Source: a virus (lineage: Duplodnaviria; Caudoviricetes). Taken from it: a stretch of 64,000 bases of DNA. Positions 1-64,000 of this stretch are shown here, piece by piece. A model generated the notes under the pieces. It was not told the origin of the DNA, did no database searches, and saw only the letters and a program-made list of their open reading frames with translations. Both the position numbers and the translations under genes were made by a program. Where the stretch lies: the IMG/VR virus record IMGVR_UViG_2939311655_000001, positions 24,577 to 88,576 of that record. One strand, 5' to 3'. The stretch's first letter is position 1, and every line of letters starts with the position of its first letter.

Positions 1-1
1 A

Positions 2-283
2 TGGATAACCATCACGAAGAAGGAAGTCGGGCAGCAGCAACGCCAGTTCCGCATCCGGGCCGCGGACGTCACAGGAACCAGGCTCAAGCCCGGCACCCGC
101 CTGTTCCACGGCTACGTGCAGTTCCTGCTGCCAGGAAGCGCCCCGGCCACGGAGACGAAGGGCCTGATGGCCGGTGGCCGGCCGCCGCAGTCAGACCCGC
201 ACAGCCTGTCGATCCGGCACAGCGCCAACGACGCCGCCGCGAAACTCGTCGCAGCCGTCGAGCAAGCCCGGCCTACCCCGTGA
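2..283 (+). CDS. DUF4429-like protein, 5'-truncated by window edge
   Basis: Frame +2, not in the ORF track: WITITKKEVGQQQRQFRIRAADVTGTRLKPGTRLFHGYVQFLLPGS...AAKLVAAVEQARPTP, TGA at 281-283. The WITI...KP...GYVQF..PG pattern matches my recollection of DUF4429. Confidence 0.6.
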   Translation, partial: WITITKKEVGQQQRQFRIRAADVTGTRLKPGTRLFHGYVQFLLPGSAPATETKGLMAGGRPPQSDPHSLSIRHSANDAAAKLVAAVEQARPTP

Positions 284-635
284 CCCGGTCGGCAGCGAAC
301 TGCACAGGGCCGCGGGTGCCCGTGAACGGCGACTGATGCCAGTCTCCCGGCTCACCCGTCACCTCGCACACCTGGCCACGGATCCGAAACTGGTCCGTGG
401 TCAGCACGCTCGTGTCCGGCGGGGCGTACACAGTGAAGCCGACAACCACTGTGTCCCTCTCCTGCTGCTGAGCGCCGCCCACCTGCGGAGTCTCCGCACG
501 CGGCGCCACCACGCAGCCGACGATCGGCGTCTCCGTCATCAGCCCGGGAATCGGCTGCCCCCGAGGGTCCCGACCGGGCGACGTGCCGCGGCGGAGCCGC
601 ACGATCGTCTCCCCATACGGGTAAGGAGCAGGCAT
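273..635 (-). CDS. Head-closure / head-tail joining protein
   Basis: Start reassigned to MPAPYPYGETIVRLRRG (TGATG overlap with the upstream gene). GRDPRG...DQFRIRGQVCEVTGEPGDW..PFTG is typical of actinophage head-closure proteins; position fits. Confidence 0.75.
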   Translation of the reverse strand: MPAPYPYGETIVRLRRGTSPGRDPRGQPIPGLMTETPIVGCVVAPRAETPQVGGAQQQERDTVVVGFTVYAPPDTSVLTTDQFRIRGQVCEVTGEPGDWHQSPFTGTRGPVQFAADRVTG

Positions 636-1048
636 CAGCCATACCCCCAGCCGGGCTCGAACTCGTCCGCGAAGCCAGCATCGTCGACCGGCCACGTCGG
701 CGACGGATCCGCCGTAGCTGGTGTCGGATCCACCGTGAACGCGCCTCCCCGGCCCGCGAGACTCTTGAGTGCAGCCTTGTCGGCCTTCGTCAGATACAGG
801 CCGCCCGAACCAGACGGGCGCTGCACCGACATCGGGCCGATCGTCTCGTAGCTGACCTGCTGCGGATTGACGTAAGCACGCCCCGCCACCGACAGAACAA
901 CCGCAGTCGCCTGAGCCGGCAGCGGCTTCACAACAGACTCAGCGAGAGCTACCGCCTGCTGGATCAGCAGATCCGCCCGGTCCCCCTGGATCTCATCCAT
1001 ACCGAGGTACATGCCGAGCTGCTCAGCCGTCGGAGCAACGAACACCAT
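635..1048 (-). CDS. Head-to-tail adaptor
   Basis: 137 aa with RAYVNP...ETIGPMS...GGLYLT..D motif of actinophage adaptors; downstream of capsid. Confidence 0.8.
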   Translation of the reverse strand: MVFVAPTAEQLGMYLGMDEIQGDRADLLIQQAVALAESVVKPLPAQATAVVLSVAGRAYVNPQQVSYETIGPMSVQRPSGSGGLYLTKADKAALKSLAGRGGAFTVDPTPATADPSPTWPVDDAGFADEFEPGWGYG

Positions 1049-1057
1049 CGAGACCTC

Positions 1058-2089
1058 CTACCGGGTCAGCCCTTCGACCGCATCGCACCACACGGACAGT
1101 TCGGCCTCCGGATCCAGCTCCGCGCTCCGGGCCTTCGCCCGCTTCGACGCCAGCCGGTACTCGGCCGGCGCCAGCAGCTTGCGGATGACCGCCTCGTAGC
1201 CCTCGACGTCCTCACGGTCGACGAAGACCCCGGCCTCACCCAGCGACTCGCACAGCCCCGGGGTGGGGTGCGCGACGACGGGGATACCTGAGGCGAGCGC
1301 CTCACAGCCGGCCCGCCCCCACGACTCGTAGGAACTGGGCATGAGCAGCACCTTCGTGCGGGCGTACACCTTCTCCCGCATCTCCTCGCCACGGACGTGC
1401 TCGACGATCTCCACGTTCGGCAGGTCCGGGAGGATCTGCTCGCCGTAAGCGCCCCGGACCGCCAGGAACTCCTGGTCAGGCATCCGCTCCGCCAAAGCCC
1501 GAAGGACCTTTCCGCCCTTCTCAGGGTTGCAGTTCACCAGCGTGATGGCCTTGCCGGGCTTCGTTGCGTACTCGTCGGCGAACACCGGAGGACGCACGAT
1601 CAGCTCGCTGCCCGGCCGGACGCCCTTCGGGTACTCGGCAAAGAAGAGCTCCGCCTCCCTCTGCATCCACTCTGAGTTGTAGACAGCCAAGGCCGTGCCG
1701 CCAGCCGCAGCATCACGGAACGTCGGACGGTGCGTGTTGTGGCAGACCACCACCAGCGGGGCCCCGTAGCCGCGGGCCATCGCAGCCGTCGACGGAACGG
1801 TCTCCAGATGGGCGATCAGGGCGTGCGCCCTTTTCACCGCCGTCGGAAAGTCCAGGCGGGCTTCCAGGGGAACCACCTGAATCCCCCGGTAGTCGTACAC
1901 CTCGTGAGCCTTCCCGTACCGGGACAGCCACACCTGCACATCGTGCCCGCGCTCCGCCAAAGGCCGCAGCATGGAGACGAGCATGTGCTCGGCCCCCGCA
2001 TTGTGTTCCGGCGGCATCGCATGAACACGGGCCACGATGCGCAGCGGCTTCGCGGTCCCGCCCGGCGCGGAGGCCGGGACCGCAGCCAT
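1058..2089 (-). CDS. Glycosyltransferase family 4 (GT-B fold)
   Basis: N-terminal H.MPP.HNAGAE. C-terminal LLMPSSYESWGRAGCEALASGIPVV contains the GT4 E-x7-E motif. Confidence 0.92.
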   Translation of the reverse strand: MAAVPASAPGGTAKPLRIVARVHAMPPEHNAGAEHMLVSMLRPLAERGHDVQVWLSRYGKAHEVYDYRGIQVVPLEARLDFPTAVKRAHALIAHLETVPSTAAMARGYGAPLVVVCHNTHRPTFRDAAAGGTALAVYNSEWMQREAELFFAEYPKGVRPGSELIVRPPVFADEYATKPGKAITLVNCNPEKGGKVLRALAERMPDQEFLAVRGAYGEQILPDLPNVEIVEHVRGEEMREKVYARTKVLLMPSSYESWGRAGCEALASGIPVVAHPTPGLCESLGEAGVFVDREDVEGYEAVIRKLLAPAEYRLASKRAKARSAELDPEAELSVWCDAVEGLTR

Positions 2090-3045
2090 CAGCTACCGCT
2101 CGGGGTGCCGGTGAACTTCACGAACGCCTGCGCGTCGCCCTGCACGTAGCCGTAGTACGCCTCCGCGAGGATCAGCACCAGGTTCTCCTGGAACGCGGAG
2201 TGCACGCCGCCCTCCTCGTCGACGTAGGTCGCCTCCTTCGAGATCCGCACGGTGATGTCCATGCCGACCCCGTAGGCCGCCTGCGACCAGTCGCCACCGA
2301 TCGCCCGCAGCCCTGAGTCCGAGCTGGTGGACTGACGGCGCTGCTTCCCCGACACGCTGCGGGAGTACGCCAGCGGCTCCCCGATCAGAGTGCCTGCCGA
2401 CGCCATCTGCGTCCCCGGCACCGTCGTGTCGACCAGGATCGGCCGGCCCGTCGTGTCCGTGGCCAGCAGCAGCTTCGGCTTCAGGCGGTGGTCGGCGATC
2501 GTGCCGGTGTAGTCCCAGTCCTCGTCGATGACCTCTTCCATGCCGGTCACGAGGTCCGCCCAGATGCCGCCGTTCGCCTGAGCGGCCGTACCCAGCGTCA
2601 CCGAGTTCGTGGTCATCGCCAGGTAGTCGGTGAACGGGCCCGCCGCGCCCTTCATGGTGAGGCCGTGGATCGCTGCGTGGTCGAAGGCGCGGGCGAACGC
2701 CGTCGGCAGGTCACGCTGCAGCTGCTCGTACAGACCGCCCGCGTTGGTCATCGCGACCTCTTCGGCGACCGGAATGAGGACGGCGACCTTCTTCGCCGTC
2801 ATCTGCTTGATGCCGACGCTGGACGTCGACAGGGGCTTCTTCGCCGCCTGCCCCACCCAGTCCGCGGTCGGGACATCCATCGGGATCGGGACGCTGGTCG
2901 TCGCGTCGATCGCCAGCGGCGCCGGCCGCGCCAGCGCCATCACCGCCGACTGCTCGACGGACTTCTCGAAGATCGGCGCCGTGATCGTTCGCGGCAGCAG
3001 CGCGGCATTAACATCGGACAGCTTCAGGGGAGCGGTAACCGCCAT
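2089..3045 (-). CDS. Major capsid protein (HK97 fold)
   Basis: 318 aa with LLP..I...IF, KKVAVLIPVAEE, AFD.AAIHG, GDWSQ and FQENLV motifs; follows scaffold. Confidence 0.93.
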   Translation of the reverse strand: MAVTAPLKLSDVNAALLPRTITAPIFEKSVEQSAVMALARPAPLAIDATTSVPIPMDVPTADWVGQAAKKPLSTSSVGIKQMTAKKVAVLIPVAEEVAMTNAGGLYEQLQRDLPTAFARAFDHAAIHGLTMKGAAGPFTDYLAMTTNSVTLGTAAQANGGIWADLVTGMEEVIDEDWDYTGTIADHRLKPKLLLATDTTGRPILVDTTVPGTQMASAGTLIGEPLAYSRSVSGKQRRQSTSSDSGLRAIGGDWSQAAYGVGMDITVRISKEATYVDEEGGVHSAFQENLVLILAEAYYGYVQGDAQAFVKFTGTPSGS

Positions 3046-3064
3046 GATCGTCTACTCTCTGCAG

Positions 3065-3700
3065 CTACTTGAGCTGCGACTTCATCCACCCGGCGAACTC
3101 ATCCGCCGGGGTGAGGGGGCGTGTCTTATTGGCACCGGACGCCTGAGTGCGATCCGGTGCAGGACGCCGCGGGCCCTCCTGGGGCTGGACTCGCGCCCAG
3201 TGCGGCTTGCGCTCCAACAGCGCCTGAAGGTCGGCCTCAATGGCCGCCTCGTCGATGTCGCCATCGCCGTCGATGTACGAGTCGAGATCCAACGCACCGA
3301 CCGCATCCTCCGGGTCCGCGAACCCGGCACCGGCCAGCGCCTGCACCTGGGACTTCACCAGGCGCTTCCGGGTCGCCGCGATCCGTTCCTCCGCAGCCGC
3401 GAGCTTGTCCGCGAGACGCTCGGTGTCCGTCTTCTCCGCGTCCTTGATGGCCTGGAGTTCGACCTGGGCCGCCTCGGCCTTCTTGAGGCGTTCGCGAAGG
3501 TTCTTGGATTCCGAGTTGGCCTTGCGGATCTTCGCTTCGGCCTGCTTCCGGTCGAACGGCTTCTCCTCGCCGCCGGCGTCCGCCTCCTGGGCGTCCTCCG
3601 GCGACTCGGCGCCATCCGTCTCCTCGGCGGTCGTCTCGTCGACGACCTCCTCAGTGCCGGCCTCGGACTGCTGCTCGGTGCTCTCGTTGTTCTCAGGCAT
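3065..3700 (-). CDS. Capsid scaffolding protein
   Basis: Acidic N-terminus, coiled coil (KIRKANSESKNLRERLK), FADPEDAV and PAPDRTQ motifs; lies just upstream of capsid. Confidence 0.85.
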   Translation of the reverse strand: MPENNESTEQQSEAGTEEVVDETTAEETDGAESPEDAQEADAGGEEKPFDRKQAEAKIRKANSESKNLRERLKKAEAAQVELQAIKDAEKTDTERLADKLAAAEERIAATRKRLVKSQVQALAGAGFADPEDAVGALDLDSYIDGDGDIDEAAIEADLQALLERKPHWARVQPQEGPRRPAPDRTQASGANKTRPLTPADEFAGWMKSQLK

Positions 3701-3786
3701 GACGAATCGGCCCTCCAGGGGCTGTGGAAATGAGAAAGGCCGCCACCAGGGCAGCCATGGGTCAGAAAGTTCAGAGAGCCCGGCGC

Positions 3787-4542
3787 TCAGCCGTGCTCAG
3801 CGAGAGCGAGACGGAAACGCCTCAGCTGATCGCCGGAGTAGGGGGCCGCATACTCGCGGTACAGCCGCTCCCACACCTTCGCCTTGTCGGACAGCTCGAA
3901 ACGCTGCCCGCGGAAGATCGGAAGCACGCCGCAGTGGCAGCCGTCATGTGCTTGGAAGTCCGCCGTGTCCTGCTTGTACACGGCGCCTCTTACGGCGAGC
4001 ATCTTGCAGAACGCGCACGCCCCGAGTGCCGCAGCCCGCGCCCACGCCGTGGCCTGACGGTCCTGCCGCACCGCCTCCTGGACAGTGCCGCGGCCCGTAT
4101 CAGCCACAAGCTTCTGCGCGACCGCCTCGGCCTTCTTCTCGGCCTGCTCCAACCGCACATCAAGCGGCTGGCGCTGCGCCTCAGTAGTCCGTGGGTCGTC
4201 TGGGTCTCTCTCCCAGACATCCTTGGTGGCCCACCGAAGCGACGACTCGGTCTGCTCAGCCGGCGGCGGATCCAGCACCGGAACCGTGAACGAATCCAGT
4301 ACCCCCGCCGCGGTCCGCTGGGCGTCGTAGAACTCGGCCCCCAGCGCGGCCGAGGTGCGGGCGTACTGGTCGACGACCTCCTGCATCGCCGTGAACCAGT
4401 CCGGCATCGAAGTCGGCAGCTGCGACGGAATGATCAACCGCCTCAGACGGCGAACATCTCTCACCAGCAGCCTCGACAAACCGCGTTGCGCCGCCCGCAA
4501 CCGGTCGGCGTCACCACCACCGTCAGAGACCGTCGCCGCCAC
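3787..4542 (-). CDS. Minor capsid / head morphogenesis protein (MuF/VG15-like)
   Basis: GTG start at 4542. WAR....ACAFCKMLA.RG..Y....FQAHDGCHC motif; follows portal. Confidence 0.8.
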   Translation of the reverse strand: MAATVSDGGGDADRLRAAQRGLSRLLVRDVRRLRRLIIPSQLPTSMPDWFTAMQEVVDQYARTSAALGAEFYDAQRTAAGVLDSFTVPVLDPPPAEQTESSLRWATKDVWERDPDDPRTTEAQRQPLDVRLEQAEKKAEAVAQKLVADTGRGTVQEAVRQDRQATAWARAAALGACAFCKMLAVRGAVYKQDTADFQAHDGCHCGVLPIFRGQRFELSDKAKVWERLYREYAAPYSGDQLRRFRLALAEHG

Positions 4543-5986
4543 CGTCGACCTCCACCACACCCGGAAGCCCAGCAGTTGGCGCATCCCCCATAGCGGCCAG
4601 TCGGTCCAGCAGACCGCCGCCAGTAGCCGCGGCGCTAGTACGCCTCCGATCGGCACGGACACGCTGCCGCTGGTTCTCGCTGAGCCCAGCCATCTCCAGT
4701 GCGACGTCAGAGTCCGCAGGGACAATGCCCGCTTGGACCAGCTTGACCGTAGCGTCCGCCTGAGCAGCCACCGTCGGAGTCGCCGGATTACGGAACACCG
4801 TCTCAATACGGCGAGTCTTCTCCGGCGGCTCCCCATCGCGGATCCACAGGGCCAGGCGCATCGCCTGCTGCCACGCAGACCCGAACCGGCGAATCCTCCG
4901 CTCGGAGCGCTTCACGAGCTTCGCCTCGGTCGACCGGATCGCATCAGCAGACGCCGGATTGTCCGTGGTGTAGCCGAGCATGTGCGGCGGCAGACCGAAC
5001 TGGGCCGACATGATCCGCGCATACAAGTCGATGATCTTCGTCATGCCAGTCGGATCATGCGCCGAAAACTGGCCCACCGTCGGAACGTTGCCGTCCTCAT
5101 CCCGCTCCAAAGCGAGCATGCGGCCGATATACGTCTCCCACGCCGACTTCGCCGTCCCGTCAGCGTCCTGGAACGCCGACTCGCTCACACCCAGCAGGTA
5201 GCGCTGCGGCGCCCCGAAGAACTCGGCGGCCACCTCAATACCCATCAGACGCCGGCACGCCGCATCCGTAATCGACATGACCTCCGGCGTGATCTCCGAC
5301 CGACCAACCCGGTCCGCGGTCCGCTGCCGATTCGCCATCCGCACGACCGGAACCACACCGAGCCGGTGCATGTCCCGCTCAATGACCTCCCAGCCACCCG
5401 ACGGGGAAGGCAGGCAAGTAATGGTCTGATCGGGGGTGTACAGGACCAGCATCCGCTCCTCAGGGCCCGACTCGATGTACGAGTCCGCGGCGCACTCCCT
5501 CAGGGCGGCGGTGCCCATCCGCAGACGGGCGTCCCACATCAGCGTCATGTCCAGCGGCGATTCCACCGTGATCAACGGCGGGCAGTCCTCCCCGCAGTCA
5601 CCCGATCCGACCGCAAGATACTCGCGGCCGTAGATCAGCGCATCCGTGTGGGCCAGGCTCGACTCCTCGATCAGTTCGTTCGCCTCGACGATCTCGTCCA
5701 GCTCCGCACTGTCCGCCCCGTCCGCCCACCGGACCGCCTCCAGGTCAATCCGCTCCTCCAGCGACTCAACGCCGACCCGCGGCCAACCGATGATCGTGTG
5801 CAAACCCCTGAGCTGCGGAGGGATCGAAATGCCCAGGTCCCGGACCAGCTGCTCGCCGTTGAAGTACGCATCCCGCAACAGCAGGCTCCAGCGGTCCCGC
5901 AGCATGTCGCCGCGCAACATCTGGATCAGGGCGTGCTCGTCATCGGAAAGGTTCACCAGCGGCAGCTCAGGAATGGAAATGGTCAT
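4523..5986 (-). CDS. Portal protein (SPP1 gp6-like)
   Basis: 487 aa with YFNGEQ, GWPRVGVESLEER, GRSEI, AEFFGAPQR and NPASADAIRSTE motifs of actinophage portals. Confidence 0.93.
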   Translation of the reverse strand: MTISIPELPLVNLSDDEHALIQMLRGDMLRDRWSLLLRDAYFNGEQLVRDLGISIPPQLRGLHTIIGWPRVGVESLEERIDLEAVRWADGADSAELDEIVEANELIEESSLAHTDALIYGREYLAVGSGDCGEDCPPLITVESPLDMTLMWDARLRMGTAALRECAADSYIESGPEERMLVLYTPDQTITCLPSPSGGWEVIERDMHRLGVVPVVRMANRQRTADRVGRSEITPEVMSITDAACRRLMGIEVAAEFFGAPQRYLLGVSESAFQDADGTAKSAWETYIGRMLALERDEDGNVPTVGQFSAHDPTGMTKIIDLYARIMSAQFGLPPHMLGYTTDNPASADAIRSTEAKLVKRSERRIRRFGSAWQQAMRLALWIRDGEPPEKTRRIETVFRNPATPTVAAQADATVKLVQAGIVPADSDVALEMAGLSENQRQRVRADRRRTSAAATGGGLLDRLAAMGDAPTAGLPGVVEVDGGGDGL

Positions 5987-7614
5987 CGCAGTACCACCAC
6001 CCGTCCCGACTTGCCGGTCTTCTTCTTGCCGAGACCCTTGGCCATGGCGTCGACTCGGGCCTGCCAGGCGAGCACTGCGGCAATGGCGACGTCGATCTTC
6101 TTCGAGCTGTCCGGGTGTTCCTTCATGATCTGGATTCCGCTACGCGACTCGCGGCGCCGCGCATTGAGGATGTGCCTCGTCATGACGCTCGACCCGTCAT
6201 GGGTGAGCTCGCCATCTACGACGCTGGAACGGAACTTCTCCAGAGCGCGCACGATGTGGCCGGAGCGGCCACCAGTCATCCACCACTCGATGGGGTGCTG
6301 GGTCGACGCCTTGAGCTTCAGCCGGCGGCCGTGATCAGCCTCCCACTTCGCCACATGCGACTCCCAACGGGCCGGGTCGGCGTACATACCCACCACCTTG
6401 TACTCCCGGAACGCGTCCTCCACCGTGGCAAGCACCTCCACTGTGGGCACCTGCCAGTCCTGGCCGAAGGGCCCGTCCGGCTGCTCCCAGCAGCCCAGCA
6501 GGAACAGGTGACCGTCCGAGACCCGGCAGCCGACCAGGGCCGTCGCGTCCGTGACGCCACGATTGCGGCGCCGTGACCCGTCGAAGCCGATCACGATCTC
6601 CTCGCCGCGCCCTACGACCTTGTCAGCCGCAGCCACACCCGCCCATTCAGGCTGGGAGATCCACGAGTCAGAGGCGTGGGTGATCTGGTTCAGGAAGTCT
6701 GCGCGAGCGGTCTGCGGGTCGGTACTCGGATCCCAGATCGTCGCAACGATCGTGTCCAGGTCGACATGCCCGCCATTGCGATCCGCAGAGTCCCCGTAGG
6801 TGTAGGCGAGCCCGGCCGTAAGGGACTGCCGGTCGGTCATGTCGGTCTCGGGAGGAGCCTCACGGTGGTCGTAGAAGAGGCCGTCGTCCTTGGCCCGCCC
6901 CTCACGGATCTTCGCCCAGAAGGCTGCCGACTCCTCAGCCACGCTGCCCTCGCCCGGGATGAAGGCGTTCGGCGACTCGATCGTCGTGCCGCCCACCTTC
7001 GCGGCGTTGATCCGCATCGTTTCAGCAAGCCGGTTCCCGCGGTTCGAGCGAACCCATTCCTCTGTCTGGTCCAGCACGGCGAAGACGGGCTTGTTGCCCT
7101 TCACCGTTCGTGCCGACGAGGTGATCGGCTCGATGCGACCGCGCGGCAGGTTCACGAAGGTGTCCAGTGGCTCAAGGCCCGGGTACTCGTCAAGCACAGG
7201 GCCCTGCAGCATCTCCAGCAGCGGCGTCCACGTGTTCTTGGTCTGCGTCTCCGACACCGCCGCAATCTGCACCAGCGGGGTACGAACCTCCGACCACGGC
7301 TTACCGACCGGCTGCCCCTCCGCGTCCCAACCATCCGGGACCACCGGGCCGAGAGCCTCAACGATCGCCAAGGCTGCCAGGAAGGGCGACTTCCCCCAGC
7401 CGCGCGGCCGACTGATAACGCCGCGCCTGAAGCGCCGCTTCCCTGTCTGCGGATTCAACTCGTAGTAGCGGAGGACGAAATCCTCCTGCTCCGGGTACAG
7501 CAGGAAGGGCTCGTAGTCCCCGCGGTCCGGGGCGGCCAGCATCTCCGAAATCCAGTCGATAACCTCGTAGCCGAGGGTCGGCACCGCGCCCGGCTCCGGC
7601 GGCATCCAGGGCAC
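5983..7614 (-). CDS. terL: Terminase large subunit
   Basis: Walker A RPRGWGKS, VQIAAVSETQ, nuclease GFDGS....DATAL, YADP, KKIDVAIA. Confidence 0.95.
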   Translation of the reverse strand: MPWMPPEPGAVPTLGYEVIDWISEMLAAPDRGDYEPFLLYPEQEDFVLRYYELNPQTGKRRFRRGVISRPRGWGKSPFLAALAIVEALGPVVPDGWDAEGQPVGKPWSEVRTPLVQIAAVSETQTKNTWTPLLEMLQGPVLDEYPGLEPLDTFVNLPRGRIEPITSSARTVKGNKPVFAVLDQTEEWVRSNRGNRLAETMRINAAKVGGTTIESPNAFIPGEGSVAEESAAFWAKIREGRAKDDGLFYDHREAPPETDMTDRQSLTAGLAYTYGDSADRNGGHVDLDTIVATIWDPSTDPQTARADFLNQITHASDSWISQPEWAGVAAADKVVGRGEEIVIGFDGSRRRNRGVTDATALVGCRVSDGHLFLLGCWEQPDGPFGQDWQVPTVEVLATVEDAFREYKVVGMYADPARWESHVAKWEADHGRRLKLKASTQHPIEWWMTGGRSGHIVRALEKFRSSVVDGELTHDGSSVMTRHILNARRRESRSGIQIMKEHPDSSKKIDVAIAAVLAWQARVDAMAKGLGKKKTGKSGRVVVLR

Positions 7615-8090
7615 TACGCCCCCTCCGCCTTCGGGTCCGGCAGAGCGCGGAGCACTCCGCGCCGTTGCCGCGCCGAGCCCGCCCCCTCTGGCCGTTTACT
7701 GTCCGCCTCGTCCGCCTGGGCGAACTGCATCCGCAGCCGCGCCCGGTCCTCAGGAGTCGCACCGAACTTCGCGACCCGGAGCCGCAGCTCGCCCGCCGCG
7801 GACATCTCGCCGGACCACAGACGGGCATGCACCACGGCCGTGTCGAGGAGGAAGTCCCAGTCTGTCGAGGAGAAGTGCTCTGCCTGCGGAGAGGCCTTCC
7901 ACATCTCCCACCAGTCCAGGGTGCGCGCCGGCCAGGCGTACTCGATCAGGTCACCGTCCTTCATCACCGACAACGTCGGCAAGTCAGGAGGCTCGGCCTG
8001 CTCGAAGCGGAGAACCGTCTGAGCCTGAGGGTCCTTGTTCTGACGAGCCCGCCGCGAGGGGTCCTTCGGGGCGGGACCTTGACCGGCCAC
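7614..8090 (-). CDS. terS: Terminase small subunit
   Basis: MAGQGPAPK..RRARQNK, W...W.ASPQA..F...DW..LLDTA, ELRLRVAKFGATPEDRARLR; directly upstream of terL. Confidence 0.88.
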   Translation of the reverse strand: MAGQGPAPKDPSRRARQNKDPQAQTVLRFEQAEPPDLPTLSVMKDGDLIEYAWPARTLDWWEMWKASPQAEHFSSTDWDFLLDTAVVHARLWSGEMSAAGELRLRVAKFGATPEDRARLRMQFAQADEADSKRPEGAGSARQRRGVLRALPDPKAEGA

Positions 8091-8438
8091 GGCGACCACC
8101 CCCACTCATGATCCAAATTCCCCAGGCCCGTAGGAATCCTTAGCGCGTATACGTCCCCGATGGGCATAACTCCAGGTCAGGGGCATATCCCCAGGTCAGA
8201 GGCTTGATCAGTTCGACCTCGCCGGCCGAGTCCCCGACAGGCGCGAGCGAGATCATCACTTGTCCAGCCAGGTGTTCGATCGGTCATCGAATCGACCTTC
8301 GTCTCGATCTCGATTCGGTGATCTTCGAGTGTTGGTCACGCAACGTCGATGACCATCGCCAGCCGCAACGGCGCAACCACCGATGCGGCTCACCCGCCGA
8401 CCTGCCGGCCGCAGCCCTGGGTCCGCCGACTGCTACCC

Positions 8439-9413
8439 CTATGCGACTGCGGACCACCCGTCGACCAGGTCTCGCTTGACGCTGTTGCAGTAGAAGTGAG
8501 CTGTCTTGAGGTTGTCCTCGGTGTGGGATCCGCCTCGCGCGATGGGGGTGACATGGTCAAGCGTGGGTGCGGCAAGATCGGGAACCTGGGCGTCGCGGTC
8601 TACCGGATCGCCGCAGATGTGACAGGTCCAGCGATCCCGCTCGAAGATCTGCCAGCGGGCAACTGCTCGCCCCTGGGCCCCTGCTTGAAGTGCCCGCCGA
8701 AGTGATGCTGCTGATCGAACCCTGCATCGACGCGAGCAATACCCTGTTGGCTCGCCGGTGCTGTGCCGCGTGAAGTGCTCACCGCATCGCCCGCACCGCC
8801 CGGAGCTCCATACCCCTGCGCCCTTCACGCCGGCCGCCGCCCGCTCCAACACGCGTTGCGCTCTGCGTCGGCGGGTCTTCTTGCGCTCCCGAGCTAGGTG
8901 GTCGGATTTTGTCATTCCGACGTAGCTTTCTTGCGGCCGGCCCAAGCCGTACCGGGAGTCGTAGAAGCATTGGTGCGAGCAGTACAGGGCGGTGGTCTTG
9001 GTGACTACGGCTTCTATACCGCAGTGAGCGCAGGCGATCGGGTACGCCTTTGTCCGCGGCCGGTCGTACAGCCGGGTCTGGTAGTACCCGTGCTTCTCCT
9101 TGTACTGCCGTTGATAGTCGCGCATTCGCTCTGCGTTGAACGCTCGCTTGCACTCCGAGGATCCACATTGTTTACGGCGGGGATGCGTCATCGGAGTTTG
9201 GCAGTACGGGCAGGGACGCGCGCCGCTTGTCCGCCTTCGTACCGTGCTCTGCCGTTCGCGCGCCAGAGCTTCCTCGTACCGACCGTCTTGCCGCATTCGT
9301 CTGTGACTAGCGGATCTTCGGCAGGCGGCCGAGCAGTACGTCGGTACAGGGCCAGTGGGGGCGATGGCGCTCTGGTTGCCGCAGTGGGCACAGAGGATGT
9401 GCGCGGGTCTCAT
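8439..9413 (-). CDS. HNH endonuclease with N-terminal Cys-rich zinc-finger repeats
   Basis: Four CxxC...(Y/Q)CS..C repeats followed by ERDRWTCHICG...LDHVTPIARGGSH...NLKTAHFYCNSVK. Confidence 0.88.
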   Translation of the reverse strand: MRPAHILCAHCGNQSAIAPTGPVPTYCSAACRRSASHRRMRQDGRYEEALARERQSTVRRRTSGARPCPYCQTPMTHPRRKQCGSSECKRAFNAERMRDYQRQYKEKHGYYQTRLYDRPRTKAYPIACAHCGIEAVVTKTTALYCSHQCFYDSRYGLGRPQESYVGMTKSDHLARERKKTRRRRAQRVLERAAAGVKGAGVWSSGRCGRCGEHFTRHSTGEPTGYCSRRCRVRSAASLRRALQAGAQGRAVARWQIFERDRWTCHICGDPVDRDAQVPDLAAPTLDHVTPIARGGSHTEDNLKTAHFYCNSVKRDLVDGWSAVA

Positions 9414-9508
9414 TCTGTCTCCAGGCATGCGGAAGGCCCGATGCCTGGAGACATCGGGCCTTCCTTCCCGCAGGAGCTACCTGCGGGTGTCTTGGGTTGG
9501 GGCGCGGG

Positions 9509-9763
9509 TCAGCGCTTCCGTTTGGATCCGCGGTTGGCCTTCGATCCTGGCCACTTTCCTGTGGCTTCGTGGAAGCGAAGCGCGCAGTATCCGCGCGCTC
9601 GCGGTCCCATGAAGCGTTGCACGCGGCTCACGCAGCGGGTGAACGAGCCGGAGCGGAGGGAGTAGCCGACGCCGGCTGCTTTGCCGCCGCTGGTGGGTCG
9701 GTCGCTCCAATAGCGGCGGCCTTCGCGGACGATGCGGCGGTTGAACTTGGCGCGGCTTGCCAC
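9509..9763 (-). CDS. Small basic hypothetical phage protein
   Basis: 84 aa with FTRCV....GYCALRFHEATGKWPG pattern; RBS AAGGAG upstream. Confidence 0.6.
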   Translation of the reverse strand: MASRAKFNRRIVREGRRYWSDRPTSGGKAAGVGYSLRSGSFTRCVSRVQRFMGPRARGYCALRFHEATGKWPGSKANRGSKRKR

Positions 9764-9769
9764 GTTGGA

Positions 9770-9991
9770 TCACTCCTTCGTTGGCGCGGGCTCCTCGATG
9801 TCGTCTGCCTCGATGTCGTCGACTCGTTCGATGTGGGCGCCGGCGTGGGCGGGTATGGCGAAGCAGATCCCGTTGGCGTCTTTGAGGGTGGCCCAGCCGT
9901 TGGTGAAGCCGAGGGTGAGGTGTGGGTCGGCGATGAGGATGTCGTCGATGGGCTTGCCGGGGCGGCGGATGAGGTAGGCGGGCACAGTCAC
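9770..9991 (-). CDS. Hypothetical protein
   Basis: GTGA-coupled ORF (PAYLIRRPG...AIPAHAGAHIERVD) within the late operon. Confidence 0.6.
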   Translation of the reverse strand: MTVPAYLIRRPGKPIDDILIADPHLTLGFTNGWATLKDANGICFAIPAHAGAHIERVDDIEADDIEEPAPTKE

Positions 9992-10236
9992 CACAGCTTC
10001 ACGGGCTGGCGCGTGAAGGCGTATTCCACTGCCCACGGATCGAGAGCAGCCAGGCCTTCGGGGATGTCTTCTTCGTCCCCCTCGCCGCAGAAGGTAGTGA
10101 CCAGGCTGATTGAAAGTTTCGGTTCCTTCGCCAGGACGAGTCCGTTGCTCACGCTATGCCTGAGCGCCGCAACGAGGGCAGCGCTCTCGGAGAGCTCGCG
10201 CCCCTCGTCCGTGAACACGAGAAGAGACATGCGCAT
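9988..10236 (-). CDS. Hypothetical protein
   Basis: 82 aa ORF filling the operon gap, preceded by GAGG. Confidence 0.45.
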   Translation of the reverse strand: MRMSLLVFTDEGRELSESAALVAALRHSVSNGLVLAKEPKLSISLVTTFCGEGDEEDIPEGLAALDPWAVEYAFTRQPVKLW

Positions 10237-10240
10237 GAGG

Positions 10241-10534
10241 TCACCTCAGTCCAGGGTGTTGTTCGGGTGGCCGTGTTCGTCCGGGCCGGCCTTTCGCTTT
10301 GGCGGCGGCTGCACCTTCACGTGCACTCTTCTGGTCATGGCATGGTCCACACACGCCTTGAAGATCCGAGTCCTCATTCAGGTCAGCCTTGGCGATGATG
10401 TGGTCGCAGAAGGCGCTGGGCCTCACGCCGCACAGGACGCAAATCCTGTCCCGTTCGAGAATCCGAGCTCGGATCTTCGACCACCCAGAGGGCAGCCGGC
10501 TGCGCCGGTCGGACCCTGTCCAGCCTCCGCTCAT
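10241..10534 (-). CDS. Packaging-associated HNH endonuclease (HK97 gp74-like)
   Basis: MSGGW.GS.RR.RLP..W..IRARIL.RD.ICVLC....DHI....LQGVCGPCHDQKS; near the terminase genes. Confidence 0.88.
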   Translation of the reverse strand: MSGGWTGSDRRSRLPSGWSKIRARILERDRICVLCGVRPSAFCDHIIAKADLNEDSDLQGVCGPCHDQKSAREGAAAAKAKGRPGRTRPPEQHPGLR

Positions 10535-10536
10535 GG

Positions 10537-11184
10537 CTACTCCTCGGGGCTGCGTTCGGTGTTGCCGTTGAGCGCGCGGAGGGTGCCGCACTGTTCGTAG
10601 GCGACGGGCGCGCTATCGGTCGTCTGCCCGGGGAAGTCGTAGTCGGAGCATTCCCAGCAGATCGTCTTGCCGCGGTGCTCGACCGGCTGGTGTAGTCGGC
10701 GGACGCGCTCGATGGCTTCAGCCTTGTCGTCGCAGTCGCGCCGGATACCGGCGACCGCGTTCCGGATGTCGTCCCAGTCGCGGAGCCGGTCCATGCCGAG
10801 TGCGTCGGTGAGGGCGGCCTTACGGTCGCCCTGGTTCTGTCCGACCGCTTCCACCACCTTGGTCTGCGCGGAGACCGCTTCGGCCATGACCGTGTCCGTG
10901 AAGCCGGTGAGGTCGGGTTCGACGCGGAGCCGGACGACATTGCCGTCTGCGGCTTCCTGGACGTGAGTGAGGGTGATCTCGTTGGCGGGGATGTCGATGG
11001 TGTCGTCGAAGACGAGGACGCCTCGGGCACCGATCTTGTCGGCGAGCTGCTGCCAGTGATCCTGCCATGACGAGTCGAGGCCGACCACGATGCGCTGGGG
11101 CATGCACTCATCGACGACGAGGACGAATGGCGGCCGGTCGTCTCCGCTGCCTTCGGGGAGTTCGAGGATCTGCAGGCGGGCCAT
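10537..11184 (-). CDS. Hypothetical protein
   Basis: MARLQILELPEG.GDDRPPFVLVVDE, coiled coil and C-terminal Cys motif; coupled to neighbours. Confidence 0.7.
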   Translation of the reverse strand: MARLQILELPEGSGDDRPPFVLVVDECMPQRIVVGLDSSWQDHWQQLADKIGARGVLVFDDTIDIPANEITLTHVQEAADGNVVRLRVEPDLTGFTDTVMAEAVSAQTKVVEAVGQNQGDRKAALTDALGMDRLRDWDDIRNAVAGIRRDCDDKAEAIERVRRLHQPVEHRGKTICWECSDYDFPGQTTDSAPVAYEQCGTLRALNGNTERSPEE

Positions 11185-11504
11185 CAGCCGGTCACCGCTT
11201 CGTAGGTGGCGGCGAAGATGTCGGGCTTGCAGGGGTAGAACTCGCCCTGAACGCCGCGGATGACGTAGTCGCCGAGGCTGACCTTCATGTCGCCTTCGAG
11301 GGTGCGGATGACGATGAGCCCGTCAGCCGGGTCGATCGTGACCCCGGCGGCGACCGGGCTGTATCCGGGGCCGTCACCGGCGGGTTGGGTGGATCCGATG
11401 TAATTCTCGACCCACTGGTAGACCTCCATGCCCTGGGTGGGGGTGGCGTCAGCGGGAAGAAGCATCGCTTCGATCTCGACTGGCTTCTTGCGGTATCGGG
11501 CCAT
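11184..11504 (-). CDS. Conserved phage protein (PGDYG-like)
   Basis: RYRKKPVEIEA...IRTLEGDM....GDYVIRGVQGEFYPCKPDIF..TYE signature. Confidence 0.85.
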   Translation of the reverse strand: MARYRKKPVEIEAMLLPADATPTQGMEVYQWVENYIGSTQPAGDGPGYSPVAAGVTIDPADGLIVIRTLEGDMKVSLGDYVIRGVQGEFYPCKPDIFAATYEAVTG

Positions 11505-11526
11505 GGCGCGGGCTCCTGGTGGTGAG

Positions 11527-11784
11527 TTACGGCTGTTCAATGAGGTGCCAGACAAGTTGTCCGCCGGGCGCGATGACCGTGCCCCGGTAGCAGGTGTCGT
11601 CTGGGATGGGGTGTCCGGTGCCGTACACGCGGTAGTGGCGGGCGGGGAGGTCGTCACGGCTCCAGGCCCAGAACTCAACGACGCGTGGGTCCCGGCAGTC
11701 GACGTGCAGTGGGGTGCTGCACCCGGTGATCTCGTGCCAGCGGTCGTCAACGGGAACCTCGTAGCGGAAGATCCGGCCGGTCAT
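11527..11784 (-). CDS. Conserved small phage protein
   Basis: MTGRIFRYEVPVDD...VEFWA...RVYGTGHPIP....YRGT....LVWHLIE. Confidence 0.7.
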   Translation of the reverse strand: MTGRIFRYEVPVDDRWHEITGCSTPLHVDCRDPRVVEFWAWSRDDLPARHYRVYGTGHPIPDDTCYRGTVIAPGGQLVWHLIEQP

Positions 11785-12140
11785 GTCAGATCCTCCCCGG
11801 GCAGTTCGACGTTCCGTCCGGCCCGTGTGCAGCGGGGGCAGATGCCGACGCTGCGGCCGGAGCCGGGCCCGTACTCGGGGTCGGGGATGCTGCCGCCGAA
11901 CTGGTGCCCGCCGTAATAGCAGGTGCAGAGGAGACAGGGCAGCCAGAAGAAGCCGTGCTTCCCGGCGTAGTCGCGGTGGATGCGGGCCCACCGTTGAGGG
12001 AGGAGCCGCACCCATTTCTCGCTCGACAGGTCGCGGGTGGTGCCGACGGACAGCGGTGGGTGGATCCCGAGACGCCAGTACCAGAGGCACTCGATCAATC
12101 CTGGGGGCCGTATGCGCATCGTGGCGGAGTACCGAGTCAT
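11781..12140 (-). CDS. Hypothetical zinc-binding protein
   Basis: FFWLPCLLC...GGHQ...GICPRCT; ATG at 12140 with GAGG RBS. Confidence 0.6.
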   Translation of the reverse strand: MTRYSATMRIRPPGLIECLWYWRLGIHPPLSVGTTRDLSSEKWVRLLPQRWARIHRDYAGKHGFFWLPCLLCTCYYGGHQFGGSIPDPEYGPGSGRSVGICPRCTRAGRNVELPGEDLT

Positions 12141-12154
12141 GGCGCGGTCCTCCG

Positions 12155-13024
12155 TCAGTCGTCGAGTGCCCGCCGGATGCCCTCTTCCAAGGTCACCGCA
12201 GGTTGGTAGTAGCCGAGCATTCGCGTCGGGTCGCACACCCGGTGGTGGACGCCTTGGAGTGCGGCTGGCAGGTGCTTGATCCGGGGCGTGTAGCCGGCTG
12301 CGGAGGTGACGTATCCGGCGAGCTGGTCGAAGCTGGTGGCGCGACCCCAGCCGAGGTTGACCGGGCCTGTGACGTCTTGGTCGACGGCGGCAAGGGTGGC
12401 GCCGACGACGTCGTCGACATGGATCCAGTCCCGCGTGCTGCGGCCGTCGCCCCAGACTTCGAACGGGTCGTCGCGGCGCTTGGCCCGGGCGATGAACGCC
12501 GGGAACGGGTAGCAGTCGTCCTGATCCTCGCCGTAGCCACTGAATGGCCTGAGCACGTGGACGCGGCACCCTTCGGCTTCGGCGACCTTGGCGAGCTGTT
12601 CGCCGACGACTTTGGCGATGCCGTAGGTGTTGTCGGGCCGGCTGATGAGGTCGAGGTCGATGTCGTCCTCGGCGAGGCGGTGGATGTCACCGGGCTGTTG
12701 CAGGTCGACGGGGTACGCCGCGCTGCTACTGAAGTACACGGCGCGCGGGGTACCGGTGCGTATGAGCCACCGGAAGTACCAGGCGTCCAGCGCGAGGTTC
12801 GTAGCAACGCCGAGGGGGCTGCCGTCGATGCTGGCACGGCCGCCGACGATGGCCGCGCAGTGGATCGCGAGGTCGTAGCCGCCGTTGTCGTAGCGGAAGA
12901 AGTCGAGGGCGTCGGAGTGGCGGCGTTCGTAGTCGACACCGAGGACGTCATGGCCGCAGGCTTCGAGGGCCTGGTGCAGGTGGCGGCCGATGAAGCCTTT
13001 GTGGCCGGTGAGCAGGACGTGCAT
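12155..13024 (-). CDS. NAD-dependent nucleotide-sugar epimerase/dehydratase (extended SDR)
   Basis: LLTGHKGFIG (GxxGxxG), HCAA, FSSSAAY, YGIAK (YxxxK), WGDG...RDWIHVDD. Confidence 0.93.
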   Translation of the reverse strand: MHVLLTGHKGFIGRHLHQALEACGHDVLGVDYERRHSDALDFFRYDNGGYDLAIHCAAIVGGRASIDGSPLGVATNLALDAWYFRWLIRTGTPRAVYFSSSAAYPVDLQQPGDIHRLAEDDIDLDLISRPDNTYGIAKVVGEQLAKVAEAEGCRVHVLRPFSGYGEDQDDCYPFPAFIARAKRRDDPFEVWGDGRSTRDWIHVDDVVGATLAAVDQDVTGPVNLGWGRATSFDQLAGYVTSAAGYTPRIKHLPAALQGVHHRVCDPTRMLGYYQPAVTLEEGIRRALDD

Positions 13025-13623
13025 CAGCTGTCCACCTTCACTGCCCGGTAGACGCCCCACGGCAGGTCGGACTCGACGGGTTCGAGCCCGAGCTCGGTGC
13101 ACGCTTCGCTCTGCTGTTGCGGGGACCAGGTGGTGACGCCGATCCAGCTGTCTGCTTCGGCCGGCGTGTCGGAGAGGGGCCAGTCGAGGACGAGGATCCC
13201 GCCGAGCTTGGTGGCGGCCCGAAGCTTGCCGATGATGTGTAGGCAGTCCTGGTGACTGTGGTGGATGAGGACGGCGAGGCTGTAGACGGCGTCCATGCGG
13301 CGGCGGCCGAGGTGCCCGGCGATGCCGTCGGCGTCGGCCTGGACGGTGGTGAGGTCGGGGGCGCGCTCTGTCAGCCGGTCAAGCATGTTCTGGGAGGAGT
13401 CGACGGCGGTCACCTCGTAGCCCAGAGCGGCGAGCGGGATGGCGACACGTCCGTCACCGGCGCCGAAGTCCATGACCTTCACCCCGTCGGGGATGACGGT
13501 GGCGAGCATGTCGGCCTGCGCCCGGCCGGAGTCCCAGTAGGCGTCCTCGGAGACCTGCCGCAGGGGGTGGATCGCGGTGGGGTCGGCCTGGTCCCACGCC
13601 TTGATGACGTCGTCGGCGGACAT
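13024..13623 (-). CDS. Class I SAM-dependent methyltransferase
   Basis: VMDFGAGDGR motif I, VTAVDSS, DAVYSLAVLIH, GGILVLD. Confidence 0.9.
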   Translation of the reverse strand: MSADDVIKAWDQADPTAIHPLRQVSEDAYWDSGRAQADMLATVIPDGVKVMDFGAGDGRVAIPLAALGYEVTAVDSSQNMLDRLTERAPDLTTVQADADGIAGHLGRRRMDAVYSLAVLIHHSHQDCLHIIGKLRAATKLGGILVLDWPLSDTPAEADSWIGVTTWSPQQQSEACTELGLEPVESDLPWGVYRAVKVDS

Positions 13624-13634
13624 GCTGTGCCTCC

Positions 13635-13976
13635 TCAGACGGGTTGGGCGAAGGATCGGCAGCCGATGATGGTGCCGCTGCTGTTGCGGACCTCGCGGTA
13701 CGGGACAAGGAGGTCACTGCGCCGGTCGGCCAGGGCGAGGGCGACGACGAGGGACACGATGTACTGGTAGCCGTCCCGCTTCGGCGGCAGGTTCTGGGCG
13801 TGCCCGAACTCGACCAGCACGGGCCACATGCCGCTGCTCACTTCGTTGGTGGCGAGCCGGGCCGGGGTGGGTTCGGGCTCGTAGACCTTCATGAGGTGCG
13901 CGTCGAGGTCGTCGCTGCCGTCTTCGCGTTCGTTCCAGTAGAGACGGATGGGGTGTGGTGTCAGGTTGAGGATCAC
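13635..13976 (-). CDS. Conserved hypothetical protein (NLTPH family)
   Basis: ILNLTPHPI...NLPP..DG..YIVSLVVA...RSDLLVP...VR...G.IIGCR. Confidence 0.75.
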   Translation of the reverse strand: MILNLTPHPIRLYWNEREDGSDDLDAHLMKVYEPEPTPARLATNEVSSGMWPVLVEFGHAQNLPPKRDGYQYIVSLVVALALADRRSDLLVPYREVRNSSGTIIGCRSFAQPV

Positions 13977-14683
13977 GGTGCCTCCTCGACGAGCTTCCGG
14001 AGCTTGGCCAGGTCGGCTTCGAGTCCGCCGTTGTCCCGGTAGTCGTAGTAGGCGGCCGAGTCGGCGGACACCATGGCGTCGGAGTTGACCTCTTCGTACC
14101 CGGCGTCGAGCTCCGCCTTGCCGTTCGCGGGATGCAGGTGCTCGATGACCATGTCGTCGAGGTACGTGATCCGCCCCATGCCCTGCCCCCAGTCGAGCCA
14201 GCAGAGGTCGAGGCAGAGGTGGACCAGCGCCGGGGGCGCCATGTAGCCGAGCGTGTCGACGATGTCGGAAGTCATGGCCACGGCAGTGGCCATGACCTCG
14301 CCCTGCAGAAGGTCGTTGCCGTAGACGATGCCGGGCCCGCCGGACAGGCACTCCCGGATCCGGGCGTCCCACGGCATGGCCGCCGGTCGGGGCCGGTGGT
14401 CGTCACCCATGAAGGCGAGGTACCGGTGCCGCTTCGACGCCTTGACCGCCTGCTGGTTCAGCGTGCCGCAGAGCCGGAGCCGCTTGCCGTACACGAACCG
14501 GAACCGGCCGTCGCCCTTCAGCTTCGCCGCTTCCGCCTTGTACCCGGCGAGCTCCGGATCGTCGGTGTCGACGGCGAACAGCAGGTCTGCGGTTGCCCCG
14601 GTGTCAGTCCATGCCTCCACCAGCGCGGTCACAGCCTGGGGTCGGCCGCGGGTCGGGATGATGACGAGCAGGTCGTCGGCCAT
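13973..14683 (-). CDS. Glycosyltransferase family 2 (GT-A fold)
   Basis: LLVIIPTRGRP, FAVD.DDP, YLAFMGDD (DxD-like), IEHLHP. Confidence 0.85.
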   Translation of the reverse strand: MADDLLVIIPTRGRPQAVTALVEAWTDTGATADLLFAVDTDDPELAGYKAEAAKLKGDGRFRFVYGKRLRLCGTLNQQAVKASKRHRYLAFMGDDHRPRPAAMPWDARIRECLSGGPGIVYGNDLLQGEVMATAVAMTSDIVDTLGYMAPPALVHLCLDLCWLDWGQGMGRITYLDDMVIEHLHPANGKAELDAGYEEVNSDAMVSADSAAYYDYRDNGGLEADLAKLRKLVEEAP

Positions 14684-14696
14684 GGCGCGGGCCCTT

Positions 14697-16907
14697 CTAC
14701 AGCTGGGTGATGACGAGGTTCCGCCAGAACGGGCGGACAGCCACGTCGGTGATGCTGCCGTTCGACAGCCCGAAGTAGGCGCCACGGTTGGTGACGTCGG
14801 CGACGACCCCGGTGGTCCAGAGGGGGTTACCGAGGCGCCGGGACTCCACCGTGGTCGGGGTGATGTCGATCTGGAACGACATGGACTGGCCGGCGACGGG
14901 CGCATCGGTCTGGACGTCAGCGCCGATCGTGATGCCGCCGGTCTGTGTGCTCAAGTGGCGGGAGAACCGCATGAACCCGTTCTGCCGGATCAGCCAGTGG
15001 TAGCCGTTGCTGGCGTTCAGGGTCGAGAATTCGTACACGTCGTCGGACGCTTTGCCGAGGTAGATCCCGCCGTGAAGGGTGAGGTCGCTGGCGCTGAGGG
15101 CGTCGTACTTCATGTCGAAGCTGATGCGATACCCGCCGGCCCCGGGGACGATGGGGCAGTAGCGGCCGAGCCCGTAGGTGCCCTTGGATCGGTTGATCGA
15201 CACCCAGCCGAGGTTGGCGCCATCCTCGAATTTGAGGGATGACGAGCTGTCGTAGTCCGTCATCGGGGTGCCGCCGGAATCCTTGATCTGGAGGTCCCAG
15301 CGGCTCGCGGTGGCCTTCGCGGTGGCGTCTCGGACGTACACGGGGTCGCTGGACATCAGCCCGACGACTCCGTCAGCCTCCAGCGCTGCACGCTGCGAGC
15401 GCCGGTAGGCAGGCCACGAGAAGACGGGCTTCCCGCGGGCAACGATCTGCTGTCGGCGCGCGGAAGGCATCGTGGTCTGAACGCCCCAGTAGTCGACTTG
15501 GGCGTCCTTTCCGTTGATCGTGGCGTCAGTGGTGGCGTCGTCGAGATAGCACCAGGTGCGGAACCCGTTCGCCTTCGGCCAGGTGAACGACGTCCCAACG
15601 TGGGCCTTCCAGATCACGGACTGGTTGGCCTGTGGATACGACGTGGCCAGCAGGTTCTGGAGGGGGACGACGGAGTCGTTGCCCTTCGGCTCCAGGAACA
15701 GGACGACGCCGCGGCCGAGGTACTTGTCGAGGATCTTGCGGAGCGGTACGAGCGGCTGGTCCGTCCAGCCCTGCCCGAGCATGACCCGTCCGTTCGTCAA
15801 CACCTTGTTGGCGAGCCCGGTCGACGGGTACGTGTTCAGGGCGCCGGCGCTGTACGTCGTGCGGTCGAGCGTGGTGTCATGGATGCACCACAGTTGCCCC
15901 TCTGAGTCGACGTTCACGGAGATCTCGAAGGCCTGGATGCCGTGGGCGACGGCGTAGTCGTAGGCGGCCTCGGTGTGTTCCGGGGCGACCATGCCGGCCC
16001 CGCGGTGACCGAAGATTTTCGTGCCGGGCTGGGCCATGAATGCGTCTACGGTGAGCAGCGCCTTGGGGAGGTAGAGGGCTGCTGCGGATGCTGCTGCTGC
16101 GCTGGTGGCCGCGGTCTGTGCTGTCGCCGCCTTGGTCGAGGCGTCGGATGAGGCCGTGCCAATCGCGGCCGTGCGAGCGGCATCAGCCTTGTTGGTCGCG
16201 TCGGTGGCCGCGGCGCTGATGGCGGCGCTTTGGGCGCCGGCGGCTTTCGCTGTGGCGTCGGTCGCGGCTGCGCTGATCGCTGCGGTTTGGGCGTTGTTGG
16301 CTTTGGCTGTGGCGTCTGTAGCTGCGGCGTTGATGGCTGCGACACGGGCGGTGGTTGCGGAGCCGGCGGGGTCGTATGCGGTGTTCGAGCGTGCGACTTC
16401 TGCGGTGATGGCGTTGTCGGTGTACTGCTCGGCATCCGCGTTGGATCCGTCGGCACCGTCGGCACCGGCGGGGCCGGCGGGGCCGGGGTCGCCTTGCGGT
16501 CCGGGCTCCCCGTCGACTCCTGGTGGGCCTTCGGGCCCGGTGATGATGATGTAGTCGCCTTCGTTGGAGGAGGCGGGGGTGATCGCGGGGAGCTTCACTG
16601 CCGGCGCGCTGGCGGGGAGTTCGGTGTAGAAGTCATCGCCCGCGGCGTCGGGAAATGCAATGACGACGCGGTAGGTGAACCCGGTGGGGTTGATGCCGGG
16701 GGCGTCGGTCGCGAGGACGGTGAGGCTGACTGCACCGTTGGCGTCGAACTTGGCCTTCGCCCGGCCCTGCACGGTGTAGCCGGTGTCAGCGGAGACGACC
16801 TTGCCGGGTACGGGGGTGATGCTGACGGACCCCTTCATGGGAGATCCGTCGGGGTGGGTGTAGGTGCCGGTGAGGGTGACGGTAGGGAGGTCGTCGGGCA
16901 GCGCCAT
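14697..16907 (-). CDS. Fibre-like protein: anchor domain, collagen repeat, Ala-rich stalk, glycerophosphodiester phosphodiesterase (GDPD) domain, C-terminal beta domain
   Basis: About ten G-X-Y triplets and 18-aa AISAAATDATAKA-type repeats. GDPD motifs IFGHRGAG..APEHT, CIHDTTLDRTT, LEPK, GLMSSDP. Confidence 0.85.
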   Translation of the reverse strand: MALPDDLPTVTLTGTYTHPDGSPMKGSVSITPVPGKVVSADTGYTVQGRAKAKFDANGAVSLTVLATDAPGINPTGFTYRVVIAFPDAAGDDFYTELPASAPAVKLPAITPASSNEGDYIIITGPEGPPGVDGEPGPQGDPGPAGPAGADGADGSNADAEQYTDNAITAEVARSNTAYDPAGSATTARVAAINAAATDATAKANNAQTAAISAAATDATAKAAGAQSAAISAAATDATNKADAARTAAIGTASSDASTKAATAQTAATSAAAASAAALYLPKALLTVDAFMAQPGTKIFGHRGAGMVAPEHTEAAYDYAVAHGIQAFEISVNVDSEGQLWCIHDTTLDRTTYSAGALNTYPSTGLANKVLTNGRVMLGQGWTDQPLVPLRKILDKYLGRGVVLFLEPKGNDSVVPLQNLLATSYPQANQSVIWKAHVGTSFTWPKANGFRTWCYLDDATTDATINGKDAQVDYWGVQTTMPSARRQQIVARGKPVFSWPAYRRSQRAALEADGVVGLMSSDPVYVRDATAKATASRWDLQIKDSGGTPMTDYDSSSSLKFEDGANLGWVSINRSKGTYGLGRYCPIVPGAGGYRISFDMKYDALSASDLTLHGGIYLGKASDDVYEFSTLNASNGYHWLIRQNGFMRFSRHLSTQTGGITIGADVQTDAPVAGQSMSFQIDITPTTVESRRLGNPLWTTGVVADVTNRGAYFGLSNGSITDVAVRPFWRNLVITQL

Positions 16908-16935
16908 AACGCACCTCCTGCCGCGGTTTCAAGAA

Positions 16936-17004
16936 ACGCCGCCGTTCCGGATTCGAACCGGTGCTGGCCAGCTATGGGCGACAGCCTTCGCCTGCCGGCG
17001 GCGT
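16936..17004 (-). ncRNA. tRNA-like structure (degenerate)
   Basis: 9-bp closing stem ACGCCGCCG/CGGCGGCGT, T-arm CCGG-TTCGAAT-CCGG and a GCTGT/ATAGC stem. No proper D-arm and no CCA end. Confidence 0.4.
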
Positions 17005-17186
17005 CCTCGTTCATGGGGTGGTGTGTCCCGCCGCCGGACGGGGGTTGACCGGCGGCGGGACGTGTCGGGGCCGGAGCGGGTCCCCGAGTCTGTGTCCGCC
17101 CGGACCCTCGACCGGGCGGACAGAGTGGGCCGAGCGCGTGGCGCATCGAGGCCCTACCTGCGCCCACCAGCGCAGGGGTTCATGGG

Positions 17187-17468
17187 TTATGCGGCATGGA
17201 CGTGCGGACCGCGACTGTTCGCTGCCGGGTCGGCGGGCTTGTACTTGGCACCGCCCGCTGCTGCCCGTTCGACGGTGGGGAGGTGGAAATATGTGCCAGC
17301 CTCGCCGTCGAGTACGGGCTCGATCTTGCCTCGGGATACCCAGACGCGGATGGTGCCGGGCTTCACGCCGACCGCTCGGGCCGCCTCCCAGAGGGTGGCG
17401 AGCTGTTCGTCTCCTTGGAGCCGTGCGAAGTGGATGTCGAGGGGGTCGGGGTTGGCGTAGGCAACCAT
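17187..17468 (-). CDS. Helix-turn-helix DNA-binding protein (MerR/excisionase-like)
   Basis: ATLWEAARAVGVKPGTIRVWVSRGKI; GGGAGG RBS before ATG 17468. Confidence 0.8.
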   Translation of the reverse strand: MVAYANPDPLDIHFARLQGDEQLATLWEAARAVGVKPGTIRVWVSRGKIEPVLDGEAGTYFHLPTVERAAAGGAKYKPADPAANSRGPHVHAA

Positions 17469-17645
17469 GGCAACCTCCCGCAGGTACGCGACAGCCCCCA
17501 CCGGTGCGTTCACGGTGGGGGCTTCGGAAGCGTGGTGTGACATGTGTGCCACGATCAAGAACAGGTTTACAGCTCGGGCCCGCTTCCGTCAAGCGAGACA
17601 CGCGGTCTGGGGTGTCGACCGGCAAGCGGAGTGAGCCGCGTCGGT

Positions 17646-18029
17646 CTAGGTCAGTACGGATTCGGCCCAGCATTCCTCAGTGCAGGTGTCGCCGTCGTGC
17701 GGCAGCCCGGCATCGTCGATGTCGCCGAACGGCACGATGCGGGCGGCGTTGAGGAACCATGCGCCTTTCGGAGTGAGCCAGGATCCGTTGATGGTGGAGC
17801 CGTGCTCGATGAGGCCCGCGGTGTCGAGTGTCGACATGACGATGTGGTGGACGGCGCCACCGCCGGTGAGGGTTTCGGCTTGGTGCCAGCGCTGGTCTTC
17901 GTAGAGGGGGCAGAGCGCGAGCAGGTCTCGGACGAGGTTGTAGGCGTCGTCGGGGTTGCCGCATCCACACAGTCCGAGGTCCACGTAGACGATCAAATTC
18001 AGGTGCTCAAGCGTGCTCTCGTTGCTCAC
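17646..18029 (-). CDS. Hypothetical protein
   Basis: LGLCGCGNPD...LIEHGSTINGSWLTPKG winged-helix-like ending. Confidence 0.7.
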   Translation of the reverse strand: MSNESTLEHLNLIVYVDLGLCGCGNPDDAYNLVRDLLALCPLYEDQRWHQAETLTGGGAVHHIVMSTLDTAGLIEHGSTINGSWLTPKGAWFLNAARIVPFGDIDDAGLPHDGDTCTEECWAESVLT

Positions 18030-18448
18030 GGCGCCCACTCCTCGCCTTTGTGGTCGGGGTGGTTGATGAACGATCGCGCAAGGATGCGGAGCGTTCGACA
18101 GGGCCAGTCCGTGGGGTATTCGTTCGGCTCGCCGCTGCCGCAGGTCTTGCAGTACTGCCGTGGGCTGCCGGGCCAGTAGCGGCCCCCGGGACTGTGCTCC
18201 TCGACGATGGCGAGCTTGACGCCGAGGTCGGCGATGACGTCGGCCGGGTCGTTGGCGGCGATGAACGTGGCGGTGTTCCGGGTCTGGTTGCTGCTGAGGG
18301 CGAAGACGTCGGCGACGAGGATGCCGTCGTGGGCGAGGACTTCTTCAGCATCGTCCGGGTTGACCTTCCACGGCCAGGGGGCTGCGGCTTCGGCGATGGC
18401 CCGCCGCTCCGCGTACCGGTCGCGGAGGAACTGGACCAGGTCGGTCAT
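18026..18448 (-). CDS. DUF6221-like protein
   Basis: MTDLVQFLRDRY.E...FIAANDPA.VIAD...K..IV..H...C..C...WPCRTLRILA..F..HPD...EW.P. Confidence 0.8.
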   Translation of the reverse strand: MTDLVQFLRDRYAERRAIAEAAAPWPWKVNPDDAEEVLAHDGILVADVFALSSNQTRNTATFIAANDPADVIADLGVKLAIVEEHSPGGRYWPGSPRQYCKTCGSGEPNEYPTDWPCRTLRILARSFINHPDHKGEEWAP

Positions 18449-18705
18449 TGGTTCGCCACGCGCACGGCGTTGAAGCAGCCGAAGCAGAGGTCAATCCACC
18501 GCTTGTCGTGCGCCGCGATCTCTGCGAGGAGAGCCGTGTCTGCCGACTTGCCGCAACTGAGGCAGATGTGGGGTTCGTCGCGGCGTGCGTCGATGTCGCT
18601 ACCGTCAACGTCGACTGGCGCGGGTGGGAGCAGGGTGGGCTCGGCTTTGAGTAGGTGCAGCATGCCGGTGGCGTCCATGTCGTTATTCTCTCTCGCGGGT
18701 GTCAT
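18445..18705 (-). CDS. Hypothetical zinc-finger protein
   Basis: CLSCG...RWIDLCFGC. Confidence 0.6.
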   Translation of the reverse strand: MTPARENNDMDATGMLHLLKAEPTLLPPAPVDVDGSDIDARRDEPHICLSCGKSADTALLAEIAAHDKRWIDLCFGCFNAVRVANQ

Positions 18706-19403
18706 GCCGCGACCCCTGCTGCTTCGGCGAGCACAGCGTCCTGCTGCTGTCGGAGTTCCCGCCATGCTCCGAGGTCACCCCATTCGGTGCCGCACGTTCC
18801 GCACCTGATGCGGTGGTTGGTGGCGACGGCGGTGAGCTGGGCCCGGCACAACTGGCCGTCAACACGGACGGGGCAGAGCCCAGTCTTGACCCGGCCGGGC
18901 TTCCGTTCGTTGGCGACCGCGGCCGCGCATTCGGCGTGGAGTCGGCGGATGTCCTCGACGTCCTGGGCGACGGAGTCGTAGGCGTCGGCCGCCCACGGCA
19001 GGTTGTTGAGGAGGAACCTCACGTGCTCGGGCACGGCTTGGCGGGGGCTCCCGCGCCACGGGGCGACGGTCCAGCCGAGCCGGTTCCGCCACGCGTCCTC
19101 AATGTCCCGCAGTCGGGTCGCCATGCCGCCGGCTGCGACGAGGTTGAGGACTTCGAGCCGAGGCGGGATCGGCGGCGTCTTGCTGCCGGATGTCGGTGCT
19201 CCTCCCCCGCTGGCACCGCGCATCAACGCCGCGGTGGTGTCGAGCTGGGCGAACAGGCCGGGCAACTCCTGGAGCCGCACCCGCGTCTTGTCCTCGCACG
19301 GCCGGCAGATCTGCCGCTCGTACTCGTTCTCCCACAACGGCTTGCGGCAGGCGGTGCAGGTCGGCCATTCGTACTGGGTGAGGTCTGCGGTGTGGTCGTG
19401 CAT
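18702..19403 (-). CDS. Conserved actinophage zinc-binding protein, possible late-gene regulator
   Basis: CTAC/CRPC at N-terminus, PPIPPRLEVL, C-terminal GLCP....C...L......IRCGTCGTEW; lies near the end of the early region. Confidence 0.7.
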   Translation of the reverse strand: MHDHTADLTQYEWPTCTACRKPLWENEYERQICRPCEDKTRVRLQELPGLFAQLDTTAALMRGASGGGAPTSGSKTPPIPPRLEVLNLVAAGGMATRLRDIEDAWRNRLGWTVAPWRGSPRQAVPEHVRFLLNNLPWAADAYDSVAQDVEDIRRLHAECAAAVANERKPGRVKTGLCPVRVDGQLCRAQLTAVATNHRIRCGTCGTEWGDLGAWRELRQQQDAVLAEAAGVAA

Positions 19404-19486
19404 GGTGGGCTCCTCGGTGCGGCGGTACAGAGGTGCGGGTGCTGCGTCAATTGTCGCTGAGGGTGATGACAACTGGCGGGCACGGC

Positions 19487-19513
19487 AAAGGCCCGCCCTG
19501 GATGGGGCGGGCC
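19487..19513 (-). terminator. Putative intrinsic terminator
   Basis: GGCCCGCCC/GGGCGGGCC stem followed by TTT on the minus strand. Confidence 0.5.
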
Positions 19514-19530
19514 CGAGTCGGGCTGGGTGG

Positions 19531-19824
19531 TCACGGGCGTCCCGGGGCGGTGACCCATCGTTGCCATGCGGCGAGGCCTTGGGCCGCTGCCTTCTCGCGG
19601 GTGGGTTCGGGCCGGCGTTGGGTGGGGGTGCCGCCCGCCAACCGCCAGTTCCATCCGTTGCGCCCGGTGCGGCTGGTCCCGCCGTAGGACGGTTCGACGA
19701 TGATGAGGGTCTGCCCGCCGGATGTGACGTGCCAGGTGCGGCTGTCCGGCCAGGTGGGGGCTTTGACGAGTTCGGCGGCGTTGATGAGGGCGCGGGCTGC
19801 TTTCGCGGTCAGTGGCCGGGTCAT
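19531..19824 (-). CDS. Hypothetical protein
   Basis: MTRPLTAKAARALINAAELVKAPTW...RNGW...TREKAAAQGL. Confidence 0.7.
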   Translation of the reverse strand: MTRPLTAKAARALINAAELVKAPTWPDSRTWHVTSGGQTLIIVEPSYGGTSRTGRNGWNWRLAGGTPTQRRPEPTREKAAAQGLAAWQRWVTAPGRP

Positions 19825-19966
19825 GGTCAGTCCTCGTCGTCGTTGTCGTATCGGGCGTCCCAGTACCGGTCATCGGCGGCTGCGGCTTCGGCGGGGGTCT
19901 CCTCCCACGGCGAGGGCTGGATGGGCCCGCCATCCACCGGCGACGGGCCCAACACGGCGGGGGCGG

Positions 19967-20350
19967 TCACGGTGCGACCTCGGGGTGCGTGTACCGGATG
20001 GGCTTGCCGAGTTCGCGGGCGTAGGCGATCTCGGAGCGGGTGCTCGTGCCGATGTAGTCACCGACGACGATGACGCGGTCTGCAAGGCGGATCTTCTGCT
20101 TGTGCTGGTCGTCGAGCCGGGCCTTGAGCGCTTCCGCTTCGACCGGGTCAGCCCACAAAGGGTGCGGCTCCTTCATGTTGCAGTCGGGCTTGAGGACGAG
20201 AGCCCCGATGACGGACTGCTCGATCGCGACCTCCGCCATATCGGCGGCGAACCGCATCGAGCCGCAGAGAACGACGACGTCACGGATACCGAGGCCGGCC
20301 TTGCCCTGCGCGAGCTTCTCTTCCGGGGTGAGCAGCTGGGGGTACGACAT
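19967..20350 (-). CDS. Nucleoside 2-deoxyribosyltransferase-like (NDT/DUF4406-like) protein
   Basis: VVLCGSMRF...HKQKIRLADRVIVV.DYIGTSTRSEIAYARELGKPI, including the S..E..YA...GKP motif. Confidence 0.7.
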   Translation of the reverse strand: MSYPQLLTPEEKLAQGKAGLGIRDVVVLCGSMRFAADMAEVAIEQSVIGALVLKPDCNMKEPHPLWADPVEAEALKARLDDQHKQKIRLADRVIVVGDYIGTSTRSEIAYARELGKPIRYTHPEVAP

Positions 20351-20363
20351 GGGGGTCTCCTTG

Positions 20364-20885
20364 TCAGGCGGGCAGGTAGTGGATGTGGATGGCGTGGTCG
20401 GCGTCCGCGTCGGCGAAGCTCATGAGCCACGGGCATTCGGCGTCCTCGGGCTGCCACTCGAACACCACCCACCGGAGCACCAGGTCCGCCGGGTCCGCGT
20501 AGTCCGGGGCGATCTGCATGTCCGCGGCGAACTCGGCCAGGGCCTCACCAGCCTTGATGTTGTCCGCTGTCAGGAGGACGATTTCGCCCTCCTCGAACTG
20601 GACGACGGGGATGCTGGCGTAGCGACCGTCGAAGTCGGCGGCGGTGGGGGTGAACCGGCCCATCGGGAGGTCCGGGACGGGGACGACGTCGTCGAGGTAC
20701 CGGATCCACTCGTAGTCCGGCCGGCACGCCACGGGGTACCTGTCCCTGTCGAGGCGGATCCGGAGGCTCGCCGGGTCGTCCGCGATCTCGGTGATGACGC
20801 CGGGGAGGTAGGTGTCTTGGTCGCGGTAGTACGCGAACTCGACGCGGCGGCCTACCACGGCCTGGGCGTTCAGGGTGTCGGGCAT
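20364..20885 (-). CDS. Hypothetical protein
   Basis: 173 aa ORF with AGGAG RBS in the early operon. Confidence 0.7.
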   Translation of the reverse strand: MPDTLNAQAVVGRRVEFAYYRDQDTYLPGVITEIADDPASLRIRLDRDRYPVACRPDYEWIRYLDDVVPVPDLPMGRFTPTAADFDGRYASIPVVQFEEGEIVLLTADNIKAGEALAEFAADMQIAPDYADPADLVLRWVVFEWQPEDAECPWLMSFADADADHAIHIHYLPA

Positions 20886-20887
20886 GG

Positions 20888-21436
20888 TCAGGTCTCCTTC
20901 TGGGAAGCTACGGGAAAGACGTCAGGGTGCTGGGCCTTCCAGTCCGTCCAGTGCTTCATCGGGTCACCGACGACCGTGTGGACGCGGTCCATGACCTGCA
21001 CCAGGGACAGAGGCTCGTCCTCGCGCTCGGAGTTTGCGGTTGGCGGCCCGGGAACGAACGTCGGCCCGTATGTCCAGGAGCAGCGCCGGTAGCCCCAGTC
21101 ATCCGGCCCGTACTTGATGAACACGACGGTGTTCCACCCGCCGTCCACGTCGAGCGGCCGCTTGTCCATCTGCCGGGCGTACCCAGAGCCGCCGAACCAG
21201 TAATGGCGGTGCTCCTGGAGGTACGAGACCAGCATTTGCGCTTCGGTGTCGGTGGGACGCTCCGTGCTCGCGAACGGCCATGGCGGGTCGAACGTGTTGC
21301 CGGTGTCGGCACTGGTGCCGAGGTAGGCGGCGACGTAGCGCCAGCTGGGGTTGAAGCTGGTAACGACGGGGATACGGAAGGCGGTGAGCGGATCGTCCTG
21401 CTTGGCGTCGGATCCGAACGGCCAGGCGTCGGCCAC
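20888..21436 (-). CDS. Hypothetical protein
   Basis: GTG start after AGGAG RBS (MADAWPFGSD...); Trp/Tyr-rich. Confidence 0.7.
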   Translation of the reverse strand: MADAWPFGSDAKQDDPLTAFRIPVVTSFNPSWRYVAAYLGTSADTGNTFDPPWPFASTERPTDTEAQMLVSYLQEHRHYWFGGSGYARQMDKRPLDVDGGWNTVVFIKYGPDDWGYRRCSWTYGPTFVPGPPTANSEREDEPLSLVQVMDRVHTVVGDPMKHWTDWKAQHPDVFPVASQKET

Positions 21437-21488
21437 GGTCAGGTCTCCTTCGGGGTGCGGGCTGCGCGGCGTGCGTGCATGCGGGCGG

Positions 21489-21911
21489 TCATCGGCGGTC
21501 CCCGCCCTGGTAGGTCCACCAGCCGTCATAGCCGGGCGGGATGGCGGGGAAGTTCGCCAGCATCGGTTCAAGGAGCGTCAGGTGCAGGGCCTGTTCGAAC
21601 GGCTTCTGCGACCCCCAATAACGCTCGCCGTCCCACCGCCCGTCGGGGTCGCCTCCGTACCGGCTGTCGAGGCGATTGCCAAGGATCGCCTGCGGGGTGG
21701 ACACGTCCGGCTCATCCCTGAGCCAGTGGGCCCACAGGTTCAGGGCGCCGAGGCACGCGTAGGTGGTTCCGTTCTTGCGTCGGAACCAGACGGCGTTGCA
21801 CTGCCCGGCCAGCCAGTACGCGTCGTGCTGGTGGGTGACGTCGACGGCGACTGTGGATAGGTCGATGGCGAACGGCTTGCGACTGATGAGGAACCGGTTT
21901 TCGCGGATCAC
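21489..21911 (-). CDS. Hypothetical protein
   Basis: GTGA-coupled MIRENRFLISRKPFAIDL... Confidence 0.65.
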   Translation of the reverse strand: MIRENRFLISRKPFAIDLSTVAVDVTHQHDAYWLAGQCNAVWFRRKNGTTYACLGALNLWAHWLRDEPDVSTPQAILGNRLDSRYGGDPDGRWDGERYWGSQKPFEQALHLTLLEPMLANFPAIPPGYDGWWTYQGGDRR

Positions 21912-22444
21912 CGGCGCCCCTCCTCGGCCTGACAGGTGCAGTCGGGGCCGTCGGGGACTCGGCACGGGGAGGGGTGGTCCGCACGCATCGCGTCCAAGCC
22001 GGCCAGGCCCTCGGCGTGCTCGGCGGTCATGCTCGCCTTGAACGCGCAGACCGTGCACGACTGGCCGTATTCGTACCCCGCGCCGCACTTCTGACAGTCC
22101 TGGAACCGGGCGGGCTTCAGCTCCTCCAGCTCGGCAACCCGGGCTTCGGCCTTCTCCGCCCGACTCCGCCACCGCGCCTTGCTGTTCTGGTGGTGCTGGT
22201 TCTCTCGACGGAGGCGGTCCAGCTCCGTGTGGACTCCGCCCAGCTCGTCGTCGCGCTCGGCAACCTGGTCCGCCGCGCCCGACAGTGCTTTCCGCAGCCG
22301 GTCGACCTCGGCCAGCAGCTCCGGTACCGCGTCTGCCGCGTCGTGCGCGGTGCAGCAGGCGAAGCCGAGGACCGGGTGCTCGCCAAAGACGCGGGCGGCC
22401 TCCCGGATCTCCGCCAGGCGATCCGGGGTCATCGGGGTGTTCAT
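21908..22444 (-). CDS. Ead/Ea22-like coiled-coil protein
   Basis: MTPDRLAEI...DAVPELLAEVDRLR coiled coil, followed by Cys motifs. Confidence 0.7.
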   Translation of the reverse strand: MNTPMTPDRLAEIREAARVFGEHPVLGFACCTAHDAADAVPELLAEVDRLRKALSGAADQVAERDDELGGVHTELDRLRRENQHHQNSKARWRSRAEKAEARVAELEELKPARFQDCQKCGAGYEYGQSCTVCAFKASMTAEHAEGLAGLDAMRADHPSPCRVPDGPDCTCQAEEGRR

Positions 22445-22812
22445 GCGGCACCGCCCCACTGCACGGCCGGGATGCCACGCTCGGCACGGAAGGCGTCAAC
22501 CGCCTTGGCGCAGCACATCGGCTCCCCCTCGACGCTGTGCTCATCCTGGCGGCACGAGGCGATCAGGGCTTCGACGGCGCCCAGCGCTTCGAACTCGGCG
22601 CGGCAGTACGTGCACAGCACGATGTCGTCGGCCGTGAATGCGGCACTGAATCCGGGCCAGTTCTCGGCGAGGAACTTCTGCACGGCAGGCCAGACCTCCT
22701 TGCGGAGAACCTCGGTCTCGTGCGCGTAGTCCGCTGCTGTCCAGAACGGGGACACCGGCGGGGTGATCGTGGCGCGGCCATTCGTCTGTGCGGACTTCGG
22801 GGTGTTGGTCAT
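22441..22812 (-). CDS. Hypothetical protein
   Basis: 123 aa, CTYC...PMCC; ATGA-coupled to the next gene. Confidence 0.65.
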   Translation of the reverse strand: MTNTPKSAQTNGRATITPPVSPFWTAADYAHETEVLRKEVWPAVQKFLAENWPGFSAAFTADDIVLCTYCRAEFEALGAVEALIASCRQDEHSVEGEPMCCAKAVDAFRAERGIPAVQWGGAA

Positions 22813-22965
22813 GGTCAGTTCTCCTCGGTGGTGCGGCGGGTCATGTTCCAGGCGGTGCGGCGGGCGGAGGCTTCGAGCCGGGTGCGGGCGTAGGTGCGGG
22901 CCCGGCGTTCGGCGAGCAGGGCGCGGACCGCGGCGCGAATGTCCTGGTCGGTCACGACGGGCTCC

Positions 22966-23256
22966 TCAAAGGGTGGGCTGGTGGTCGAGTTCCGGGGCGG
23001 TGACGACGACGTGCGGGACAAGGGAGATCCAGTCGCACCCGCCCTCGACGTGAACGGAGCCGTCGTCGTCCTGGCGGACGTCGCTGATCTCGAACCGGTC
23101 GTGCAGGCGCTGCGCCCTGTCGGTGAGTGCTCCCCGGGCGAGGTTCCGGTCGAGGTAGACGTCGACGATGTTGCCTCCCTCGTGCATCTCGCCCTCGGAG
23201 AGGATCCAGACGACCGGGCCGGACGCGATCGGGGTGATGAGGTCGGGCAGGTTCAC
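22966..23256 (-). CDS. Hypothetical protein
   Basis: VWILSEGEMHEGGNIVDVYLD; AGGAG RBS. Confidence 0.6.
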   Translation of the reverse strand: MNLPDLITPIASGPVVWILSEGEMHEGGNIVDVYLDRNLARGALTDRAQRLHDRFEISDVRQDDDGSVHVEGGCDWISLVPHVVVTAPELDHQPTL

Positions 23257-23537
23257 GGAGGCTCCTCAACGAACGGTGGCGGGTTGGTGGGGCCGCGCCC
23301 TCGAAGGGGGTGAGGGCGCGGCCCGGGGGTCTCCCTGGGGGCGGGAGACCGGTCAGGGGGTCAGTCGTTGCGTGCGGTGCGCTTCCAGTTCTGGCGTTCG
23401 CTGCGCTTGGCCCGTCGCCGGGCCGTTTTCCGCTGCCGGCCGGGCGGCTGCCCGCAGCAGGCACAGTCACGGCCACCGGGGCCGTCGGGGCAGGTACGGC
23501 CGAGCATGCGCCCGGTCTTCTGCGTCGTGAAGTTGGT

Positions 23538-23933
23538 CTAGGCCGCCTCCGTGTAGGCGGCCTGGAAGAAGGCGGGCTGGGCGAGGAACGCGGTCTGCTT
23601 GTACGTGGCGAGCCCGATGTACAGGGCGATGTCGAAGGGGCTGTACGCGGCGACGTGAATCCACTTGCCCGTCGTCCGGTGACGCGCCCAGACCATGACC
23701 GGGGGCCGGCCGTTCGCGGCGACGTAGGCCTTCTTGACGTGCCGGCCGTACCAGGACTTGAACCCGTCCTTGAGGTCGTCGGCGCCGAGCCGGTCCAAGA
23801 GGTCCCCGGTGCGGATCAACGTGCCCTGCTCGACGGCTGCTGCGATGAGGCCGGAGCGGGTGCGGTACGCGAGGGCCTTGCTGACCTGGCGGGCGGCGGT
23901 GTGGATGCGGCGGAGCTGGGCGGTGATGCGCAT
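23538..23933 (-). CDS. Hypothetical DNA-binding protein, related to the antirepressor C-terminal domains in this window
   Basis: DLLDRLGA....FKSWYGRHVKKAY....GRPP.......HVAAY; divergent from the RHH gene. Confidence 0.7.
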   Translation of the reverse strand: MRITAQLRRIHTAARQVSKALAYRTRSGLIAAAVEQGTLIRTGDLLDRLGADDLKDGFKSWYGRHVKKAYVAANGRPPVMVWARHRTTGKWIHVAAYSPFDIALYIGLATYKQTAFLAQPAFFQAAYTEAA

Positions 23934-23968
23934 TGGGTCCCCCTCGGGTGGCTCCACCCCTTGTTCGG

Positions 23969-24073
23969 GGTGTAGCTACACCTTAGACTCGGGTGTAGCT
24001 ACACCGCAAGCCGTTCGGCCCAAATTCTGTAGCTACACCAGAAGGAGCAGAAGATGACGCAGGTAGCTACACC
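23969..24073. promoter_or_regulatory. Four palindromic operators GGTGTAGCTACACC
   Basis: Perfect copies at 23969-23982 and 23992-24005; partial copies at 24028-24039 and 24063-24073, between divergent genes. Confidence 0.8.
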
Positions 24074-24089
24074 CGGATACGGTCGGCGC

Positions 24090-24317
24090 ATGTCGCCGAA
24101 CGCACCCAAGACCCCCGCCCGCCAGATCCGCATCGGGGACACCTGGTACGACTTCGACGCCGGCGCCAAGGCCATGGACACGGAGCGCGCGGCCGTAATC
24201 CGCGAGCTCATCGACTGGTACATCCGCGAGCCTGGGGCCAAGCTGCCCGCTCGACCCGATCGTGAGGTCATTGAGTCGGCCCGCGAGGCGCGCACCATGA
24301 AGGTGGTGTCCGAATGA
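24090..24317 (+). CDS. Ribbon-helix-helix (Arc/CopG-like) regulator
   Basis: TPARQIRIG.TW.DF...A.....ERAAVIRELIDWY..EPGAKLP.RP. Confidence 0.75.
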   Translation: MSPNAPKTPARQIRIGDTWYDFDAGAKAMDTERAAVIRELIDWYIREPGAKLPARPDREVIESAREARTMKVVSE

Positions 24318-24862
24318 TCCGCCGCAAGACTCTTGTCGAGGTCGACGTTTTCGCCTCCGAAGCCCACACGGGCCAGGTCGACAAGATCGGCGTGCCGTAC
24401 ATCGAGCACGTGCGCGCAGTGGCCGCCGGACTCGCATCGTTCGGTGACGAACTCGTCATGGCCGGGCTGCTGCACGATGTCATCGAAGACACCGACTGGA
24501 CGGCCGAGCAGCTGCGCGAACAGGGCATCCCGGATCGCGTCGTCTCTGCCGTGGAGGCTGTGACGAACCAGCGGGGTGTGCCCTATGAAGAGAAGATCCG
24601 CCGCATCATGACGAACAGCGATGCCACCCTCGTGAAGATCTCGGACAACGCGCACAACAGCCGCCCCGACCGGGCCGCACAGCTCCCCGACGAGAAGCGG
24701 GCCCGCCTCGCCGCGAAGTACCGGGCCGCACGCGATGTCCTGTGGGCGGCTGCCGACGACCGGGACATCGAAGCCATCATCACGATCGTCAACCCGTCGC
24801 TTCTCGCGGAACTCAGCGACCGAAAGTCCCCCGCCCAGCCCGACTCGGGGAGCAGCAAGTGA
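24314..24862 (+). CDS. HD-domain hydrolase, RelA/SpoT-hydrolase-like (small alarmone hydrolase type)
   Basis: AHTGQVDKIGVPYIEH, AGLLHDVIEDT, VEAVT, LVKISDNAHN. Confidence 0.85.
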   Translation: MIRRKTLVEVDVFASEAHTGQVDKIGVPYIEHVRAVAAGLASFGDELVMAGLLHDVIEDTDWTAEQLREQGIPDRVVSAVEAVTNQRGVPYEEKIRRIMTNSDATLVKISDNAHNSRPDRAAQLPDEKRARLAAKYRAARDVLWAAADDRDIEAIITIVNPSLLAELSDRKSPAQPDSGSSK

Positions 24863-25074
24863 CCGACGCCCAGGATCGGATCGATGTCGTGCTCGACGTC
24901 TACTCCGAGCCCGACGCCTACCGAGTCGTCGTGGTCGGCGTCTTCGAGCCTGGCCAGCCGGTTCCGCCCGCCCCTGAGGGCGCGACACGGAATGTCGTGC
25001 AGTCATTCATGGGGGTAGCGATGAACACCCGCGCCTTCCGCCTGGGTGTACCCCGAGCCGAGGAGTCCGCATGA
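24859..25074 (+). CDS. Hypothetical protein
   Basis: GTGA- and ATGA-coupled on both sides. Confidence 0.55.
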   Translation: MTDAQDRIDVVLDVYSEPDAYRVVVVGVFEPGQPVPPAPEGATRNVVQSFMGVAMNTRAFRLGVPRAEESA

Positions 25075-25571
25075 CCGACGACCTGGTGCAGTTCATTCGC
25101 GCCCGCCTCGACGAAGACGAGCGGGCGGCGCAGCGCGCCGACCCGGGGTCATGGACCCTTCGCACCCTCGGCCGTCACGACCTGGCCGCTGTCAAAACAG
25201 AGAGCGGGTTGATGCAGCTGGACGGATCCCGCGCCACGGCCAACGCCGTCCACATCGCCCGCCATGACCCGGCCCGCGTCCTCCGCGAGGTGGAGGCCAA
25301 ACGTCTGCTGCTGGAGCAGGCGGTCACCAGCCGCCACCTCGTCACCGGGGACCAGTTCATGGATTGCCCGCTCGTCACCGAAGCCGACGCGGATCATGTA
25401 GAGCGCATCCAGGCACTCAACGACATGTACCGCGAGGAGCTCGGCCGAGAACCGAGCTGCATCGAAACCTGCGGCCGGGACGCCCGAGTCCGTCGCACCC
25501 TTGAGCTACTGGCCATGCCGTACAGCGATGACCCGGGGTATACACAGGCCCTGGCAGCCAACCGGGCGTAG
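25071..25571 (+). CDS. DUF6221-like protein (second paralogue)
   Basis: MTDDLVQFIRARLDEDE...HIARHDPARVLREVEAKR...TLELLAMPYSDDPGY. Confidence 0.85.
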   Translation: MTDDLVQFIRARLDEDERAAQRADPGSWTLRTLGRHDLAAVKTESGLMQLDGSRATANAVHIARHDPARVLREVEAKRLLLEQAVTSRHLVTGDQFMDCPLVTEADADHVERIQALNDMYREELGREPSCIETCGRDARVRRTLELLAMPYSDDPGYTQALAANRA

Positions 25572-25621
25572 CTTCCCCGGTTCTCCCCGCACCACCCCGG
25601 TCCCCGCGTCAGACTGTTGGC

Positions 25622-25801
25622 GTGGGGATTCGCTATGTGGTGCTGGGTGAGACACGGCAGGAGTGCGAGGAAGGCCTCGCCGGGCTGTGCGCGGACGTGG
25701 GCGCCCGGGTGGTGCAGCAGCCGGCGCAGTTGGCGGGGCCGCGGTGGATCGGGCGGGCTGTACCGCACACGAAAGCCCCGGCCGAGGAAGGCCGGGGCTA
25801 A
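25622..25801 (+). CDS. Small hypothetical protein
   Basis: 59-aa ORF MGIRYVVLGETRQECEEGL...RWIGRAV, below the ORF-track cutoff. Confidence 0.4.
   Translation: MGIRYVVLGETRQECEEGLAGLCADVGARVVQQPAQLAGPRWIGRAVPHTKAPAEEGRG
25771..25799. terminator. Terminator hairpin between convergent units
   Basis: AGCCCCGGCC/GGCCGGGGCT 10-bp stem followed by TTC on the minus strand. Confidence 0.6.
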
Positions 25802-25812
25802 GCCGTGCGGGG

Positions 25813-26076
25813 TCAGGCCGCGGAGGACCAGCTGGCCCCATGGATGGCACGGAGTGCGCTGGCTGCGTCGTCCGACTCCATGAGCACTTCGCGGCCGGTG
25901 GAGCGACGGTCGGGGCCGACGATCCCGGCGTCGTGCATCTGGTCGAGAAGGCTGAGGGCGGTCTTGAAGGTGACTCGCACACCGTGATCGTTCTTCAGGC
26001 GTCGCTGGAGCATGGCGGGTGAGCCGTGTCGGGTGCTGGTGACGAGTTCGGTGGCGGCGTACAGCAGGTCGATCAT
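25813..26076 (-). CDS. Stand-alone FtsK gamma (winged-helix) domain protein
   Basis: DLLYAATELV.....GSPAMLQRRL....V.F..A..LLDQM...GIVGP.....REVL matches the FtsK C-terminal gamma consensus. Confidence 0.85.
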   Translation of the reverse strand: MIDLLYAATELVTSTRHGSPAMLQRRLKNDHGVRVTFKTALSLLDQMHDAGIVGPDRRSTGREVLMESDDAASALRAIHGASWSSAA

Positions 26077-26103
26077 GGGTTCTCCTGGTTCAATCGGGGC
26101 TTC

Positions 26104-26601
26104 TCACCGGGCGTTCTGATTACGAGTGTTGGCGATGACGCCGCGGGCCTGGGTGTGGATGCTGCGGGAGTCCTGGGTGACGGGCCCGTGGTAGTGCTGG
26201 TGGATGGTGGGCGGGGCCGCTTCGATGGCCGCCTTCGCTTTGCCGACGAGACGACTGATTGCGAGGACGAGGACGGTGGGGGCGCCGACGACGATGGCGC
26301 AGACGATGGGGTCGGCGTACCCGGAGGCCAGCATGACGACGGATGCGGTCCCGCCGACCATGACGGTGGTCGCGCCGCCGGCCAGCATCAGGGCGGAGGC
26401 GTCCGTCGCCTTCTGCGACATGGGCGGCCGGCCTTGCTGCGGTACGGGCGGGGTGGGGCCGACGACCGGGAGCGGACTCGGGTCGCGGTATGCGGTGGCC
26501 TTCTCGATCTCGTTGATGGCGGCCATCAACTGGTCGGCGTTGCGGCGGATGACGGGGTCGGGCCGCCCGGGGCGGGTGGGCTGCTGCTCGGGCAGCTGCA
26601 T
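26104..26601 (-). CDS. SpdD-like membrane protein (plasmid/AICE spread family)
   Basis: Pro-rich N-part, GRPPMSQKATD, two hydrophobic helices, HQHYHGPVTQ tail. Confidence 0.6.
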   Translation of the reverse strand: MQLPEQQPTRPGRPDPVIRRNADQLMAAINEIEKATAYRDPSPLPVVGPTPPVPQQGRPPMSQKATDASALMLAGGATTVMVGGTASVVMLASGYADPIVCAIVVGAPTVLVLAISRLVGKAKAAIEAAPPTIHQHYHGPVTQDSRSIHTQARGVIANTRNQNAR

Positions 26602-26630
26602 GACGGGGTCTCCTTGGGGTGTGGGGTCGG

Positions 26631-26729
26631 TCAGCCGCAGCCGATGCAGCGCTTGTCTTTCTTGCCGTTCCAGGTGTCGCATCGCGTGCAGCGCCATCTG
26701 GCGAGGGTGGTGATCAGGCTGTAGAGCAT
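26631..26729 (-). CDS. Tiny zinc-ribbon peptide
   Basis: WRCTRCDTWN.....RCIGCG (RanBP2-like spacing); AGGAG RBS. Confidence 0.5.
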   Translation of the reverse strand: MLYSLITTLARWRCTRCDTWNGKKDKRCIGCG

Positions 26730-26739
26730 TCGGGCTCTC

Positions 26740-26934
26740 CTATCGGTTGCGGCGGCGGGTGGAACGCCACCCGAGGGGTCCGGGCAGGTCCATGGATGTG
26801 GTGCGGCGCCCGGTGGAGCTGATCGTGTGACGGGGGCCGGGGCCGCCGCCCAACGTGATCGACCAGGAACGGCGGTTGATGTTGAGCCGGACCCCAGGGA
26901 AGATCCGGAAGCTCTTGCGGAACGTGAGCGGCAT
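26740..26934 (-). CDS. DUF4236-like protein
   Basis: MPLTFRKSFRIFPGVRLNIN..S.S.T.G.......SSTG..T...LPG. Confidence 0.8.
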   Translation of the reverse strand: MPLTFRKSFRIFPGVRLNINRRSWSITLGGGPGPRHTISSTGRRTTSMDLPGPLGWRSTRRRNR

Positions 26935-26943
26935 GCGGGGCTC

Positions 26944-27720
26944 CTACGCTTCGGCGGGTTGGTTGGCGCGGTGCTTGCCGGTGCCCAGGCAGATCGGGCA
27001 GACGGTCGTGGTGTGGACGCTGTTCCGGGCGGAGTAGAGGGCACCCTTGCCGCCGCAGCAGAAACAGACGCCGCGGTTCTCGGCGGCCTTCTGGCCGAGC
27101 GGGGTGTTCTGGGCCTCCCACTCCTCGTCGGTCATCGACGACGTGGTGTCGGTCTTGGTGACGGGCTCGGCCTGGGTGACGGGCTTCGCTTCGGCTTCGG
27201 CGGCTTGCCCGTACCAGGCGCCGCCGACGGATTTGCCGTGCTTCTTCTTCTCGTGCTCGCGCAGGGCCTTCGTGGCCTCCTTGGCGTCCCTGAACTTGGG
27301 CTTCTCCTTCTTGCCGCAGGGGCAGGTCCAGCCGACGAGCCCGGTCCGTTTGTCGGGGCTGAACCGGGCGGCCACGGCGACCTTGAACCGGCCGGCCTTC
27401 GCCTTCGTCGGCTTGGCCGGGCAGGGCTTCGAGCCGGTGAATGAGCCGTCCTTGCCCTTGGTGAAGAGCTGCCCGTTGCCCTTACAGGTGGTGCAGCCTT
27501 CGTGGGTGAGGCGGAGGATCGCGGCGTCCTTGCGGGACATGACGACGGTCTTACGGGCATCCATCTGCGACGCGGCCTGGAGAGCCAGCCACATACCCAT
27601 CCGGGCGTGAATCGGGACGGTCTTGGGGACTTTGAGGCCTTTGCCGACTCGGGCGCGCGGGACGGTCTTCCGGCGGCGGGCGGCCGTGGCTTTGCGGGCG
27701 GTCGTCGTCTTCGCGGGCAT
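26944..27720 (-). CDS. Basic zinc-finger protein with DnaJ-type CxxCxGxG motifs
   Basis: CTTCKGNG, WTCPCG...H, CFCCGGKG, CPICLGTG; Lys/Arg-rich. Confidence 0.7.
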   Translation of the reverse strand: MPAKTTTARKATAARRRKTVPRARVGKGLKVPKTVPIHARMGMWLALQAASQMDARKTVVMSRKDAAILRLTHEGCTTCKGNGQLFTKGKDGSFTGSKPCPAKPTKAKAGRFKVAVAARFSPDKRTGLVGWTCPCGKKEKPKFRDAKEATKALREHEKKKHGKSVGGAWYGQAAEAEAKPVTQAEPVTKTDTTSSMTDEEWEAQNTPLGQKAAENRGVCFCCGGKGALYSARNSVHTTTVCPICLGTGKHRANQPAEA

Positions 27721-27768
27721 GATCGGCGGGTCCTCTCGTCTGAACTGCACATATATGGATCAATAGGG

Positions 27769-27905
27769 CGGCAGGCACCCGGCGGGACCCCGGCGCTAGC
27801 CCGGCGGATGCCCGGCGACCTGCGGTGATGCAAGCGGGTCCCGCCGGGTGTCTGCCGGGTCTACGCCGCCCTCTTGCCGAGGTTCTGCCGGGTCTCCGCC
27901 GGGTC
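27769..27905. repeat. clt-like locus: 8-bp TraB-recognition-type repeats at 11-bp spacing plus 22-bp inverted repeat
   Basis: GACCCGGC on the minus strand at 27854, 27887, 27898, with variants at 27843, 27865, 27876. NNCCCGGC on the plus strand at 27776, 27787, 27798, 27809. Inverted repeat 27769-27790/27836-27857 with 1 mismatch. Confidence 0.7.
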
Positions 27906-29969
27906 GAGAAGGCCAGCGGCGGCCTTCTCGACGTCGTCTCGGCGCCACCCTCGGAGGTAGGCCCCCTCGGGGCAGTCCGTGCGGTCGGACTTGACCCCGG
28001 GGGCGTGCTTGCGGAGCTTCGTCGACAGGCTCGTCGCGTCCACGCCCTGAATGCCCGCGTCCGCGATGGCGGGGAGCAGCACCTCGTTGGTGGGCAGGAA
28101 GTCGCGCCCCGTCTCGTCGAACGCGCGCATAAGGGCGGCCACGAGGTAGGCATCGTCCACGCCGCCCTGCTGGGCGAAGGCGTCGAGCCGGTCGGCTAGG
28201 TTCACCCGCTGGCCACTGGCAGCGAGAGCGACTCCGGCCTTGAGGAGGGTCTCGGAGTCCATGGTGGTGATGCCGGCGGCGACGCGCGCGGGGACTGCCC
28301 CGGCGATCTGGTCGCGGGTGTACTTGGCGAACTGGTAGCGGATCGCCCGGTTGAACGGCCCGCCCATGATCATGGCTTGGCCTGCATCGTTCGCAACGGG
28401 GCCGACTGCGGGTTTCATGCGATCGGGGCGCCATCCTTCCTTTCCGGCCCCAGGACCAAAGGCGATCTTGACGTCTTCGAAGCGGCAGGCCATGAGGAGT
28501 CGGTAGGCAATGATCATCGCGACGGCGTCGCCGAGGGCATCAGCGGTCGCCTCCTGTCCGGCCATGATCAAGTAGATGCCGTACTGGCGACCGGTCCGCA
28601 AGATCTTGACCGCCAGCTCCTTACCCTTGGGGCTGAGCTGAATGAACTCGTCGATGTTGATGTACAGGTTGGGGTGCTTCGCAGTGGCGTGCCACCGGTC
28701 GCCCATCTTCAGGCTGTCCATGAGGTTGCGGCGGGCGGACACGTAGGAGAGGGCCTCTTCAAGGGCCGCCTCGCACTCCTCGGGCGTTCGAGCCCGGCGG
28801 GACATGAGATCCCCAAACTCGGACAGCCCGCCCTTGATGGGGTCAAGGTCCCAGACCGTGGCGTCCCGGCAGGCGGTCAACGCCTCGTTGATCGCCCGCA
28901 GCGCACCCAGCGTCTTCCCGGCACCCATCGCCCCGATGATCAGGGCACAGAACCCGTCCAGGGTGATCTCGAACGGCGACCCGTCCATGGTCCGCCCCAT
29001 AGCGACCACGTCGTGCACCGACAGGGACCGCGGCGCGTGAACCGCCGGGGTCGGCATGTCGGCGAACGGGTTGGACTGAACCAGGCGGGCGGTGATTCGG
29101 GACTTATCCGTCGTGTCGGGCTCCATCATGAACCCGCCGTCAGGCAGCCCGAGGTCGGACTCCAAGTCGTCCGCCACAGCCATGACCTTGCCGGGAGTGG
29201 ATCCCTTCAGGGTGACGTCGAGCTCCCACCCCCACCCCTTCGCGCCAACGATGGTGATCGCCCGGGTACCGATCCCCTGAGCGGCCAGGGCGCGGGACAC
29301 GCATTCGATGACCTGCTCGCCGCCGACGCAGTACGACAGGGGGAACGGGTCGTCGGAGTCGAGGGCGTCCTGCTCGGCCACGACCTGGTCGGCCTCGATG
29401 CCGGGCGCGTTGAGCCGGTACCGCCCGTACAGGGCGGTGGCGGTGGCGGCAAGCAGCCCGGTCGTGGTGGGGGGTACAGCCCAGGAGTAGTCGAGGGCGG
29501 TCATTTCGGCACCGGCGACGAGCGCCCACCAGCCGGCCAGGTTGAGGGCGGCGGTGGTGATGGCGGAGTAGCCGAGGAACTTCCACCGGGAGTGGCGTTC
29601 CCGCTTGACGTAGTTCAGGTCCGCCTTCGAAGTGACACCGCCGATGTACTCCATGGTGTCGCGGCCGCGCACGTACCGGTATCCGAGGTAGCTCCCGGCT
29701 TTGAGCCCTGCCCAGAACCAGCCGCCGGCGACCACGGATCCGTAGGCGGTGAGTCCGACGGCCCGGCCGGTGACGGAGGCGACGACCATGGCCGCGGAAC
29801 GGGTGTGTCGGATCACGGGGCGGCGGTCCGGGAACGGGAGGAGAACACCGGGGGCAATGTCGTCGTCGCCGTCCACGGCGGTCGGCTCGGCCGGGTGGAT
29901 TACCTGCCCGGGGATGACCTTCTCGAAGCCGTGCGGGTTCGCCGCCTCGGTGGCGTAGTCGGTACTCAC
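27861..29969 (-). CDS. traB: TraB-like FtsK/SpoIIIE conjugative DNA translocase
   Basis: N-terminal transmembrane segments, Walker A GAMGAGKT, Walker B YINIDEF, GRQYGI...AGQ and C-terminal winged helix; clt-like repeats at its 3' end. Confidence 0.85.
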   Translation of the reverse strand: MSTDYATEAANPHGFEKVIPGQVIHPAEPTAVDGDDDIAPGVLLPFPDRRPVIRHTRSAAMVVASVTGRAVGLTAYGSVVAGGWFWAGLKAGSYLGYRYVRGRDTMEYIGGVTSKADLNYVKRERHSRWKFLGYSAITTAALNLAGWWALVAGAEMTALDYSWAVPPTTTGLLAATATALYGRYRLNAPGIEADQVVAEQDALDSDDPFPLSYCVGGEQVIECVSRALAAQGIGTRAITIVGAKGWGWELDVTLKGSTPGKVMAVADDLESDLGLPDGGFMMEPDTTDKSRITARLVQSNPFADMPTPAVHAPRSLSVHDVVAMGRTMDGSPFEITLDGFCALIIGAMGAGKTLGALRAINEALTACRDATVWDLDPIKGGLSEFGDLMSRRARTPEECEAALEEALSYVSARRNLMDSLKMGDRWHATAKHPNLYINIDEFIQLSPKGKELAVKILRTGRQYGIYLIMAGQEATADALGDAVAMIIAYRLLMACRFEDVKIAFGPGAGKEGWRPDRMKPAVGPVANDAGQAMIMGGPFNRAIRYQFAKYTRDQIAGAVPARVAAGITTMDSETLLKAGVALAASGQRVNLADRLDAFAQQGGVDDAYLVAALMRAFDETGRDFLPTNEVLLPAIADAGIQGVDATSLSTKLRKHAPGVKSDRTDCPEGAYLRGWRRDDVEKAAAGLLDPAETRQNLGKRAA

Positions 29970-29993
29970 GGGAGTGTTCCTTTCGTGCGACGG

Positions 29994-31343
29994 CTAGTCG
30001 GCGGACAGCTCGGTCTTGACGGCGTCGCGAAGGCGGACGGCGTATTCGTTGGACCCGCCGCCGATGACTTCTCGGACCTTGCGGGCGGACAGGCGGTCGA
30101 TGTCGCCGAGGGCTTCGGCGAGTTTGCGGACCGCTGCGAGGTGGGTTGCTTCGAGGGGGCGCAGCGGTGTCTTTCCGGAGGTGCGGCCAGATGCCTGCTT
30201 CCCTTTACGCCCAAGGGGTCCAGGCCCCTTGGAGGCGTCCGGGCGGCGAGCCTTCGACCCTCCCCCCGCACCACCCTTCGGGCCGCCCTCTGGAGGCGCC
30301 TGGGACGGCCCGGCGTCGCCGCCGTCGGGGCGGAAGATTTCAGCGAGGAGCCGATCCACCGCTTCGCTCTCCGGGCTGCGATCGACGTCCGACAGGACCG
30401 CGTTGATTGCTGCGCGCGCATCCTCCCGGCCGGCCAGCGTGTCGGCCGTGGTGGCGAGCGGAAGGAGGTGGAGGTTGTCCCACGCCTGCTGCCACGCAGC
30501 CTCACGGGTGATGGCCCCGGTGGGGTGCGCAACGATGATCCGCTCGTACTCGGCGAACTCCAGCGGGAGAAGCTTCCGGCGGCGCTTGTCCTCCGCGTCA
30601 TGAACCTTCTTCTGTGCCCGCCCCGCCTTGGCGGCCTTCTTCGCTGCCGCCTTCTCGGCGGCCCGCTGCTCCACACTTCGGGTGTCTGCTGCGGCGCGGC
30701 CCTCCAGGAAGTCCCGCACCTCGGCAAGCACCGGACCGATCACCGATGTTGCGGCGAGCGCCACGCCAGCGACGATCCCGTACTCGTCGACGCCGTGCGC
30801 CAGGTTGATGTACCCGGCGATCGAGGCGAGAGCGGCGGTGAGAATCCAGAACGGCCACCGCGGCAAACCCTTGCGGTGCGCCCACCTGGTGCCAAGCACG
30901 CCGACCCAGGCCAACAGCTCCAGGAAGAACGGGATCGGGCCGAGAAGCCATGCCCTGCCCGGGTCCTCCTCGCCCTTCTTGTGCAGGCCGAGGAAGTACG
31001 ACAGCTGGGCGGGGAGTGCGGCCAGAAGTCCGAGGACGACAGCCACGTTGACGAGCCGCTTGAATCCGGCGCCATTGTCCGCGCTGGCTTCGCGGCGCCG
31101 CTGCTTCAGTTCGGCCTGCTCGTCCTTCGCGGACTCCTTGACCGCGTCGAGCTTCTTCTTGAGACCGGCCTGCTTGACCTGTTCGGCCAGGAGGTCGGTG
31201 GCGGTCTTAGCTGCGCCGGCTTCTGCTGCCTGGGCGCTGACTGAGCGGGCGGCGTCGGCTTCGGCGGCGATCCGTGCCGCTTCGGCACGGGTCTTGGCGG
31301 CCGCGGCCTCACGCTCCTCCCAGGAACGGTAGTCGGCACTCAT
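29994..31343 (-). CDS. SpdB2/DUF2637-like membrane protein
   Basis: N-terminal coiled coil, four hydrophobic helices, low-complexity linker and C-terminal HTH-like LSARKVREVIGGGS; immediately upstream of traB. Confidence 0.7.
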   Translation of the reverse strand: MSADYRSWEEREAAAAKTRAEAARIAAEADAARSVSAQAAEAGAAKTATDLLAEQVKQAGLKKKLDAVKESAKDEQAELKQRRREASADNGAGFKRLVNVAVVLGLLAALPAQLSYFLGLHKKGEEDPGRAWLLGPIPFFLELLAWVGVLGTRWAHRKGLPRWPFWILTAALASIAGYINLAHGVDEYGIVAGVALAATSVIGPVLAEVRDFLEGRAAADTRSVEQRAAEKAAAKKAAKAGRAQKKVHDAEDKRRRKLLPLEFAEYERIIVAHPTGAITREAAWQQAWDNLHLLPLATTADTLAGREDARAAINAVLSDVDRSPESEAVDRLLAEIFRPDGGDAGPSQAPPEGGPKGGAGGGSKARRPDASKGPGPLGRKGKQASGRTSGKTPLRPLEATHLAAVRKLAEALGDIDRLSARKVREVIGGGSNEYAVRLRDAVKTELSAD

Positions 31344-31376
31344 GGGGTGTCCTTCCGGGACGGTGGGGGCGGTGGG

Positions 31377-31619
31377 TTAGGCGTTGGTGTCGGCGTCGAT
31401 TCGCCGGTTGCCCGTCGCGACGAGGGCGGAGTTGAGGTATTCGAGGGCGTCGGCCTCGTCGATTCGGAGCCGGCTGCGGCCGAAGATGAGCGCTGCGAGA
31501 TCGGCTGGCTCAACCTTGAGCTGCCCGGTGCTGGGGTCCCTGTCGGCTCGGGCGATGAGGTGGCAGGCCGCCCTCATGGCCGCGTTGTGGCGGTGTCGGG
31601 TGCGGATCTGCTTCAACAT
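31377..31619 (-). CDS. Hypothetical protein (transfer operon)
   Basis: MLKQIRTRHRHNAAMRAACHLIA..., 80 aa. Confidence 0.55.
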   Translation of the reverse strand: MLKQIRTRHRHNAAMRAACHLIARADRDPSTGQLKVEPADLAALIFGRSRLRIDEADALEYLNSALVATGNRRIDADTNA

Positions 31620-31635
31620 GGCGTGTCCATTCGGG

Positions 31636-32043
31636 TCAGGCGTGGGTGGGCTGGTTGTTGCGAAGCCAGGTTTCGACGTCGAGGGCGAGTCCGCCGTCGT
31701 CGTCCGGGTCATCGGGGTCTGCCTCGTCGTCGCCGTCGTCGGGGGCGCCGCCGCAGCACTGGCACTCGGCACCGGGCCAGATCCGCCCCGACTCCCACAG
31801 GCCGTGGGCGAGGGAGCCGACCAGGTCGAGGACCCAGCTCGGGCCGGCGAGGATCAGGGCCGGAGTCAGGGAGCCGGCGCCGAAGCCGGGGGCACCAGTG
31901 ACTGCGAGCGCCGCGATGAGAGCAATGAATCCGGCGGCCCGCCACTGGTGGTGGCTGCGGTTGAGCAGCGTCTCGCGCGGGTGACGGGCAAGGTCGGACC
32001 AGAGGCGGATCAGGTCGGCTACGGGTCGAGGCAGGCGCTTCAT
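31636..32043 (-). CDS. Membrane protein (transfer operon)
   Basis: Hydrophobic stretch, CQCC motif, acidic tail. Confidence 0.6.
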   Translation of the reverse strand: MKRLPRPVADLIRLWSDLARHPRETLLNRSHHQWRAAGFIALIAALAVTGAPGFGAGSLTPALILAGPSWVLDLVGSLAHGLWESGRIWPGAECQCCGGAPDDGDDEADPDDPDDDGGLALDVETWLRNNQPTHA

Positions 32044-32348
32044 CGGTGGCTCCCGGCGGTTGCGGTACGGCGTGCGCGGTGAAATTCGGCGACGAACTCG
32101 TCGGTGAGGCCGGATCCGACCGCCGCCCCGAACGGGGGAAGGCCTGTGTGCTGGGAGGCCCACAGTTCGAGCCAGGCGGCCCGGGTCGCCGCGTAGTTGA
32201 TGAGCGGCCGGGCACAGCGAACGATCAAAACTGCTGCGCCCAGCACGGTCATGACGGTCAGGGCGAGGATCCGCAGCACGCACACCCGCACACAGACAGC
32301 GGTGCGCCGGATACGGCCCGGCTTCGCAGTGATCAAGTACGGGTGCAC
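32040..32348 (-). CDS. Membrane protein (transfer operon)
   Basis: Long hydrophobic helix VCVLRILALTVMTVLGAAVLIV; AGGAG RBS. Confidence 0.6.
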   Translation of the reverse strand: MHPYLITAKPGRIRRTAVCVRVCVLRILALTVMTVLGAAVLIVRCARPLINYAATRAAWLELWASQHTGLPPFGAAVGSGLTDEFVAEFHRARRTATAGSHR

Positions 32349-32374
32349 GGTGCGACTCCTCTCGGGTTGACCGG

Positions 32375-32557
32375 TCAGCGGTTGCGGCGTGCGGCCTTTG
32401 CGGCCTTTGCGGCCTTCTTCGTGGTGACGACCCGATCGTGGGAGTCGAGGTACTCGGCACTGCCGGGGTCGGTGCTGTCGTTGTTGAACCGGGCGTTGTG
32501 CTGGGCCTGGGCCGCCTTCGCGGCGACGGCCTCGGGGCTGCGGTTACGTCCGAACAT
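32375..32557 (-). CDS. Small hypothetical protein
   Basis: MFGRNRSPEA..., GAGGAG RBS. Confidence 0.5.
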   Translation of the reverse strand: MFGRNRSPEAVAAKAAQAQHNARFNNDSTDPGSAEYLDSHDRVVTTKKAAKAAKAARRNR

Positions 32558-32586
32558 GGGGATCTCCTCGAAATTGGGTGATGGGG

Positions 32587-32967
32587 CTATCGGTTGACGA
32601 CCGGCAGGTGGAGGTCGCGGTGCTGAACGGTGACGGTGTGTCCGTCGGTGGTGAGCTGGTCGGCGAGGGCCTGAGCGAACGTTGGTGCCCGGTGTCTGCC
32701 GCCAGCGCATCCGTCGGCGATGGCGATGGGCCCGGCACTGGGGCCAGCGGCGAACGCGTTCACAGCGGCAGCGGTTGCCGCGACCAGGTCGGTGATGCCC
32801 GGCGTCGCGAGCACCGCGGCTCGGACAGGTTCGTCGTTCGCGGTCATGTGCCTGAGTTCCGGGCTGACGTGCGGGTCCCGGAAGTGGTGGCGAAGATCGA
32901 TGACCAGGTGAGCGGCAGGCGGGGTGTTGTGGAGATAGCCGAACGAGGTGATCTCGACCTGGGCCAT
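32587..32967 (-). CDS. RapZ (YvcJ/YhbJ) C-terminal-like domain protein
   Basis: ITSFGY.H...P.A..V.DLR...RDP......R.MT..D..V...V and IA.GCAGGRHRA...V.HRDL. Confidence 0.8.
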   Translation of the reverse strand: MAQVEITSFGYLHNTPPAAHLVIDLRHHFRDPHVSPELRHMTANDEPVRAAVLATPGITDLVAATAAAVNAFAAGPSAGPIAIADGCAGGRHRAPTFAQALADQLTTDGHTVTVQHRDLHLPVVNR

Positions 32968-32998
32968 CGCGGTGTGTCCTTCCGGGGTATCGAGTGGG

Positions 32999-33211
32999 TC
33001 AGGCGTGGCTGGGGGTCCAGGTGCCGTTGTCGAGGTCGTTGAGCTCGTCGATTGCCTCGTCTGCGGCCTGTCGCATGTTCTCGGCGAGCCGGTGCTGGCC
33101 GGCGGCCTGGAGGTCGCGCTGGGCGGTGCGGGAGTTCGTGATGTCGGCCTTGATCTCGGCGCGGGTCTGCTCGGCCGACTGGCTCTTGAAGAAGTGACGG
33201 GCGCTTGCCAT
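32999..33211 (-). CDS. Small hypothetical protein
   Basis: MASARHFFKSQ... helical 70 aa; GAGGAG RBS. Confidence 0.55.
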   Translation of the reverse strand: MASARHFFKSQSAEQTRAEIKADITNSRTAQRDLQAAGQHRLAENMRQAADEAIDELNDLDNGTWTPSHA

Positions 33212-33297
33212 GGGACGCTCCTCGGTTCGGGCTCCTGTTGGTCCGGGCCTCGCCACCGCCACCAGCAGGTTGCTGGCAACGATGGGGCGGGCCGGGG

Positions 33298-33600
33298 TCA
33301 GGCGGCGGCGAACAGGTTGAGGGCGTCGAGGGTGTCGAGCTCGTCGACGAGGCGCGGCCCGAACGGCTGGGCGGCGTCCGCCTCCGCGGCCAGCTCCCGC
33401 AGCCACACCTGGATCCGGTAGTCATCGCGGGCGGCGACGTACCGGGTGACGATCTCCGCCGGGGCGATGCCCTCCGCCTCCTGGTGGGCGAGGTCGATGT
33501 CGGCGATGAGGATGTCCCGGCCGGTGCTGCGGATCGTCGCGGAGATCGTGGCGAGGTCACCGGAGAACAGGGACGTGACGTTGGAGACGAACGGAGACAT
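33298..33600 (-). CDS. Hypothetical protein
   Basis: MSPFVSNVTSLFSGDL..., 100 aa. Confidence 0.55.
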   Translation of the reverse strand: MSPFVSNVTSLFSGDLATISATIRSTGRDILIADIDLAHQEAEGIAPAEIVTRYVAARDDYRIQVWLRELAAEADAAQPFGPRLVDELDTLDALNLFAAA

Positions 33601-33847
33601 GGGGGTACCTATCTGTGAGTAAGGGGGTGAAGCGGAGGGGTGGAAAGCCGCGGTCACGGGGGCTACGGGGGAATGGGCTCCCCGTGACCGCGGCGGTCTG
33701 TGGGTTAGCGGCGGGTGCGGGCCTGCTGCCGGGCGGCAGCGGCGCGCACGTCGACGCCGTTCTCGTAGTCGCGTCGGCACGCCGCAGGGGTGGCCGGCTC
33801 GGCGACGATGGGGTTCTCGCGGGGGGTGGTCGGCTTCGCATCCATGG

Positions 33848-34069
33848 CTACCAGTCCCCGAAGGTGCAGACGGGGCCGCACTCGCCGCGGGCGTGAGAGC
33901 TGCCGGGGGCAAAGTGGGCGTTGATGCTGTCCCGGCGCTGCTCGTCCAGGCGAACGTCGTTCCGGATGTTCCAGCTGACAGGTGTCGCGCCGGCCTTGAG
34001 CTCGTCACAACGTGGGCAGCCGTCGACCTTCTTGCCGAAGTTCGGCTTGTGCGAGTGCCTGGTAGCCAC
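33848..34069 (-). CDS. Small zinc-binding protein
   Basis: H..KPNFGKKVDGCPRCDEL...H.....CGPVCTFGDW. Confidence 0.6.
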   Translation of the reverse strand: MATRHSHKPNFGKKVDGCPRCDELKAGATPVSWNIRNDVRLDEQRRDSINAHFAPGSSHARGECGPVCTFGDW

Positions 34070-34071
34070 GG

Positions 34072-34251
34072 TCACCACTCCCAGTCGGGCTGCTCGGCGT
34101 GCGCGGCAGCCTCTTCGAACGCGGTCCGGATGCTCACCCGGTACAGCGGCAGCGACTCCCAGTTCGGATTGGACGCGACCTGCGCCGCCACGAAACCGAC
34201 CAGCTTCTCGGCGCGGCGCTCCTCCTTCAGAGCAAGCGCCTGGGCGATCAC
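34072..34251 (-). CDS. Small hypothetical protein
   Basis: GTGA-coupled 59 aa ORF. Confidence 0.45.
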   Translation of the reverse strand: MIAQALALKEERRAEKLVGFVAAQVASNPNWESLPLYRVSIRTAFEEAAAHAEQPDWEW

Positions 34252-34478
34252 CGGACACTCCCGGCGGTCAGCCGGTCGAGCTCGGCCTGCGCCTCGGCCA
34301 GCCGATCGACGTCGGCCGGCGTCATCGAGCGGGCGTCCTTGCCGGACAGCTCGACGATGGTCTCCTGGCAGATCCGGGTGCGGACCGCGGTACGGCTGGT
34401 GCGGATGTAGGAGCCGGCCTCGTGGGCGGCGGTGTCGGCCGGAGTGAGCGTGGACGCCGGGGCGATCGAGGGGGTCAT
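34248..34478 (-). CDS. Small hypothetical protein
   Basis: ATGA-coupled 76 aa ORF. Confidence 0.55.
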   Translation of the reverse strand: MTPSIAPASTLTPADTAAHEAGSYIRTSRTAVRTRICQETIVELSGKDARSMTPADVDRLAEAQAELDRLTAGSVR

Positions 34479-34720
34479 GCCGCCACCTCGCTCGGGGTGA
34501 TGACCGAGCCGGACAGGTAGGCGACGACCGCGGACTCCGGGACCCGCAGACCGCGGGGGCGGATCTTGCCGGTTCCGTGCCGGTGACTCCGGAGGTCACC
34601 GCTGCGAACGAGGCGGTAAACGGCGGTCAGCGAGACATTCAGGGTCTCCGCGACCTCGGCCGCAGTGAGCCGCCTCTCGGTCTTCAGTTCCAGGGCCGGG
34701 GCGGGGGCGGTGTCACTCAT
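34475..34720 (-). CDS. Excisionase-like HTH protein
   Basis: LTAAEVAETLNVSLTAVYRLVRSGDL.S.R.G......RVPESAV..YL. Confidence 0.85.
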   Translation of the reverse strand: MSDTAPAPALELKTERRLTAAEVAETLNVSLTAVYRLVRSGDLRSHRHGTGKIRPRGLRVPESAVVAYLSGSVITPSEVAA

Positions 34721-34764
34721 CGTTCTCCTTCCAGGCATGAGAGGTCTGTAGGCCCCGGATCCGG

Positions 34765-34828
34765 AACCTGTCTAGGACCAGTAGAGCAGCTTAGGCAGCT
34801 CTGAGCAAGCACTGGTCCTAGACAGGTT
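34765..34828. promoter_or_regulatory. 18-bp perfect inverted repeat carrying GntR/HutC-type operators
   Basis: AACCTGTCTAGGACCAGT at 34765-34782 and ACTGGTCCTAGACAGGTT at 34811-34828, upstream of the transfer operon. Confidence 0.75.
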
Positions 34829-34838
34829 GTGGCGCCAC

Positions 34839-34867
34839 AAGAAAGCCCCCGGCGATCAGCCGGGGGC
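34839..34867 (-). terminator. Intrinsic terminator after the GntR gene
   Basis: GCCCCCGGC/GCCGGGGGC stem followed by TTTCTT on the minus strand. Confidence 0.7.
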
Positions 34868-34887
34868 CTGTCAGGGAAGTGCGCAGC

Positions 34888-35640
34888 TCAGGAGGGGAAC
34901 GTGTACACCAGGCGGTAGCTATCCGCGTCAAGCATCATCTCGTTGACCTCAACAGGTCGGTCCTCGGCGTCATAGGCGGTGCGAACAATCAGGATCACTG
35001 GAGTGCTCATCGTGATCCCGAGCGTCTTCGACTCACTCGGAAGCGGGAGTCGAACCTTGATCTCCTCGCGGTAGCGCGCCGGCCCGTGCCCGATCTCATC
35101 GAGTCGCGCATAGACGCCGCCCGGGCCAGTATTCGGCTCGGTGATCGCCGTGCCATCAGCCAGATCTGCGGGGTACCAGGCGGTCGACTGCTGCACCGGC
35201 CGCCTCTCGGCCTGGTAAACCCTGCTTCGACGCCAGACCTTCTGCCCCTTAACGCCCAGCGTGCCAGCGATGCCGTCCGGCGCGTCGACCTTGTCGATCT
35301 CAACATTCTCCTGGCGGTCCCTGCCATGGAGGTCGGAGTCCCAGACGGCTCGCCCTGCACCCCAATGCTTGCGAGACAACCGCTCTACAGCATCGCGGCC
35401 GATGCGGGAGAATGTGCGAAGGAAGACACCAGATCCGCCGCGGGACTCGATGAGGTCTTCGCCGCGCAGTATCTGCAACGCGTCCCGCACGGTGTTCCTT
35501 GCGGTGTCGAACTCTTCCGTCAGCGCGCGCTCGCTGGGCAGCTTGCCAGTGGCCGCGTAATCGCCAGCCTCGATCCGCGCGCGCAACTCATCCGCGATCT
35601 CGACGTAGCGCGGCTTCTTGCTCTGCGCTGGATCCTTCAA
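34888..35640 (-). CDS. GntR/HutC-family repressor with UTRA domain (KorSA-like)
   Basis: PRYVEIADELRARI..G......LPSE..L...F..ARNTVRDAL..L..E.LI....G.GVF and a UTRA C-terminus (RTAYD....PVE). Confidence 0.92.
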   Translation of the reverse strand: MKDPAQSKKPRYVEIADELRARIEAGDYAATGKLPSERALTEEFDTARNTVRDALQILRGEDLIESRGGSGVFLRTFSRIGRDAVERLSRKHWGAGRAVWDSDLHGRDRQENVEIDKVDAPDGIAGTLGVKGQKVWRRSRVYQAERRPVQQSTAWYPADLADGTAITEPNTGPGGVYARLDEIGHGPARYREEIKVRLPLPSESKTLGITMSTPVILIVRTAYDAEDRPVEVNEMMLDADSYRLVYTFPS

Positions 35641-35739
35641 GGCGTTCCTCCTCAGGTGGTTGGTGAATCAAATGTACCGGTCTACCTGGCGAGATCCCCT
35701 TGACCTGTACCGCCTGGCAGCAGTGACAACTCAGACCGC

Positions 35740-35781
35740 TTGACATTGGTCCTATACCAATGAACGATGTGGTCTATAGCC
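35740..35781 (+). promoter_or_regulatory. Putative sigma70-type promoter overlapped by a GntR-type operator
   Basis: TTGACA (35740)-N17-AACGAT, with palindrome ATTGGTCCTATACCAAT at 35745-35761. Confidence 0.55.
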
Positions 35782-35894
35782 AACCGAACGGATGGACGTT
35801 CATGGTCACAGCCAGGTCCGAGCGCACCGCGCTCTATCGCCAGCACGAGACCGACTACCAACCCGCAGGCAGCTCCAGAGGTGAGAGCCCTCCC

Positions 35895-36989
35895 GTGACA
35901 ACAACAGAGAACCTCTCGCCGCGCTCGCGGGCGGCATGGGACTTGTTTCGGAAGCGGATCGTCCGACTTGGTGGCCAGGTCATCGAGCCAGAATGGCGAG
36001 GAGCGACCGCACGACATCGAGTGAAGTGCCCCGCAGGTCACGACTCTCTCGTTAAACCTCACCTAATCCTGCGGCGGCGCAGGCTATGCCTTGAGTGCCC
36101 ACTTCCCTCATCTATCGAAGCCTGGGAGAAGTTCCGGGCGCGGGTGGAGGGACTGGGTGGGGAAGTCCTCGACACGACATGGCAGGGAAGTCGACAAACC
36201 TATGCGGTCAGATGCCCTGCGGGCCATGTGAATCAAATCTGGCCCATCGGGCTGCATCAGAGCCACGGCATCTGCCTCGCATGCGTCGGAAACAGCCCTA
36301 AGGCGGCATGGGAGGGCTTTCAATCTCTCGTCAAGCAGCTAGGTGGAGTGGTTGTCGAGGAAGCCTGGAAGGGCAAAGACGAACCGCACGCGTGCCTGTG
36401 CCCTCAAGGGCACGAGTGCGCCCCCCGCCCCGGACACTTACGCAGAGGGACCGGCATGTGCCTCACGTGTGCTGGCAGGGATCCCGATGTCGCCATGGCG
36501 GCGTTTCGCGCCCGGGTCAAAGAGCTTGGCGGCGAAGTGCTTGAGCCGGCCTGGCTTGGCAACGTGACGCCGCATCGGGTTCGTTGCTCCAAGGGCCACG
36601 AAACCACGCCCGCCCCGAGCTCCGTACAGCAAGGGAACGGCATCTGTCGCAAATGCGCCGGCAAAGTGTGGGATGTGTTCTATGTTGTCGCCGACGAGGT
36701 CCACGACACCGTGAAGTTCGGTATCACGTCAGGAGATCCGCGCCCCCGACTCAAGACCCATGGGCGGGATGGCTTTGAGCGCGTCATCCGTCTGGTCGAG
36801 AACCTCCCAGGAGACCTTGCGCCGCGACTGGAACGAGTTGTTCTCACAGCATTACGCGACGCCCGGGAGTCACCCATCCGTGGCGCTGAGTACTTCCCTG
36901 CCCGCACTCTCGGCCTGATCCTCGACTTGGTCGACGGCTGGACAACGACGGTGGAATCAGCCAACGCCTCACCGAATGCCCGCCCCTGA
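35895..36989 (+). CDS. Zinc-ribbon-repeat protein with C-terminal GIY-YIG-like nuclease domain
   Basis: Four repeats of F...V..LGG.V....W.G......C..GH............C..C, then FYVV.....VKFGIT...RPRL..H...LE. Start codon uncertain. Confidence 0.7.
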   Translation: MTTTENLSPRSRAAWDLFRKRIVRLGGQVIEPEWRGATARHRVKCPAGHDSLVKPHLILRRRRLCLECPLPSSIEAWEKFRARVEGLGGEVLDTTWQGSRQTYAVRCPAGHVNQIWPIGLHQSHGICLACVGNSPKAAWEGFQSLVKQLGGVVVEEAWKGKDEPHACLCPQGHECAPRPGHLRRGTGMCLTCAGRDPDVAMAAFRARVKELGGEVLEPAWLGNVTPHRVRCSKGHETTPAPSSVQQGNGICRKCAGKVWDVFYVVADEVHDTVKFGITSGDPRPRLKTHGRDGFERVIRLVENLPGDLAPRLERVVLTALRDARESPIRGAEYFPARTLGLILDLVDGWTTTVESANASPNARP

Positions 36990-37085
36990 AACGCAAACGG
37001 CCGGGCGCTGATACGCCCGGCCAGTTCAACCAGCGAGTCATCAGCTCGCCAGTCAGAGATGCATCCCAATCAGAGGAGTACCTCG

Positions 37086-37502
37086 ATGAACACTGTAGCA
37101 ACCTCCCCTGCCGTCGTCGCGGCCCCTGTCGTATCGGCTCCGATCCCTCCGCATATCCGCCCGGCTTTGGTGAACGGTGTCCGCATTTTCGTGGAGTGCG
37201 AGCCGTGGTGCATTGAGGATCACGTGGCGGCGAATGAGCGCCACCTGGACGACCTGGATCACGGCGGGGAGATGGTGGACTTCCTGGTGCCGGATATGGA
37301 TGGAGAGGCCCAGCTGCTGGGTCATGTCCGGTTGAGTGCGGAGCCGGGCAGTTCCCGTCCCGAGCTGCGCCGCCCGCATCTGCTGGTCGAGGACGGCAGC
37401 GGCTTCACTGTGTTCGTGGCCCTGAAGGATGCCGGCGGGTTTGCGGATGGTCTGGTGGCTGCCGCGGAGCAGGTGCGCGCGATGGCGCGGGCCGCCCGCT
37501 GA
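37086..37502 (+). CDS. DUF6907-like hypothetical protein
   Basis: ECEPWCIEDH.......DLDH...FADGL..AAEQVRAMA; GAGGAG RBS. Confidence 0.65.
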   Translation: MNTVATSPAVVAAPVVSAPIPPHIRPALVNGVRIFVECEPWCIEDHVAANERHLDDLDHGGEMVDFLVPDMDGEAQLLGHVRLSAEPGSSRPELRRPHLLVEDGSGFTVFVALKDAGGFADGLVAAAEQVRAMARAAR

Positions 37503-37626
37503 GCTCCTGTGGTTTCTCTTGGCCGGGCGGCTTCTGCTGCCCGGCCGTTTCCAGATCGGCTCGTTCTCGGGAGCTCTGTGTTTCAGCAGGTGTACGCCGC
37601 ATGCGGCGGCGTGAAGGAGGTGAGTC

Positions 37627-38730
37627 GTGGGCGTTCGTTTGATCGTTGAGGTGTTGGATCATTGGCGGGATGCCGGGCTCACCGCGGGCGAGCGGGACGA
37701 CTTGGTCGTGTTGGCGGAGAACGCGAACGATGGGAGCCGGTTGACGTGGGGGCCGGTTCATGAGCCGTACATTCTGCGGCGTGCCAACAAGTCGGCGGCT
37801 GGGTGGAAGAACTCGATCGGCAAGCTGATCAAGAAGCAGGTTCTTGTTCAGCACGTTCAGGGGCATGTTGGCCAGGCCGCCGTCTATCGGCTGGCGCAGC
37901 TCTGTCCGGAGGCTCCGCATGACGGGTGGAAGGGGCATTGCACCCGGCCGGAAAGGGTCACCTCAGAGGTGACCCTTTCGGAAGGCGACCAGGAAGAGGG
38001 TCACCTCTCAGATGACCCTCAGGGTCACTCCGCAGGTGACCCTCTCGGGCCAAAGGGTCACCTGACAGGTGTGGAAAGGGTCATCTCTCAGGTGACCCCT
38101 ACTCCTCCTGTCTCCTCTTTAAAGACCCCCTCAAAGACCTCCTCCTCCCCCGCGGCGCCGTCGCCGACTGCGAACGTCGGTCCCGAGGACGGCGGCGGTG
38201 GCGGTGTTTCTCCTTCGGAGCAGAATCCGCAAGCCGAACCCCTGGTGGCTGCTCTTGACTTCCGGGGCCGGCCGCCGGGAGTGAAGCAGCGACGGCAGCT
38301 GCTGGCCCTTGTGGCTGCCGCTTTGGACGCCGGCTGGGTGGAGCAGGATTTGAAGGCGTACCTGGATTTGGGGGGTGCCGCGGTGAATTCGGCTGCGGCT
38401 GTGTACGCGCACCGGCTGGACTCGGGTGAGCTCCCGGACCCGGTGACGTTCCGGGAGGCCGCCAGCAGGCCACTGGTGGGCACTGACGCCGCGGTGGATG
38501 GGTGGATGGCCCTGAGCCGTCAGCTTGGCGGGCACAAGCCGTACACGGACACGTGGCGGCAGCTGGATGAGGACGCCCGGTCCGGGGTTCGGCCGGCTGG
38601 GTGGGAGCGGGTGCCGCACTGCGGGGGCCCGGACTGTGACGAGGTCACCCGAACGCATGAGGTGCTGGACGGGCAGGGGCTGCCGTCGTTGCGGATGTGC
38701 TCGGCGTGTCATCCGGCGATGCGGTTCTGA
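37627..38730 (+). CDS. Putative replication initiator (lambda O-like layout) of the transfer module
   Basis: N-terminal winged helix (LTAGER..LVVLAENAND..R), central low-complexity region encoded by iterons, C-terminal HCG..CDEVTR....C..CHP; AAGGAGG RBS. Confidence 0.75.
   Translation: MGVRLIVEVLDHWRDAGLTAGERDDLVVLAENANDGSRLTWGPVHEPYILRRANKSAAGWKNSIGKLIKKQVLVQHVQGHVGQAAVYRLAQLCPEAPHDGWKGHCTRPERVTSEVTLSEGDQEEGHLSDDPQGHSAGDPLGPKGHLTGVERVISQVTPTPPVSSLKTPSKTSSSPAAPSPTANVGPEDGGGGGVSPSEQNPQAEPLVAALDFRGRPPGVKQRRQLLALVAAALDAGWVEQDLKAYLDLGGAAVNSAAAVYAHRLDSGELPDPVTFREAASRPLVGTDAAVDGWMALSRQLGGHKPYTDTWRQLDEDARSGVRPAGWERVPHCGGPDCDEVTRTHEVLDGQGLPSLRMCSACHPAMRF
37951..38098. repeat. Iteron array GGGTCA-N9-TGACCC (putative origin)
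   Basis: Full copies start at 37955, 37998, 38022 and 38078, with a partial copy at 38055. The first extends to a 29-bp palindrome (37951-37979). Confidence 0.8.
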
Positions 38731-38751
38731 GGGTTAATGGTCAACGTCCAG

Positions 38752-38797
38752 CTATGGCACCCCCACCATTGACACACTATGGCAGGGGTGCCATAGT
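38752..38797 (+). promoter_or_regulatory. Promoter TTGACA-N17-CATAGT with overlapping palindromic operator
   Basis: CTATGGCA-GGGG-TGCCATAG at 38777-38796 and an extra site CTATGGCACCCC at 38752-38763. Confidence 0.65.
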
Positions 38798-38844
38798 CAT
38801 GGATGTCGGGAGGCGCAAGGCCCCCCATGACGAGGGGACAGGCC

Positions 38845-39360
38845 ATGCGACCGATCACCGGCACCGACATCATCGACTTCTACAACTCCCGCGACGGCGG
38901 CATCCTCTCCCTCAGCGCAGGCGGTGAGTACGTCAGCATCAACGCCGCTTGGATCACCGAGGGCACCCCCTCCGCCTACGCCTACGTCACCACCGACGAA
39001 GGCGAATTCCAGACCCTCCTCAGCGCCAGCACGATCACCGATGGCGACTGGTACCCCGACGCGCTCGACGACAACGGCAAGCTCCTCCCGGCCGTGGCCG
39101 ACGAGATGGCCGACATCATCAACCGGGACGGCATCGTTCCCAGCCGTGCCCGCAAGGCCATTCGCGCTGGCGAGGAGTGGACGAAGGCTGACCAGGAAGC
39201 CACGAAGCTCGCCGCCCAACGAGCTGCGGCCGTCACCGAAGTCGTGGCCTACTGCGGCGGCAACCAGACCAAGGCCGGCATCGTCCTCGGCCTGGACCAG
39301 TCCACGGTGAACAAGCTCGTCGCGAAGCACCGCCGGGCATCCGCCGCGGAAACCGTCTGA
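38845..39360 (+). CDS. Hypothetical protein with C-terminal HTH
   Basis: GGNQTKAGIVLGLDQSTVNKLV. Confidence 0.75.
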   Translation: MRPITGTDIIDFYNSRDGGILSLSAGGEYVSINAAWITEGTPSAYAYVTTDEGEFQTLLSASTITDGDWYPDALDDNGKLLPAVADEMADIINRDGIVPSRARKAIRAGEEWTKADQEATKLAAQRAAAVTEVVAYCGGNQTKAGIVLGLDQSTVNKLVAKHRRASAAETV

Positions 39361-39374
39361 CCCGCCCGCACACA

Positions 39375-39413
39375 GCTGCGCCCCCGCCCGGTCTCCCGGT
39401 GCGGGGGCGCAGC
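39375..39413. terminator. Terminator hairpin between convergent units
   Basis: 13-bp stem GCTGCGCCCCCGC/GCGGGGGCGCAGC. Confidence 0.6.
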
Positions 39414-39423
39414 GCTGTGCGGG

Positions 39424-39903
39424 TCACTCCTGGTGGCACCCGCACACGCGCGGTGCCTCGCAGAATTTGCACTCGGCCGGCTTCTTCGCCCCGGCTTTCC
39501 CGGTCTTCCCCTGGCAGTAGGCGTGTTCGCCGTGGAGGCAGCCGGTGGCCAGGTAGGTGTGGGTGGAGGCCGTCTCGCTGAGTCGCCGGCCGCACTTGGG
39601 TCCTTCGAGCCAGGCGAGGACTTCGCCGGTCTGTACTTCGCCTTGCCCGGGGCTGGCCTTCTGGTTCCGTTCCCGGATCGCGCACTGCTCGCGCACCCAG
39701 GCCCGCGCGTCTTCGGACTGGTACAGCTCGGCGGCGAGCCGTTCGACCTCGCCGAAGAGGTCGGGGCCGTTGATGGGCCTGTGGAGGTCGGGCCGGTCGC
39801 AGCAGGTGTCGAACCCGCCGTGACAGTCGGACTCCACCTCGCCGGCGGTCGGGCAGTAGTAGGTGGTGGCTCCGGGCTTGCAGACGTGGTCGGCGGTGGT
39901 CAT
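39424..39903 (-). CDS. Cys-rich hypothetical protein
   Basis: Two Cys/His clusters (YYCPT....DCHGGFDTCCD; YLATGCLHG.H.YC...CKFC). Confidence 0.65.
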   Translation of the reverse strand: MTTADHVCKPGATTYYCPTAGEVESDCHGGFDTCCDRPDLHRPINGPDLFGEVERLAAELYQSEDARAWVREQCAIRERNQKASPGQGEVQTGEVLAWLEGPKCGRRLSETASTHTYLATGCLHGEHAYCQGKTGKAGAKKPAECKFCEAPRVCGCHQE

Positions 39904-40236
39904 CGCTTCTTCCTTCGTGCTGCTCGCCGTGTGGCCCGGTTGGCCTGGGGCTGGGGTGCGTTGTCGGGGATGACGTGTTCGCCGGTGGTGCGGAGTTCGG
40001 TCTCCCATCCGGTGCCGGGTTGGCCGGCGTGTTCGCCGCGGGGGCTGCTCGATGGTCTGCTCACAGGTACCTCCCGGTGGGCACCGTCCGGACCCTGCGC
40101 CGGCGCCGCTTCTTGTGCATGTCGGAGCGTTGGACGAGTCGTGTGGCGGGCCGGCTGTAGTCGACGGGGATGCGCCGCATGCGGGGGACCGTGGCGGCGA
40201 GTTCGTCGGGGAGCCACAGCGGATCCTGGAAGTCGT

Positions 40237-40413
40237 TCACCGGCCGGCCTCTCTCTCGGTGCGGAGTTTCCCGTCGGGGGTGAGGTGTCCGTCGGCGCCG
40301 GCGAGCATGAGCATCGCCCGGTGAAGGACGGTGGTGGGTGACTCGCCGCGGTATCGGCGGAGCAGCCGGGACGTGTCGGGGTCGAGGCGGACAGTCAGCG
40401 GGCGGACGGGCAT
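40237..40413 (-). CDS. Small RHH-like protein
   Basis: PLTVRLDPDT..LL.......T.VL.RA. Confidence 0.45.
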   Translation of the reverse strand: MPVRPLTVRLDPDTSRLLRRYRGESPTTVLHRAMLMLAGADGHLTPDGKLRTEREAGR

Positions 40414-40481
40414 GGTGGCTCCTTGCTGGGGCGGGTGGCGTGCCGGCCGGGGTGGGGTCCCGGCCGGCGGTGGGGCGTGGG

Positions 40482-41033
40482 TCAGGTGGTGGGCTGCGCG
40501 TCGAGGGCGGTACGGAGGTCGGTGGCGAGGGCCGCGTACAGCTGGCTGTCGTCGACTCGGAGCGCGTTCTCGGCGAACTCCTCCAGGCGGGTGGCGAGCT
40601 TCCGTACCCGCTCGTTGGCGGCCTCGGCGCGTTCGGCGCGCTGCTCCAGTTCGGTGGCGTGGGCTTCCAGGTCTCGGATGCGGCGGGCCCAGGACCGGAA
40701 CTTGGTGACGTTGCTCCGGATGATGGTGCGGCGCGCCTCCAACTGCTCGTACAGCTGGTCGAGGGCGTCGGACGTGAGGTCGTCGAGGGGGATACGCGGG
40801 CTGGCGTCGGTGGCCTTGTCCTGTGCGGTGACCAGTTCGAGGTGGGTGCCGCAGATGGCCAGGATGCGGTCGGCCCAGTCGAGGGTGAGGGTGGCGCGCC
40901 CGGTGAGCATGTGGCTCATGTGCTTGGTGGACAGGCCGAGCTGCCGGGCGGCTTCGGCTTGGCTGATGTGGGCGTCCTTGAGGGCGTCCTTGGTCTGGGT
41001 GCGGATGGTGTCGGCGGTGTGGCGGTCGCTCAT
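40482..41033 (-). CDS. XRE-family HTH fused to coiled coil
   Basis: ISQAEAARQLGLSTKHMSHMLTGR, then LDDLTSDALDQLY coiled coil. Confidence 0.8.
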   Translation of the reverse strand: MSDRHTADTIRTQTKDALKDAHISQAEAARQLGLSTKHMSHMLTGRATLTLDWADRILAICGTHLELVTAQDKATDASPRIPLDDLTSDALDQLYEQLEARRTIIRSNVTKFRSWARRIRDLEAHATELEQRAERAEAANERVRKLATRLEEFAENALRVDDSQLYAALATDLRTALDAQPTT

Positions 41034-41311
41034 CGGGTCGGCCCCTCGGTGGCGTGCAGTACTCCGAGACGGTCAAGCTCGCGGACGACGCTGGAGATCA
41101 ACGCGTCGTGGAAAGCCCCGGCGGTGCACGTTGTCGCGCAGCCGCATGAGGCGCAGCAGCTGTGCTTAGGGCCCGCGCTGGTGTGACCGAGGGCGTCGAG
41201 CCACCAGGTGCTGTTGGCGTGGCCGAAGTGCTGGAGTTCGTCGTCGCTGTCCCAGATGACCATGTCGGCGGGCAGGCGGTCGATCAGGTCGTCGCGTTCG
41301 CCCTCGGTCAT
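41030..41311 (-). CDS. Hypothetical protein
   Basis: ATG after AAGGAG; ATGA-coupled. Confidence 0.5.
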   Translation of the reverse strand: MTEGERDDLIDRLPADMVIWDSDDELQHFGHANSTWWLDALGHTSAGPKHSCCASCGCATTCTAGAFHDALISSVVRELDRLGVLHATEGPTR

Positions 41312-41666
41312 GTCGTGCTCCTTGATCGCGTCGTGGTCGTGTTGTGCGGTGCCGATGTGTCGGCTGTGTGGCCGCACGCGCCCGCGTCCGGGCCTGTGGC
41401 GGGTGCGGTGGCCCTCCCGGAGCACCAGGGCCGTGAGGACGGTCCCAGCGGCCAGGAGAGCCACGTGCGGGGCAAGGTGAGCCAGGGTCACGGGGCGGGG
41501 GTGGCGGCGAGAACGGTGGCTGTGGCGCAGGGCCACGGGACGGGGCGGATGTACCGGTGTGGCTGGTACGCCTCGTCGTAGTGCGTGACCGTGGTGTGGC
41601 AGCGGGCGCACACGGGTCCGTGGTGCTGGTTGGGGGTGGGCTCGTGGCCGAACGTCTCGGGCTGGG

Positions 41667-41966
41667 TCACTTCGGCTCCTCGGACGGGGCGGGGGTGGGT
41701 CCGGGGCAAAGGAACGGGTACGGCGGGTTGGTGCCCTTGCAGGCGGGGCAGTCCTCGGCGTTCGTTCCCTTGGCCAGGTGCACGCGCGGCCCGGCGTACT
41801 TGTCGTGGCCGTTGGGGTTGAGGCGTCGGTCGGCTTCCTCAAGCAGCTCGCGCCACCGGTAGACGTGTCTGGCGCTGATCTCGGTGAGGGCGGCGACCTC
41901 TTCGGCTGTGAGCTCGATGTGGACGCGCTCTTCGCCGGGCACGCGGTTGGTGTAGACGATGTTCAT
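41667..41966 (-). CDS. Hypothetical protein
   Basis: MNIVYTNR...NAEDCPAC..TNPPYPFLCPG; flanked by 23-bp direct repeats. Confidence 0.6.
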   Translation of the reverse strand: MNIVYTNRVPGEERVHIELTAEEVAALTEISARHVYRWRELLEEADRRLNPNGHDKYAGPRVHLAKGTNAEDCPACKGTNPPYPFLCPGPTPAPSEEPK

Positions 41967-43114
41967 GGGGTCGGCTCCTCGGACGGGGCGGGGATCTCGG
42001 TGACGGTGGTCGTTGTCTCGATCAGCCGGTGCTCGTAGCCGGGCCACCGGTCGCGCACCTCGGCCAGCCGCTGGTCGGCCTTCTCGCGGGACTGCCAGGA
42101 CCAGTTGGCCCCGATGCCCGGGGTGTTCGGCCGCCAGGTGCCCTCTTCGAGGTGGCGGTGCTCCAGCCGGTACGAGCGGTGCGCCTCGGTCTCGGGCTGC
42201 TGCGCCTCGTCTCCGTGGACGCACTCGCTCGCCTCGGTGTCGCACGGGCTCTCGGACTGCCGCTCGGCCAGGCAGGTGCCGGACGTGGACGCGGCGCACT
42301 CGGGCTGCTGCGCCTCGTCGGCCATGCGGCGGCGGACGATGATCCCGGGCCCAGTGTCGATCCCGTCGTCGTGGCACTGCACCAGCTCGAACCACTGGTC
42401 GTAGCGGCCGGTCGCCAACCGTTCCTGGGCCACCCACTCCAGGCGGCCTGTCACCTCGGACTGTGACCGCATCCACGCTTCGGCCATGCCCGTTGCGGCG
42501 TCCTGGTCGTTGGCGTAGCCGATGAGGTAGTCGGAGACGTTGCCGGGCTCATACATGGCCTCCCAGGCGGGCAGCACTTCCGCCACGATCCCGGCCCGGT
42601 CGGTGCGCAGCCGCTCCACCTCGGCCCGCAGCGCGGCCCACTCGGTCCGCAGGCCGTCGTAGTCGGTGTCCAGGCGCGTGATGTACCGGCCGTTGTTCTC
42701 CACCTCGGCCCGCAGCGCGGCCTGTTCGGTGTCCGCGACGGCCATGACGGCGTCGGCGATCGCGACGTCGTCCACGCGGCTGGACTCGGCGCGGATCGCG
42801 GCGGCGTACCGGGCCCGGCGGTCGCGGAGGTCGGTGTCCACGGGCGGGGCGGTTGTGGGTGCGGCCACGGTGCCGAGGACCTGCCGGGCCACCACCAACG
42901 CGGCACCCATCACGTCGCACGCGTAGTCCTCGCACGCCGGACGGTCGTGATCGTGCGCCATCTCCGGGTACGCAGCCGCCATGCGAGCCGCCGCACCCAA
43001 CCAGTCGGCGAGGGCGAGACCGAGTTCGTAGTCGATGCCCACCTTCAGGCCGGGCAGGTGGAACGGGTTGCGGATCTGGAACGCGGCGGCGGTGAGTTCT
43101 TCAGCGGGTGTCAC
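41963..43114 (-). CDS. Mosaic hypothetical protein with coiled coil and internal repeats
   Basis: MTPAEEL.AAA...ALADWL; ALRAEVE twice and DEAQQPE twice. Confidence 0.7.
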   Translation of the reverse strand: MTPAEELTAAAFQIRNPFHLPGLKVGIDYELGLALADWLGAAARMAAAYPEMAHDHDRPACEDYACDVMGAALVVARQVLGTVAAPTTAPPVDTDLRDRRARYAAAIRAESSRVDDVAIADAVMAVADTEQAALRAEVENNGRYITRLDTDYDGLRTEWAALRAEVERLRTDRAGIVAEVLPAWEAMYEPGNVSDYLIGYANDQDAATGMAEAWMRSQSEVTGRLEWVAQERLATGRYDQWFELVQCHDDGIDTGPGIIVRRRMADEAQQPECAASTSGTCLAERQSESPCDTEASECVHGDEAQQPETEAHRSYRLEHRHLEEGTWRPNTPGIGANWSWQSREKADQRLAEVRDRWPGYEHRLIETTTTVTEIPAPSEEPTP

Positions 43115-43209
43115 AGGGTGCTCCTGGGTGTGTGCGGGGCGTACCGGGTGAGAGGCTGGGCGCCGGGCCCGCCCCGCTCGATTGGTGCGAGCGGGGCGGG
43201 CTACTGCGT

Positions 43210-43521
43210 TCACGGGGTGGGCTGCCACAGCGGGCAGTTTTGGACGGGGAACCGGTAATCGGCCTCGGGCCCGTCGGGGTGGGTGCACGCCTCGTCCCAG
43301 TCGTTGCACCCGCAGTCGTAGCCGGGGTGGCACTGGTGGCCGTAGTCGTGGGATTCCTGCTGGTGGTGCTCGCAGGTTCCGCAGTTGCGGGCGGTCTTGT
43401 TCTTCAGGCAGCGGCCCATGTGCCACTCGACTCGGGCGGGGTCGGCGCGGGTGTAGCGGCGGCAGTGCGGGCACTGGTGTCGGGTCACGACGACCGGGGC
43501 GGGCAGGTCAACTGCGGTCAC
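43210..43521 (-). CDS. Cys-rich hypothetical protein
   Basis: HQCPHC...HMGRC...CGTCEH...CPLW. Confidence 0.6.
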   Translation of the reverse strand: MTAVDLPAPVVVTRHQCPHCRRYTRADPARVEWHMGRCLKNKTARNCGTCEHHQQESHDYGHQCHPGYDCGCNDWDEACTHPDGPEADYRFPVQNCPLWQPTP

Positions 43522-43748
43522 TGTGCGCTCCTGGTCTGTGCGTTGTGGGCGGCGGTCGGGGTGTGGTCGGGGCAGTAGTCGCGGCCCTCCAGGTCCGTCC
43601 ACCCCTCCTCGGCCACGGCCTTCCGGTGCCGTACCGGTCGCTGCTCGGGCGGGACGCGGTCGAAGAACGAGCTCAGGACGAACTCGGGGCAGAAGCCGTC
43701 AGCGCCGTCACAGGTGGTCTGCAAGGTGGACTCGTTGTTGCTGCGCAT
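43518..43748 (-). CDS. Small zinc-binding protein
   Basis: TCDG....C...EGW....RDYCPDH. Confidence 0.55.
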   Translation of the reverse strand: MRSNNESTLQTTCDGADGFCPEFVLSSFFDRVPPEQRPVRHRKAVAEEGWTDLEGRDYCPDHTPTAAHNAQTRSAQ

Positions 43749-44170
43749 CAGTTCTCTCCGGTCTGCTGGGCCGCGGCGAACGCGGCGGTGCGGGTCTGGT
43801 GGACGTCGTGGCGGCGGGTGCGGGACCCTCCGTGGCTGGTGCAGAGCTGGCCGGCCGCGGACTGGCAGGTGGGGCAGGGGACGGCAACGGCCGGGAAGCG
43901 GGCGGTGTGGTCGGGGTCGACGTGGGTGAGGGCAATGCACGCCCCGTGCCCTTCGACCCAGACGACGGCGGTGTGCCCGCCCAGGACTTCGGCCTTGCTG
44001 CGGGTGCGGGTGGTCAGGCGCTCGTCCTCCGAGTCGTCCTCGGGCCGGCAGCCGGGGTACGCGGTGACCGGGGTGCCGATCGGGTGCAGGCCGTTCCAGC
44101 GGGCCACCGTGGTGGCGGGGCGTTCGGGCATGAAGTGCTCCTGGTTGTCGATGGTGGGCGGGGACGTCAT
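43748..44170 (-). CDS. Hypothetical protein with C-terminal zinc finger
   Basis: [15 protein letters not shown]....[16 protein letters not shown]; CPTC.....C......H..R. Confidence 0.7.
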
Positions 44171-44715
44171 GCAGGGCAGCCGGGCGAGCAGGGCTGGACC
44201 GGGCTCCCCTCTCCGGCGCCGCCGCGCTTCGACGCAGCGAGAGGGGCGTCGTCGAGGCGCCCATCAACGACGCTGTCGCTCGCGGATATCAGCTGCAGGA
44301 AGGCGTCACGGTGTTGCTCGGCGACGTACCTAATGACGTCTTGGACGCGTTGCCCTGACGGTTGGAACTTGACCCAGAGCTCAAGGTTCTCGATGCGGTT
44401 GTCGTCTCGAACGCCGTTGATGTGGTGGACGTTCTCTCCGGGCTCAAGCCGGCGCCCTAGGTGCTCTTCCATCACGGCCCTGTGCTCGCCGATTACGCGG
44501 CCATCGGCAAGCTTCACCATTACGTAGCCGTCGCGGTGGAAGTAGCGAGTGCCGGGAGCGAGATACCGCCTCCCGAAAGTGCCGTAGTGCCCTGCGCAAT
44601 ACCCCTGGCCGTAGCCCTTGCAATTGCGCTTAACCGGCAGTTCACATCCATCCGCCTTGCAGATCGTTGCCGCCGTTCGCAAACGCGGAGCCTTCTTGCC
44701 GGTGCTCTTGCTCAT
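44167..44715 (-). CDS. HNH homing endonuclease (HNH_3 type)
   Basis: DGYV.......[13 protein letters not shown]...[20 protein letters not shown]. Confidence 0.9.
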
Positions 44716-44890
44716 GAGTCGCTCCTGACGTTGTAAGAGTTCGCGCTTCATCGAGCGCCCCACAGCCCGCCTACGGGCCCAGGAGGGGTTTCGGGCTCCC
44801 GCACCCCCAACCGGGGGCTGTACGGCCCGGAGGCGGGCGCGGAGGCAGGTGCGCGGGGTAGGCGATGACCGGTCCCCCTCTCGGAGGCCG

Positions 44891-45181
44891 TCACGCCGCC
44901 TCCGCCATCGGCTTCCGTGACTCCGCGAGTGCGGCCAGGAGTGCCTGCCTGTTTGCCGCGGCCTGTGCCGGCGAGGTGCACACCCGGGCGGGTCTGTCGC
45001 TCAACACCCGCCCTGTTGGCACCGCTTCGGCAAACAGCAGCCCCAATCGGTCCGCAGGCGGAAGGCGAAGCGCTCGTCGCACGCTGCCAACGGTGTCGCG
45101 GTGGCAGTGGAGGCGGTGAGCGATGGACGTGTCGGTGTGGCCCTCACGGATCAGGGCGGCGATGTCGGCTCGAACTTTCAT
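44891..45181 (-). CDS. HTH protein
   Basis: [30 protein letters not shown]. Confidence 0.65.
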
Positions 45182-45498
45182 GCCGCGCTCCTGTCGGCGT
45201 CGGCGTACCGGGCGGCGTGGACCGAACCGTTGCCCAGGGCCCGGCCGTTCGTGTGGCAGGGCACCGTCGGCTCGACCTGGCAGGTGGGGCAGCAGGCGAC
45301 CATCTGGGCGCGGGCCGCGATTCGCTGCTGGTGCACGTTCGCCAACGCCACACCCCGGGACGGGATCCGGCACGGCTTGTGGGGGGCGGCCCCGCAGTGC
45401 GGGCAAGCAATGGCGCGGGCGGGGTGCTGGCCGGCCCGCATGAAGTGGCGGATCGAGTCAGGCATCGGGGCGGTCTGTCCGTAGCGTCGGGTCGTCAT
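45178..45498 (-). CDS. Double zinc-finger protein
   Basis: CPHC.A....PC......H..R pattern twice. Confidence 0.7.
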   Translation of the reverse strand: MTTRRYGQTAPMPDSIRHFMRAGQHPARAIACPHCGAAPHKPCRIPSRGVALANVHQQRIAARAQMVACCPTCQVEPTVPCHTNGRALGNGSVHAARYADADRSAA

Positions 45499-45803
45499 CA
45501 GGTCTCCTTCGTGGTGGTCGGGCAGCTGCCGCAGTGGCATGGGTCGTTGTCGTGGCCGTAACCGGTCCGGTAGCGGTCGAGGGCGTACAGCCAGTCCGCA
45601 TCGGTGTGACGTCTCGGTGGCGGGTCCGGCGGTCTCGTCCCGGCCGGCCAGGCGCCGGGCATGTGGCCGGGCGGGGGCGGGGGCTTCACCGCGGGCGGTG
45701 CGGTCTTGCGGTCCTGGCCGGCTCGGAGCTGGTCACGCATGAAGCCGCGGAGGTCGCCCTCCCGTCGCATTGCCGCAATGTCGGCCTCGTCGAAGTCCGT
45801 CAC
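45498..45803 (-). CDS. Hypothetical protein
   Basis: DIAAMRREGDL..FM...PGAWPAGT; coupled to the replication genes. Confidence 0.65.
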   Translation of the reverse strand: MTDFDEADIAAMRREGDLRGFMRDQLRAGQDRKTAPPAVKPPPPPGHMPGAWPAGTRPPDPPPRRHTDADWLYALDRYRTGYGHDNDPCHCGSCPTTTKET

Positions 45804-46483
45804 GACGCCTCCTCGTCCGGCGTCTCGTTGGCGGCAAGCCGCTCAAGGTGAGCCAGGGATGCCGCGCGCCGCTGCTCGATCAGCTGCGGGGACTCAAGCT
45901 CCGCCGGACCTCCCAGGGCGACGCGGGACCTCGCAGCGTGTGGAGTGCGAAGCTCGCGTGGCGGCCGGTTTCCGGGGACGCTCGCCCGGCACGGTCGCCC
46001 CATCGGGGCCTGACACGACGGGCATTCGACTCCGAGGGGTCCCGGTCGCCGAACTTCAGCAATCTCCTCTGCGGCGTCCTCGTCCGGGATGCGGCCGAAG
46101 CTGCTGGCGACGCCGGCGATGAGCTCGGCGACGGGGCGCCGCTTCAGCTGTTCGCCGTCGGCGGCCCGGGTCCGCTGGGTGCGGAGGGCTGCGAGGTAGG
46201 CCGGGATGTCGTCGGGGTCCGCGTCGGGGACTTCGGCGGGAAGGCCGGGCCCCTGAAAGCTGTCGGCTTTGGCGTCTCGCTGCTTGCGGATCTCGGCGAT
46301 GATCTCTGCCGGGCTGACGAACGGCTGCTTCTTGGCGACAGCCGCCGCGGCGGTTCGGGCTGTTGCGAGGGGCCAGTCACCAAGGACGTCGTGCCAGGCG
46401 TCGGGGGTGTACTCGTCGAACTTCTGCTGGGGGCACAGGGCTCGCACGTAGCGGGCGAGCACCACGGTTTCGTCGGGGGTCAC
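45800..46483 (-). CDS. Putative helicase loader / replication accessory protein
   Basis: MTPDET..L...V.A.CPQQKFDEYTPDAWHDVL (G39P-like N-terminus) plus zinc finger; follows the initiator. Confidence 0.65.
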   Translation of the reverse strand: MTPDETVVLARYVRALCPQQKFDEYTPDAWHDVLGDWPLATARTAAAAVAKKQPFVSPAEIIAEIRKQRDAKADSFQGPGLPAEVPDADPDDIPAYLAALRTQRTRAADGEQLKRRPVAELIAGVASSFGRIPDEDAAEEIAEVRRPGPLGVECPSCQAPMGRPCRASVPGNRPPRELRTPHAARSRVALGGPAELESPQLIEQRRAASLAHLERLAANETPDEEAS

Positions 46484-47430
46484 TGGTCCTCCTGCATGCG
46501 GGTCTTGGCGCGCTGCATGGCACGGTCGAAGAGGTCGTTCGTTTCCTGCTGCTGGCGGCTGGCGATGGGACCGCTACCGACGGCGGCGGGGAGGTAGCTG
46601 ACTCCGGGCTCGTCGGGTGCGGGCTCGAGGGATCGCCACCCCTGGACCCAGGCGGATGCGCCGGCGGGAAGGCCCTTGAGCCGGGCGGAGCTAGCGGCGT
46701 AGGCGACCATCGCTGGGACGCCGACGCGGGTCATTGCTTGCCGGGTGTACTCCCAGCCGGATTCGCGGAGGTCCCAGGCGACTCCGGTCAGGCCAGCTGC
46801 GGCGATGCCGCGCTTGAGTTCGGCGAGCTGGTCGGGGAGTCCGGAGCGCTCGCCGTCTGCTGCAGCACCAGTACTTCCGTAGGAAGTACTGGGGTTAGGA
46901 ACAGGAGCGGCACCGGCATGGATACCCGTGACGTTTTCGTCACGGCGTGACGTGTACCCCTGACCTGCACTGGAGCCCGGAAACTCGGTTTTTTCTGAGG
47001 CACTTTCACTTTTTTTCGAGGACGAATCGTCGGCGAATCGATCCGTTTTCGAAGAGCTTTCGTCTGCAAAACCTCGAGATTCTCGGTGCTTCGCCTGCCT
47101 GTCCCGGGCCTTCTTGCGCTCGGCGTCGTACTTCGCACGGGAGGTGTTGCGCCCGTCCTCGAGGAAGTCATGGATCACGTAGTCGCCGTCCAGTGGATCG
47201 GCGCACCGGTCGCAGCCGTGCCCGTGGTCGTGCCACAGGCCGGCCTTCACGAGCTTCTTGGCCTGCGGGACGGTGCCGTACAACTGCGCGACGACGCCCG
47301 GCACGATGCCCTCGGTCAGGTGCTGTGCTGCGTAGGAGCCACAGCGCAGCCACAGGCCGAGGGCCGCATTCCCGGCCCGCATGAACTTGGGGTGGGAATG
47401 CGCCTTGTCGTCGACCTTGAACCAAGGCAT
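46480..47430 (-). CDS. Phage replication initiator
   Basis: MPWFKVDD..HSHPK...GNAALGLW...GSY....LTEG.VP....LV..GLW....Y.IHDF; central region with A/T tracts and imperfect repeats. Confidence 0.8.
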   Translation of the reverse strand: MPWFKVDDKAHSHPKFMRAGNAALGLWLRCGSYAAQHLTEGIVPGVVAQLYGTVPQAKKLVKAGLWHDHGHGCDRCADPLDGDYVIHDFLEDGRNTSRAKYDAERKKARDRQAKHRESRGFADESSSKTDRFADDSSSKKSESASEKTEFPGSSAGQGYTSRRDENVTGIHAGAAPVPNPSTSYGSTGAAADGERSGLPDQLAELKRGIAAAGLTGVAWDLRESGWEYTRQAMTRVGVPAMVAYAASSARLKGLPAGASAWVQGWRSLEPAPDEPGVSYLPAAVGSGPIASRQQQETNDLFDRAMQRAKTRMQEDQ

Positions 47431-47519
47431 CAGGACTTCCTTCGGGCAGTACGGATAAGGGCGTGCTGTCGGTGTGGTGCGCCCGGGTCAGGTGGGGGCT
47501 GGGGGCAGGCGGTGGGGGG

Positions 47520-49262
47520 TCACGCGGCGGCCTGGAGGTCGGTCGTGGTGCCGCAGTCCTGCGGCGTGTGGATCAGGGCCCGGAGGCGGGTGCCGATCCA
47601 TTCGCCGACCTGCGGGCTTACGGCGTTGCCGAAGCCGTCCACCTGGTTGCGGGCGGAGCCCCAGACGGTGAAGGTGCCGCGGTAGTCGTTGAAGTCGACG
47701 TCGAAGCCGCAGCCACGGCCGATCTCGTGCGCGGCCATCATTCGGTAGAAGCAGTCCTCAAGGGGCAGTTCGGCGAGCGAGGCCTGCCACTGGGCCATGA
47801 GGAGCGCGGTCGTATCGTGCGCAGTGAGGGTGCCGAGCGGGTCCGTGACCGGGTGAGGTGCGGTTCCGTGCCCCGAGGTCGTTCCGTTCTGCTTGTACCA
47901 GCCGGCGGCCGTCAGGACCGCCGGGATCTGCTCCGAGGTGAAGGTCGGCATCGCCTCGCTGTGCACGGTCGGCAGGGTGTTCTTTCGGTACGGGAGGACG
48001 CCGGAGGAAAGCATGGCGAGGGTCTCCGACCCGACCTGGGTGGGGAGAGGGTCGCCAGCGCCCCGCGCGGCGCCCTGGAAGTTGTCGACCGCGAGCGCCA
48101 TCGTCGGTACCGCTTTCGGAGCCCAGAGCGGCTGAATGACTGGGCCGGTCGACAGGATTGCGGTCTCCTGCTGGCTGGTCTGCGTCGCCATCGGCTGCAT
48201 CAGGAGACGCTCTGATCCGTGCACGCCCTTCGCGGGCATGAGGATTGCGGGGAAGTCGGCGAACCGCTGGCGGCAGCGTTCCGCGCGTGCCATCGACGAC
48301 CGTGCGAGCGGTCCGACGAACCCGTCCTTGAACGTCTTGACCGGCTTGTCGCCGATGCGTGTGCCGAGGTCGGTGAGGTCGAGCGCGGCCAGCGACGGAG
48401 TCATCGGCGGAACGATCGGGCGACGGCAGGAGGGGCACCGGTACTCGTACTGCTTGCCGTACATCACCGTCCCGGTCGCAGGGATGCCGGTTTTCCACGT
48501 CCACACCGCTTCGACGTCCCGGTCGCAGCGTCCACAGCGGGATACGGGGCGGTGCTCCAGGTCGGGCATCGGCAGGGACTTGTCGACGAAGACCCAGTAG
48601 CCGCGGTCCCTGGACTGCGGAACCCCGAAGAACTGGCTGTTCAGGTACAGCACCTTGGGCGGGTGGTAGTTGAGCAGTTCGAACTGCTTGGTCCACCACC
48701 GGTACGTCGATCCGTCCCCGACCTTCGGCCGGCCCGGCAGTGCAGGCCCCCAGGAGGTGAGCTGGGTGGTGCACTCGACGAGGATGAGCCGCGGGTGGTG
48801 TGTCTGGGCGTAGTGGAGCACGCAGTTCGCGGTGGCCCGGTCCCGCTCGGACTTGGTGACGCGCGCGTCGTAGTCGGGGTCCTCCAACTCGAACAGGGTC
48901 CCGCCCTGCTCGTAGGCCTTGACCGTGTTGGCGAGCGAGTGATTCACGCAGCTGACGCCAGCGACCAAGAGGTCTGCGGCGGGGAGGTCGCGGGCGGAGT
49001 GATAGTCCGCCGCCTCGGGGTCGGCCAGGTCGGCGATCCAGTGCTCGGCGTCCGGGTGGTTCGCCTCGTGGACCTCGACCTTGTAGCTGTTGTGGTTCGC
49101 GGCCATGATCGTGGTGAATCCGGCGCGCTTGATGCCATCGGTGAGTCCCCCGAAGCCGGAGAACAGGTCGACGGCGATGTACTCGTCGTGCCGGAAGTGG
49201 CGACGGCGGGTGGCCGGACGATGCGTGGCCGTGCGGGGCAACTTCTTGGACGGTGCGGCCAT
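47520..49262 (-). CDS. DNA (cytosine-5) methyltransferase, orphan
   Basis: DLFSGFGG (motif I), AANH, GVSC (IV), VEC (VI), PQSRDR (VIII), YRM...EI (IX), GNAVSP (X). Confidence 0.88.
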   Translation of the reverse strand: MAAPSKKLPRTATHRPATRRRHFRHDEYIAVDLFSGFGGLTDGIKRAGFTTIMAANHNSYKVEVHEANHPDAEHWIADLADPEAADYHSARDLPAADLLVAGVSCVNHSLANTVKAYEQGGTLFELEDPDYDARVTKSERDRATANCVLHYAQTHHPRLILVECTTQLTSWGPALPGRPKVGDGSTYRWWTKQFELLNYHPPKVLYLNSQFFGVPQSRDRGYWVFVDKSLPMPDLEHRPVSRCGRCDRDVEAVWTWKTGIPATGTVMYGKQYEYRCPSCRRPIVPPMTPSLAALDLTDLGTRIGDKPVKTFKDGFVGPLARSSMARAERCRQRFADFPAILMPAKGVHGSERLLMQPMATQTSQQETAILSTGPVIQPLWAPKAVPTMALAVDNFQGAARGAGDPLPTQVGSETLAMLSSGVLPYRKNTLPTVHSEAMPTFTSEQIPAVLTAAGWYKQNGTTSGHGTAPHPVTDPLGTLTAHDTTALLMAQWQASLAELPLEDCFYRMMAAHEIGRGCGFDVDFNDYRGTFTVWGSARNQVDGFGNAVSPQVGEWIGTRLRALIHTPQDCGTTTDLQAAA

Positions 49263-49363
49263 CAGACGGCCTCCTTGGTGTGGCGGTTGGTGACTGCCGA
49301 GTGGGCGCACGGAACCAGGGCCCCACGGTTCGGGTTGTCTTTCGAAGTGCTGGCGTTCCGTTG

Positions 49364-49429
49364 ATAGCCAACATACACTTGGACACATGAATGTTGGCTA
49401 TGGTTGTGCAACTGGATGTGGACACATCC
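49364..49429. promoter_or_regulatory. Inverted-repeat operators at divergent promoters
   Basis: ATAGCCAACAT 49364-49374 / ATGTTGGCTAT 49391-49401; palindrome GGATGTG-GA-CACATCC at 49414-49429. Confidence 0.55.
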
Positions 49430-49447
49430 CTGTGGGACCATGCCGCC

Positions 49448-49732
49448 ATGACCGAGGAGGAAGTCGTGACCCGCCTGAAGCAGGCCGCCGCCGCGAAGAA
49501 GGCCGCGGACGAACGCGCAAAAGAGCTGACCAAAGAGGCCGGCGACGCGTTCGAGATCGTCGTCGTCGAAGCGCTGACCGGCGGAATGAAGCCAGCCAAG
49601 GTCGCCACGCTGACCGGCTACAGCTACGAGACGATCCGCCGGATCGCACGCGCCAAGAACCTTGACCGCCTGCGCGAGCCGACCGTCACCAGCAGGAAGA
49701 AAGCCCAGTCGGGGGGCGACTCCCCGGCCTGA
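49448..49732 (+). CDS. Small HTH regulator
   Basis: GMKPAKVATLTGYSYETIRRIAR. Confidence 0.75.
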   Translation: MTEEEVVTRLKQAAAAKKAADERAKELTKEAGDAFEIVVVEALTGGMKPAKVATLTGYSYETIRRIARAKNLDRLREPTVTSRKKAQSGGDSPA

Positions 49733-49747
49733 CCGAGGAGTGACCAT

Positions 49748-50221
49748 GTGCCTGACATCGAGACGCAGCAGACCGCCGTCTACCGCCCCTACGTTGCTGA
49801 CGGCCAGCTGGTTTATATCGGCATGACCAACAACACTGAGGTGCGCTTCAAGTGGCACTCGCAGTTCAGTTGGTGGCACCGGGTGGCCCGGAAGGATGTT
49901 GAGTGGCATGCGGACCGCGGAACGGCGCGTCTTGCCGAGGCCAAGGCCATTCAGGAGGAGGGCCCGATCCTCAACTCCATGCATGCAGCGGCCGGGCCGC
50001 ACGACACTCCGCTCCGTGACGCGCGACCTCGTCTTGCGAAGATCATTGACCAGGTGCGCACGCTGCACGAGCCCCGCTGGCTGACCAACTTCGGCCGCCG
50101 TTCTGTGGCCATCGTGCATCCCCAGTTTTGCGAGGAGGCGGTGCGGAACGAGCGCATCGTCAACGCTTTGCGCGAGGTCGATCCGCTGCTCTACGACCGC
50201 CTGGCCGCCGACTCCGACTGA
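49748..50221 (+). CDS. GIY-YIG domain fused to Phd/YefM-like domain
   Basis: TAVYR....GQLVYIGMT....RF..H....W...A..AE..AI..E.P..N, then LRDARPRLAKIIDQV....EP..LT..GR...AIV. Confidence 0.7.
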   Translation: MPDIETQQTAVYRPYVADGQLVYIGMTNNTEVRFKWHSQFSWWHRVARKDVEWHADRGTARLAEAKAIQEEGPILNSMHAAAGPHDTPLRDARPRLAKIIDQVRTLHEPRWLTNFGRRSVAIVHPQFCEEAVRNERIVNALREVDPLLYDRLAADSD

Positions 50222-50313
50222 CACCACGTCCCCTCCTTCCTCCCCCGCCGTGTGCGGGTTTTCGTCGTGCGTGTACGCCTCATGGCGGGCCACCTGTTGG
50301 TGGCCCGCCGTTG

Positions 50314-50553
50314 TCATGCGGCTTCCTGTTCGGCGCGCCGTGCCCGGATGAGCCGGCGGAGGTCTTTCTGGCCGAGCCCGCCCCAGACGCCCCAGCGCTC
50401 GCCGGCGTCGACCGCGTAGTTGAGGCATTGGGGGCGCACCTCGCATGACATGCAGGTGGCCTTCGCGTCCTTCGCGGATCCGCCCACCTCGGGCATGAAC
50501 AGCTCCGGGTCGACCTGCCGGCACAGCGCCTCTTCATGCCAGTCGGTGCTCAT
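50314..50553 (-). CDS. whiB: WhiB-family transcription factor
   Basis: W...ALC.QVDPELF.P.......AK..C..C.VR.QCL.YA......GVWGG; four Cys plus GVWGG. Confidence 0.93.
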   Translation of the reverse strand: MSTDWHEEALCRQVDPELFMPEVGGSAKDAKATCMSCEVRPQCLNYAVDAGERWGVWGGLGQKDLRRLIRARRAEQEAA

Positions 50554-51398
50554 GCCGCCGCCCTTGGGGCGTACTGCGGGTGCTGGCGAAAGGCGTGGTC
50601 GATGTACGACTTGTCGACGCAGAGGCGTTGCGCCGCGGCCTCCTTGTTGAGCCCGTTGGTGGTCATGAGCCAGTGGGCGTCCTGAGCAACGATTTCCCGT
50701 CGGGTGACGCGGTACATCGGTTCGAAGTGCTCGTCGTCGATGGCGCCGACCTCGTCCCAGTACTTCGGCGGAGGCCAGCGCCGGTCAGCGGCCTGCTGCT
50801 TTGCGCGCTTGATGCTGGTCGCGGAGACGCCGTGGCGGGCTGGGCGTTGATGCCGCATCTCGTCGTAGGTGGCGGCGATTCTCTGGGCCGTGGTGGCCTT
50901 CATCCGGGACGCCTGGAAGATTGAGGTGCGGTTCGAGGGGTGGATACCGGCCCGCCGGGCGACGTGGATGGTTGGCCAGCCGATTGTTACGAGGGCCTGG
51001 AAGCGGCGTTCGCTACCGATCGGGTGGACGAGTCCCGGGGTGTGGTCCTCAGTGTTGATCGCGAGGATCTTCGCTGCGACTTCGCGGGTGACGCGGTAGC
51101 GGCGGGGGGCGGCATTTCCGTAGTCGTGCTGGGTGAAGCCGCGGACGGCTTTGTATGTGAGGCCGGTGAGAGCGGCGACCCGGTAGATGGTTATGCCTTC
51201 GGCGTGCAGCCTGAGGAGGTGTCGGCGAACGGGTTCGGCATCCAGGAGTGGCTGCCAGGTTCCGTTGGCGATGGCTCGTTCGCGGTCGCGGCCCCAGGCG
51301 TTGTATCGGTCGACGCACTTCGGGAGCCGGCATTTGTAGTCGGTGTAGCAGGTCAGCTTGTCGTGGTTGGGTGCTTCCTTGCGGACTTGGGTGTTCAT
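50550..51398 (-). CDS. Conserved actinophage DNA-binding protein (Zn motif plus HTHs)
   Basis: H...CY...CR...C, DAEPVRRHL..L, RRFQALVTIGW, WPPP..WD. Confidence 0.75.
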   Translation of the reverse strand: MNTQVRKEAPNHDKLTCYTDYKCRLPKCVDRYNAWGRDRERAIANGTWQPLLDAEPVRRHLLRLHAEGITIYRVAALTGLTYKAVRGFTQHDYGNAAPRRYRVTREVAAKILAINTEDHTPGLVHPIGSERRFQALVTIGWPTIHVARRAGIHPSNRTSIFQASRMKATTAQRIAATYDEMRHQRPARHGVSATSIKRAKQQAADRRWPPPKYWDEVGAIDDEHFEPMYRVTRREIVAQDAHWLMTTNGLNKEAAAQRLCVDKSYIDHAFRQHPQYAPRAAA

Positions 51399-51724
51399 CG
51401 GCCCTCCTCCTGGGCGTGGTTGGGTTCGGTGGCGTAGTGGTTTTCGAGTCGGGCGGTGACGAGGTTCTCGGGCATGGCCATGACGGCGTCGGCCCGGTCG
51501 GCGACGCGGTGGAGGCGGGCAGCGGTGGCGGCGTACCGCCGGTTGTCGGCCCGGTCACGGACGCGTTCGGCGATGCGGCGGGCCCCATACCAGGCGGTGG
51601 CCCCGACCGCGGTGAGGAGCATGCCGGGCCCGTAGTAGAGGCCGCCGTTGATGAGGCGGTCGACGGCGGTGTGGTTGGCGGTCAGGGCGTGGCCGGCGGC
51701 GAGGAGTGCGTCGAGGTTCGTCAT
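51395..51724 (-). CDS. Small membrane protein
   Basis: One hydrophobic helix; ATGA-coupled. Confidence 0.55.
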   Translation of the reverse strand: MTNLDALLAAGHALTANHTAVDRLINGGLYYGPGMLLTAVGATAWYGARRIAERVRDRADNRRYAATAARLHRVADRADAVMAMPENLVTARLENHYATEPNHAQEEGR

Positions 51725-52089
51725 GCCGCCCTCCCCTGTGCTCGGGCGGTGCGTTCGGCGGCGATGGCGAGTCCTCGGGCGGACAGCTGCCAAACGGCGA
51801 GTCGGTGTCCGTGGGTGGCGGGTGAGGTGGAGGGGACGGAGTTGCCGGTGTGCTCGATGACCCCGCCGGACCGCAGTGCGTTGATCGCGGCGCCGAGGAA
51901 GCCGTGACCCATCTCGGGGAGGACATTCCGAAGGTCGTTCGCCGTGAACTCGCCCTTTGCCCGGCCGAACGCGAGGCAGGCCTGCTCGACAAGGAACTGG
52001 TCCCAGGACGACTGGGCGGCTATGTCGGTGAGGAGGAGGTCACGGTCGGCGGCGGCGTGACGTTCGGCGACAGACAGGCGACGGGTCAT
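51721..52089 (-). CDS. Winged-helix-like hypothetical protein
   Basis: FTANDLR..LP......GA....L...G.I..TG..VPS....THG.....W. Confidence 0.65.
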   Translation of the reverse strand: MTRRLSVAERHAAADRDLLLTDIAAQSSWDQFLVEQACLAFGRAKGEFTANDLRNVLPEMGHGFLGAAINALRSGGVIEHTGNSVPSTSPATHGHRLAVWQLSARGLAIAAERTARAQGRAA

Positions 52090-52388
52090 CGGAGTACCTC
52101 TTGTCCGCAGGTGGGGCAGGTAGGGGTGGGGTGCTCGGCGGCGAAGAGGTCGTCGAAAGTCACGGTGAACATGCGGCTAAGTGCGGCCACCTCGTTCGCG
52201 GTCCAGCTCCGACCGCGGCTGTGCGTTTCGGCGGCCGACCAACTGGCCTTCGACCAGGGCGTACCGGTGAGCTTTTCGAGCCGGCGGCCAGCTTCTTCCT
52301 GGGTCCAGCCGTGGGCGAGGCGGAGGCGGCGGACGTTCCAGCTGACGACTGCGGACGCATCGGGAGCGGACTGGCCGGTGGCGGTCAT
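52086..52388 (-). CDS. XRE-family HTH protein
   Basis: NVRRLRLAHGWTQEEAGRRL......WSKASWSAAE. Confidence 0.8.
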   Translation of the reverse strand: MTATGQSAPDASAVVSWNVRRLRLAHGWTQEEAGRRLEKLTGTPWSKASWSAAETHSRGRSWTANEVAALSRMFTVTFDDLFAAEHPTPTCPTCGQEVLR

Positions 52389-53272
52389 GCCGCGTTCCCG
52401 AGACTGGTCTGGATGTCGTAGTGCCTGCCAACTTCGGCCCACGCTTTGTCGAAGAGGTCGATGTCCCGGTGCGTGTAGACGGCGACCTTGCGGTGCACTC
52501 CGTGGATGGGGCGGTCGATCTTCTGCGGGTCCTTGCCGTAGCGGGCCCGATACAGGGCCGCCACGGTCTTGCCCATGCGGGTGCGAGCCGACTGCATGTC
52601 TGCAGCCGCAACGCCCTTCTCCGCCAGGTACTCGTCGCAGGTGATCGTGATGTCCGCCGGGTCGACCTCGGGCTCCTCGCCGAGCATCCGCGCAGCAATG
52701 TGCCGGCTGATCGATCGGGCGTAGGAACTGTTGCCCTCGATCCGGGCGAGAACTTCGATCGCCCGCAGCTGAGCTTCCGCCTCCGCGGCCTTCTCGATTG
52801 CCGTGGCCTTCTGCTCCGGGGTCGCCTGCTCCTCGACCTCCAGCAGGTAGGTGCGGACCTGGCGGGCTGTTTCCGACTCGGTGAGGAGTTGGCCGACGTT
52901 GAGGATGGCCCGGCGGGAGAAGACGGCAAGGCTCCGGGCCTTCGGGCTGAGTCCCAGTTTTGCGACTCCACCCAACGGAGTCGCAAACTCGCGCAGCTCC
53001 GAACCCTTCAGAACGCGGCGGCCGTTACCCTCCAGCTCCGCGCGGTTGGCGGCGGCGAGGCTGTCGAGCGTCGATACGGTCACCTCGTAGTAGGAGGCCA
53101 CCATCTCTGTCGTCGCGTGCACGCCGTCAGGGAGCAGCGCGAGCGCCTTGACCCTGTCCAGAACGTCGACGCGGCCGATCGTCTGCGCCCGCATCGTTCG
53201 GGACTCGGTGAGCACCATGTCCGCGGCGTTGTCCGGCTCGTCGGGGTCGGTGGTGGCGGCGAGGGTCTTCAC
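52385..53272 (-). CDS. Antirepressor-like DNA-binding protein
   Basis: N-domain VLDRVKAL.LLPDG.HATTEMVA.YYEV...FSRRAILNVG.LLTES.TARQVRTYLL; C-domain shared with 59812..60651. Confidence 0.7.
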   Translation of the reverse strand: MKTLAATTDPDEPDNAADMVLTESRTMRAQTIGRVDVLDRVKALALLPDGVHATTEMVASYYEVTVSTLDSLAAANRAELEGNGRRVLKGSELREFATPLGGVAKLGLSPKARSLAVFSRRAILNVGQLLTESETARQVRTYLLEVEEQATPEQKATAIEKAAEAEAQLRAIEVLARIEGNSSYARSISRHIAARMLGEEPEVDPADITITCDEYLAEKGVAAADMQSARTRMGKTVAALYRARYGKDPQKIDRPIHGVHRKVAVYTHRDIDLFDKAWAEVGRHYDIQTSLGNAA

Positions 53273-53352
53273 GGTTTCCTCCTGGCGTGTGGTGTGCTTG
53301 AAGGTGGGGCCGCCGCAGATTCGGGCCGCGGCGGCCCCGGAACAGAGATGAG

Positions 53353-54312
53353 CTACGCGGCGGCAGCGGCCTTGAGCGCGGTGCCGCGTTCCTTGATGCG
53401 GTCGCCGAGGCTGATCGGCTTGCCGGTGTCCGGGTGGAGCAGCGGGGTGGCCAGAGCGCTGGCGGCTTCGACCTCGCGGTAGAGGGCGAGGAGACTGTCC
53501 GGGGTGGCTTCCGGGGAGTTCGCGGCGTCGATCCACACGACCGGGTCGATGGGCTTCGCGCCGTCGCGCAGCCAGTCCAGGTACGGCTTCGCGATATCCC
53601 GGGCGCCGTCGGGGCGGTCGAACTCCCGGCCCCTGAAAGCGGGGCAGCGGGACTTGATGAACCGAAGCTGGTTGCTCGCGTCCATCTCGGCGGCCACGCC
53701 GAACTCGAACTCGATACCGCGGCGCTGCTCGACCCGGGTGCCCTTGTTTGCTGGCTGGCCCCGCTCCAGAACCCAGTCGGTGTAGGACCGCATCGTCACG
53801 ACGACGTGCCCGGGGTAGGACATGAGCGCCTCGATCATGCCGTTCTGGATCGGGGTGCCGTCTTTCCAGCCGGCGAACTTGTTGCCGCCGTACTTCGACT
53901 TGGCGTTCTCGACCTGGTCGAGGGTTCCGTCCGTACCGGACCAGAAGTGGCTGAGGCTGTCGACCATGACGACCGGGTAGCGGCGCTGCGCTGCGGCGGC
54001 GAGGGCCTTCTGGAGGTCTCGGGGGTCGTAGCGGTGCATGGGCAGGGTGTCGAAGCTGGCGCTGAGGTCGTTGACGTAGAGGGCGGCGGCGCCGCGCTCG
54101 GTGTCAATGACGGCGAACCGTTGGCCTTCGGCGAGGCCGCTGGCGACGCAGAGGCCGGTCCACGTCTTGCCGGAGCCGGACGGTCCCTGGATGGCGACGC
54201 TGGCGTTGTGGCCGTCCTTGGTGGCGGGCCGGAAGGTGAAGGGGCCGTCGTCGTACTCGCTGGTGGTATCGGCCTGCGGGCGGCCGATGCGGCTGGGTGC
54301 GGGAAGGGGCAT
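53353..54312 (-). CDS. Sak4-like AAA ATPase (single-strand annealing recombinase)
   Basis: GPSGSGKT, VIDTE.G, MVDSLSHFW...G, VVVTMR, IEFEF; adjacent to exonuclease. Confidence 0.85.
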   Translation of the reverse strand: MPLPAPSRIGRPQADTTSEYDDGPFTFRPATKDGHNASVAIQGPSGSGKTWTGLCVASGLAEGQRFAVIDTERGAAALYVNDLSASFDTLPMHRYDPRDLQKALAAAAQRRYPVVMVDSLSHFWSGTDGTLDQVENAKSKYGGNKFAGWKDGTPIQNGMIEALMSYPGHVVVTMRSYTDWVLERGQPANKGTRVEQRRGIEFEFGVAAEMDASNQLRFIKSRCPAFRGREFDRPDGARDIAKPYLDWLRDGAKPIDPVVWIDAANSPEATPDSLLALYREVEAASALATPLLHPDTGKPISLGDRIKERGTALKAAAAA

Positions 54313-54321
54313 GGTGTTCTC

Positions 54322-55158
54322 CTAGGCGTACTGGCGGTCAAGCCACGCGGGCGGCGAGATGAGTGCGGTGTCGGTGGTGTAGGCCGGCCAGTAGTCGGCG
54401 GCCCGGCAGGAGTCGTAGAGGAACAGCGCCTGCTCGCTGACCTGGTGGCCGATGTGCCGCCACAGGTCGAGGCGTGCGACCGTCACCAGGTACGGCGGTT
54501 CCTTCTCCTGGAAGATGAAGTGGAACGGGGTGTCGCGCGGGAGGACTCCGAGAGCGGCGGCGCCGCGGCGGTACCAGTCGTCTTGGACGTGGTACCCGTG
54601 CTCTTGGACGGCCTTCTGGATGGCGTCCGGGTGGGCAGACCGGGCCGACTTGTAGTCGACGATTCCGTCTTCGCGAAGCCAGTCGATGCGGCTGCGGCAC
54701 CACACGTTCCCGGTCTTCCAGAACATGGACTGCTCGGCGATCCCGCTGTCCGGGTGGAGAAGGTCCGCGGCCTCTGCGTGCTTGCTGAGGACGGTGGCCA
54801 TGTCGTGGACGCGCTGGAGGTCGGGCTTTTTGAGCGGGATGTTTCCGGCCTCGCGGATCTTGATGATGCGGGCCTTGATCTCGTTGGTGTCCCAGCGGGC
54901 GGCGTCGACGAGGACGAGTTCGGGGCCGTCGCCGAGAACGACCTTGTGGGCGGCGGTGCCGAAGTCGAACGCCGCCTTGTAGGGCTGCTGGTGGTCGAGG
55001 TCGTGTCGGAACTTCGCCGGGCACTTCGAGGTCAGGGCGCGGGCCCCGGTCGAAGAGAGGCTGCCGCCGGGCACGGGGTCGGCGTGGTACATCTCGGCCG
55101 GGATGTCGTAGACCCCAGGGACGACCTCTTCGACGGCCGGCTCGACGGTGGTGGTCAC
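54322..55158 (-). CDS. RecE-like PD-(D/E)XK exonuclease (DUF3799-like)
   Basis: YHADP....LSSTG, FGTAAH, CRSRID.L....IVDYKS, GYHVQ..WY, FIFQEKEPPY. Confidence 0.9.
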   Translation of the reverse strand: MTTTVEPAVEEVVPGVYDIPAEMYHADPVPGGSLSSTGARALTSKCPAKFRHDLDHQQPYKAAFDFGTAAHKVVLGDGPELVLVDAARWDTNEIKARIIKIREAGNIPLKKPDLQRVHDMATVLSKHAEAADLLHPDSGIAEQSMFWKTGNVWCRSRIDWLREDGIVDYKSARSAHPDAIQKAVQEHGYHVQDDWYRRGAAALGVLPRDTPFHFIFQEKEPPYLVTVARLDLWRHIGHQVSEQALFLYDSCRAADYWPAYTTDTALISPPAWLDRQYA

Positions 55159-55261
55159 TGGTTTTCCTCCTTGTCGAGGCAGGGTTCGCAGACGGGCCCT
55201 TCGGGTTTGCGTGCGAACGGGTCGGCGGGCTTGTGGCAGCGGGCGCAGATGATTTCGGTCA

Positions 55262-55501
55262 TCAGAACGGGATCCGTTCGGTCATCTGCCGGCTGGTGCG
55301 CGGCCAGATCGGGATCCGCCAGGCGATGAGGCCGGGGCACTGGCAGTCCTCCCAGTCGCCGTCGCCGCCGTCGGTGATGTAGCCGTGGCCGCCCGCCCCG
55401 TGGCAGTGGGTGCAGGCCGGGTTGGGCTTCGGTACGCGGGTGGCGTGAAGGGCTCGCTGGAAGATCTCGATGTGCCAGCGGCCGATACGGATGGGTTTCA
55501 T
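55262..55501 (-). CDS. Small zinc-finger protein
   Basis: P.P.CTHCHGAGG.......CQC. Confidence 0.6.
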   Translation of the reverse strand: MKPIRIGRWHIEIFQRALHATRVPKPNPACTHCHGAGGHGYITDGGDGDWEDCQCPGLIAWRIPIWPRTSRQMTERIPF

Positions 55502-55604
55502 GCGGTTCTCCTGGTGGTGTGGGGTGCTGCGGGCCGCCGTCGGGGGTCGGCGGCCCGCAGCAGACAGACGGAGCTGGGGGCTCGGACGTCTGCCGGTCGG
55601 TGGG

Positions 55605-55757
55605 CTACAGCAGGTCGTTGAGGATGAACTCGCCGCGCCAGACGAGGAGCAGGAGCACGGCTCCGACGACGGCCGCCCAGTGGGTGCTGTGGGTGATGCC
55701 GTAGGTGATGCCGGATCCTGCGGAGCCGAGAACGAACCCGACGAGGAAGCGCCTCAC
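55605..55757 (-). CDS. Small membrane protein
   Basis: 50-aa MRRFLVGFVLGSAG...VVGAVLLLLVW, GTGA-coupled to the vWA gene; not in the ORF track. Confidence 0.5.
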   Translation of the reverse strand: MRRFLVGFVLGSAGSGITYGITHSTHWAAVVGAVLLLLVWRGEFILNDLL

Positions 55758-56488
55758 CGCACGATCCCGGCGGCAGATGCGGCGGCAAGCCAGCCGGCGT
55801 ACTCGCGGGTCAGCCCGTCGTACAGCTGCCCGTCCGTGACTCGGTGCGGGTCCGCGGCGTGGAAGAACGACGCGTTGTCGACGGCCCGGCCGCGGAGGTC
55901 GTCGAGCTTCTCCAGGAACTCGACCCGGCCACCGAACCCGACGAACGCCCAGAAGATGGGGAGCTTCGACGCTTCCTTCAGCATCTGCTCAGTGGCCCGA
56001 CGGTCGTTCGGGGCTCCGTCGGTCTGGAAGATGACGAGCGCCGGGTCTGCGGCGCCGCTGAGCTGGTACTCGTCGATGACGTTTCGCATTGCTGCGACGT
56101 AGTCGGTGGTCCCCCACCCGACCGCGGTGTGGGTGCGGTCGATGACGCCCTGGTAGTTGTCGAGGCGGACGTCGAGCAACGCTTCGGCGTGGGAGGCGAA
56201 GTAGCCGACGGGCACGACGCCGTCGTCGTCGAGGTTCGCGGACAGGCCGAGGGCCTGGTCGGCGAGGCGCTGGACGCTGCCATCGCTGTAGAAGCGGCGC
56301 ATGCTGCCGGAGTGGTCGAGGACCAGGTATACGGCGGCCCGCTGACCGGTGAGCCCGGCCTTGTTGAGGCTGATCGCGGCGGTCTTCGTGAGGTTGACGA
56401 GGCCGGCCGGGACGTTGTCGAGGCTGATTGCCGGGCCGGCGCCTGTCGGGGCGGGAAGCGGGGTGGTGGTCTTCCGGAAGAGGGACAC
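55754..56488 (-). CDS. vWA domain protein (TerF-associated type)
   Basis: AAVYLVLDHSGSM (MIDAS DxSxS), LDDDG.VP, G.TDY..AM, VIFQTDG, PIFW.FVGFG, FLEKLDDL..R.VDNA.FF. Confidence 0.88.
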   Translation of the reverse strand: MSLFRKTTTPLPAPTGAGPAISLDNVPAGLVNLTKTAAISLNKAGLTGQRAAVYLVLDHSGSMRRFYSDGSVQRLADQALGLSANLDDDGVVPVGYFASHAEALLDVRLDNYQGVIDRTHTAVGWGTTDYVAAMRNVIDEYQLSGAADPALVIFQTDGAPNDRRATEQMLKEASKLPIFWAFVGFGGRVEFLEKLDDLRGRAVDNASFFHAADPHRVTDGQLYDGLTREYAGWLAAASAAGIVR

Positions 56489-56563
56489 GGTTCTCCTTGA
56501 GAGATGATTGGGGTGGGTGCCCCCGCCGAATTCGCCTCGGCGGGGGCGCTCGTGTGAGGCGGG

Positions 56564-57061
56564 TCAGTTGGCGTCGGCGAGTTCAGCGATCCGGTTGTGG
56601 GCGTCGTTGAAGTCGTCGGTGTCGAGGCCGCACCACGGGACGGTTTCGCTCATCGCGACGAGGACTTCGAGGGCGTTGAAGCCGCGCGCCTTGGCTGCCG
56701 CAGCCGCCTGTTCGATGTCGACGTCGGTGTAGCTGCCGTTGTTGCTGACGTCAGTAGCCGCACCGAGCAGCTGACTGCCGGGCTCGATGCACCAGACGTA
56801 GCTGAGCTGCGTGAACAGGTCTTCGCGGTCGACCTTGGCCTTGACCGTGTCGGCGTCCTGCGTCCAGTCGGTGAGCTTGGCCAGGAGTGCCGCCCCCTTC
56901 AGGGCGTTCTCGCGGCACATGGAGTCGGCGATTGCGAGGCCGCTGGGCTTGTGGCTGATGCGCCACCGATGCGGGTCGTTCGGCTTGTGGTCGGGGGCGA
57001 GGCGGAAGACAACGAGGCCGGGAGCGGCTTCCAGTGCCTGGTCGGGGATGGTGGTGTCCAC
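56564..57061 (-). CDS. Hypothetical protein
   Basis: PGLVVF.......WRISHKPSGLAI; AGGAG RBS. Confidence 0.7.
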   Translation of the reverse strand: MDTTIPDQALEAAPGLVVFRLAPDHKPNDPHRWRISHKPSGLAIADSMCRENALKGAALLAKLTDWTQDADTVKAKVDREDLFTQLSYVWCIEPGSQLLGAATDVSNNGSYTDVDIEQAAAAAKARGFNALEVLVAMSETVPWCGLDTDDFNDAHNRIAELADAN

Positions 57062-57124
57062 GGTTTCTCCTGAGAGTGGTTGGGCGCCGGGCCGACGGCC
57101 GGTGGCATCCGCCGGCCCGGCGGG

Positions 57125-57634
57125 TCATGCGACGCGCAGTGACTGCGTCGTCTCGCTGTCCGGTCCGGGCACCCAGGTGGGGGTGCGGGGGTCGTCCGCG
57201 GCAGGGGCGTCGGCGATGCGGATGACGGGGCTGATGCCGTGGGCTTCCCAGAGGGGGCGGACGTCGATCGGGCTGGTGGCCTGGTCGGCGCCGTCGCTGG
57301 TGTCGCGCTCGGCGGCCGGGACGGTGATGGCGTCCCGGTTGGCGTCGGCGGCCAGGTACGGGGCGAGCTGCTGCCGGAGTGACTCGTTCGTGGCGGTGAG
57401 CTGGTCGCGTTCCTCGGTGAGCTCGTTAACCTTGGCGCTGAGACAGACGACGACCTGCTCGGCCTCGGCCCGCTTGGCCCGGACGTCGGCGAGGGTTCCG
57501 TCGGCGAGCGCGATGTAGTCGTGCGCCCCGATCAGCTGCCCGCGGAGGCGCCGGTTCTCGTCCTGAAGGTCGGCCACCTTGTCGACGGCGCGGTGCTTCG
57601 GCTTGGGGCGGCGTATGCCGAGGTGGAGGCTCAT
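57125..57634 (-). CDS. Coiled-coil hypothetical protein
   Basis: KHRAVDKV...ANRDAITVP...RDT....DQAT.PIDVRPLW. Confidence 0.7.
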   Translation of the reverse strand: MSLHLGIRRPKPKHRAVDKVADLQDENRRLRGQLIGAHDYIALADGTLADVRAKRAEAEQVVVCLSAKVNELTEERDQLTATNESLRQQLAPYLAADANRDAITVPAAERDTSDGADQATSPIDVRPLWEAHGISPVIRIADAPAADDPRTPTWVPGPDSETTQSLRVA

Positions 57635-57722
57635 GACTTGCCCTTTCGGGTCCAGAGGCTGGGGGCCGCCGCCATGACGCAGAGGACGGCGCCGATGACG
57701 GTGGCGGTGATCGTGTAGCCGT

Positions 57723-58013
57723 TCACCGGACGGTCGACGGGTGATCGCAGTGGCCGAGGAAGCACGGCTTGGCCTGCTCGTCCCACTGCTGCGGGGAGAG
57801 CAGCAGGTGCTGCATGCCGTGCTTCTCGTCCTTGGCCTGCTGCCGCTTCGTGGACGACCACTCGCGTTGCGCCTGCTGCGGGGTGGCGATCAGGTCGTCA
57901 CCGAGGTCCGGGCGAACCGAACCGACCGCGCAGCCAACCGAGTTGACCCGCACCCAGAAGCAGTCGACGAGCGGGAGCGTGTCTCCGTCGATCTCGACCA
58001 TGAGGTTCGTCAT
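57723..58013 (-). CDS. Hypothetical protein
   Basis: LMVEIDG...PL.DC.WV....GC; coupled to neighbours. Confidence 0.65.
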   Translation of the reverse strand: MTNLMVEIDGDTLPLVDCFWVRVNSVGCAVGSVRPDLGDDLIATPQQAQREWSSTKRQQAKDEKHGMQHLLLSPQQWDEQAKPCFLGHCDHPSTVR

Positions 58014-58447
58014 CGGGCACCGCCGCGGGTGAGGGTGCTGATGAAGCGGCGGAACCCGGTCTGTTCCAGCGGGGACGGGGCGAGGACGGATCCCGGGGCA
58101 ATCGGCACCGGTGCCGAAGCGGACTGGGCTGCCAGGCGCTCCCGATACTTCGGGTACGTCTCGTACAGACCGGAGGCCACGCTCTCCGCGTAGTCCGGGT
58201 CGACATCCACGGCAATCCGGAGCTCGGTGTGCGTCGGACGCGGCGAGATCGGAATCAGCGGGCCGTGGTCCCAGTACAGGGTGGGCAGCGGGATCAGGGT
58301 CTGGCAGTCGACCCGATCGGTGTGCTGCCGCATCAGGGGCTCGCCGCCCTCAGTTGTGTTGCCGGTCCACGTCCACTCGACGCCCGTAACGTCTGCGTAG
58401 GTCAAGGCCAAGTCGAAGGTGACACCCTCGTGCACGTAGGTGTTCAT
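58010..58447 (-). CDS. phiSA1p31-like hypothetical protein
   Basis: FDL...Y.D.TG..W.WTG.....GEPLM.......LP.LY..HGPLI. Confidence 0.65.
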   Translation of the reverse strand: MNTYVHEGVTFDLALTYADVTGVEWTWTGNTTEGGEPLMRQHTDRVDCQTLIPLPTLYWDHGPLIPISPRPTHTELRIAVDVDPDYAESVASGLYETYPKYRERLAAQSASAPVPIAPGSVLAPSPLEQTGFRRFISTLTRGGAR

Positions 58448-58746
58448 GCCGCCACCGACCCATCGCGCTGGACCGGTACACCGATGTGACGGACACCGTC
58501 CTCCGCAGCCACCTGGGCGGCGACGTCGGCCCGCGCGTCCTGCTCCTCGCGCCAGTCCGCCAGCTCCTCGGCAGCGGCGGCGATCCTGCGCAGCACCTCC
58601 GGGGAGGCGTCGACCACGTCGATTCCGAGAGCGTTACCGATCCGCAGCGTTGCGAACTCGCGGCCCTCGTAGCCGGTGCGGTACGCGGTCTCAACCTGGT
58701 CGTCAGCGGCGAGGCTGACCCCAACGACTCCGGTCACGCGGCTCAT
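58444..58746 (-). CDS. Hypothetical protein
   Basis: 100 aa; AGGAGG RBS; ATGA-coupled. Confidence 0.65.
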   Translation of the reverse strand: MSRVTGVVGVSLAADDQVETAYRTGYEGREFATLRIGNALGIDVVDASPEVLRRIAAAAEELADWREEQDARADVAAQVAAEDGVRHIGVPVQRDGSVAA

Positions 58747-58945
58747 GAGGTCCTCCTGCGGGTGCTGGTGTGGTGGTGGAATTCGGTGAACGGGCGGGTG
58801 GTGGCGTCCGGGTCGGCGTCGTACAGGAGGTGCCGGAACTCGGCGGCCACTCCCGAGGCGATGCGGCGGGCGGCCTGCTCTGCCAGCTCCTGCTCGACGT
58901 CGGCGACGGGCACGTCCAGGGCGGCGATGCTGCGGGGCAGGGTCG

Positions 58946-59815
58946 TCATGACGTCACCGCCGCAATGTCCTCGGCGCCACGCACAGCGGCGAAGTGGTCG
59001 GCGACCAGGCGCCGCACCATCGGCATGTCGTCGGCCTGGGCGGCGGTACGGATCGCCGACAACGTCTCGGCCGGCGACGCCGGCTCCGGCGCATCCTTCC
59101 GGGCGGCGTCGTACTGGGCGATGGCCCACACGGCCGCGTGGCACTGGTAGACGAAGTGGTAGGTCAGCTTGCTGACGTGCCACTCGGTGCAGTCGTCGAA
59201 GGCGAACCCGCCGGACTGGCGAACCTTCACCACGTGCTTCTTGCCGCCGGCCGGGTGCTCCCGCGCCTCCCACAAGGTGGCGCCGTAGTAGGAGTCGGCC
59301 TCGCCGCCGGACATGCCGCACGAGCACTCGGCCCGCCACGTCACTCCGTGCTCGAACTCACTGATCAGCTGGAAGGCGGCGCCCTCGTTGTCGAGGATGT
59401 GGCTGTCCAGGATCTTCTCGCGGACCGCCTGCTCTAGCCCTTCCGGCGCCCAGTCGTCCTGGATCGCCTCGGCGACCAGCTCCTTGATCTGGGCTTCCAT
59501 CAGGCTGCGGTCGTACTCGCGGACCGAGTTGCCACCGTCGACGAGCTTGCTCGCCCAGGAATTCGGGTCAACGCGGAGACCGCGCAGCCACGCGAACATG
59601 TCCTCGGTGTCGGGGCCGAACCGCTCGAAGTGGAACGAGCCGTGCGAACCGGCGACCAGCAGGTTGTACGGCCACGTCACAATGACCAGGCGGTTCATCG
59701 ACTTCGGGGCGGCGAACTCGATGTGGCGGAACAGGCCGTCCTCGCGCTGGGCCGTGAGCTTGGCCTCGGCGAAGTCGCTGCGGAAGTGGCCGGCGATACG
59801 GGCGTACTCGCTCAT
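58946..59815 (-). CDS. Conserved hypothetical phage protein
   Basis: EDGLFRHI.F.......IVTWP..L.V.G..G...F......DMF..R.......WA.KL...F...CHA..WAI..YD. Confidence 0.75.
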   Translation of the reverse strand: MSEYARIAGHFRSDFAEAKLTAQREDGLFRHIEFAAPKSMNRLVIVTWPYNLLVAGSHGSFHFERFGPDTEDMFAWLRGLRVDPNSWASKLVDGGNSVREYDRSLMEAQIKELVAEAIQDDWAPEGLEQAVREKILDSHILDNEGAAFQLISEFEHGVTWRAECSCGMSGGEADSYYGATLWEAREHPAGGKKHVVKVRQSGGFAFDDCTEWHVSKLTYHFVYQCHAAVWAIAQYDAARKDAPEPASPAETLSAIRTAAQADDMPMVRRLVADHFAAVRGAEDIAAVTS

Positions 59816-60651
59816 GACGCCCTCCGGTCCTGCTGCTGCGGCACCGACGGGAGGATGGTCTGCACCGGGTAGTCCGCGGCGTAGTGGCGGGCCCACGTCA
59901 GCTCGAACACCGGGCGGTGTCGCTCCGTCCACGCCTTCGTCTCCCGCACCGACCCGTTCGACAGGTCCGTCTGGCGCTTTTCAGGGGCGTCGATCCCAAG
60001 CTCGTCACAGATCGCAACCGCACGCCGGCCGAACCACGACTGCACCGAGTCGACCTGCTTGCGCTTCAGCCCGAGCCCCTTCAGGAAGTCCGGGACGTAC
60101 AAGGGGACATCGAGCGGGTCGATCTCCGGCTCCTCGCCGAGGGCGCGGGCGGCCACGAGGCGGCCCTTCGTCTCCAGCCACACCGGCGAGACGATCCCCG
60201 ACAGGATGCTGAGGACCTCGGCCTGCTGCTTCGCCCGGGCGATCAGCGAATCCAGCTGCTCCTCCGACGCACGCGGGTTGATCGCCCCGCCCTGCGTCCA
60301 GTACGCCTCGATCGCATCCGCCGTCTCGTTCTGGAAGGCGACCAGGGTGTCCCGATGGGCTGCGGCGACGCGGTTCTCGTTCACCGTGGCCAGGAGCATG
60401 AGGAAGGTGCGCACCGGTACGACGGCCATCGGGCGGACCTTGCCGTCATCGGCAACCATGGGGCTCTGCCCCACGGTTGCCCAGGAGCGAGTCCTGAGCT
60501 TCGCGAGCTGGGTCGAGTAGTCGAGCCCCAGCTCCTCGACGGCCGGCTTCAGCACGATGTGCGGCTGCCCGTCGATCAGAGTGGTCTGGATGGAGCCGGC
60601 GGACAGGTCGAGCTGTACGACCTCGCCCGGGCTAGTGGATGATGTAGGCAT
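59812..60651 (-). CDS. Phage antirepressor (P22 Ant N-terminal domain)
   Basis: IDGQPHIVLKPAVE.LGLD..TQ..KL.........ADDGK.R.M.......MLLATV..NRV......L..FQ.E..DA...YW..G.AINPR. Confidence 0.85.
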   Translation of the reverse strand: MPTSSTSPGEVVQLDLSAGSIQTTLIDGQPHIVLKPAVEELGLDYSTQLAKLRTRSWATVGQSPMVADDGKVRPMAVVPVRTFLMLLATVNENRVAAAHRDTLVAFQNETADAIEAYWTQGGAINPRASEEQLDSLIARAKQQAEVLSILSGIVSPVWLETKGRLVAARALGEEPEIDPLDVPLYVPDFLKGLGLKRKQVDSVQSWFGRRAVAICDELGIDAPEKRQTDLSNGSVRETKAWTERHRPVFELTWARHYAADYPVQTILPSVPQQQDRRAS

Positions 60652-60740
60652 GGTCTGCCCTTCTCTTAGGAGAGTGCTGCGGGTAGATCTGGAGGTCATC
60701 CCGAGGCTTGGCAGTTACGGGGTGGCCTCTTTTGCTGCGG

Positions 60741-61052
60741 TCAGGCAGCGGCGGGGTGCTGGGTGGGCCGCTTAGCGCGGAGCCGGCGGGGCTCCGGGGG
60801 GCGGCTGTTGTGCGCCGCGCCGGTGTCCGGGGCCGGGTTCCGCTGGGCGTCGAACCAGGCGTTGATGCCGTCAGGGCCGTCGAGCGGGAAGGCGAGCTTC
60901 CGGCCGATGGGGAAGGCTCCTGCGGACGGCGCCTCGCTCTTGTAGCGGAGGTTGTAGAGCGTCTTCACGCTCAGGCCGGTGAGGCGTGATGCCTCCTCGA
61001 TCCAGACGTGTCCGGGCGGGGCAGGCGGGGGGTTCTGGCTGGACCTGGGCAC
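60741..61052 (-). CDS. AlpA/excisionase-like HTH protein
   Basis: IEEASRLTGLSVKTLYNLR......P....GRKL.F......W. Confidence 0.75.
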   Translation of the reverse strand: MPRSSQNPPPAPPGHVWIEEASRLTGLSVKTLYNLRYKSEAPSAGAFPIGRKLAFPLDGPDGINAWFDAQRNPAPDTGAAHNSRPPEPRRLRAKRPTQHPAAA

Positions 61053-61096
61053 TGGTTACTCCTTCCTGGGTATTGCTTCCGAATGACACGTCGTCC

Positions 61097-61339
61097 CTAT
61101 CTCGGGGACGACGGGGGCATGAAGAGGACCAGCACGGCGACCCCGAGGGCCTCCGATATCTGGTGCGCTTCATGGACGGGCAGGTCAGGCAGTTCGCCGC
61201 TCACGAGGCGACCGACCTGAGATCGAGAGATTCCGCAAGCTTCAGCGAGGGTCCGGACTGAGTACGGAGCTCCGCGACCTGGGTGTTCCATGACCCATTT
61301 GAGGACTGCAAGATCTCTGAGTTCATAGCGCACGATCAA
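61097..61339 (-). CDS. Cro-like XRE regulator
   Basis: YSVRTLAEACGISRSQVGRLVSGE.......A..I.EALGV...VLF; divergent from the repressor. Confidence 0.8.
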   Translation of the reverse strand: MIVRYELRDLAVLKWVMEHPGRGAPYSVRTLAEACGISRSQVGRLVSGELPDLPVHEAHQISEALGVAVLVLFMPPSSPR

Positions 61340-61584
61340 TGGATCTCCCGTGGTGCGGTGATGCCCTTCACTGCCCTTGAGTTAACTCTCTCCGGGACGA
61401 TTCGTCAACACTTCAGGGACGACCGGATCCCGAGTGTCGGCCGAGTCCTTGGCTGGATAGCATTGATCTATAGACGATCCGTCCCAAGTCCAGGATGGTT
61501 GTACAGACTGACCTGCAATTTTCCGGGCAATCAGTGACATCTAGAGAGACAGTCGGTACTGACGTGACACGAAAGGAAGAGGAC

Positions 61585-62016
61585 ATGACGGCCGCAGCGA
61601 CCGCTGAGGACCACCGCCCCACCGGACCCTCAACCATGGGTGCGCTGTCGAGACTCATCCAAGAAGCCCAGGAAAGCGGGCTCTCCTACCAGGACATGGC
61701 CAACCGTGCGATCGACCACGAGACCGGCACCCGCCTCGTGAAGCAGGCCCTACAGAAGCTCGTCAAGACGCCGCCGGTGAACCCTCCACTACTCCCCCAG
61801 CTGAAGGCCATCGCCAACGGCACGGGTGTGCCGCTGAGACGGGTTAAGGAAGCCGCAGCGGACCAGTGGCTGGATTACGAGGCAACCGAGCTGGCCGGCT
61901 ACGGCGACGAGGTCCGCATCATCGTCAGCCACCTCGGCGGCATGTCCCCTCAGGAGCAGAGGCGCTGGCGCGCAATGATCGAAGCTGACGAGCGAGCCAA
62001 GCGTGAAGGCGAGTAG
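61585..62016 (+). CDS. CI-like immunity repressor
   Basis: GLSYQDMA.RAID........L..L.......P....L.AIA.G.GVP...VKEAAA.QW; divergent from cro and upstream of integrase. Confidence 0.75.
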   Translation: MTAAATAEDHRPTGPSTMGALSRLIQEAQESGLSYQDMANRAIDHETGTRLVKQALQKLVKTPPVNPPLLPQLKAIANGTGVPLRRVKEAAADQWLDYEATELAGYGDEVRIIVSHLGGMSPQEQRRWRAMIEADERAKREGE

Positions 62017-62173
62017 CAGGATCAGCGACAGCTGATGCCCGCCTGACCGAAAGATGCTGCAAGTAGACAATTCCTGAACTGATTGTCGACTACCCGTAAC
62101 TAGTCGTACCCTTCCACAACGTGCGCATATGACCAACCCGTCACATGCGCACCCACTAACGGGAGGGCGCCCT

Positions 62174-62617
62174 ATGCTGCGCGCTGTATACGAAGCCGCC
62201 GACCTTGGCCCGGGACTCATCTCTGACTGGCGCGAAGACCGCGGTCTGCTCCAGATCAGTGTCGCCCGCCACGCGACACCCCCGCAGTTCACGCAAGCCC
62301 TGAACCGCACTCTCGCTGCCGTTCTGGCCGGTGCGCACTGGTACCAGGTGTGGAGAGGGGAGGTCGTCTCGATCGCCTCCCCCTCAAGCCCGCTCCGGGT
62401 ACGCTTCCAGATCTCCGATTTCAACCCGGCGCCACTCGTCGAGATACGCGAGCGCAAGGGTCTGGTCACCGTGCACGTGTCCCCCACTGCACAGGTCGAC
62501 GAGTTCGTACACGCGCTCAACCCCGCCCTGGAGGAACTCCTCGCTGGCGGGCAGTGGTTCCAGCACTGGGAAGGGGAGATCGTCACCATGGACTCCCCCG
62601 AAGCGGCGCTCGTATAG
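62174..62617 (+). CDS. Hypothetical protein with internal tandem duplication
   Basis: Two ~70-aa halves ending W.Q.W.GE.V...SP; GGGAGG RBS. Confidence 0.7.
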   Translation: MLRAVYEAADLGPGLISDWREDRGLLQISVARHATPPQFTQALNRTLAAVLAGAHWYQVWRGEVVSIASPSSPLRVRFQISDFNPAPLVEIRERKGLVTVHVSPTAQVDEFVHALNPALEELLAGGQWFQHWEGEIVTMDSPEAALV

Positions 62618-62638
62618 GCGCCCACAGGAGGGCACGGC

Positions 62639-64000
62639 ATGCCGGGATACATCGAGGACCGCTGGTACACCAAGCGGCCCGACCCCGAGACCGGGAAGCG
62701 GCGCGAGACAGCCCGCCACGGGCAAGGCAAGCGCTGGCGCGTCGCAGGGATCCCCGGCGTCCGGGACCGCAGCTTCGAGAAGCTGGAAGGTGTGCACGGC
62801 GCAAAGGCGTGGCTGAAGAAGTCCGCAACTGACGCCTCGTCCGGTGAGTTCTACGATCCGCGCGACGGCTCGATGCCCCTGCGGGACTATGTAGAAGAGC
62901 ACTGGTGGCCAACCGTGCGCTATCCGCCGACTACAAGGCCGTCTGTGCGGTCGCGGGTCTTCGGGCACATCCTTCCGCACGTCGGAAGTCTGGCGCTGAA
63001 CCGGATCGGCTTCGACGAGATCAAGGCGTGGCAAGTGCGCGCTGAACAAGACATCGACGTCGGGACGCTCGCCGTCACCTGGGCGCACTTCTCTACGATC
63101 CTGCAAGCGGCGTACAAGGCCAAACGGATTCCCACGAACCCCTTCCGGGACCCCGACCTTCGGGCGCCGCGCATTCCCACCAGCAAGGCGTTTGCCTGGC
63201 CCCAGGACACTGTGGCAGCTGTGCAGGCCGAACTCCCGGATCGATATCGCATCCTGGTGAGCCTGGCGGCAGGAGCCGGTCTGCGGCAGGGGGAGGCTCT
63301 CGGCTTCTCGCCCGACGACATCAAGGGCGAGGACATCAGGGTTGTCCGGCAGGTCCTGAAGGTGAATGGGCACTTTGCGTTCGGGCCGCCGAAGCGGAAC
63401 AAGGAGCGGGACGCGCCATGCGCTCCTGAGCTGGCGGCGGCCATCAAGGAGTACGCCAACCGCTTCCCGACCCTTGAGGTCACACTGCCCTGGATCGATC
63501 CGGACCGACCGAACATGGCGTGGGAGGACCGGCCGATGCGGACCGTGCGGCTGTTGGTCACCACGCAGTTCGGGAACTGCATCAACAAGGACACGTTCAA
63601 CGACAAGCGCTGGAAGCCGGCGCTGGCCAATGCTGGCCTCATCCCCGCGGCAACGGTGACGTTGGTGGAGCCGAAGAAGGGCAAGAGTGCGTGGCGCAAG
63701 GAGAAGTGGGTAATGCCGCGCGAGTACGGGTTCCACGCCCTCCGGCATACGTTCGCCAGCCTCGTCCTGTCTGAGGGTGAGACGATCACGCAACTGGCTG
63801 CGTGGTTGGGTCACTCGGATCCGGCGTTCACGCTTCGGACCTATGTGCACTTCATGCCGAAGTCGGGGAACCGTGGCCGGGCCGCGCTCGGGCGATTCCT
63901 GACCGGCGGTGTGGAGGCGGCTCCCGCCCTCGGTGCGACTCCCAGCACGGCGATTCCTAATGGATCTCCCCAGATTCTCCCCAACGACTCAACGGCATAG
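62639..64000 (+). CDS. int: Tyrosine recombinase / phage integrase
   Basis: Catalytic set GLRQGE (R), PPKRNK (K), FHALRH (HxxR), LGH and TLRTYVH (Y). Confidence 0.96.
   Translation: MPGYIEDRWYTKRPDPETGKRRETARHGQGKRWRVAGIPGVRDRSFEKLEGVHGAKAWLKKSATDASSGEFYDPRDGSMPLRDYVEEHWWPTVRYPPTTRPSVRSRVFGHILPHVGSLALNRIGFDEIKAWQVRAEQDIDVGTLAVTWAHFSTILQAAYKAKRIPTNPFRDPDLRAPRIPTSKAFAWPQDTVAAVQAELPDRYRILVSLAAGAGLRQGEALGFSPDDIKGEDIRVVRQVLKVNGHFAFGPPKRNKERDAPCAPELAAAIKEYANRFPTLEVTLPWIDPDRPNMAWEDRPMRTVRLLVTTQFGNCINKDTFNDKRWKPALANAGLIPAATVTLVEPKKGKSAWRKEKWVMPREYGFHALRHTFASLVLSEGETITQLAAWLGHSDPAFTLRTYVHFMPKSGNRGRAALGRFLTGGVEAAPALGATPSTAIPNGSPQILPNDSTA

Follow-up and report, generated by a model that had tools for sequence, protein, structure and literature searches.

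A glycosyltransferase gene overlapping the major capsid gene of a Streptomyces-type prophage points to probable O-glycosylation of capsid and tail-tube C-termini

Virion O-glycosylation in mycobacteriophages is reportedly described by Freeman et al. 2023 (Cell Host Microbe 31:1216), the systems being Che8 (gp108-110), Corndog (gp36-38) and Myrna. In the part of the literature available to us, Che8 and Corndog are reported to glycosylate both the capsid and the tail tube, and chemical demonstration of virion glycosylation is limited to a few mycobacteriophages. The capsid protein and the tail-tube protein end with ...NKTGS and ...YSDGS in Che8 and with ...PLVGS and ...IKGDS in Corndog, respectively. 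We have analysed 64,000 nucleotides (positions 24,577 to 88,576 of IMG/VR record IMGVR_UViG_2939311655_000001; the window in the following) of a Streptomyces-type prophage; the phage is temperate, integrated and carries an integrase. As in the mycobacteriophages, the glycosyltransferase (GT) is phage-encoded and both the capsid and the tail-tube protein have a terminal Ser, mostly as Gly-Ser (...TPSGS and ...VYTGS in our phage). The enzyme genes of Corndog adjoin the capsid gene too, and the tail-tube proteins of Che8 and Corndog share phrog_476 with that of the window. In Che8 a methyltransferase accompanies the enzymes; gp108 combines a GT2 with a TylF-type methyltransferase, whereas the methyltransferase of the window is a separate protein. 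The enzymes themselves are different: those of Che8 and Corndog are of the GT-A type, Che8 having three such proteins (GT2, GT2 and GT25), and our phage has one unrelated GT-B enzyme, for which BLASTP against Che8 gp108-110 gave no significant match (best E 0.029 over 48 residues). In contrast to the mycobacteriophage systems, we are dealing here with a GT gene fused to the stop codon of the capsid gene and with a temperate phage whose host is Streptomyces. For the mycobacteriophages glycans have been shown, according to the same part of the literature; for the window glycosylation is predicted from the genes. Thus the analogy with mycobacteriophages, drawn in a preliminary description of this DNA, holds for the Ser ends of both proteins and fails for the enzymes. 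Reasoning by this analogy, the phage probably has a virion sugar coat of the kind known from some mycobacterial phages, but made by an unrelated enzyme.

Among isolated phages the only homologue of the enzyme at E<=1e-5 in our INPHARED copy is gp20 of Streptomyces phage TurkishDelight (39% identity; two records of the same phage). The gp20 gene is located between the genes of the capsid and the major tail protein, and both of these proteins are Ser-terminal (...PGSTS and ...FCVAS). Unlike the enzyme of the window, gp20 is a tandem double GT4 of 678 aa, annotated only as 'glycosyltransferase'. The capsid of TurkishDelight (phrog_777) and its tail protein (phrog_792) belong to families unrelated to ours, and the start of gp20 does not overlap the capsid stop codon.

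The genes of the locus are all on the minus strand. The scaffolding protein gene (3065..3700; phrog_4708, E 3e-16) is upstream of the gene of the HK97-type major capsid protein (2089..3045; 318 aa), which is followed by the gene of a GT4-like enzyme with a GT-B fold (1058..2089; 343 aa) and by the genes of head-tail adaptor Ad1 (635..1048; phrog_137, E 4.3e-12) and head closure protein Hc1 (273..695 as listed, with the true start possibly further in; phrog_501, E 1.2e-22). The minus strand reads ...AGC TGA TG at the first junction: the capsid stop TGA (2089-2091) and the GT ATG (2087-2089) share their A, giving TGATG at 2087..2091. The Ad1 gene starts 9 nt past the GT stop. From the small terminase gene to the head-closure genes no promoter- or terminator-like site was found apart from a hairpin at 3756-3738. 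Together, the genes of capsid, GT and adaptor make up a single compact late operon. The claims of the preliminary description about a GT4 gene that overlaps the capsid gene by TGATG and precedes the adaptor gene, and about a capsid ending with ...FTGTPSGS, agree with the ORFs (the capsid ORF ends ...FVKFTGTPSGS), with the Pfam and PHROGs matches and with our reading of the junction. The major tail-tube protein, which ends with ...PVYTGS, is encoded on the minus strand 0.9 kb outside the window (L003:11118-11705). When the first 12 kb were compared with phages by megablast, the single match was one of 60-120 nt at 11.2 kb, to Gordonia phages.

Assignment of the capsid protein to the HK97 fold is based on Pfam family PF05065 (Phage_capsid; 80.1 bits, cut-off 24.2, E 2.4e-22), on a PHROGs match to the major head protein (phrog_10, E 2.4e-40) and on the position of the gene after the scaffold gene; the best PDB sequence matches are solved actinophage capsids. 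A fold model made from a 10-sequence alignment has a pLDDT of 28.6. The proposed acceptor tail, TGTPSGS, is encoded at 2092..2112. Matches to capsids of isolated phages end at residue 311-312 of the 318, and the closest capsid homologue from a phage without the GT, Rothia phage Spartoi, ends with ...FVKYTI.

Regarding the start of the GT gene, the source has called a protein of 304 aa (P0014) starting at Met40. Since a start at Met40 would drop residues 17-39, a stretch that the enzyme family conserves, the sequence makes the ATG at 2089 the more probable translation start. Both Glyco_trans_1_4 (PF13692; E 1.3e-13, 51.9 bits, cut-off 27) and Glycos_transf_1 (PF00534; E 4.5e-12, 46.3 bits, cut-off 26.4) match the 343-aa ORF above their cut-offs, indicating a C-terminal domain of the Glycos_transf_1 type. 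The GT4 N-terminal families stay under theirs (PF13579, 24.9 bits against 29.7; PF13439, 24.5 against 28.5), and the AlphaFold2 model (pLDDT 94.7, pTM 0.91) contains a full N-terminal Rossmann-like domain. The PHROGs matches are phrog_26352 (E 5e-166), whose function is unnamed, and the glycosyltransferase family phrog_2170. Foldseek places the model among two-domain GT-B enzymes, with TM 0.71-0.75 to MshA, BshA, PimA and PglA (E 1e-11 to 4e-14); the top matches are retaining GT4 enzymes with sequence identities of 12-22%. Across 53 sequences with 35-91% identity to our enzyme, residues H117, K191, E255, G258, E263 and E281 do not vary. Two of them make up the E255-x7-E263 motif (1301..1327, minus strand), and an E-x7-E motif with conserved His and Lys is what we take to be the donor site of retaining GT4/GT-B enzymes. 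Its sequence and predicted structure show a soluble, GT4-like protein of the GT-B type whose catalytic residues are intact. Like MshA, BshA, PimA, PglA and GtfA, it has two Rossmann-like domains, a Glycos_transf_1 domain above cut-off, E-x7-E and the conserved His and Lys; it differs from them by being shorter (343 aa) and only distantly related, and its proposed acceptor, a protein C-terminus, is used by none of the top matches. For the nearest enzymes with solved structures (MshA, BshA, PimA, methylmannose-polysaccharide mannosyltransferase) the substrates are small molecules, lipids or polysaccharides. GtfA, a protein O-GlcNAc transferase that acts on serine-rich adhesins of pneumococci, comes only at Foldseek rank 31. 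NCBIfam matches of the enzyme are all far under their cut-offs, and PADLOC gave no defence match for it. Pfam also gives a GT4-conflict match, a weak one at 32.3 bits. The homologous proteins listed for the enzyme are only close relatives with generic names, and public sources label relatives 'glycosyltransferase involved in cell wall biosynthesis'.

The gene arrangement is conserved within the clade of the capsid. The GT gene directly follows the capsid gene in all 151 clade loci. The same order was seen in 80/80 loci from IMG/VR, in 68/68 genome loci and in 7 further Streptomycetaceae genome loci. Of 148 related loci, 127 have a capsid stop that overlaps the GT start, as TGATG in 112 and as GTGA in 15; in the remainder the two genes are 1-5 nt apart (15 loci) or farther apart (6 loci). 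Among 131 distinct clade capsids the last residue is Ser in 109, Thr in 18 and Ala in 4 (...SGSA), so that the expectation that GT-carrying relatives keep the terminal Ser stands for most capsids but not for all, while a hydroxyl residue is kept at the C-terminus or beside it. The preliminary description had asked for the same check on the tail tube, and there a terminal Ser is found not only in our phage but in 121/121 distinct clade tail tubes (49-100% identical). The last two residues of these are GS in 94, LS in 10, AS in 7, SS in 4 and others in the rest. Four GT-carrying loci have a different tail module and their tail tubes still end in Ser (LGAGS, LDAES, LGTAS and LGAAS). The terminal Ser is encoded by TCC (79), TCG (17) or AGC (13) in capsids and by TCC (111), AGC (6), TCG (3) or TCT (1) in tail tubes. 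Since both Ser codon families are used, the constraint acts on the amino acid. It is important to note that conservation of the last residue alone sets no protein apart, because head closure proteins are Gly-terminal in 128/128 and tail terminators Ser-terminal in 102/124 cases. In addition, the codons of the capsid tail overlie the expected ribosome-binding site of the GT gene, and part of their conservation could thus be at the nucleotide level. The tail-tube gene is not subject to this caveat. No GT-less member was found in the capsid's own clade (80 + 68 + 7 loci), so there is no within-clade contrast.

Other lineages with this GT family (capsids 24-33% identical, GC 0.45-0.72) mostly have the same pairing of capsid and GT genes, and 14/19 of their PHROG-confirmed capsids and 10/15 of their tail tubes are Ser-terminal. 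There are exceptions: in one lineage (L173-175 and L237) capsids end in Thr and tail tubes in ...TP, in L176 the tail tube ends ...KSG, in L211 the capsid ends ...GSN, and in L228 a capsid of another family ends ...TVA and the GT gene is not adjacent to its gene. Relatives lacking the GT have a terminal Ser in 0/10 capsids and 1/8 tail tubes, in a small set made up of whatever the searches yielded, absence being judged for this GT family only, over whole genomes for 5 phages and over 9-11 kb for 5 prophage loci. After clustering at 50% identity, capsids are Ser-terminal in 4/5 GT-carrying and 0/6 GT-less clusters (Fisher p 0.015), and tail tubes in 9/11 and 0-1/6 (p 0.002-0.035). The background of Ser-terminal proteins among other ORFs is 17/182 and 4/65. 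The enzyme family is carried by at least 585 viral contigs, and some lineages have two GT paralogues rather than one enzyme.

Our results support the reading of the preliminary description that the virion is glycosylated: the termini differ between phages with and without the GT, and the Ser ends are conserved. We consider it likely on these grounds that one enzyme and two tagged substrates make up a phage-encoded virion O-glycosylation system, in which capsid and tail tube are O-glycosylated on their C-terminal tails, late and in the cytoplasm. This is the best explanation. Ribosomes finishing the capsid would re-initiate at the GT start and, as a consequence of re-initiation at the capsid stop, the enzyme would be made together with the capsid and in smaller amounts. 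The enzyme would transfer a sugar from a host nucleotide-sugar in the cytoplasm to short Gly/Ser/Thr/Pro tails of the capsid (TGTPSGS) and of the major tail protein (PVTPVYTGS), the acceptor being the hydroxyl of a Ser at the free C-terminus or one or two residues from it. Both tails would be on the outer face of the head and the tail tube, and therefore the whole particle would carry sugars. In soil such a coat may protect from proteases, change adsorption or stickiness, or mask the particle. The sugar may be altered, where the genes are present, by two proteins encoded on the minus strand upstream of the terminase genes: an NAD-dependent sugar-nucleotide epimerase/dehydratase-like protein (12155..13102; PF01370, E 3.2e-36), whose best NCBIfam match, GDP-L-fucose synthase, is far under cut-off, and a SAM-dependent methyltransferase encoded by the adjoining gene (13024..13623; Methyltransf_25, E 3.4e-13). 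Both are possible accessories of the glycan pathway and are present in the same three of five related virus records.

The target could also be outside of the virion. If the enzyme glycosylated a host envelope polymer or a lipid-linked precursor late in infection, the receptor could be altered in a way that keeps progeny from being trapped on debris, or other phages could be excluded, and the Ser ends would be unrelated structural features. The closest folds, which are those of cell-envelope and small-molecule enzymes (MshA, PimA, PglA, methylmannose-polysaccharide mannosyltransferase), fit such a role, as do the public cell-wall name of the relatives and the conserved termini of proteins that are not candidates (head closure, tail terminator). 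We regard it as unlikely, since it leaves unexplained why two unrelated virion proteins have GT-linked Ser ends that are missing in GT-less relatives. Moreover, across lineages the GT gene stays behind the capsid gene or among neck genes, away from the lysis and lysogeny genes, and the overlap of its start with the capsid stop in 127/148 loci also argues against an envelope target. Glycosylation of phage DNA is highly improbable. The GT-B glucosyltransferases of T4 have this function, our enzyme shares the GT-B fold, and a C5 cytosine DNA methylase gene is located at 47520-49388. However, the GT gene belongs to the head operon and not to the replication genes, the phage is temperate and integrated, with its DNA replicated by the host as prophage, and no hydroxymethylase- or thymidylate-synthase-like domain was detected in 60 ORFs of the window, a scan that is incomplete because it was restricted to ORFs with GC3 above 0.8.

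Another set of explanations keeps the virion as the target without using both terminal serines: only one of the proteins, an internal Ser/Thr or another structural protein would be modified, or the enzyme itself would be head-associated. The modification site is not readable from sequence, and the lineages with other termini (L173-175, L176, L211, L228) would be accommodated. Genes right after a phage capsid gene often encode head-decoration proteins, a position that the GT gene shares. Its invariant catalytic residues argue against a purely structural function, and for this reason a role as a structural decoration protein was rejected. The tail-tube Ser is invariant (121/121) while the neighbouring residues vary, and Che8 and Corndog have the same ending on both proteins; we find this set of explanations quite unlikely. 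O-mannosylation of the Pro/Thr/Ser tail by a host Pmt-type system was rejected because this pathway acts on proteins during their secretion.

We tentatively propose, at somewhat short of an even chance, that phrog_26352 represents a large, as yet unnamed group of enzymes that O-glycosylate proteins and whose recognition element is a short, flexible tail with a free C-terminal Ser, one enzyme tagging both the head and the tail tube. The gene of this family is located behind the capsid gene in at least 585 viral contigs, which range from high-GC prophages of actinobacteria to phages with a GC of 0.45. If this is true, sugar-coating of virions would be common among temperate soil phages and not a mycobacteriophage oddity, being widespread in prophages of Streptomyces and other actinobacteria (more than 150 loci examined). 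The trait would have arisen two or more times, unrelated enzymes having converged on a Gly-Ser end tag, and since such a tag is readable from sequence, virion glycosylation would be predictable from genomes. One enzyme with a tail of about seven residues would also be a possible tool for site-specific protein glycosylation. Finally, the finding would bear on the survival and adsorption of soil phages, as well as on how phages with altered surfaces are designed for therapy.

In the window, the major capsid protein gene (2089-3045, minus strand; 318 aa; PF05065 and phrog_10 by Pfam and PHROGs) runs into a group-1/GT4-type glycosyltransferase gene (1058-2089, minus strand; 343 aa; PF13692 and PF00534; phrog_26352 with E 5e-166, a PHROGs family carrying no named function), and the head-tail adaptor gene follows next (635-1048, minus strand, by Pfam and PHROGs). 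The junction reads ...AGC TGA TG, the capsid stop TGA and the enzyme start ATG sharing one A. The preliminary description had placed a GT4 gene between capsid and adaptor, with a TGATG overlap and a capsid ending in TPSGS, and this is borne out by the ORFs, the sequence, Pfam and PHROGs; the full capsid end is ...FVKFTGTPSGS. Within the clade of the window's capsid the stop/start overlap occurs at 127 of 148 loci, a gap of 1-5 nt in 15 and a longer gap in 6. The genes form an operon on the minus strand in the order small terminase, large terminase, portal, VG15/MuF-like protein, scaffold, capsid, glycosyltransferase, adaptor and head closure, continued beyond the window by neck protein, tail terminator, major tail protein, chaperones and tape measure. 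No promoter-like site was seen between the small terminase and head-closure genes, and the sole terminator-like site in this stretch is a hairpin (3756-3738). A Streptomyces genome (L103:6957-7573) has some 570 nt between the conserved TGATG start with the first enzyme codons and the remainder of the gene, suggestive of an insertion close to the 5' end. The only nucleotide-level match to isolated phages in the first 12 kb of the window is at 11193-11311, where 60-120 nt share 83-92% identity with hypothetical genes in 11 Gordonia phage records.

The window spans bases 24577-88576 of a record of 88,576 bases, a provirus by IMG/VR classification. It encodes an integrase (62639-64000), a C5 DNA methylase and a WhiB protein. 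Two DUF6221 genes are on opposite strands (18026-18448, minus; 25071-25571, plus), with an HD-domain gene at 24314-24862. Remote from the tail module, a 736-aa protein (14697-16907, minus strand) combines a collagen-like repeat with a glycerophosphodiester phosphodiesterase domain; enzymes of this type could cleave teichoic-acid-like polymers.

The source gene call for the glycosyltransferase (P0014) is 304 aa long and starts at Met40, too late to include the family's conserved PPxHNAGAE stretch or the first strand. Because the Met40 start removes conserved residues, the ATG at 2089 was taken as the start. From 53 sequences, AlphaFold2 gave a confident model (pLDDT 94.7, pTM 0.91) with two Rossmann-like domains. 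Its top solved matches are retaining GT4 enzymes, namely methylmannose-polysaccharide mannosyltransferase, MshA, BshA, PimA and PglA; among the structural matches GtfA, a protein O-GlcNAc transferase, ranks 31. Residues H117, K191, E255, G258, E263 and E281 are invariant in the 53 sequences (35-91% identical to the window's enzyme), and E255 and E263 have the E-x7-E spacing. The protein therefore looks like an active GT-B glycosyltransferase. Every NCBIfam match is far under its cut-off, and a PADLOC search with the enzyme gave no match. Relatives are numerous: 1382 proteins at E ≤ 1e-5 among 8000 candidates scored, 663 at E ≤ 1e-30 and 6899 at E ≤ 0.001 among 50%-identity representatives, and at least 585 IMG/VR stretches encoding one. 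Their public names are generic, e.g. 'glycosyltransferase family 4 protein'.

The pairing of enzyme and capsid is constant in the clade. An IMG/VR scan using the enzyme as query confirmed 93 loci, 80 of which were kept, and the capsid gene is directly upstream of the enzyme gene in 80/80. A scan with the capsid alignment, one genome per species, gave 68 loci, mostly from Streptomyces and otherwise from Nonomuraea, Embleya, Streptosporangium, Sphaerisporangium and Wenjunlia; here the enzyme gene directly follows the capsid gene in 68/68. Pooling both scans with the window's locus and two further ones gave 151 loci, in which distinct proteins were counted once. Just outside the window, the 195-aa major tail protein, i.e. 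the tail tube (L003:11118-11705, minus strand; phrog_117 and phrog_476), ends ...LPVTPVYTGS. Therefore, with ...TPSGS in the capsid and ...VYTGS in the tail, both repeated surface subunits of the particle end in Gly-Ser. Whether the tail tube also ends in Ser had been raised in advance; it does, as do 121/121 distinct relatives (49-100% identical to the window's), with a varied penultimate residue (G 94, L 10, A 7, S 4 and others). As for the expectation that enzyme-bearing relatives keep the capsid serine, 109 of 131 distinct capsids end in Ser, 18 in Thr and 4 in Ala (...SGSA). The terminal Ser is encoded by codons of both families in capsid (TCC 79, TCG 17, AGC 13) and tail (TCC 111, AGC 6, TCG 3, TCT 1), which points to selection on the terminal amino acid. 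As controls from the same loci, the last residues of scaffold, enzyme, adaptor and neck protein are variable (entropy 2.3-3.1 bits). Note that the head-closure protein (273-695, minus strand) ends in Gly in 128/128 distinct relatives, and in other lineages too, and that the tail terminator ends in Ser in 102/124, with ...HPVS in most clade members. Therefore a conserved last residue by itself proves little.

The enzyme also co-occurs with Ser-ended capsid and tail-tube proteins in other lineages. The capsid was found in 19 of 401 Streptomycetaceae genomes searched, and twelve places were taken for analysis. Four enzyme-bearing loci with capsids about 60% identical and a different tail module have tail tubes (phrog_117) ending ...LGAGS, ...LDAES, ...LGTAS and ...LGAAS. 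At L165 the capsid, 26% identical, ends ...TTAAS, and two enzyme paralogues follow the capsid and adaptor genes; the same arrangement marks a second prophage lineage (L165, L178, L181, L189, L234, L240, L247). An IMG/VR profile scan added 76 new loci, 25 of them outside the capsid clade; in these 25, 19 capsids and 15 tail tubes could be confirmed with PHROGs. Terminal Ser is present in 14/19 of these capsids (...IAELS, ...ATAGS, ...PKSSS and ...AGANS among them, and from contigs of GC 0.52 and 0.45 also ...NPSGS and ...NTVGS, respectively) and in 10/15 tail tubes. In the GC 0.45 contig (L245:1677-4726) the major tail protein gene is directly behind the capsid gene and the enzyme gene is next but one; capsid and tail protein end ...NTVGS and ...IALNS. 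Exceptions are the lineage L173-175 with L237 (capsids in Thr, tail tubes in ...TP), the L176 tail tube (...KSG), the L211 capsid (...GSN) and the L228 capsid (...TVA), which is of another family with a non-adjacent enzyme gene. TurkishDelight, a Streptomyces phage, is the only isolated phage with an enzyme homologue at E ≤ 1e-5; there a double GT4 sits between capsid and tail genes that are unrelated, and these two proteins end ...PGSTS and ...FCVAS.

Relatives were called enzyme-less with regard to the window's own enzyme family alone. No homologue was found in 9-11 kb of five prophage loci whose capsids are 25-31% identical to the window's and, in four cases, about 40% identical to enzyme-bearing capsids of the second clade. 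These capsids end ...NSVA, ...TVGA, ...SVGA, ...VLKY and ...TTVP, and the tail tubes ...VPTA, ...WSAA and ...WDAS. Five isolated phages that have a homologous capsid or tail protein, namely Spartoi, Gsput1, Lederberg, Catfish and Wocket, were likewise free of matches to the enzyme profile across the whole genome (0/5); the last residues are, in that order, I, A, A, V and P for the capsids and T, P, P, N and P for the tail tubes. The Spartoi capsid ends ...DAFVKYTI and the window equivalent ...QAFVKFTGTPSGS, thus the tail of the window's clade is a short extension. Terminal Ser occurs in 0/10 capsids and 1/8 tail tubes of enzyme-less relatives, with a background of 17/182 other ORFs in the novel loci and 4/65 in the window. 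With small samples and partly dependent clusters (50% identity), Ser-majority capsid clusters number 4/5 with the enzyme versus 0/6 without (Fisher p 0.015), and Ser tail-tube clusters 9/11 versus 0-1/6 (p 0.002-0.035).

We propose that re-initiation at TGATG would co-express the enzyme below the level of the capsid protein. Using a host nucleotide sugar as donor, it would glycosylate, in the cytoplasm, the hydroxyl of a terminal or near-terminal Ser/Thr on both capsid and tail tube, whose tails would be exposed on the particle surface. That the enzyme instead modifies a host envelope polymer late in infection agrees with the nearest solved enzymes, yet we consider it unlikely, as it leaves the synteny and the link to Ser-ended proteins unexplained. 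Because of the exceptions to the Ser ending, a virion target apart from these two serines keeps a slim chance. Glycosylation of DNA is highly improbable: no hydroxymethylase was found among the ORFs scanned, and such a role sits poorly with a temperate phage. A sugar-nucleotide epimerase/dehydratase-like gene (12155-13102, minus strand) and a SAM methyltransferase gene overlapping it (13024-13623, minus strand) lie upstream of the HNH and terminase genes, and in some members their products may modify the sugar. Of 5 related virus records, 3 have both genes and 2 have neither; the pair is not required for the association of enzyme and Ser end.

According to citing papers, the mycobacteriophages Che8, Corndog and Myrna use glycosyltransferases of their own to modify both capsid and tail-tube proteins with glycans, Che8 gp110 and Corndog gp38 being essential. 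In the records themselves, capsid and tail tube end ...NKTGS and ...YSDGS in Che8 and ...PLVGS and ...IKGDS in Corndog, whereas Che8 gp108-110 are a GT2 with a TylF-type methyltransferase, a GT2 and a GT25, none similar to the window's enzyme. Therefore the acceptor-like ending is common to the window and these phages, and the enzymes are not. The glycans in the 2023 work of Freeman et al. are said to be O-linked and at the C terminus, with putative enzymes reportedly also in some Gordonia and Streptomyces phages. The openly accessible papers searched contain no description of this enzyme family, its coupling to the capsid gene or glycosylated Streptomyces phage particles; one Rhodococcus phage paper goes no further than to suggest glycosylation from gene content. 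Judged from the genes, the virion glycosylation and its end tag would be of a known kind, and the new elements would be a non-homologous enzyme and the gene arrangement.

Follow-up and report, generated by a model that had tools for sequence, protein, structure and literature searches.

Can a temperate phage carry, as part of its own genome, the kind of machinery with which Streptomyces plasmids move double-stranded DNA between hyphae? This question is raised by a 64-kb stretch of DNA (the window), which is the right-hand part of an 88.6-kb IMG/VR provirus of a Streptomyces phage (CheckV completeness 100 for the whole record). Its virion and integration genes are the following, with the tail, tape measure, and lysin genes encoded further left, outside the window:

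1058..8105, minus strand: virion and packaging genes (terS, terL, portal, capsid, and a glycosyltransferase)
62639..64000, plus strand: tyrosine integrase (PF00589) at the right end of the record, the sole integrase of the element

The integrase shares 66% identity with the one adjoining attL in a relative, G002, where a region of a 470-kb Streptomyces contig (G002:C3:334283-424932) shows colinearity over the full 88.6-kb record, from the integrase to a flavoprotein gene. A perfect 31-bp direct repeat, found only twice in the 140 kb scanned, bounds this relative, and both flanks abut at empty sites in two further genomes (G001 and G003). The record itself was trimmed at gene ends and has no att sites of its own, and its integration is therefore deduced from the IMG/VR label and the G002 relative. 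What these comparisons show is a ca. 90-kb att-bounded element with a full siphovirus gene set, one tyrosine integrase, and a leftward operon headed by a GntR gene. It is a complete-looking temperate tailed phage integrated in a Streptomyces chromosome, and the transfer module is a conserved part of its own genome.

At the core of this module lie an ATPase gene and a repeat array:

27861..29969, minus strand: TraB-like double-stranded DNA translocase of 702 aa with an FtsK-fold motor (PF01580, NF041214, phrog_12531, Foldseek, and tree)
27778..27905: clt-like array spanning the ATPase stop codon and the intergenic region

The ATPase is laid out as a poorly modelled N-terminal part, an FtsK-fold motor with Walker A at residue 346, and a C-terminal helix/strand domain (residues 590-695). 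Its top fold match in Foldseek is the FtsK motor 6t8b_A (E 1.2e-11), and among PHROGs it matches phrog_12531 (E 3.5e-85). The score against PF01580 (FtsK_SpoIIIE) is 22.6 bits, just below the cut-off of 24, and the best NCBIfam match is NF041214 plasmid_TraB (E 1.7e-7) with a score of 30 versus a curated cut-off of 800. The initial annotation had called the protein a membrane-anchored FtsK ATPase, of which the fold stands but the anchor is weak: the N-terminal 200 residues have a pLDDT <50 and are weakly hydrophobic, with best hydropathy windows of just 1.28-1.33. A phylogeny had been proposed as a check, and in our tree, which was built without the characterised TraB proteins of pSVH1 and pIJ101, the ATPase family (SH-aLRT 99) has as its sister (95) a group of pFP1, a 28-kb plasmid, and gp105 of phage Angela, with septal FtsK at the far end. 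By its sequence, the ATPase thus belongs with TraB-like proteins of plasmids and phages and is distant from septal FtsK; matches were obtained in 54 plasmid records of Streptomyces or Kitasatospora.

The repeats that had been noticed at the 3' end of the ATPase gene are real. The first half of the array comprises four copies of CCCGGCG at a spacing of 11 bp (27778, 27789, 27800, and 27811) and the second half the inverse CGCCGGGT / GCCGGGTC at 27842, 27854, 27887, and 27898. Eight of the window's 191 GCCGGG sites fall, with 11-bp phasing, within the 141 bp of 27770-27910, where 0.42 would be expected (Poisson 1.7e-8). As described in the available text of PMC4447253, clt regions consist of direct 8-bp repeats that are read by the cognate TraB.

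Homologues of the ATPase at 52-86% identity occur at 3 genome loci and 11 IMG/VR loci. In all 13 relatives examined, as in the window, an array covers the stop codon of the ATPase gene; among these 14, the motif is of the GACCCGGC type in nine and of the CCCGTCT type in three, with other motifs in L025 and L027. At L019, the ATPase core is 94% identical to that of the window but the C-terminus just 45%; this C-terminus resembles those of L008 and L026, and all three loci share the CCCGTCT motif. Since a change of array motif goes along with a change of the ATPase C-terminus, and likewise for the iterons described below and the initiator-like protein, both cis sites look selected. This covariation of repeats with their putative reader domains speaks for both the clt-like site and the iterons being in use.

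Such coordinated change of the retained arrays would be unexpected for dead DNA and therefore weighs against the view that the module is a relic of a plasmid-phage ancestor, open-reading yet unused or left with only a regulator or exclusion function. In addition, full-length ATPase ORFs could be extracted from 13 of the 14 loci, and the Walker A residues G349/K352 as well as D440-E441 are invariant in an alignment of 12 full-length ATPases. A relic would nevertheless fit the genomic relative L009, whose ATPase is reduced to its C-terminal half (residues 352-695), and the swapping of operon parts between lineages, with GntR proteins at 28-71% identity, many small ORFs without a match among the 14 loci, and a lineage-specific gene inserted at 35760-36989. 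On balance, we consider a relic improbable.

Further genes of the leftward operon are the following:

25813..26076, minus strand: free-standing FtsK gamma-type winged helix of 87 aa, last gene of the operon (PF09397 E 1.5e-12)
26104..26697, minus strand: 197-aa protein with two hydrophobic segments (phrog_19266 E 4.5e-61)
26944..27750, minus strand: 268-aa Cys-rich protein with CxxC motifs, directly downstream of the ATPase
29994..31343, minus strand: SpdB2-like protein of 449 aa (hydropathy, similarity to a pFP1 DUF2637 protein, and atlas look-alikes)
31377..34478, minus strand: nine small ORFs of the same operon (gene calls by GC3)

The SpdB2-like protein had been described as a coiled-coil protein with four transmembrane segments and an HTH. 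We found hydrophobic segments at residues 92-110, 133-151, and 189-207 (three to four in all); its N-terminus is Ala/Lys/Glu-rich and a coiled coil by eye, and its C-terminal part reads HTH-like. An N-terminal coiled coil is also reported for SpdB2 (PMC4447253, available text). Local Pfam and PHROGs gave no match for this protein, but its residues 98-227 share 28% identity (E 9e-8) with a pFP1 protein annotated as DUF2637, the gene of which lies directly upstream of the pFP1 TraB-like gene. In the atlas, it resembles DUF2637 (0.94) and, as no more than a lead, HTH_SpdB_C/SpdB_N clusters (0.84).

The free FtsK gamma, recognised from the start, shares 44% identity with a stretch on the 5' side of the pFP1 TraB-like ORF and has a match in just one of the 14 related loci. 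More widespread is the 197-aa protein (7 of 14; segments at residues 103-121 and 130-148), initially given the label SpdD-like, which we treat as tentative. It shares 56% identity with pZL12.70c and 67% with a homologue on the NBC_01259 plasmid, and homologues of which adjoin TraB-like genes of plasmid-phages. Matches at the equivalent place are most frequent for the 268-aa gene (12 of 14, 54-92% identity), followed by the SpdB-like gene (9 of 14) and GntR (8 of 14). For the 268-aa protein, Pfam gave only a sub-threshold DnaJ_CXXCXGXG hit and the atlas only look-alikes without names. The small ORFs had been read as membrane proteins, which holds for a part of them: a hydrophobic segment was found in only two of the ten scanned (31377-34720), one of these being a RapZ C-terminal domain (32587-32967, PF22740 E 1.6e-26). 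The ORF at 31636-32043 encodes a 135-aa one-segment membrane protein with 38% identity to the pFP1 ORF upstream of the DUF2637 gene, a 70-aa ORF (32999-33211) shares 73% identity with the NBC_01259 plasmid, and a 100-aa ORF (33298-33600) is 95% identical in G002. The block is colinear with a region of plasmid pFP1 that comprises GntR, small ORFs, the DUF2637 protein, and the TraB-like gene.

Putative control elements of the operon lie at its upstream end, where domain searches confirmed the GntR-UTRA and excisionase-like HTH genes named initially:

34475..34738, minus strand: HTH_17/excisionase-family DNA-binding protein, first gene of the transfer operon (PF12728 E 2.5e-11, TIGR01764 E 3.4e-9)
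34767..34826: perfect 16-nt inverted repeat ACTGGTCCTAGACAGG with a 28-nt spacer, candidate operator pair between the GntR gene and the operon
34888..35640, minus strand: GntR/HutC-type repressor with a UTRA domain, analogue of TraR/Kor (GntR E 1.2e-17, UTRA E 1.7e-23)

According to the available text of PMC4447253, TraR is the GntR repressor of the spdB3...spdB2-orf108-traB transcript. The ACTGGTCCTAGACAGG arms are the only two matches in the window at up to three mismatches, a number reached in 6 of 100 shuffles. This inverted repeat may resemble HutC-type operators. A stem with a T-run at 34843-34870, 3' of the GntR gene, is by eye a putative terminator of its own; this hairpin is missing from the list of our terminator scan. 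The HTH_17 protein, the sole above-cut-off HTH_17 match in the record, possibly helps as an excisionase; another HTH_17 gene, with a weaker match, is found close to the integrase.

Two candidate replication initiators are encoded in the window:

37627..38730, plus strand: initiator-like protein of 367 aa with an N-terminal winged helix, a disordered linker, and a helical C-domain with a Cys4 ribbon
46480..47430, minus strand: phage-type replication initiation protein of the early operon (phrog_2447 E 2.5e-41), making for a separate, second initiator

The former had been annotated as a divergent rep gene with iterons. The iterons exist, but inside the gene: four palindromes of 19-21 bp (GGGTCA-N9-TGACCC) lie at 37955-38098 in the linker-coding part, where six of the window's eight GGGTCACC sites fall, and no tandem array was found upstream of the gene. 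They are kept in G002, and the L027 homologue (69% identity) has another palindrome at their place. The name rep, in turn, found no backing in known families or plasmid matches: none of 125 homologues has a functional name or Pfam domain, and fold matches are generic winged helices only (Z <=7.4). We found no ParA, without which the inheritance of an excised circle would not be stable.

Could the block instead have entered the prophage as a small conjugative element of its own (AICE or plasmid), able to leave alone? Its parts are AICE-like save for an integrase (Tra, repressor, candidate Rep, and an excisionase-family gene), and there is a GC dip at 34-38 kb of the window. However, this dip coincides with a 409-aa gene next to the repressor, listed here with another plus-strand gene:

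35760..36989, plus strand: 409-aa protein with ~62-aa CxxC repeats (186-bp DNA periodicity; GC 0.63)
38803..39360, plus strand: 185-aa protein with a C-terminal HTH look, common to pZL12 and two other Streptomyces plasmids (60% identity to pZL12.105c)

The 409-aa gene has a match in none of the 14 related loci and is a lineage-specific insert outside the conserved module. As initially stated, neither a second integrase nor att-like repeats surround the block: PF00589 identifies a single frame in the whole record, the best flanking direct repeat is 19 nt long (95% identity, E 0.02), and in G002 only the outer 31-bp pair is seen, with none bounding the block alone. A survey of relatives, suggested at the outset, found the block at the same position in different backbones, in integrated and terminally redundant phage genomes alike; of the 11 IMG/VR contigs with the ATPase, two are complete and end in direct terminal repeats, and HK97-type capsid genes are present in each. 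A nested, separately leaving element is therefore very hard to credit, and from its sequence context, the block is best explained as a Streptomyces plasmid-type system for double-stranded DNA transfer that belongs to the phage itself and is kept by vertical descent.

A DNA pump, docking repeats, a membrane partner, and a repressor are combined here as in Streptomyces plasmids that move double-stranded DNA between hyphae. We therefore favor, with a probability of about 60%, that this is the phage's own transfer module and that the element may move between hyphae by TraB besides lytic growth. In the lysogen, the GntR protein would sit on the 16-nt inverted repeat and keep the operon off, as TraR/Kor proteins do. 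Upon a signal, the transfer operon would be expressed, the integrase would excise the element, possibly helped by the HTH_17 protein, and the initiator-like protein (37627..38730) would copy the circle from the in-gene iterons. With their C-terminal domain, TraB hexamers could then bind the phased 8-bp repeats and drive the double-stranded circle through the hyphal envelope or cross-walls, while the SpdB-like and small membrane proteins would aid spread through the recipient mycelium, where the element would re-integrate. The alternative route would be lytic growth, based on the phage initiator and the late genes. If true, an integrated Streptomyces phage may also spread without virus particles. 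This has reportedly been demonstrated once, for the plasmid-phage pZL12, and to our knowledge for no integrated phage. Though pZL12 is the closest precedent, the phage family described here lacks ParA and integrates; the contrast is smaller than the initial annotation implied since pZL12-like replicons share this gene order and likewise have integrase genes.

Alternatively, the pump could serve the phage cycle, either by moving phage genomes across cross-walls into adjacent compartments of one mycelium once a cell is infected or induced, or by some other handling of host or phage DNA, with the plasmid-like neighbors as helpers. A homologous "FtsK-like DNA translocase" (32-40% identity) is found in 89 phage records (~120-136 kb in the 30 listed). 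Strictly lytic Streptomyces phages have this ATPase as well, and a protein of one such phage falls into the sister clade of the window's family, which makes a phage-specific role conceivable. In phage Angela, whose gp105 groups next to plasmid pFP1 within that clade, the translocase gene stands nearly alone, adjoined by one small membrane protein but without GntR, SpdB-like, or rep genes, so a phage can employ a TraB-like pump with no conjugation genes nearby. FtsK-like genes also figure in papers on such phages, with no role assigned to them in the available text (10.1101/2024.02.16.580700, PMC13587820), and TraB and Spd proteins of pSVH1 also drive intramycelial spreading (PMC4447253, available text). 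However, the window's family retains a full plasmid-type set of GntR repressor, SpdB-like protein, and clt-like array, the last varying in step with the ATPase C-terminus, and no such array was found in Angela at the translocase 3' end or elsewhere in the locus. We regard this reading as unlikely; it overlaps with transfer between hyphae, from which it differs mainly in direction (within one mycelium versus between two).

To its left, the module is bordered by a control region and an operon that faces the transfer operon:

23970..24072: left border control region with four copies of the palindrome GTGTAGCTACAC, likely an operator array
24090..25801, plus strand: rightward operon of five ORFs, the first of 75 aa
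24314-24862, plus strand: HD-domain protein (HD_4 E 9.4e-10)
25071-25571, plus strand: DUF6221 protein (E 3.5e-25)
25622-25801, plus strand: 59-aa ORF

The phage's leftward early operon had been thought to be interrupted by the block and to resume to its left. Leftward genes do continue there, from 23957, but with a control region of their own and not by simple read-through of one operon: the palindromes sit in a divergent region between 23538-23957 (minus strand) and 24090-24317 (plus strand), and all four GTAGCTAC sites of the window fall within 23970..24072 (0.16 expected by shuffles, Poisson 1e-10). Within the rightward operon, a 71-aa ORF separates the HD-domain and DUF6221 genes; the latter has matches in 6 of the 14 loci, and in 9 of them, a match to the 59-aa ORF immediately follows the module on its downstream side.

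Phages and conjugative elements are commonly viewed as separate vehicles, and the one laboratory case of a Streptomyces plasmid being both is pZL12, which Zhong and colleagues reportedly described in 2010 (J Bacteriol 192:3747) as phage and conjugative plasmid. The element described here also unites the two. It is chromosomally integrated and partition-less, and elements of this form recur both among isolate genomes and on soil metagenome contigs. The parts of its transfer module, their order, their conservation and their covariation are directly visible in these genomes. A further-reaching view, to which we give a probability of about two in five, is that a virion-producing prophage may also be a working AICE: both lifestyles would share one integrase and att, a GntR switch would release excision, copying and transfer, a second initiator would drive copying from an origin within its gene, and TraB would pass the whole 90-kb dsDNA genome between hyphae without a capsid. 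TraB C-termini with their clt-like repeats and initiators with their iterons would be swapped as cassettes, giving specificities like phage immunity groups, and the pumps of lytic phages would be a stripped-down version.

The window comprises bases 24577-88576 of one 88,576-bp virus record that IMG/VR classes as a provirus, with a CheckV completeness of 100. The first base of the record is the ATG of a gene and its end is the stop codon of a tyrosine integrase (PF00589), with no terminal overlap and no inverted ends, which indicates that the provirus call was trimmed at gene ends and that its own att sites are missing. A relative, G002, is colinear with the entire record at C3:334466-422120 of a 470-kb Streptomyces contig, with mosaic identities of 66% for the integrase, 87% for the portal, 90% for the capsid, 34% for terL, 59% for the ATPase, 86% for the SpdB-like protein, 30% for GntR and 93% for the initiator-like protein. 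It lies between the copies of a perfect 31-bp direct repeat (C3:334283-334313 and 424902-424932) that has no third copy in the 140 kb read. In two other genomes, G001 and G003, both flanks of the element abut and share the 31-bp core, so that these are empty sites, and the integrating unit is therefore the whole ca. 90.6 kb. The core does not occur in the record, even allowing five substitutions. The G002 relative sits inside a protein-coding host gene, probably of the DUF2236/MpaB type by its sequence, whose product gains a short new C-terminus encoded by the phage end.

These boundaries bear on the possibility that the block is a separate element nested in the phage. The initial annotation had seen no second integrase or att-like repeat around it, and our att-like repeat search around the block and PF00589 scan of the record likewise gave no recombinase and no repeat above chance there. 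Given this and the presence of only the outer 31-bp repeat pair in G002, we reject a nested AICE and regard separate nesting in general as less likely. The unit combines virion genes with a tra locus on one replicon, a feature of pZL12-type plasmid-phages, and its phage part includes the following genes:

window, leftward: terS, terL, portal and capsid (gene scans)
left of the window: tape measure, amidase, GDPD protein, small serine resolvase, GmrSD_C protein and Ku
early region: antirepressor-type protein, recombination pair (AAA_24 and PDDEXK), cytosine methylase and vWA-TerF-like protein
46480-47430: phage-type replication initiation protein (phrog_2447, E 2.5e-41)

Judged from G002, the Ku gene (G000:C1:3051-3965), the gene of the GmrSD_C nuclease-domain protein (4595-5302) and the small serine resolvase gene (7321-7944; 74% identical in G002) on the left arm lie inside the att-bounded unit. 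Two GDPD-domain proteins are encoded, one with collagen-like repeats upstream of the packaging genes and the other beside the lysis genes (window 14697-16907 and G000:C1:11438-12811), with homologues at 55-59% in pZL12 and the NBC_01259 plasmid. Directly after the capsid gene comes that of a GT4 glycosyltransferase (window 1058-2089), and upstream of the terminase lies an NDP-sugar epimerase cassette (window 12155-14683).

The genes of the transfer operon and its surroundings, called by third-position GC and then scanned against domain models, are as follows (window coordinates):

34888-35640 (-): GntR with UTRA domain (domain scan)
34475-34738 (-): HTH_17/excisionase-family domain (domain scan)
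31377-34478 (-): nine small ORFs, one of them (32587-32967) with a RapZ C-terminal domain
29994-31343 (-): 449-aa SpdB-like protein, with an Ala/Lys/Glu-rich start (coiled coil by eye) and three clear hydrophobic segments
27861-29969 (-): 702-aa ATPase (Pfam, NCBIfam, fold match)
26944-27750 (-): 268-aa Cys-rich protein
26104-26697 (-): 197-aa protein with two hydrophobic segments
25813-26076 (-): free FtsK_gamma domain
35760-36989 (+): 409-aa CxxC-repeat gene
between the 409-aa gene and the 367-aa ORF (+): 111-aa ORF
37627-38730 (+): initiator-like 367-aa ORF
beyond 37627-38730 (+): 185-aa ORF common to pZL12
24090-25801 (+): left-border operon facing the transfer operon, with HD domain and DUF6221

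The GntR gene lies directly upstream of the operon, and a perfect 16-nt inverted repeat is found between the two in the promoter region. A scan for promoters and terminators gave no more than shuffled sequences do; a stem followed by a T-run at 34843-34870 after the GntR gene, a terminator by eye, is not among the rows of that scan. The HTH_17 protein may be an excision factor or a regulator, and a weaker second HTH_17 gene (60741-61052, 23 bits) is located near the integrase. The 449-aa protein has no match in local Pfam or PHROGs. It matches a DUF2637 protein at the same position in plasmid pFP1 (E 9e-8), and its look-alikes in the Atlas include clusters of DUF2637 and, as leads, of SpdB families.

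The RapZ C-terminal domain (PF22740, E 1.6e-26) stands alone in its gene at 32587-32967, which has no match in the related loci. In the left-border operon, the gene of an HD-domain protein (24314-24862, HD_4) matches at the DNA level, over 54 bp, a gene of Streptomyces phage JustBecause annotated as "ppGpp synthesis/degradation protein, SpoT-like", and its product could tune the host stringent response. The 409-aa gene lies in a lower-GC stretch and is built of ca. 62-aa repeats, each with CxxC pairs; by eye, its C-terminal part resembles a T5orf172/GIY-YIG-type domain. None of the 14 related loci has it, and it is thus probably a recent selfish insert between repressor and initiator.

The central component of the module is the 702-aa ATPase, whose assignment to TraB or septal FtsK the initial annotation had proposed to settle by HMM search and phylogeny. 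It scores 22.6 bits against FtsK_SpoIIIE (PF01580), just below threshold, versus 220 bits for the FtsK encoded on the G003 chromosome. Among NCBIfam models, its best match is the plasmid_TraB equivalog NF041214 at 30.2 bits against a cut-off of 800, and by these scores the protein is a distant relative of TraB and not an equivalog. By tblastn it matches 54 records of plasmids, where identity over the motor is 28-37%, and 89 of phages, where identity is 32-40% and coverage reaches 83%. A quick maximum-likelihood tree (26 rows, LG+G4, SH-aLRT only, with several long branches) kept all rows, including the partial L009 sequence and two G003 ORFs truncated by the locus edge; it contained neither the characterized TraB proteins of pSVH1 and pIJ101 nor any row identified by name as SffA. 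The window ATPase and its relatives form one clade there (SH-aLRT 99), and its sister group (95) comprises phage Angela gp105 together with the proteins of pFP1 and of a linear plasmid of 28 kb. Successively further away are other ORFs with weak PF01580 matches, pZL12.71c with the NBC_01259 plasmid, and a 484-aa ORF with a strong PF01580 match. FtsK lies on the root side and, together with a 1260-aa PF01580 protein, at the opposite end from the window family. The protein thus falls among TraB-like proteins of plasmids and phages, and both the PF01580 scores and the position of FtsK in the tree lead us to reject septal FtsK/SffA.

The protein has an FtsK/SpoIIIE-fold P-loop motor. A Walker A motif is found at residue 346, and G349, K352, D440 and E441 do not vary across 12 sequences. 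An AF2 model built from 12 sequences has a mean pLDDT of 60 and is confident for residues 204-470 and 600-695, the latter a C-terminal helix/strand domain at ca. 85. Foldseek places FtsK motor domains first (6t8b_A with E 1.2e-11, and 2ius), followed by TcpA, the coupling protein of pCW3, and EccC; phmmer against PDB sequences found no match at E 0.01. As to the N-terminal membrane association of TraB proteins, the window protein has hydropathy peaks of only 1.28 (62-80) and 1.33 (136-154), and long helices are modeled at 84-186 with a pLDDT under 50. Set beside the invariance of the motor residues, decay of the module to a relic appears less likely. The traB-like gene itself is a mosaic in which N-terminal part, motor and C-terminal domain each have different nearest relatives. 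These parts are 85, 51 and 46% identical to the window protein in L008 and 71, 94 and 45% in L019 (L019:9956-12028 versus window 27861-29969), which indicates that recombination shuffles the domains together with the downstream repeat array.

When the whole window was scanned for any 7-mer occurring five or more times within 140 nt, this array was one of only four places flagged, the others being palindromes at ca. 23.9 kb, a CG-rich run at ca. 35.5 kb and 37.9-38.1 kb. CCCGGCG occurs at 27778, 27789, 27800 and 27811, and the inverse CGCCGGGT/GCCGGGTC at 27842, 27854, 27887 and 27898, so that eight phased copies at 27778-27905 straddle the ATPase stop codon at 27861. The 8-bp repeats initially noted at the 3' end of the gene are thereby borne out: eight of the 191 GCCGGG sites of the window fall within 141 bp there (Poisson 1.7e-8), in line with clt as direct 8-bp repeats near traB. 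A search of the literature for an 8-nt motif brought up unrelated primers only. An array at the ATPase stop codon is present in the window and in each of 13 relatives examined, five of which are also flagged by the stricter scan (five copies in 140 nt), and its motif varies:

GACCCGGC-type: window and eight loci
CCCGTCT-type: L008, L019 and L026
CCGGCC/GACCGG type: L025
CTGCTCA: L027

The C-terminal 110 residues of the ATPases sort the way these motifs do. In the recombinant L019, the motor is that of the window whereas the C-terminus and the repeat motif are both of the L008/L026 type. The C-terminus, a candidate recognition domain, thus appears to track the array motif. This covariation is partly trivial because two of the repeats lie inside the coding end, but the differences between C-termini reach well upstream of them. 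The joint variation of arrays and iterons with the cognate parts of their proteins suggests that these cis sites are in use and, in this family, evolve in step with their proteins; the swapped pairs would offer naturally occurring variants in specificity with which the reading of DNA by TraB could be studied.

A different control region lies at the left border. The initial annotation had the leftward early operon resume there, and leftward phage genes do run from 23957. However, four copies of the 12-bp palindrome GTGTAGCTACAC at 23970-24072, containing the only GTAGCTAC sites of the window, separate them from the rightward operon, and this divergent control region indicates that they have their own regulated start. 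The first gene of the rightward operon, a 75-aa ORF, resembles a ribbon-helix-helix protein by eye.

The block had also been credited with a rep gene and iterons. The iterons are there, but inside ORF 37627-38730, which contains four GGGTCA-N9-TGACCC palindromes and, within 144 bp, six of the eight GGGTCACC sites of the window. The G002 homologue retains all four palindromes, and the L027 homologue (69% identical) has five units of another palindrome (GGCCCAACC...GGTTGGGCC) in the same central part. The AF2 model shows an N-terminal winged helix, a disordered linker encoded by the iterons and a helical C-domain with a Cys ribbon. A putative origin inside the linker of a candidate initiator would follow the arrangement of lambda O and RepA_N plasmids. 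The protein has no match among plasmids by tblastn, three chance-level rows (E 0.019-0.99) by phmmer against the PDB and no Foldseek match at E 0.001. The best Foldseek rows are MarR-type winged helices, with the RepA_N initiator-DNA complex 5kbj second at E 0.15, and VIA-align wide gives ties at Z 6-7.4 between riboflavin kinase, MarR, Fur, the DnaD N-domain, the plasmid initiator 4pta and RctB domain 1. These fold matches to a model, which effectively cover residues 2-99, are compatible with an initiator, though generic and not diagnostic.

The overall layout resembles that of Streptomyces conjugative plasmids. Thoma et al. 2015 (PMC4447253) give the pSVH1 operon as traR-spdB3-spd79-spdB2-orf108-traB-clt, with clt as direct 8-bp repeats near traB. 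As in pSVH1 and pFP1, a GntR repressor precedes an operon with small genes of spd type, a putative coiled-coil/membrane protein that may be of SpdB2 type comes immediately before the FtsK-like TraB, and 8-bp-type repeats lie at the traB end. In pFP1 (NC_006912), four window proteins are matched in the same order; the colinear region comprises a 135-aa homologue, the DUF2637 counterpart of the 449-aa protein, a gamma-like stretch, the TraB-like gene and a weak 268-aa match. Unlike in these plasmids, the repeats form two opposed, 11-bp-phased sets, and there are two additional genes, a free FtsK-gamma ORF and the conserved gene of the Cys-rich 268-aa protein. Moreover, the ATPase falls far below the equivalog cut-off of plasmid TraB, and the module sits inside a 90-kb phage rather than a plasmid of 12-40 kb.

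AICEs such as pSAM2 likewise unite integrase, FtsK-type Tra, replication gene and GntR-type regulator in one att-bounded integrated element, and transfer would here too be of double-stranded DNA. By the definition of Ghinet et al. 2011 (PMC3218068), an AICE has Int, a Rep of a listed family and a PF01580 Tra within one att-bounded element. Our element has Int, whereas its ATPase is under the PF01580 cut-off used to call Tra and its initiator-like protein has no Pfam match to any Rep family on that list (RepSA, RepAM or Prim-Pol). It also differs by its size of ca. 90 kb with a full virion gene set and by an integrase 24-33 kb away from tra and rep.

In pZL12/phiZL12 (GQ919031), too, a single replicon holds both a transfer locus and the structural genes of a siphovirus, and it also encodes an integrase-family gene. 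According to citing papers, it is plasmid, phage and conjugative (PMC3583192, PMC4487206), and its transfer requires one major tra gene and two neighbors (PMC3583192). Its gene order corresponds to ours, from the terminase side over a homologue of the 197-aa protein (56%), an FtsK-like gene, large membrane proteins and small ORFs to a divergent or adjacent GntR and a candidate rep. As initially stated, it is an autonomous precedent: pZL12, pSLE1 and the 90-kb NBC_01259 plasmid are circles with ParA/ParB and analogous gene order. By contrast, no ParA-type (PF13614) match was found in the record or five large relatives, with pZL12 ParA above cut-off at 35.9 bits as control. The window ATPase has no tblastn match in pZL12 at E 1e-5 (E 0.01 in a one-to-one tblastn), and the two fall into separate clades, with the window TraB much closer to the pFP1-like type. 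Only 13 gene calls of the record match pZL12 and most other genes are unrelated, so we reject close kinship of the whole elements. The window family differs from pZL12 in its chromosomal integration with a defined att (in a relative), its lack of ParA, its pFP1-like TraB and its exchangeable recognition cassettes. The openly readable main texts searched contain no account of a TraB module in an integrated Streptomyces phage, and the term "conjugative prophage" is in use for Phi1207.3 of Streptococcus.

The strongest rival to a role of the module in transfer between hyphae comes from large Streptomyces phages such as Angela, Samisti12 and Peebs, whose translocases (phrog_12531, E 3.5e-85) are the best phage matches of the ATPase and share its region of the tree. 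Angela (L017, ON970591 73634-75451) and 88 other phage records carry such a TraB-like gene, and at least 30 of the 89 are about 120-136 kb. In the one neighborhood read, that of Angela, the gene lies amid tRNA genes. Only the gene of a small membrane protein follows it, it is not accompanied by a repressor, an SpdB-like or a rep gene, and no repeat array was seen at its end. A homologue without plasmid-type neighbors or array suggests that the pump could serve a phage-specific use, e.g., crossing cross-walls within one mycelium. In the window family, the ATPase is accompanied by these neighbors and by an array at its stop codon. If the view of the prophage as a working AICE is true, the stand-alone pumps of large lytic phages would be its stripped-down version for crossing hyphal cross-walls.

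In the mechanism that we propose, the GntR protein would repress the operon through the 16-nt inverted repeat, the single integrase would excise the element, and the excised circle would be copied from the in-gene origin of the initiator-like ORF. TraB would then dock on the phased repeats and pump the double-stranded circle, aided by the SpdB-like and small membrane proteins, and the circle would re-integrate after passage. A working module could let lysogeny pass along a mycelium or on to a neighbor without lysis, receptors or particles, which would change the reasoning about host range, superinfection and gene flow in antibiotic-producing actinomycetes.

Relatives of the ATPase were found in three isolate genomes and eleven IMG/VR records. 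The initial annotation had suggested surveying the position of the block in such relatives, and its genes do recur at the same relative place, with counts that are lower bounds because some loci have short flanks:

268-aa gene: 12 of 14 loci
SpdB-like: 9 of 14 loci
59-aa ORF 25622-25801: 9 of 14 loci
GntR: 8 of 14 loci
197-aa gene: 7 of 14 loci
HTH_17: 5 of 14 loci
409-aa gene: 0 of 14 loci

Two of the five large relatives, both with HK97-type capsid genes, are complete contigs that carry direct terminal repeats, and PF00589 matches occur in four of the five. By megablast, 23000-42000 matched phages and 25500-39500 matched plasmids in short patches only, and at this level there is no close DNA relative in the searched phage and plasmid collections. 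At one locus, L009 in the S. albidocamelliae chromosome (CP106795 1278549-1299568), the match is confined to ATPase residues 352-695 (77%), and the 21-kb locus showed no further gene of the block; it is probably what remains of such an element after decay.
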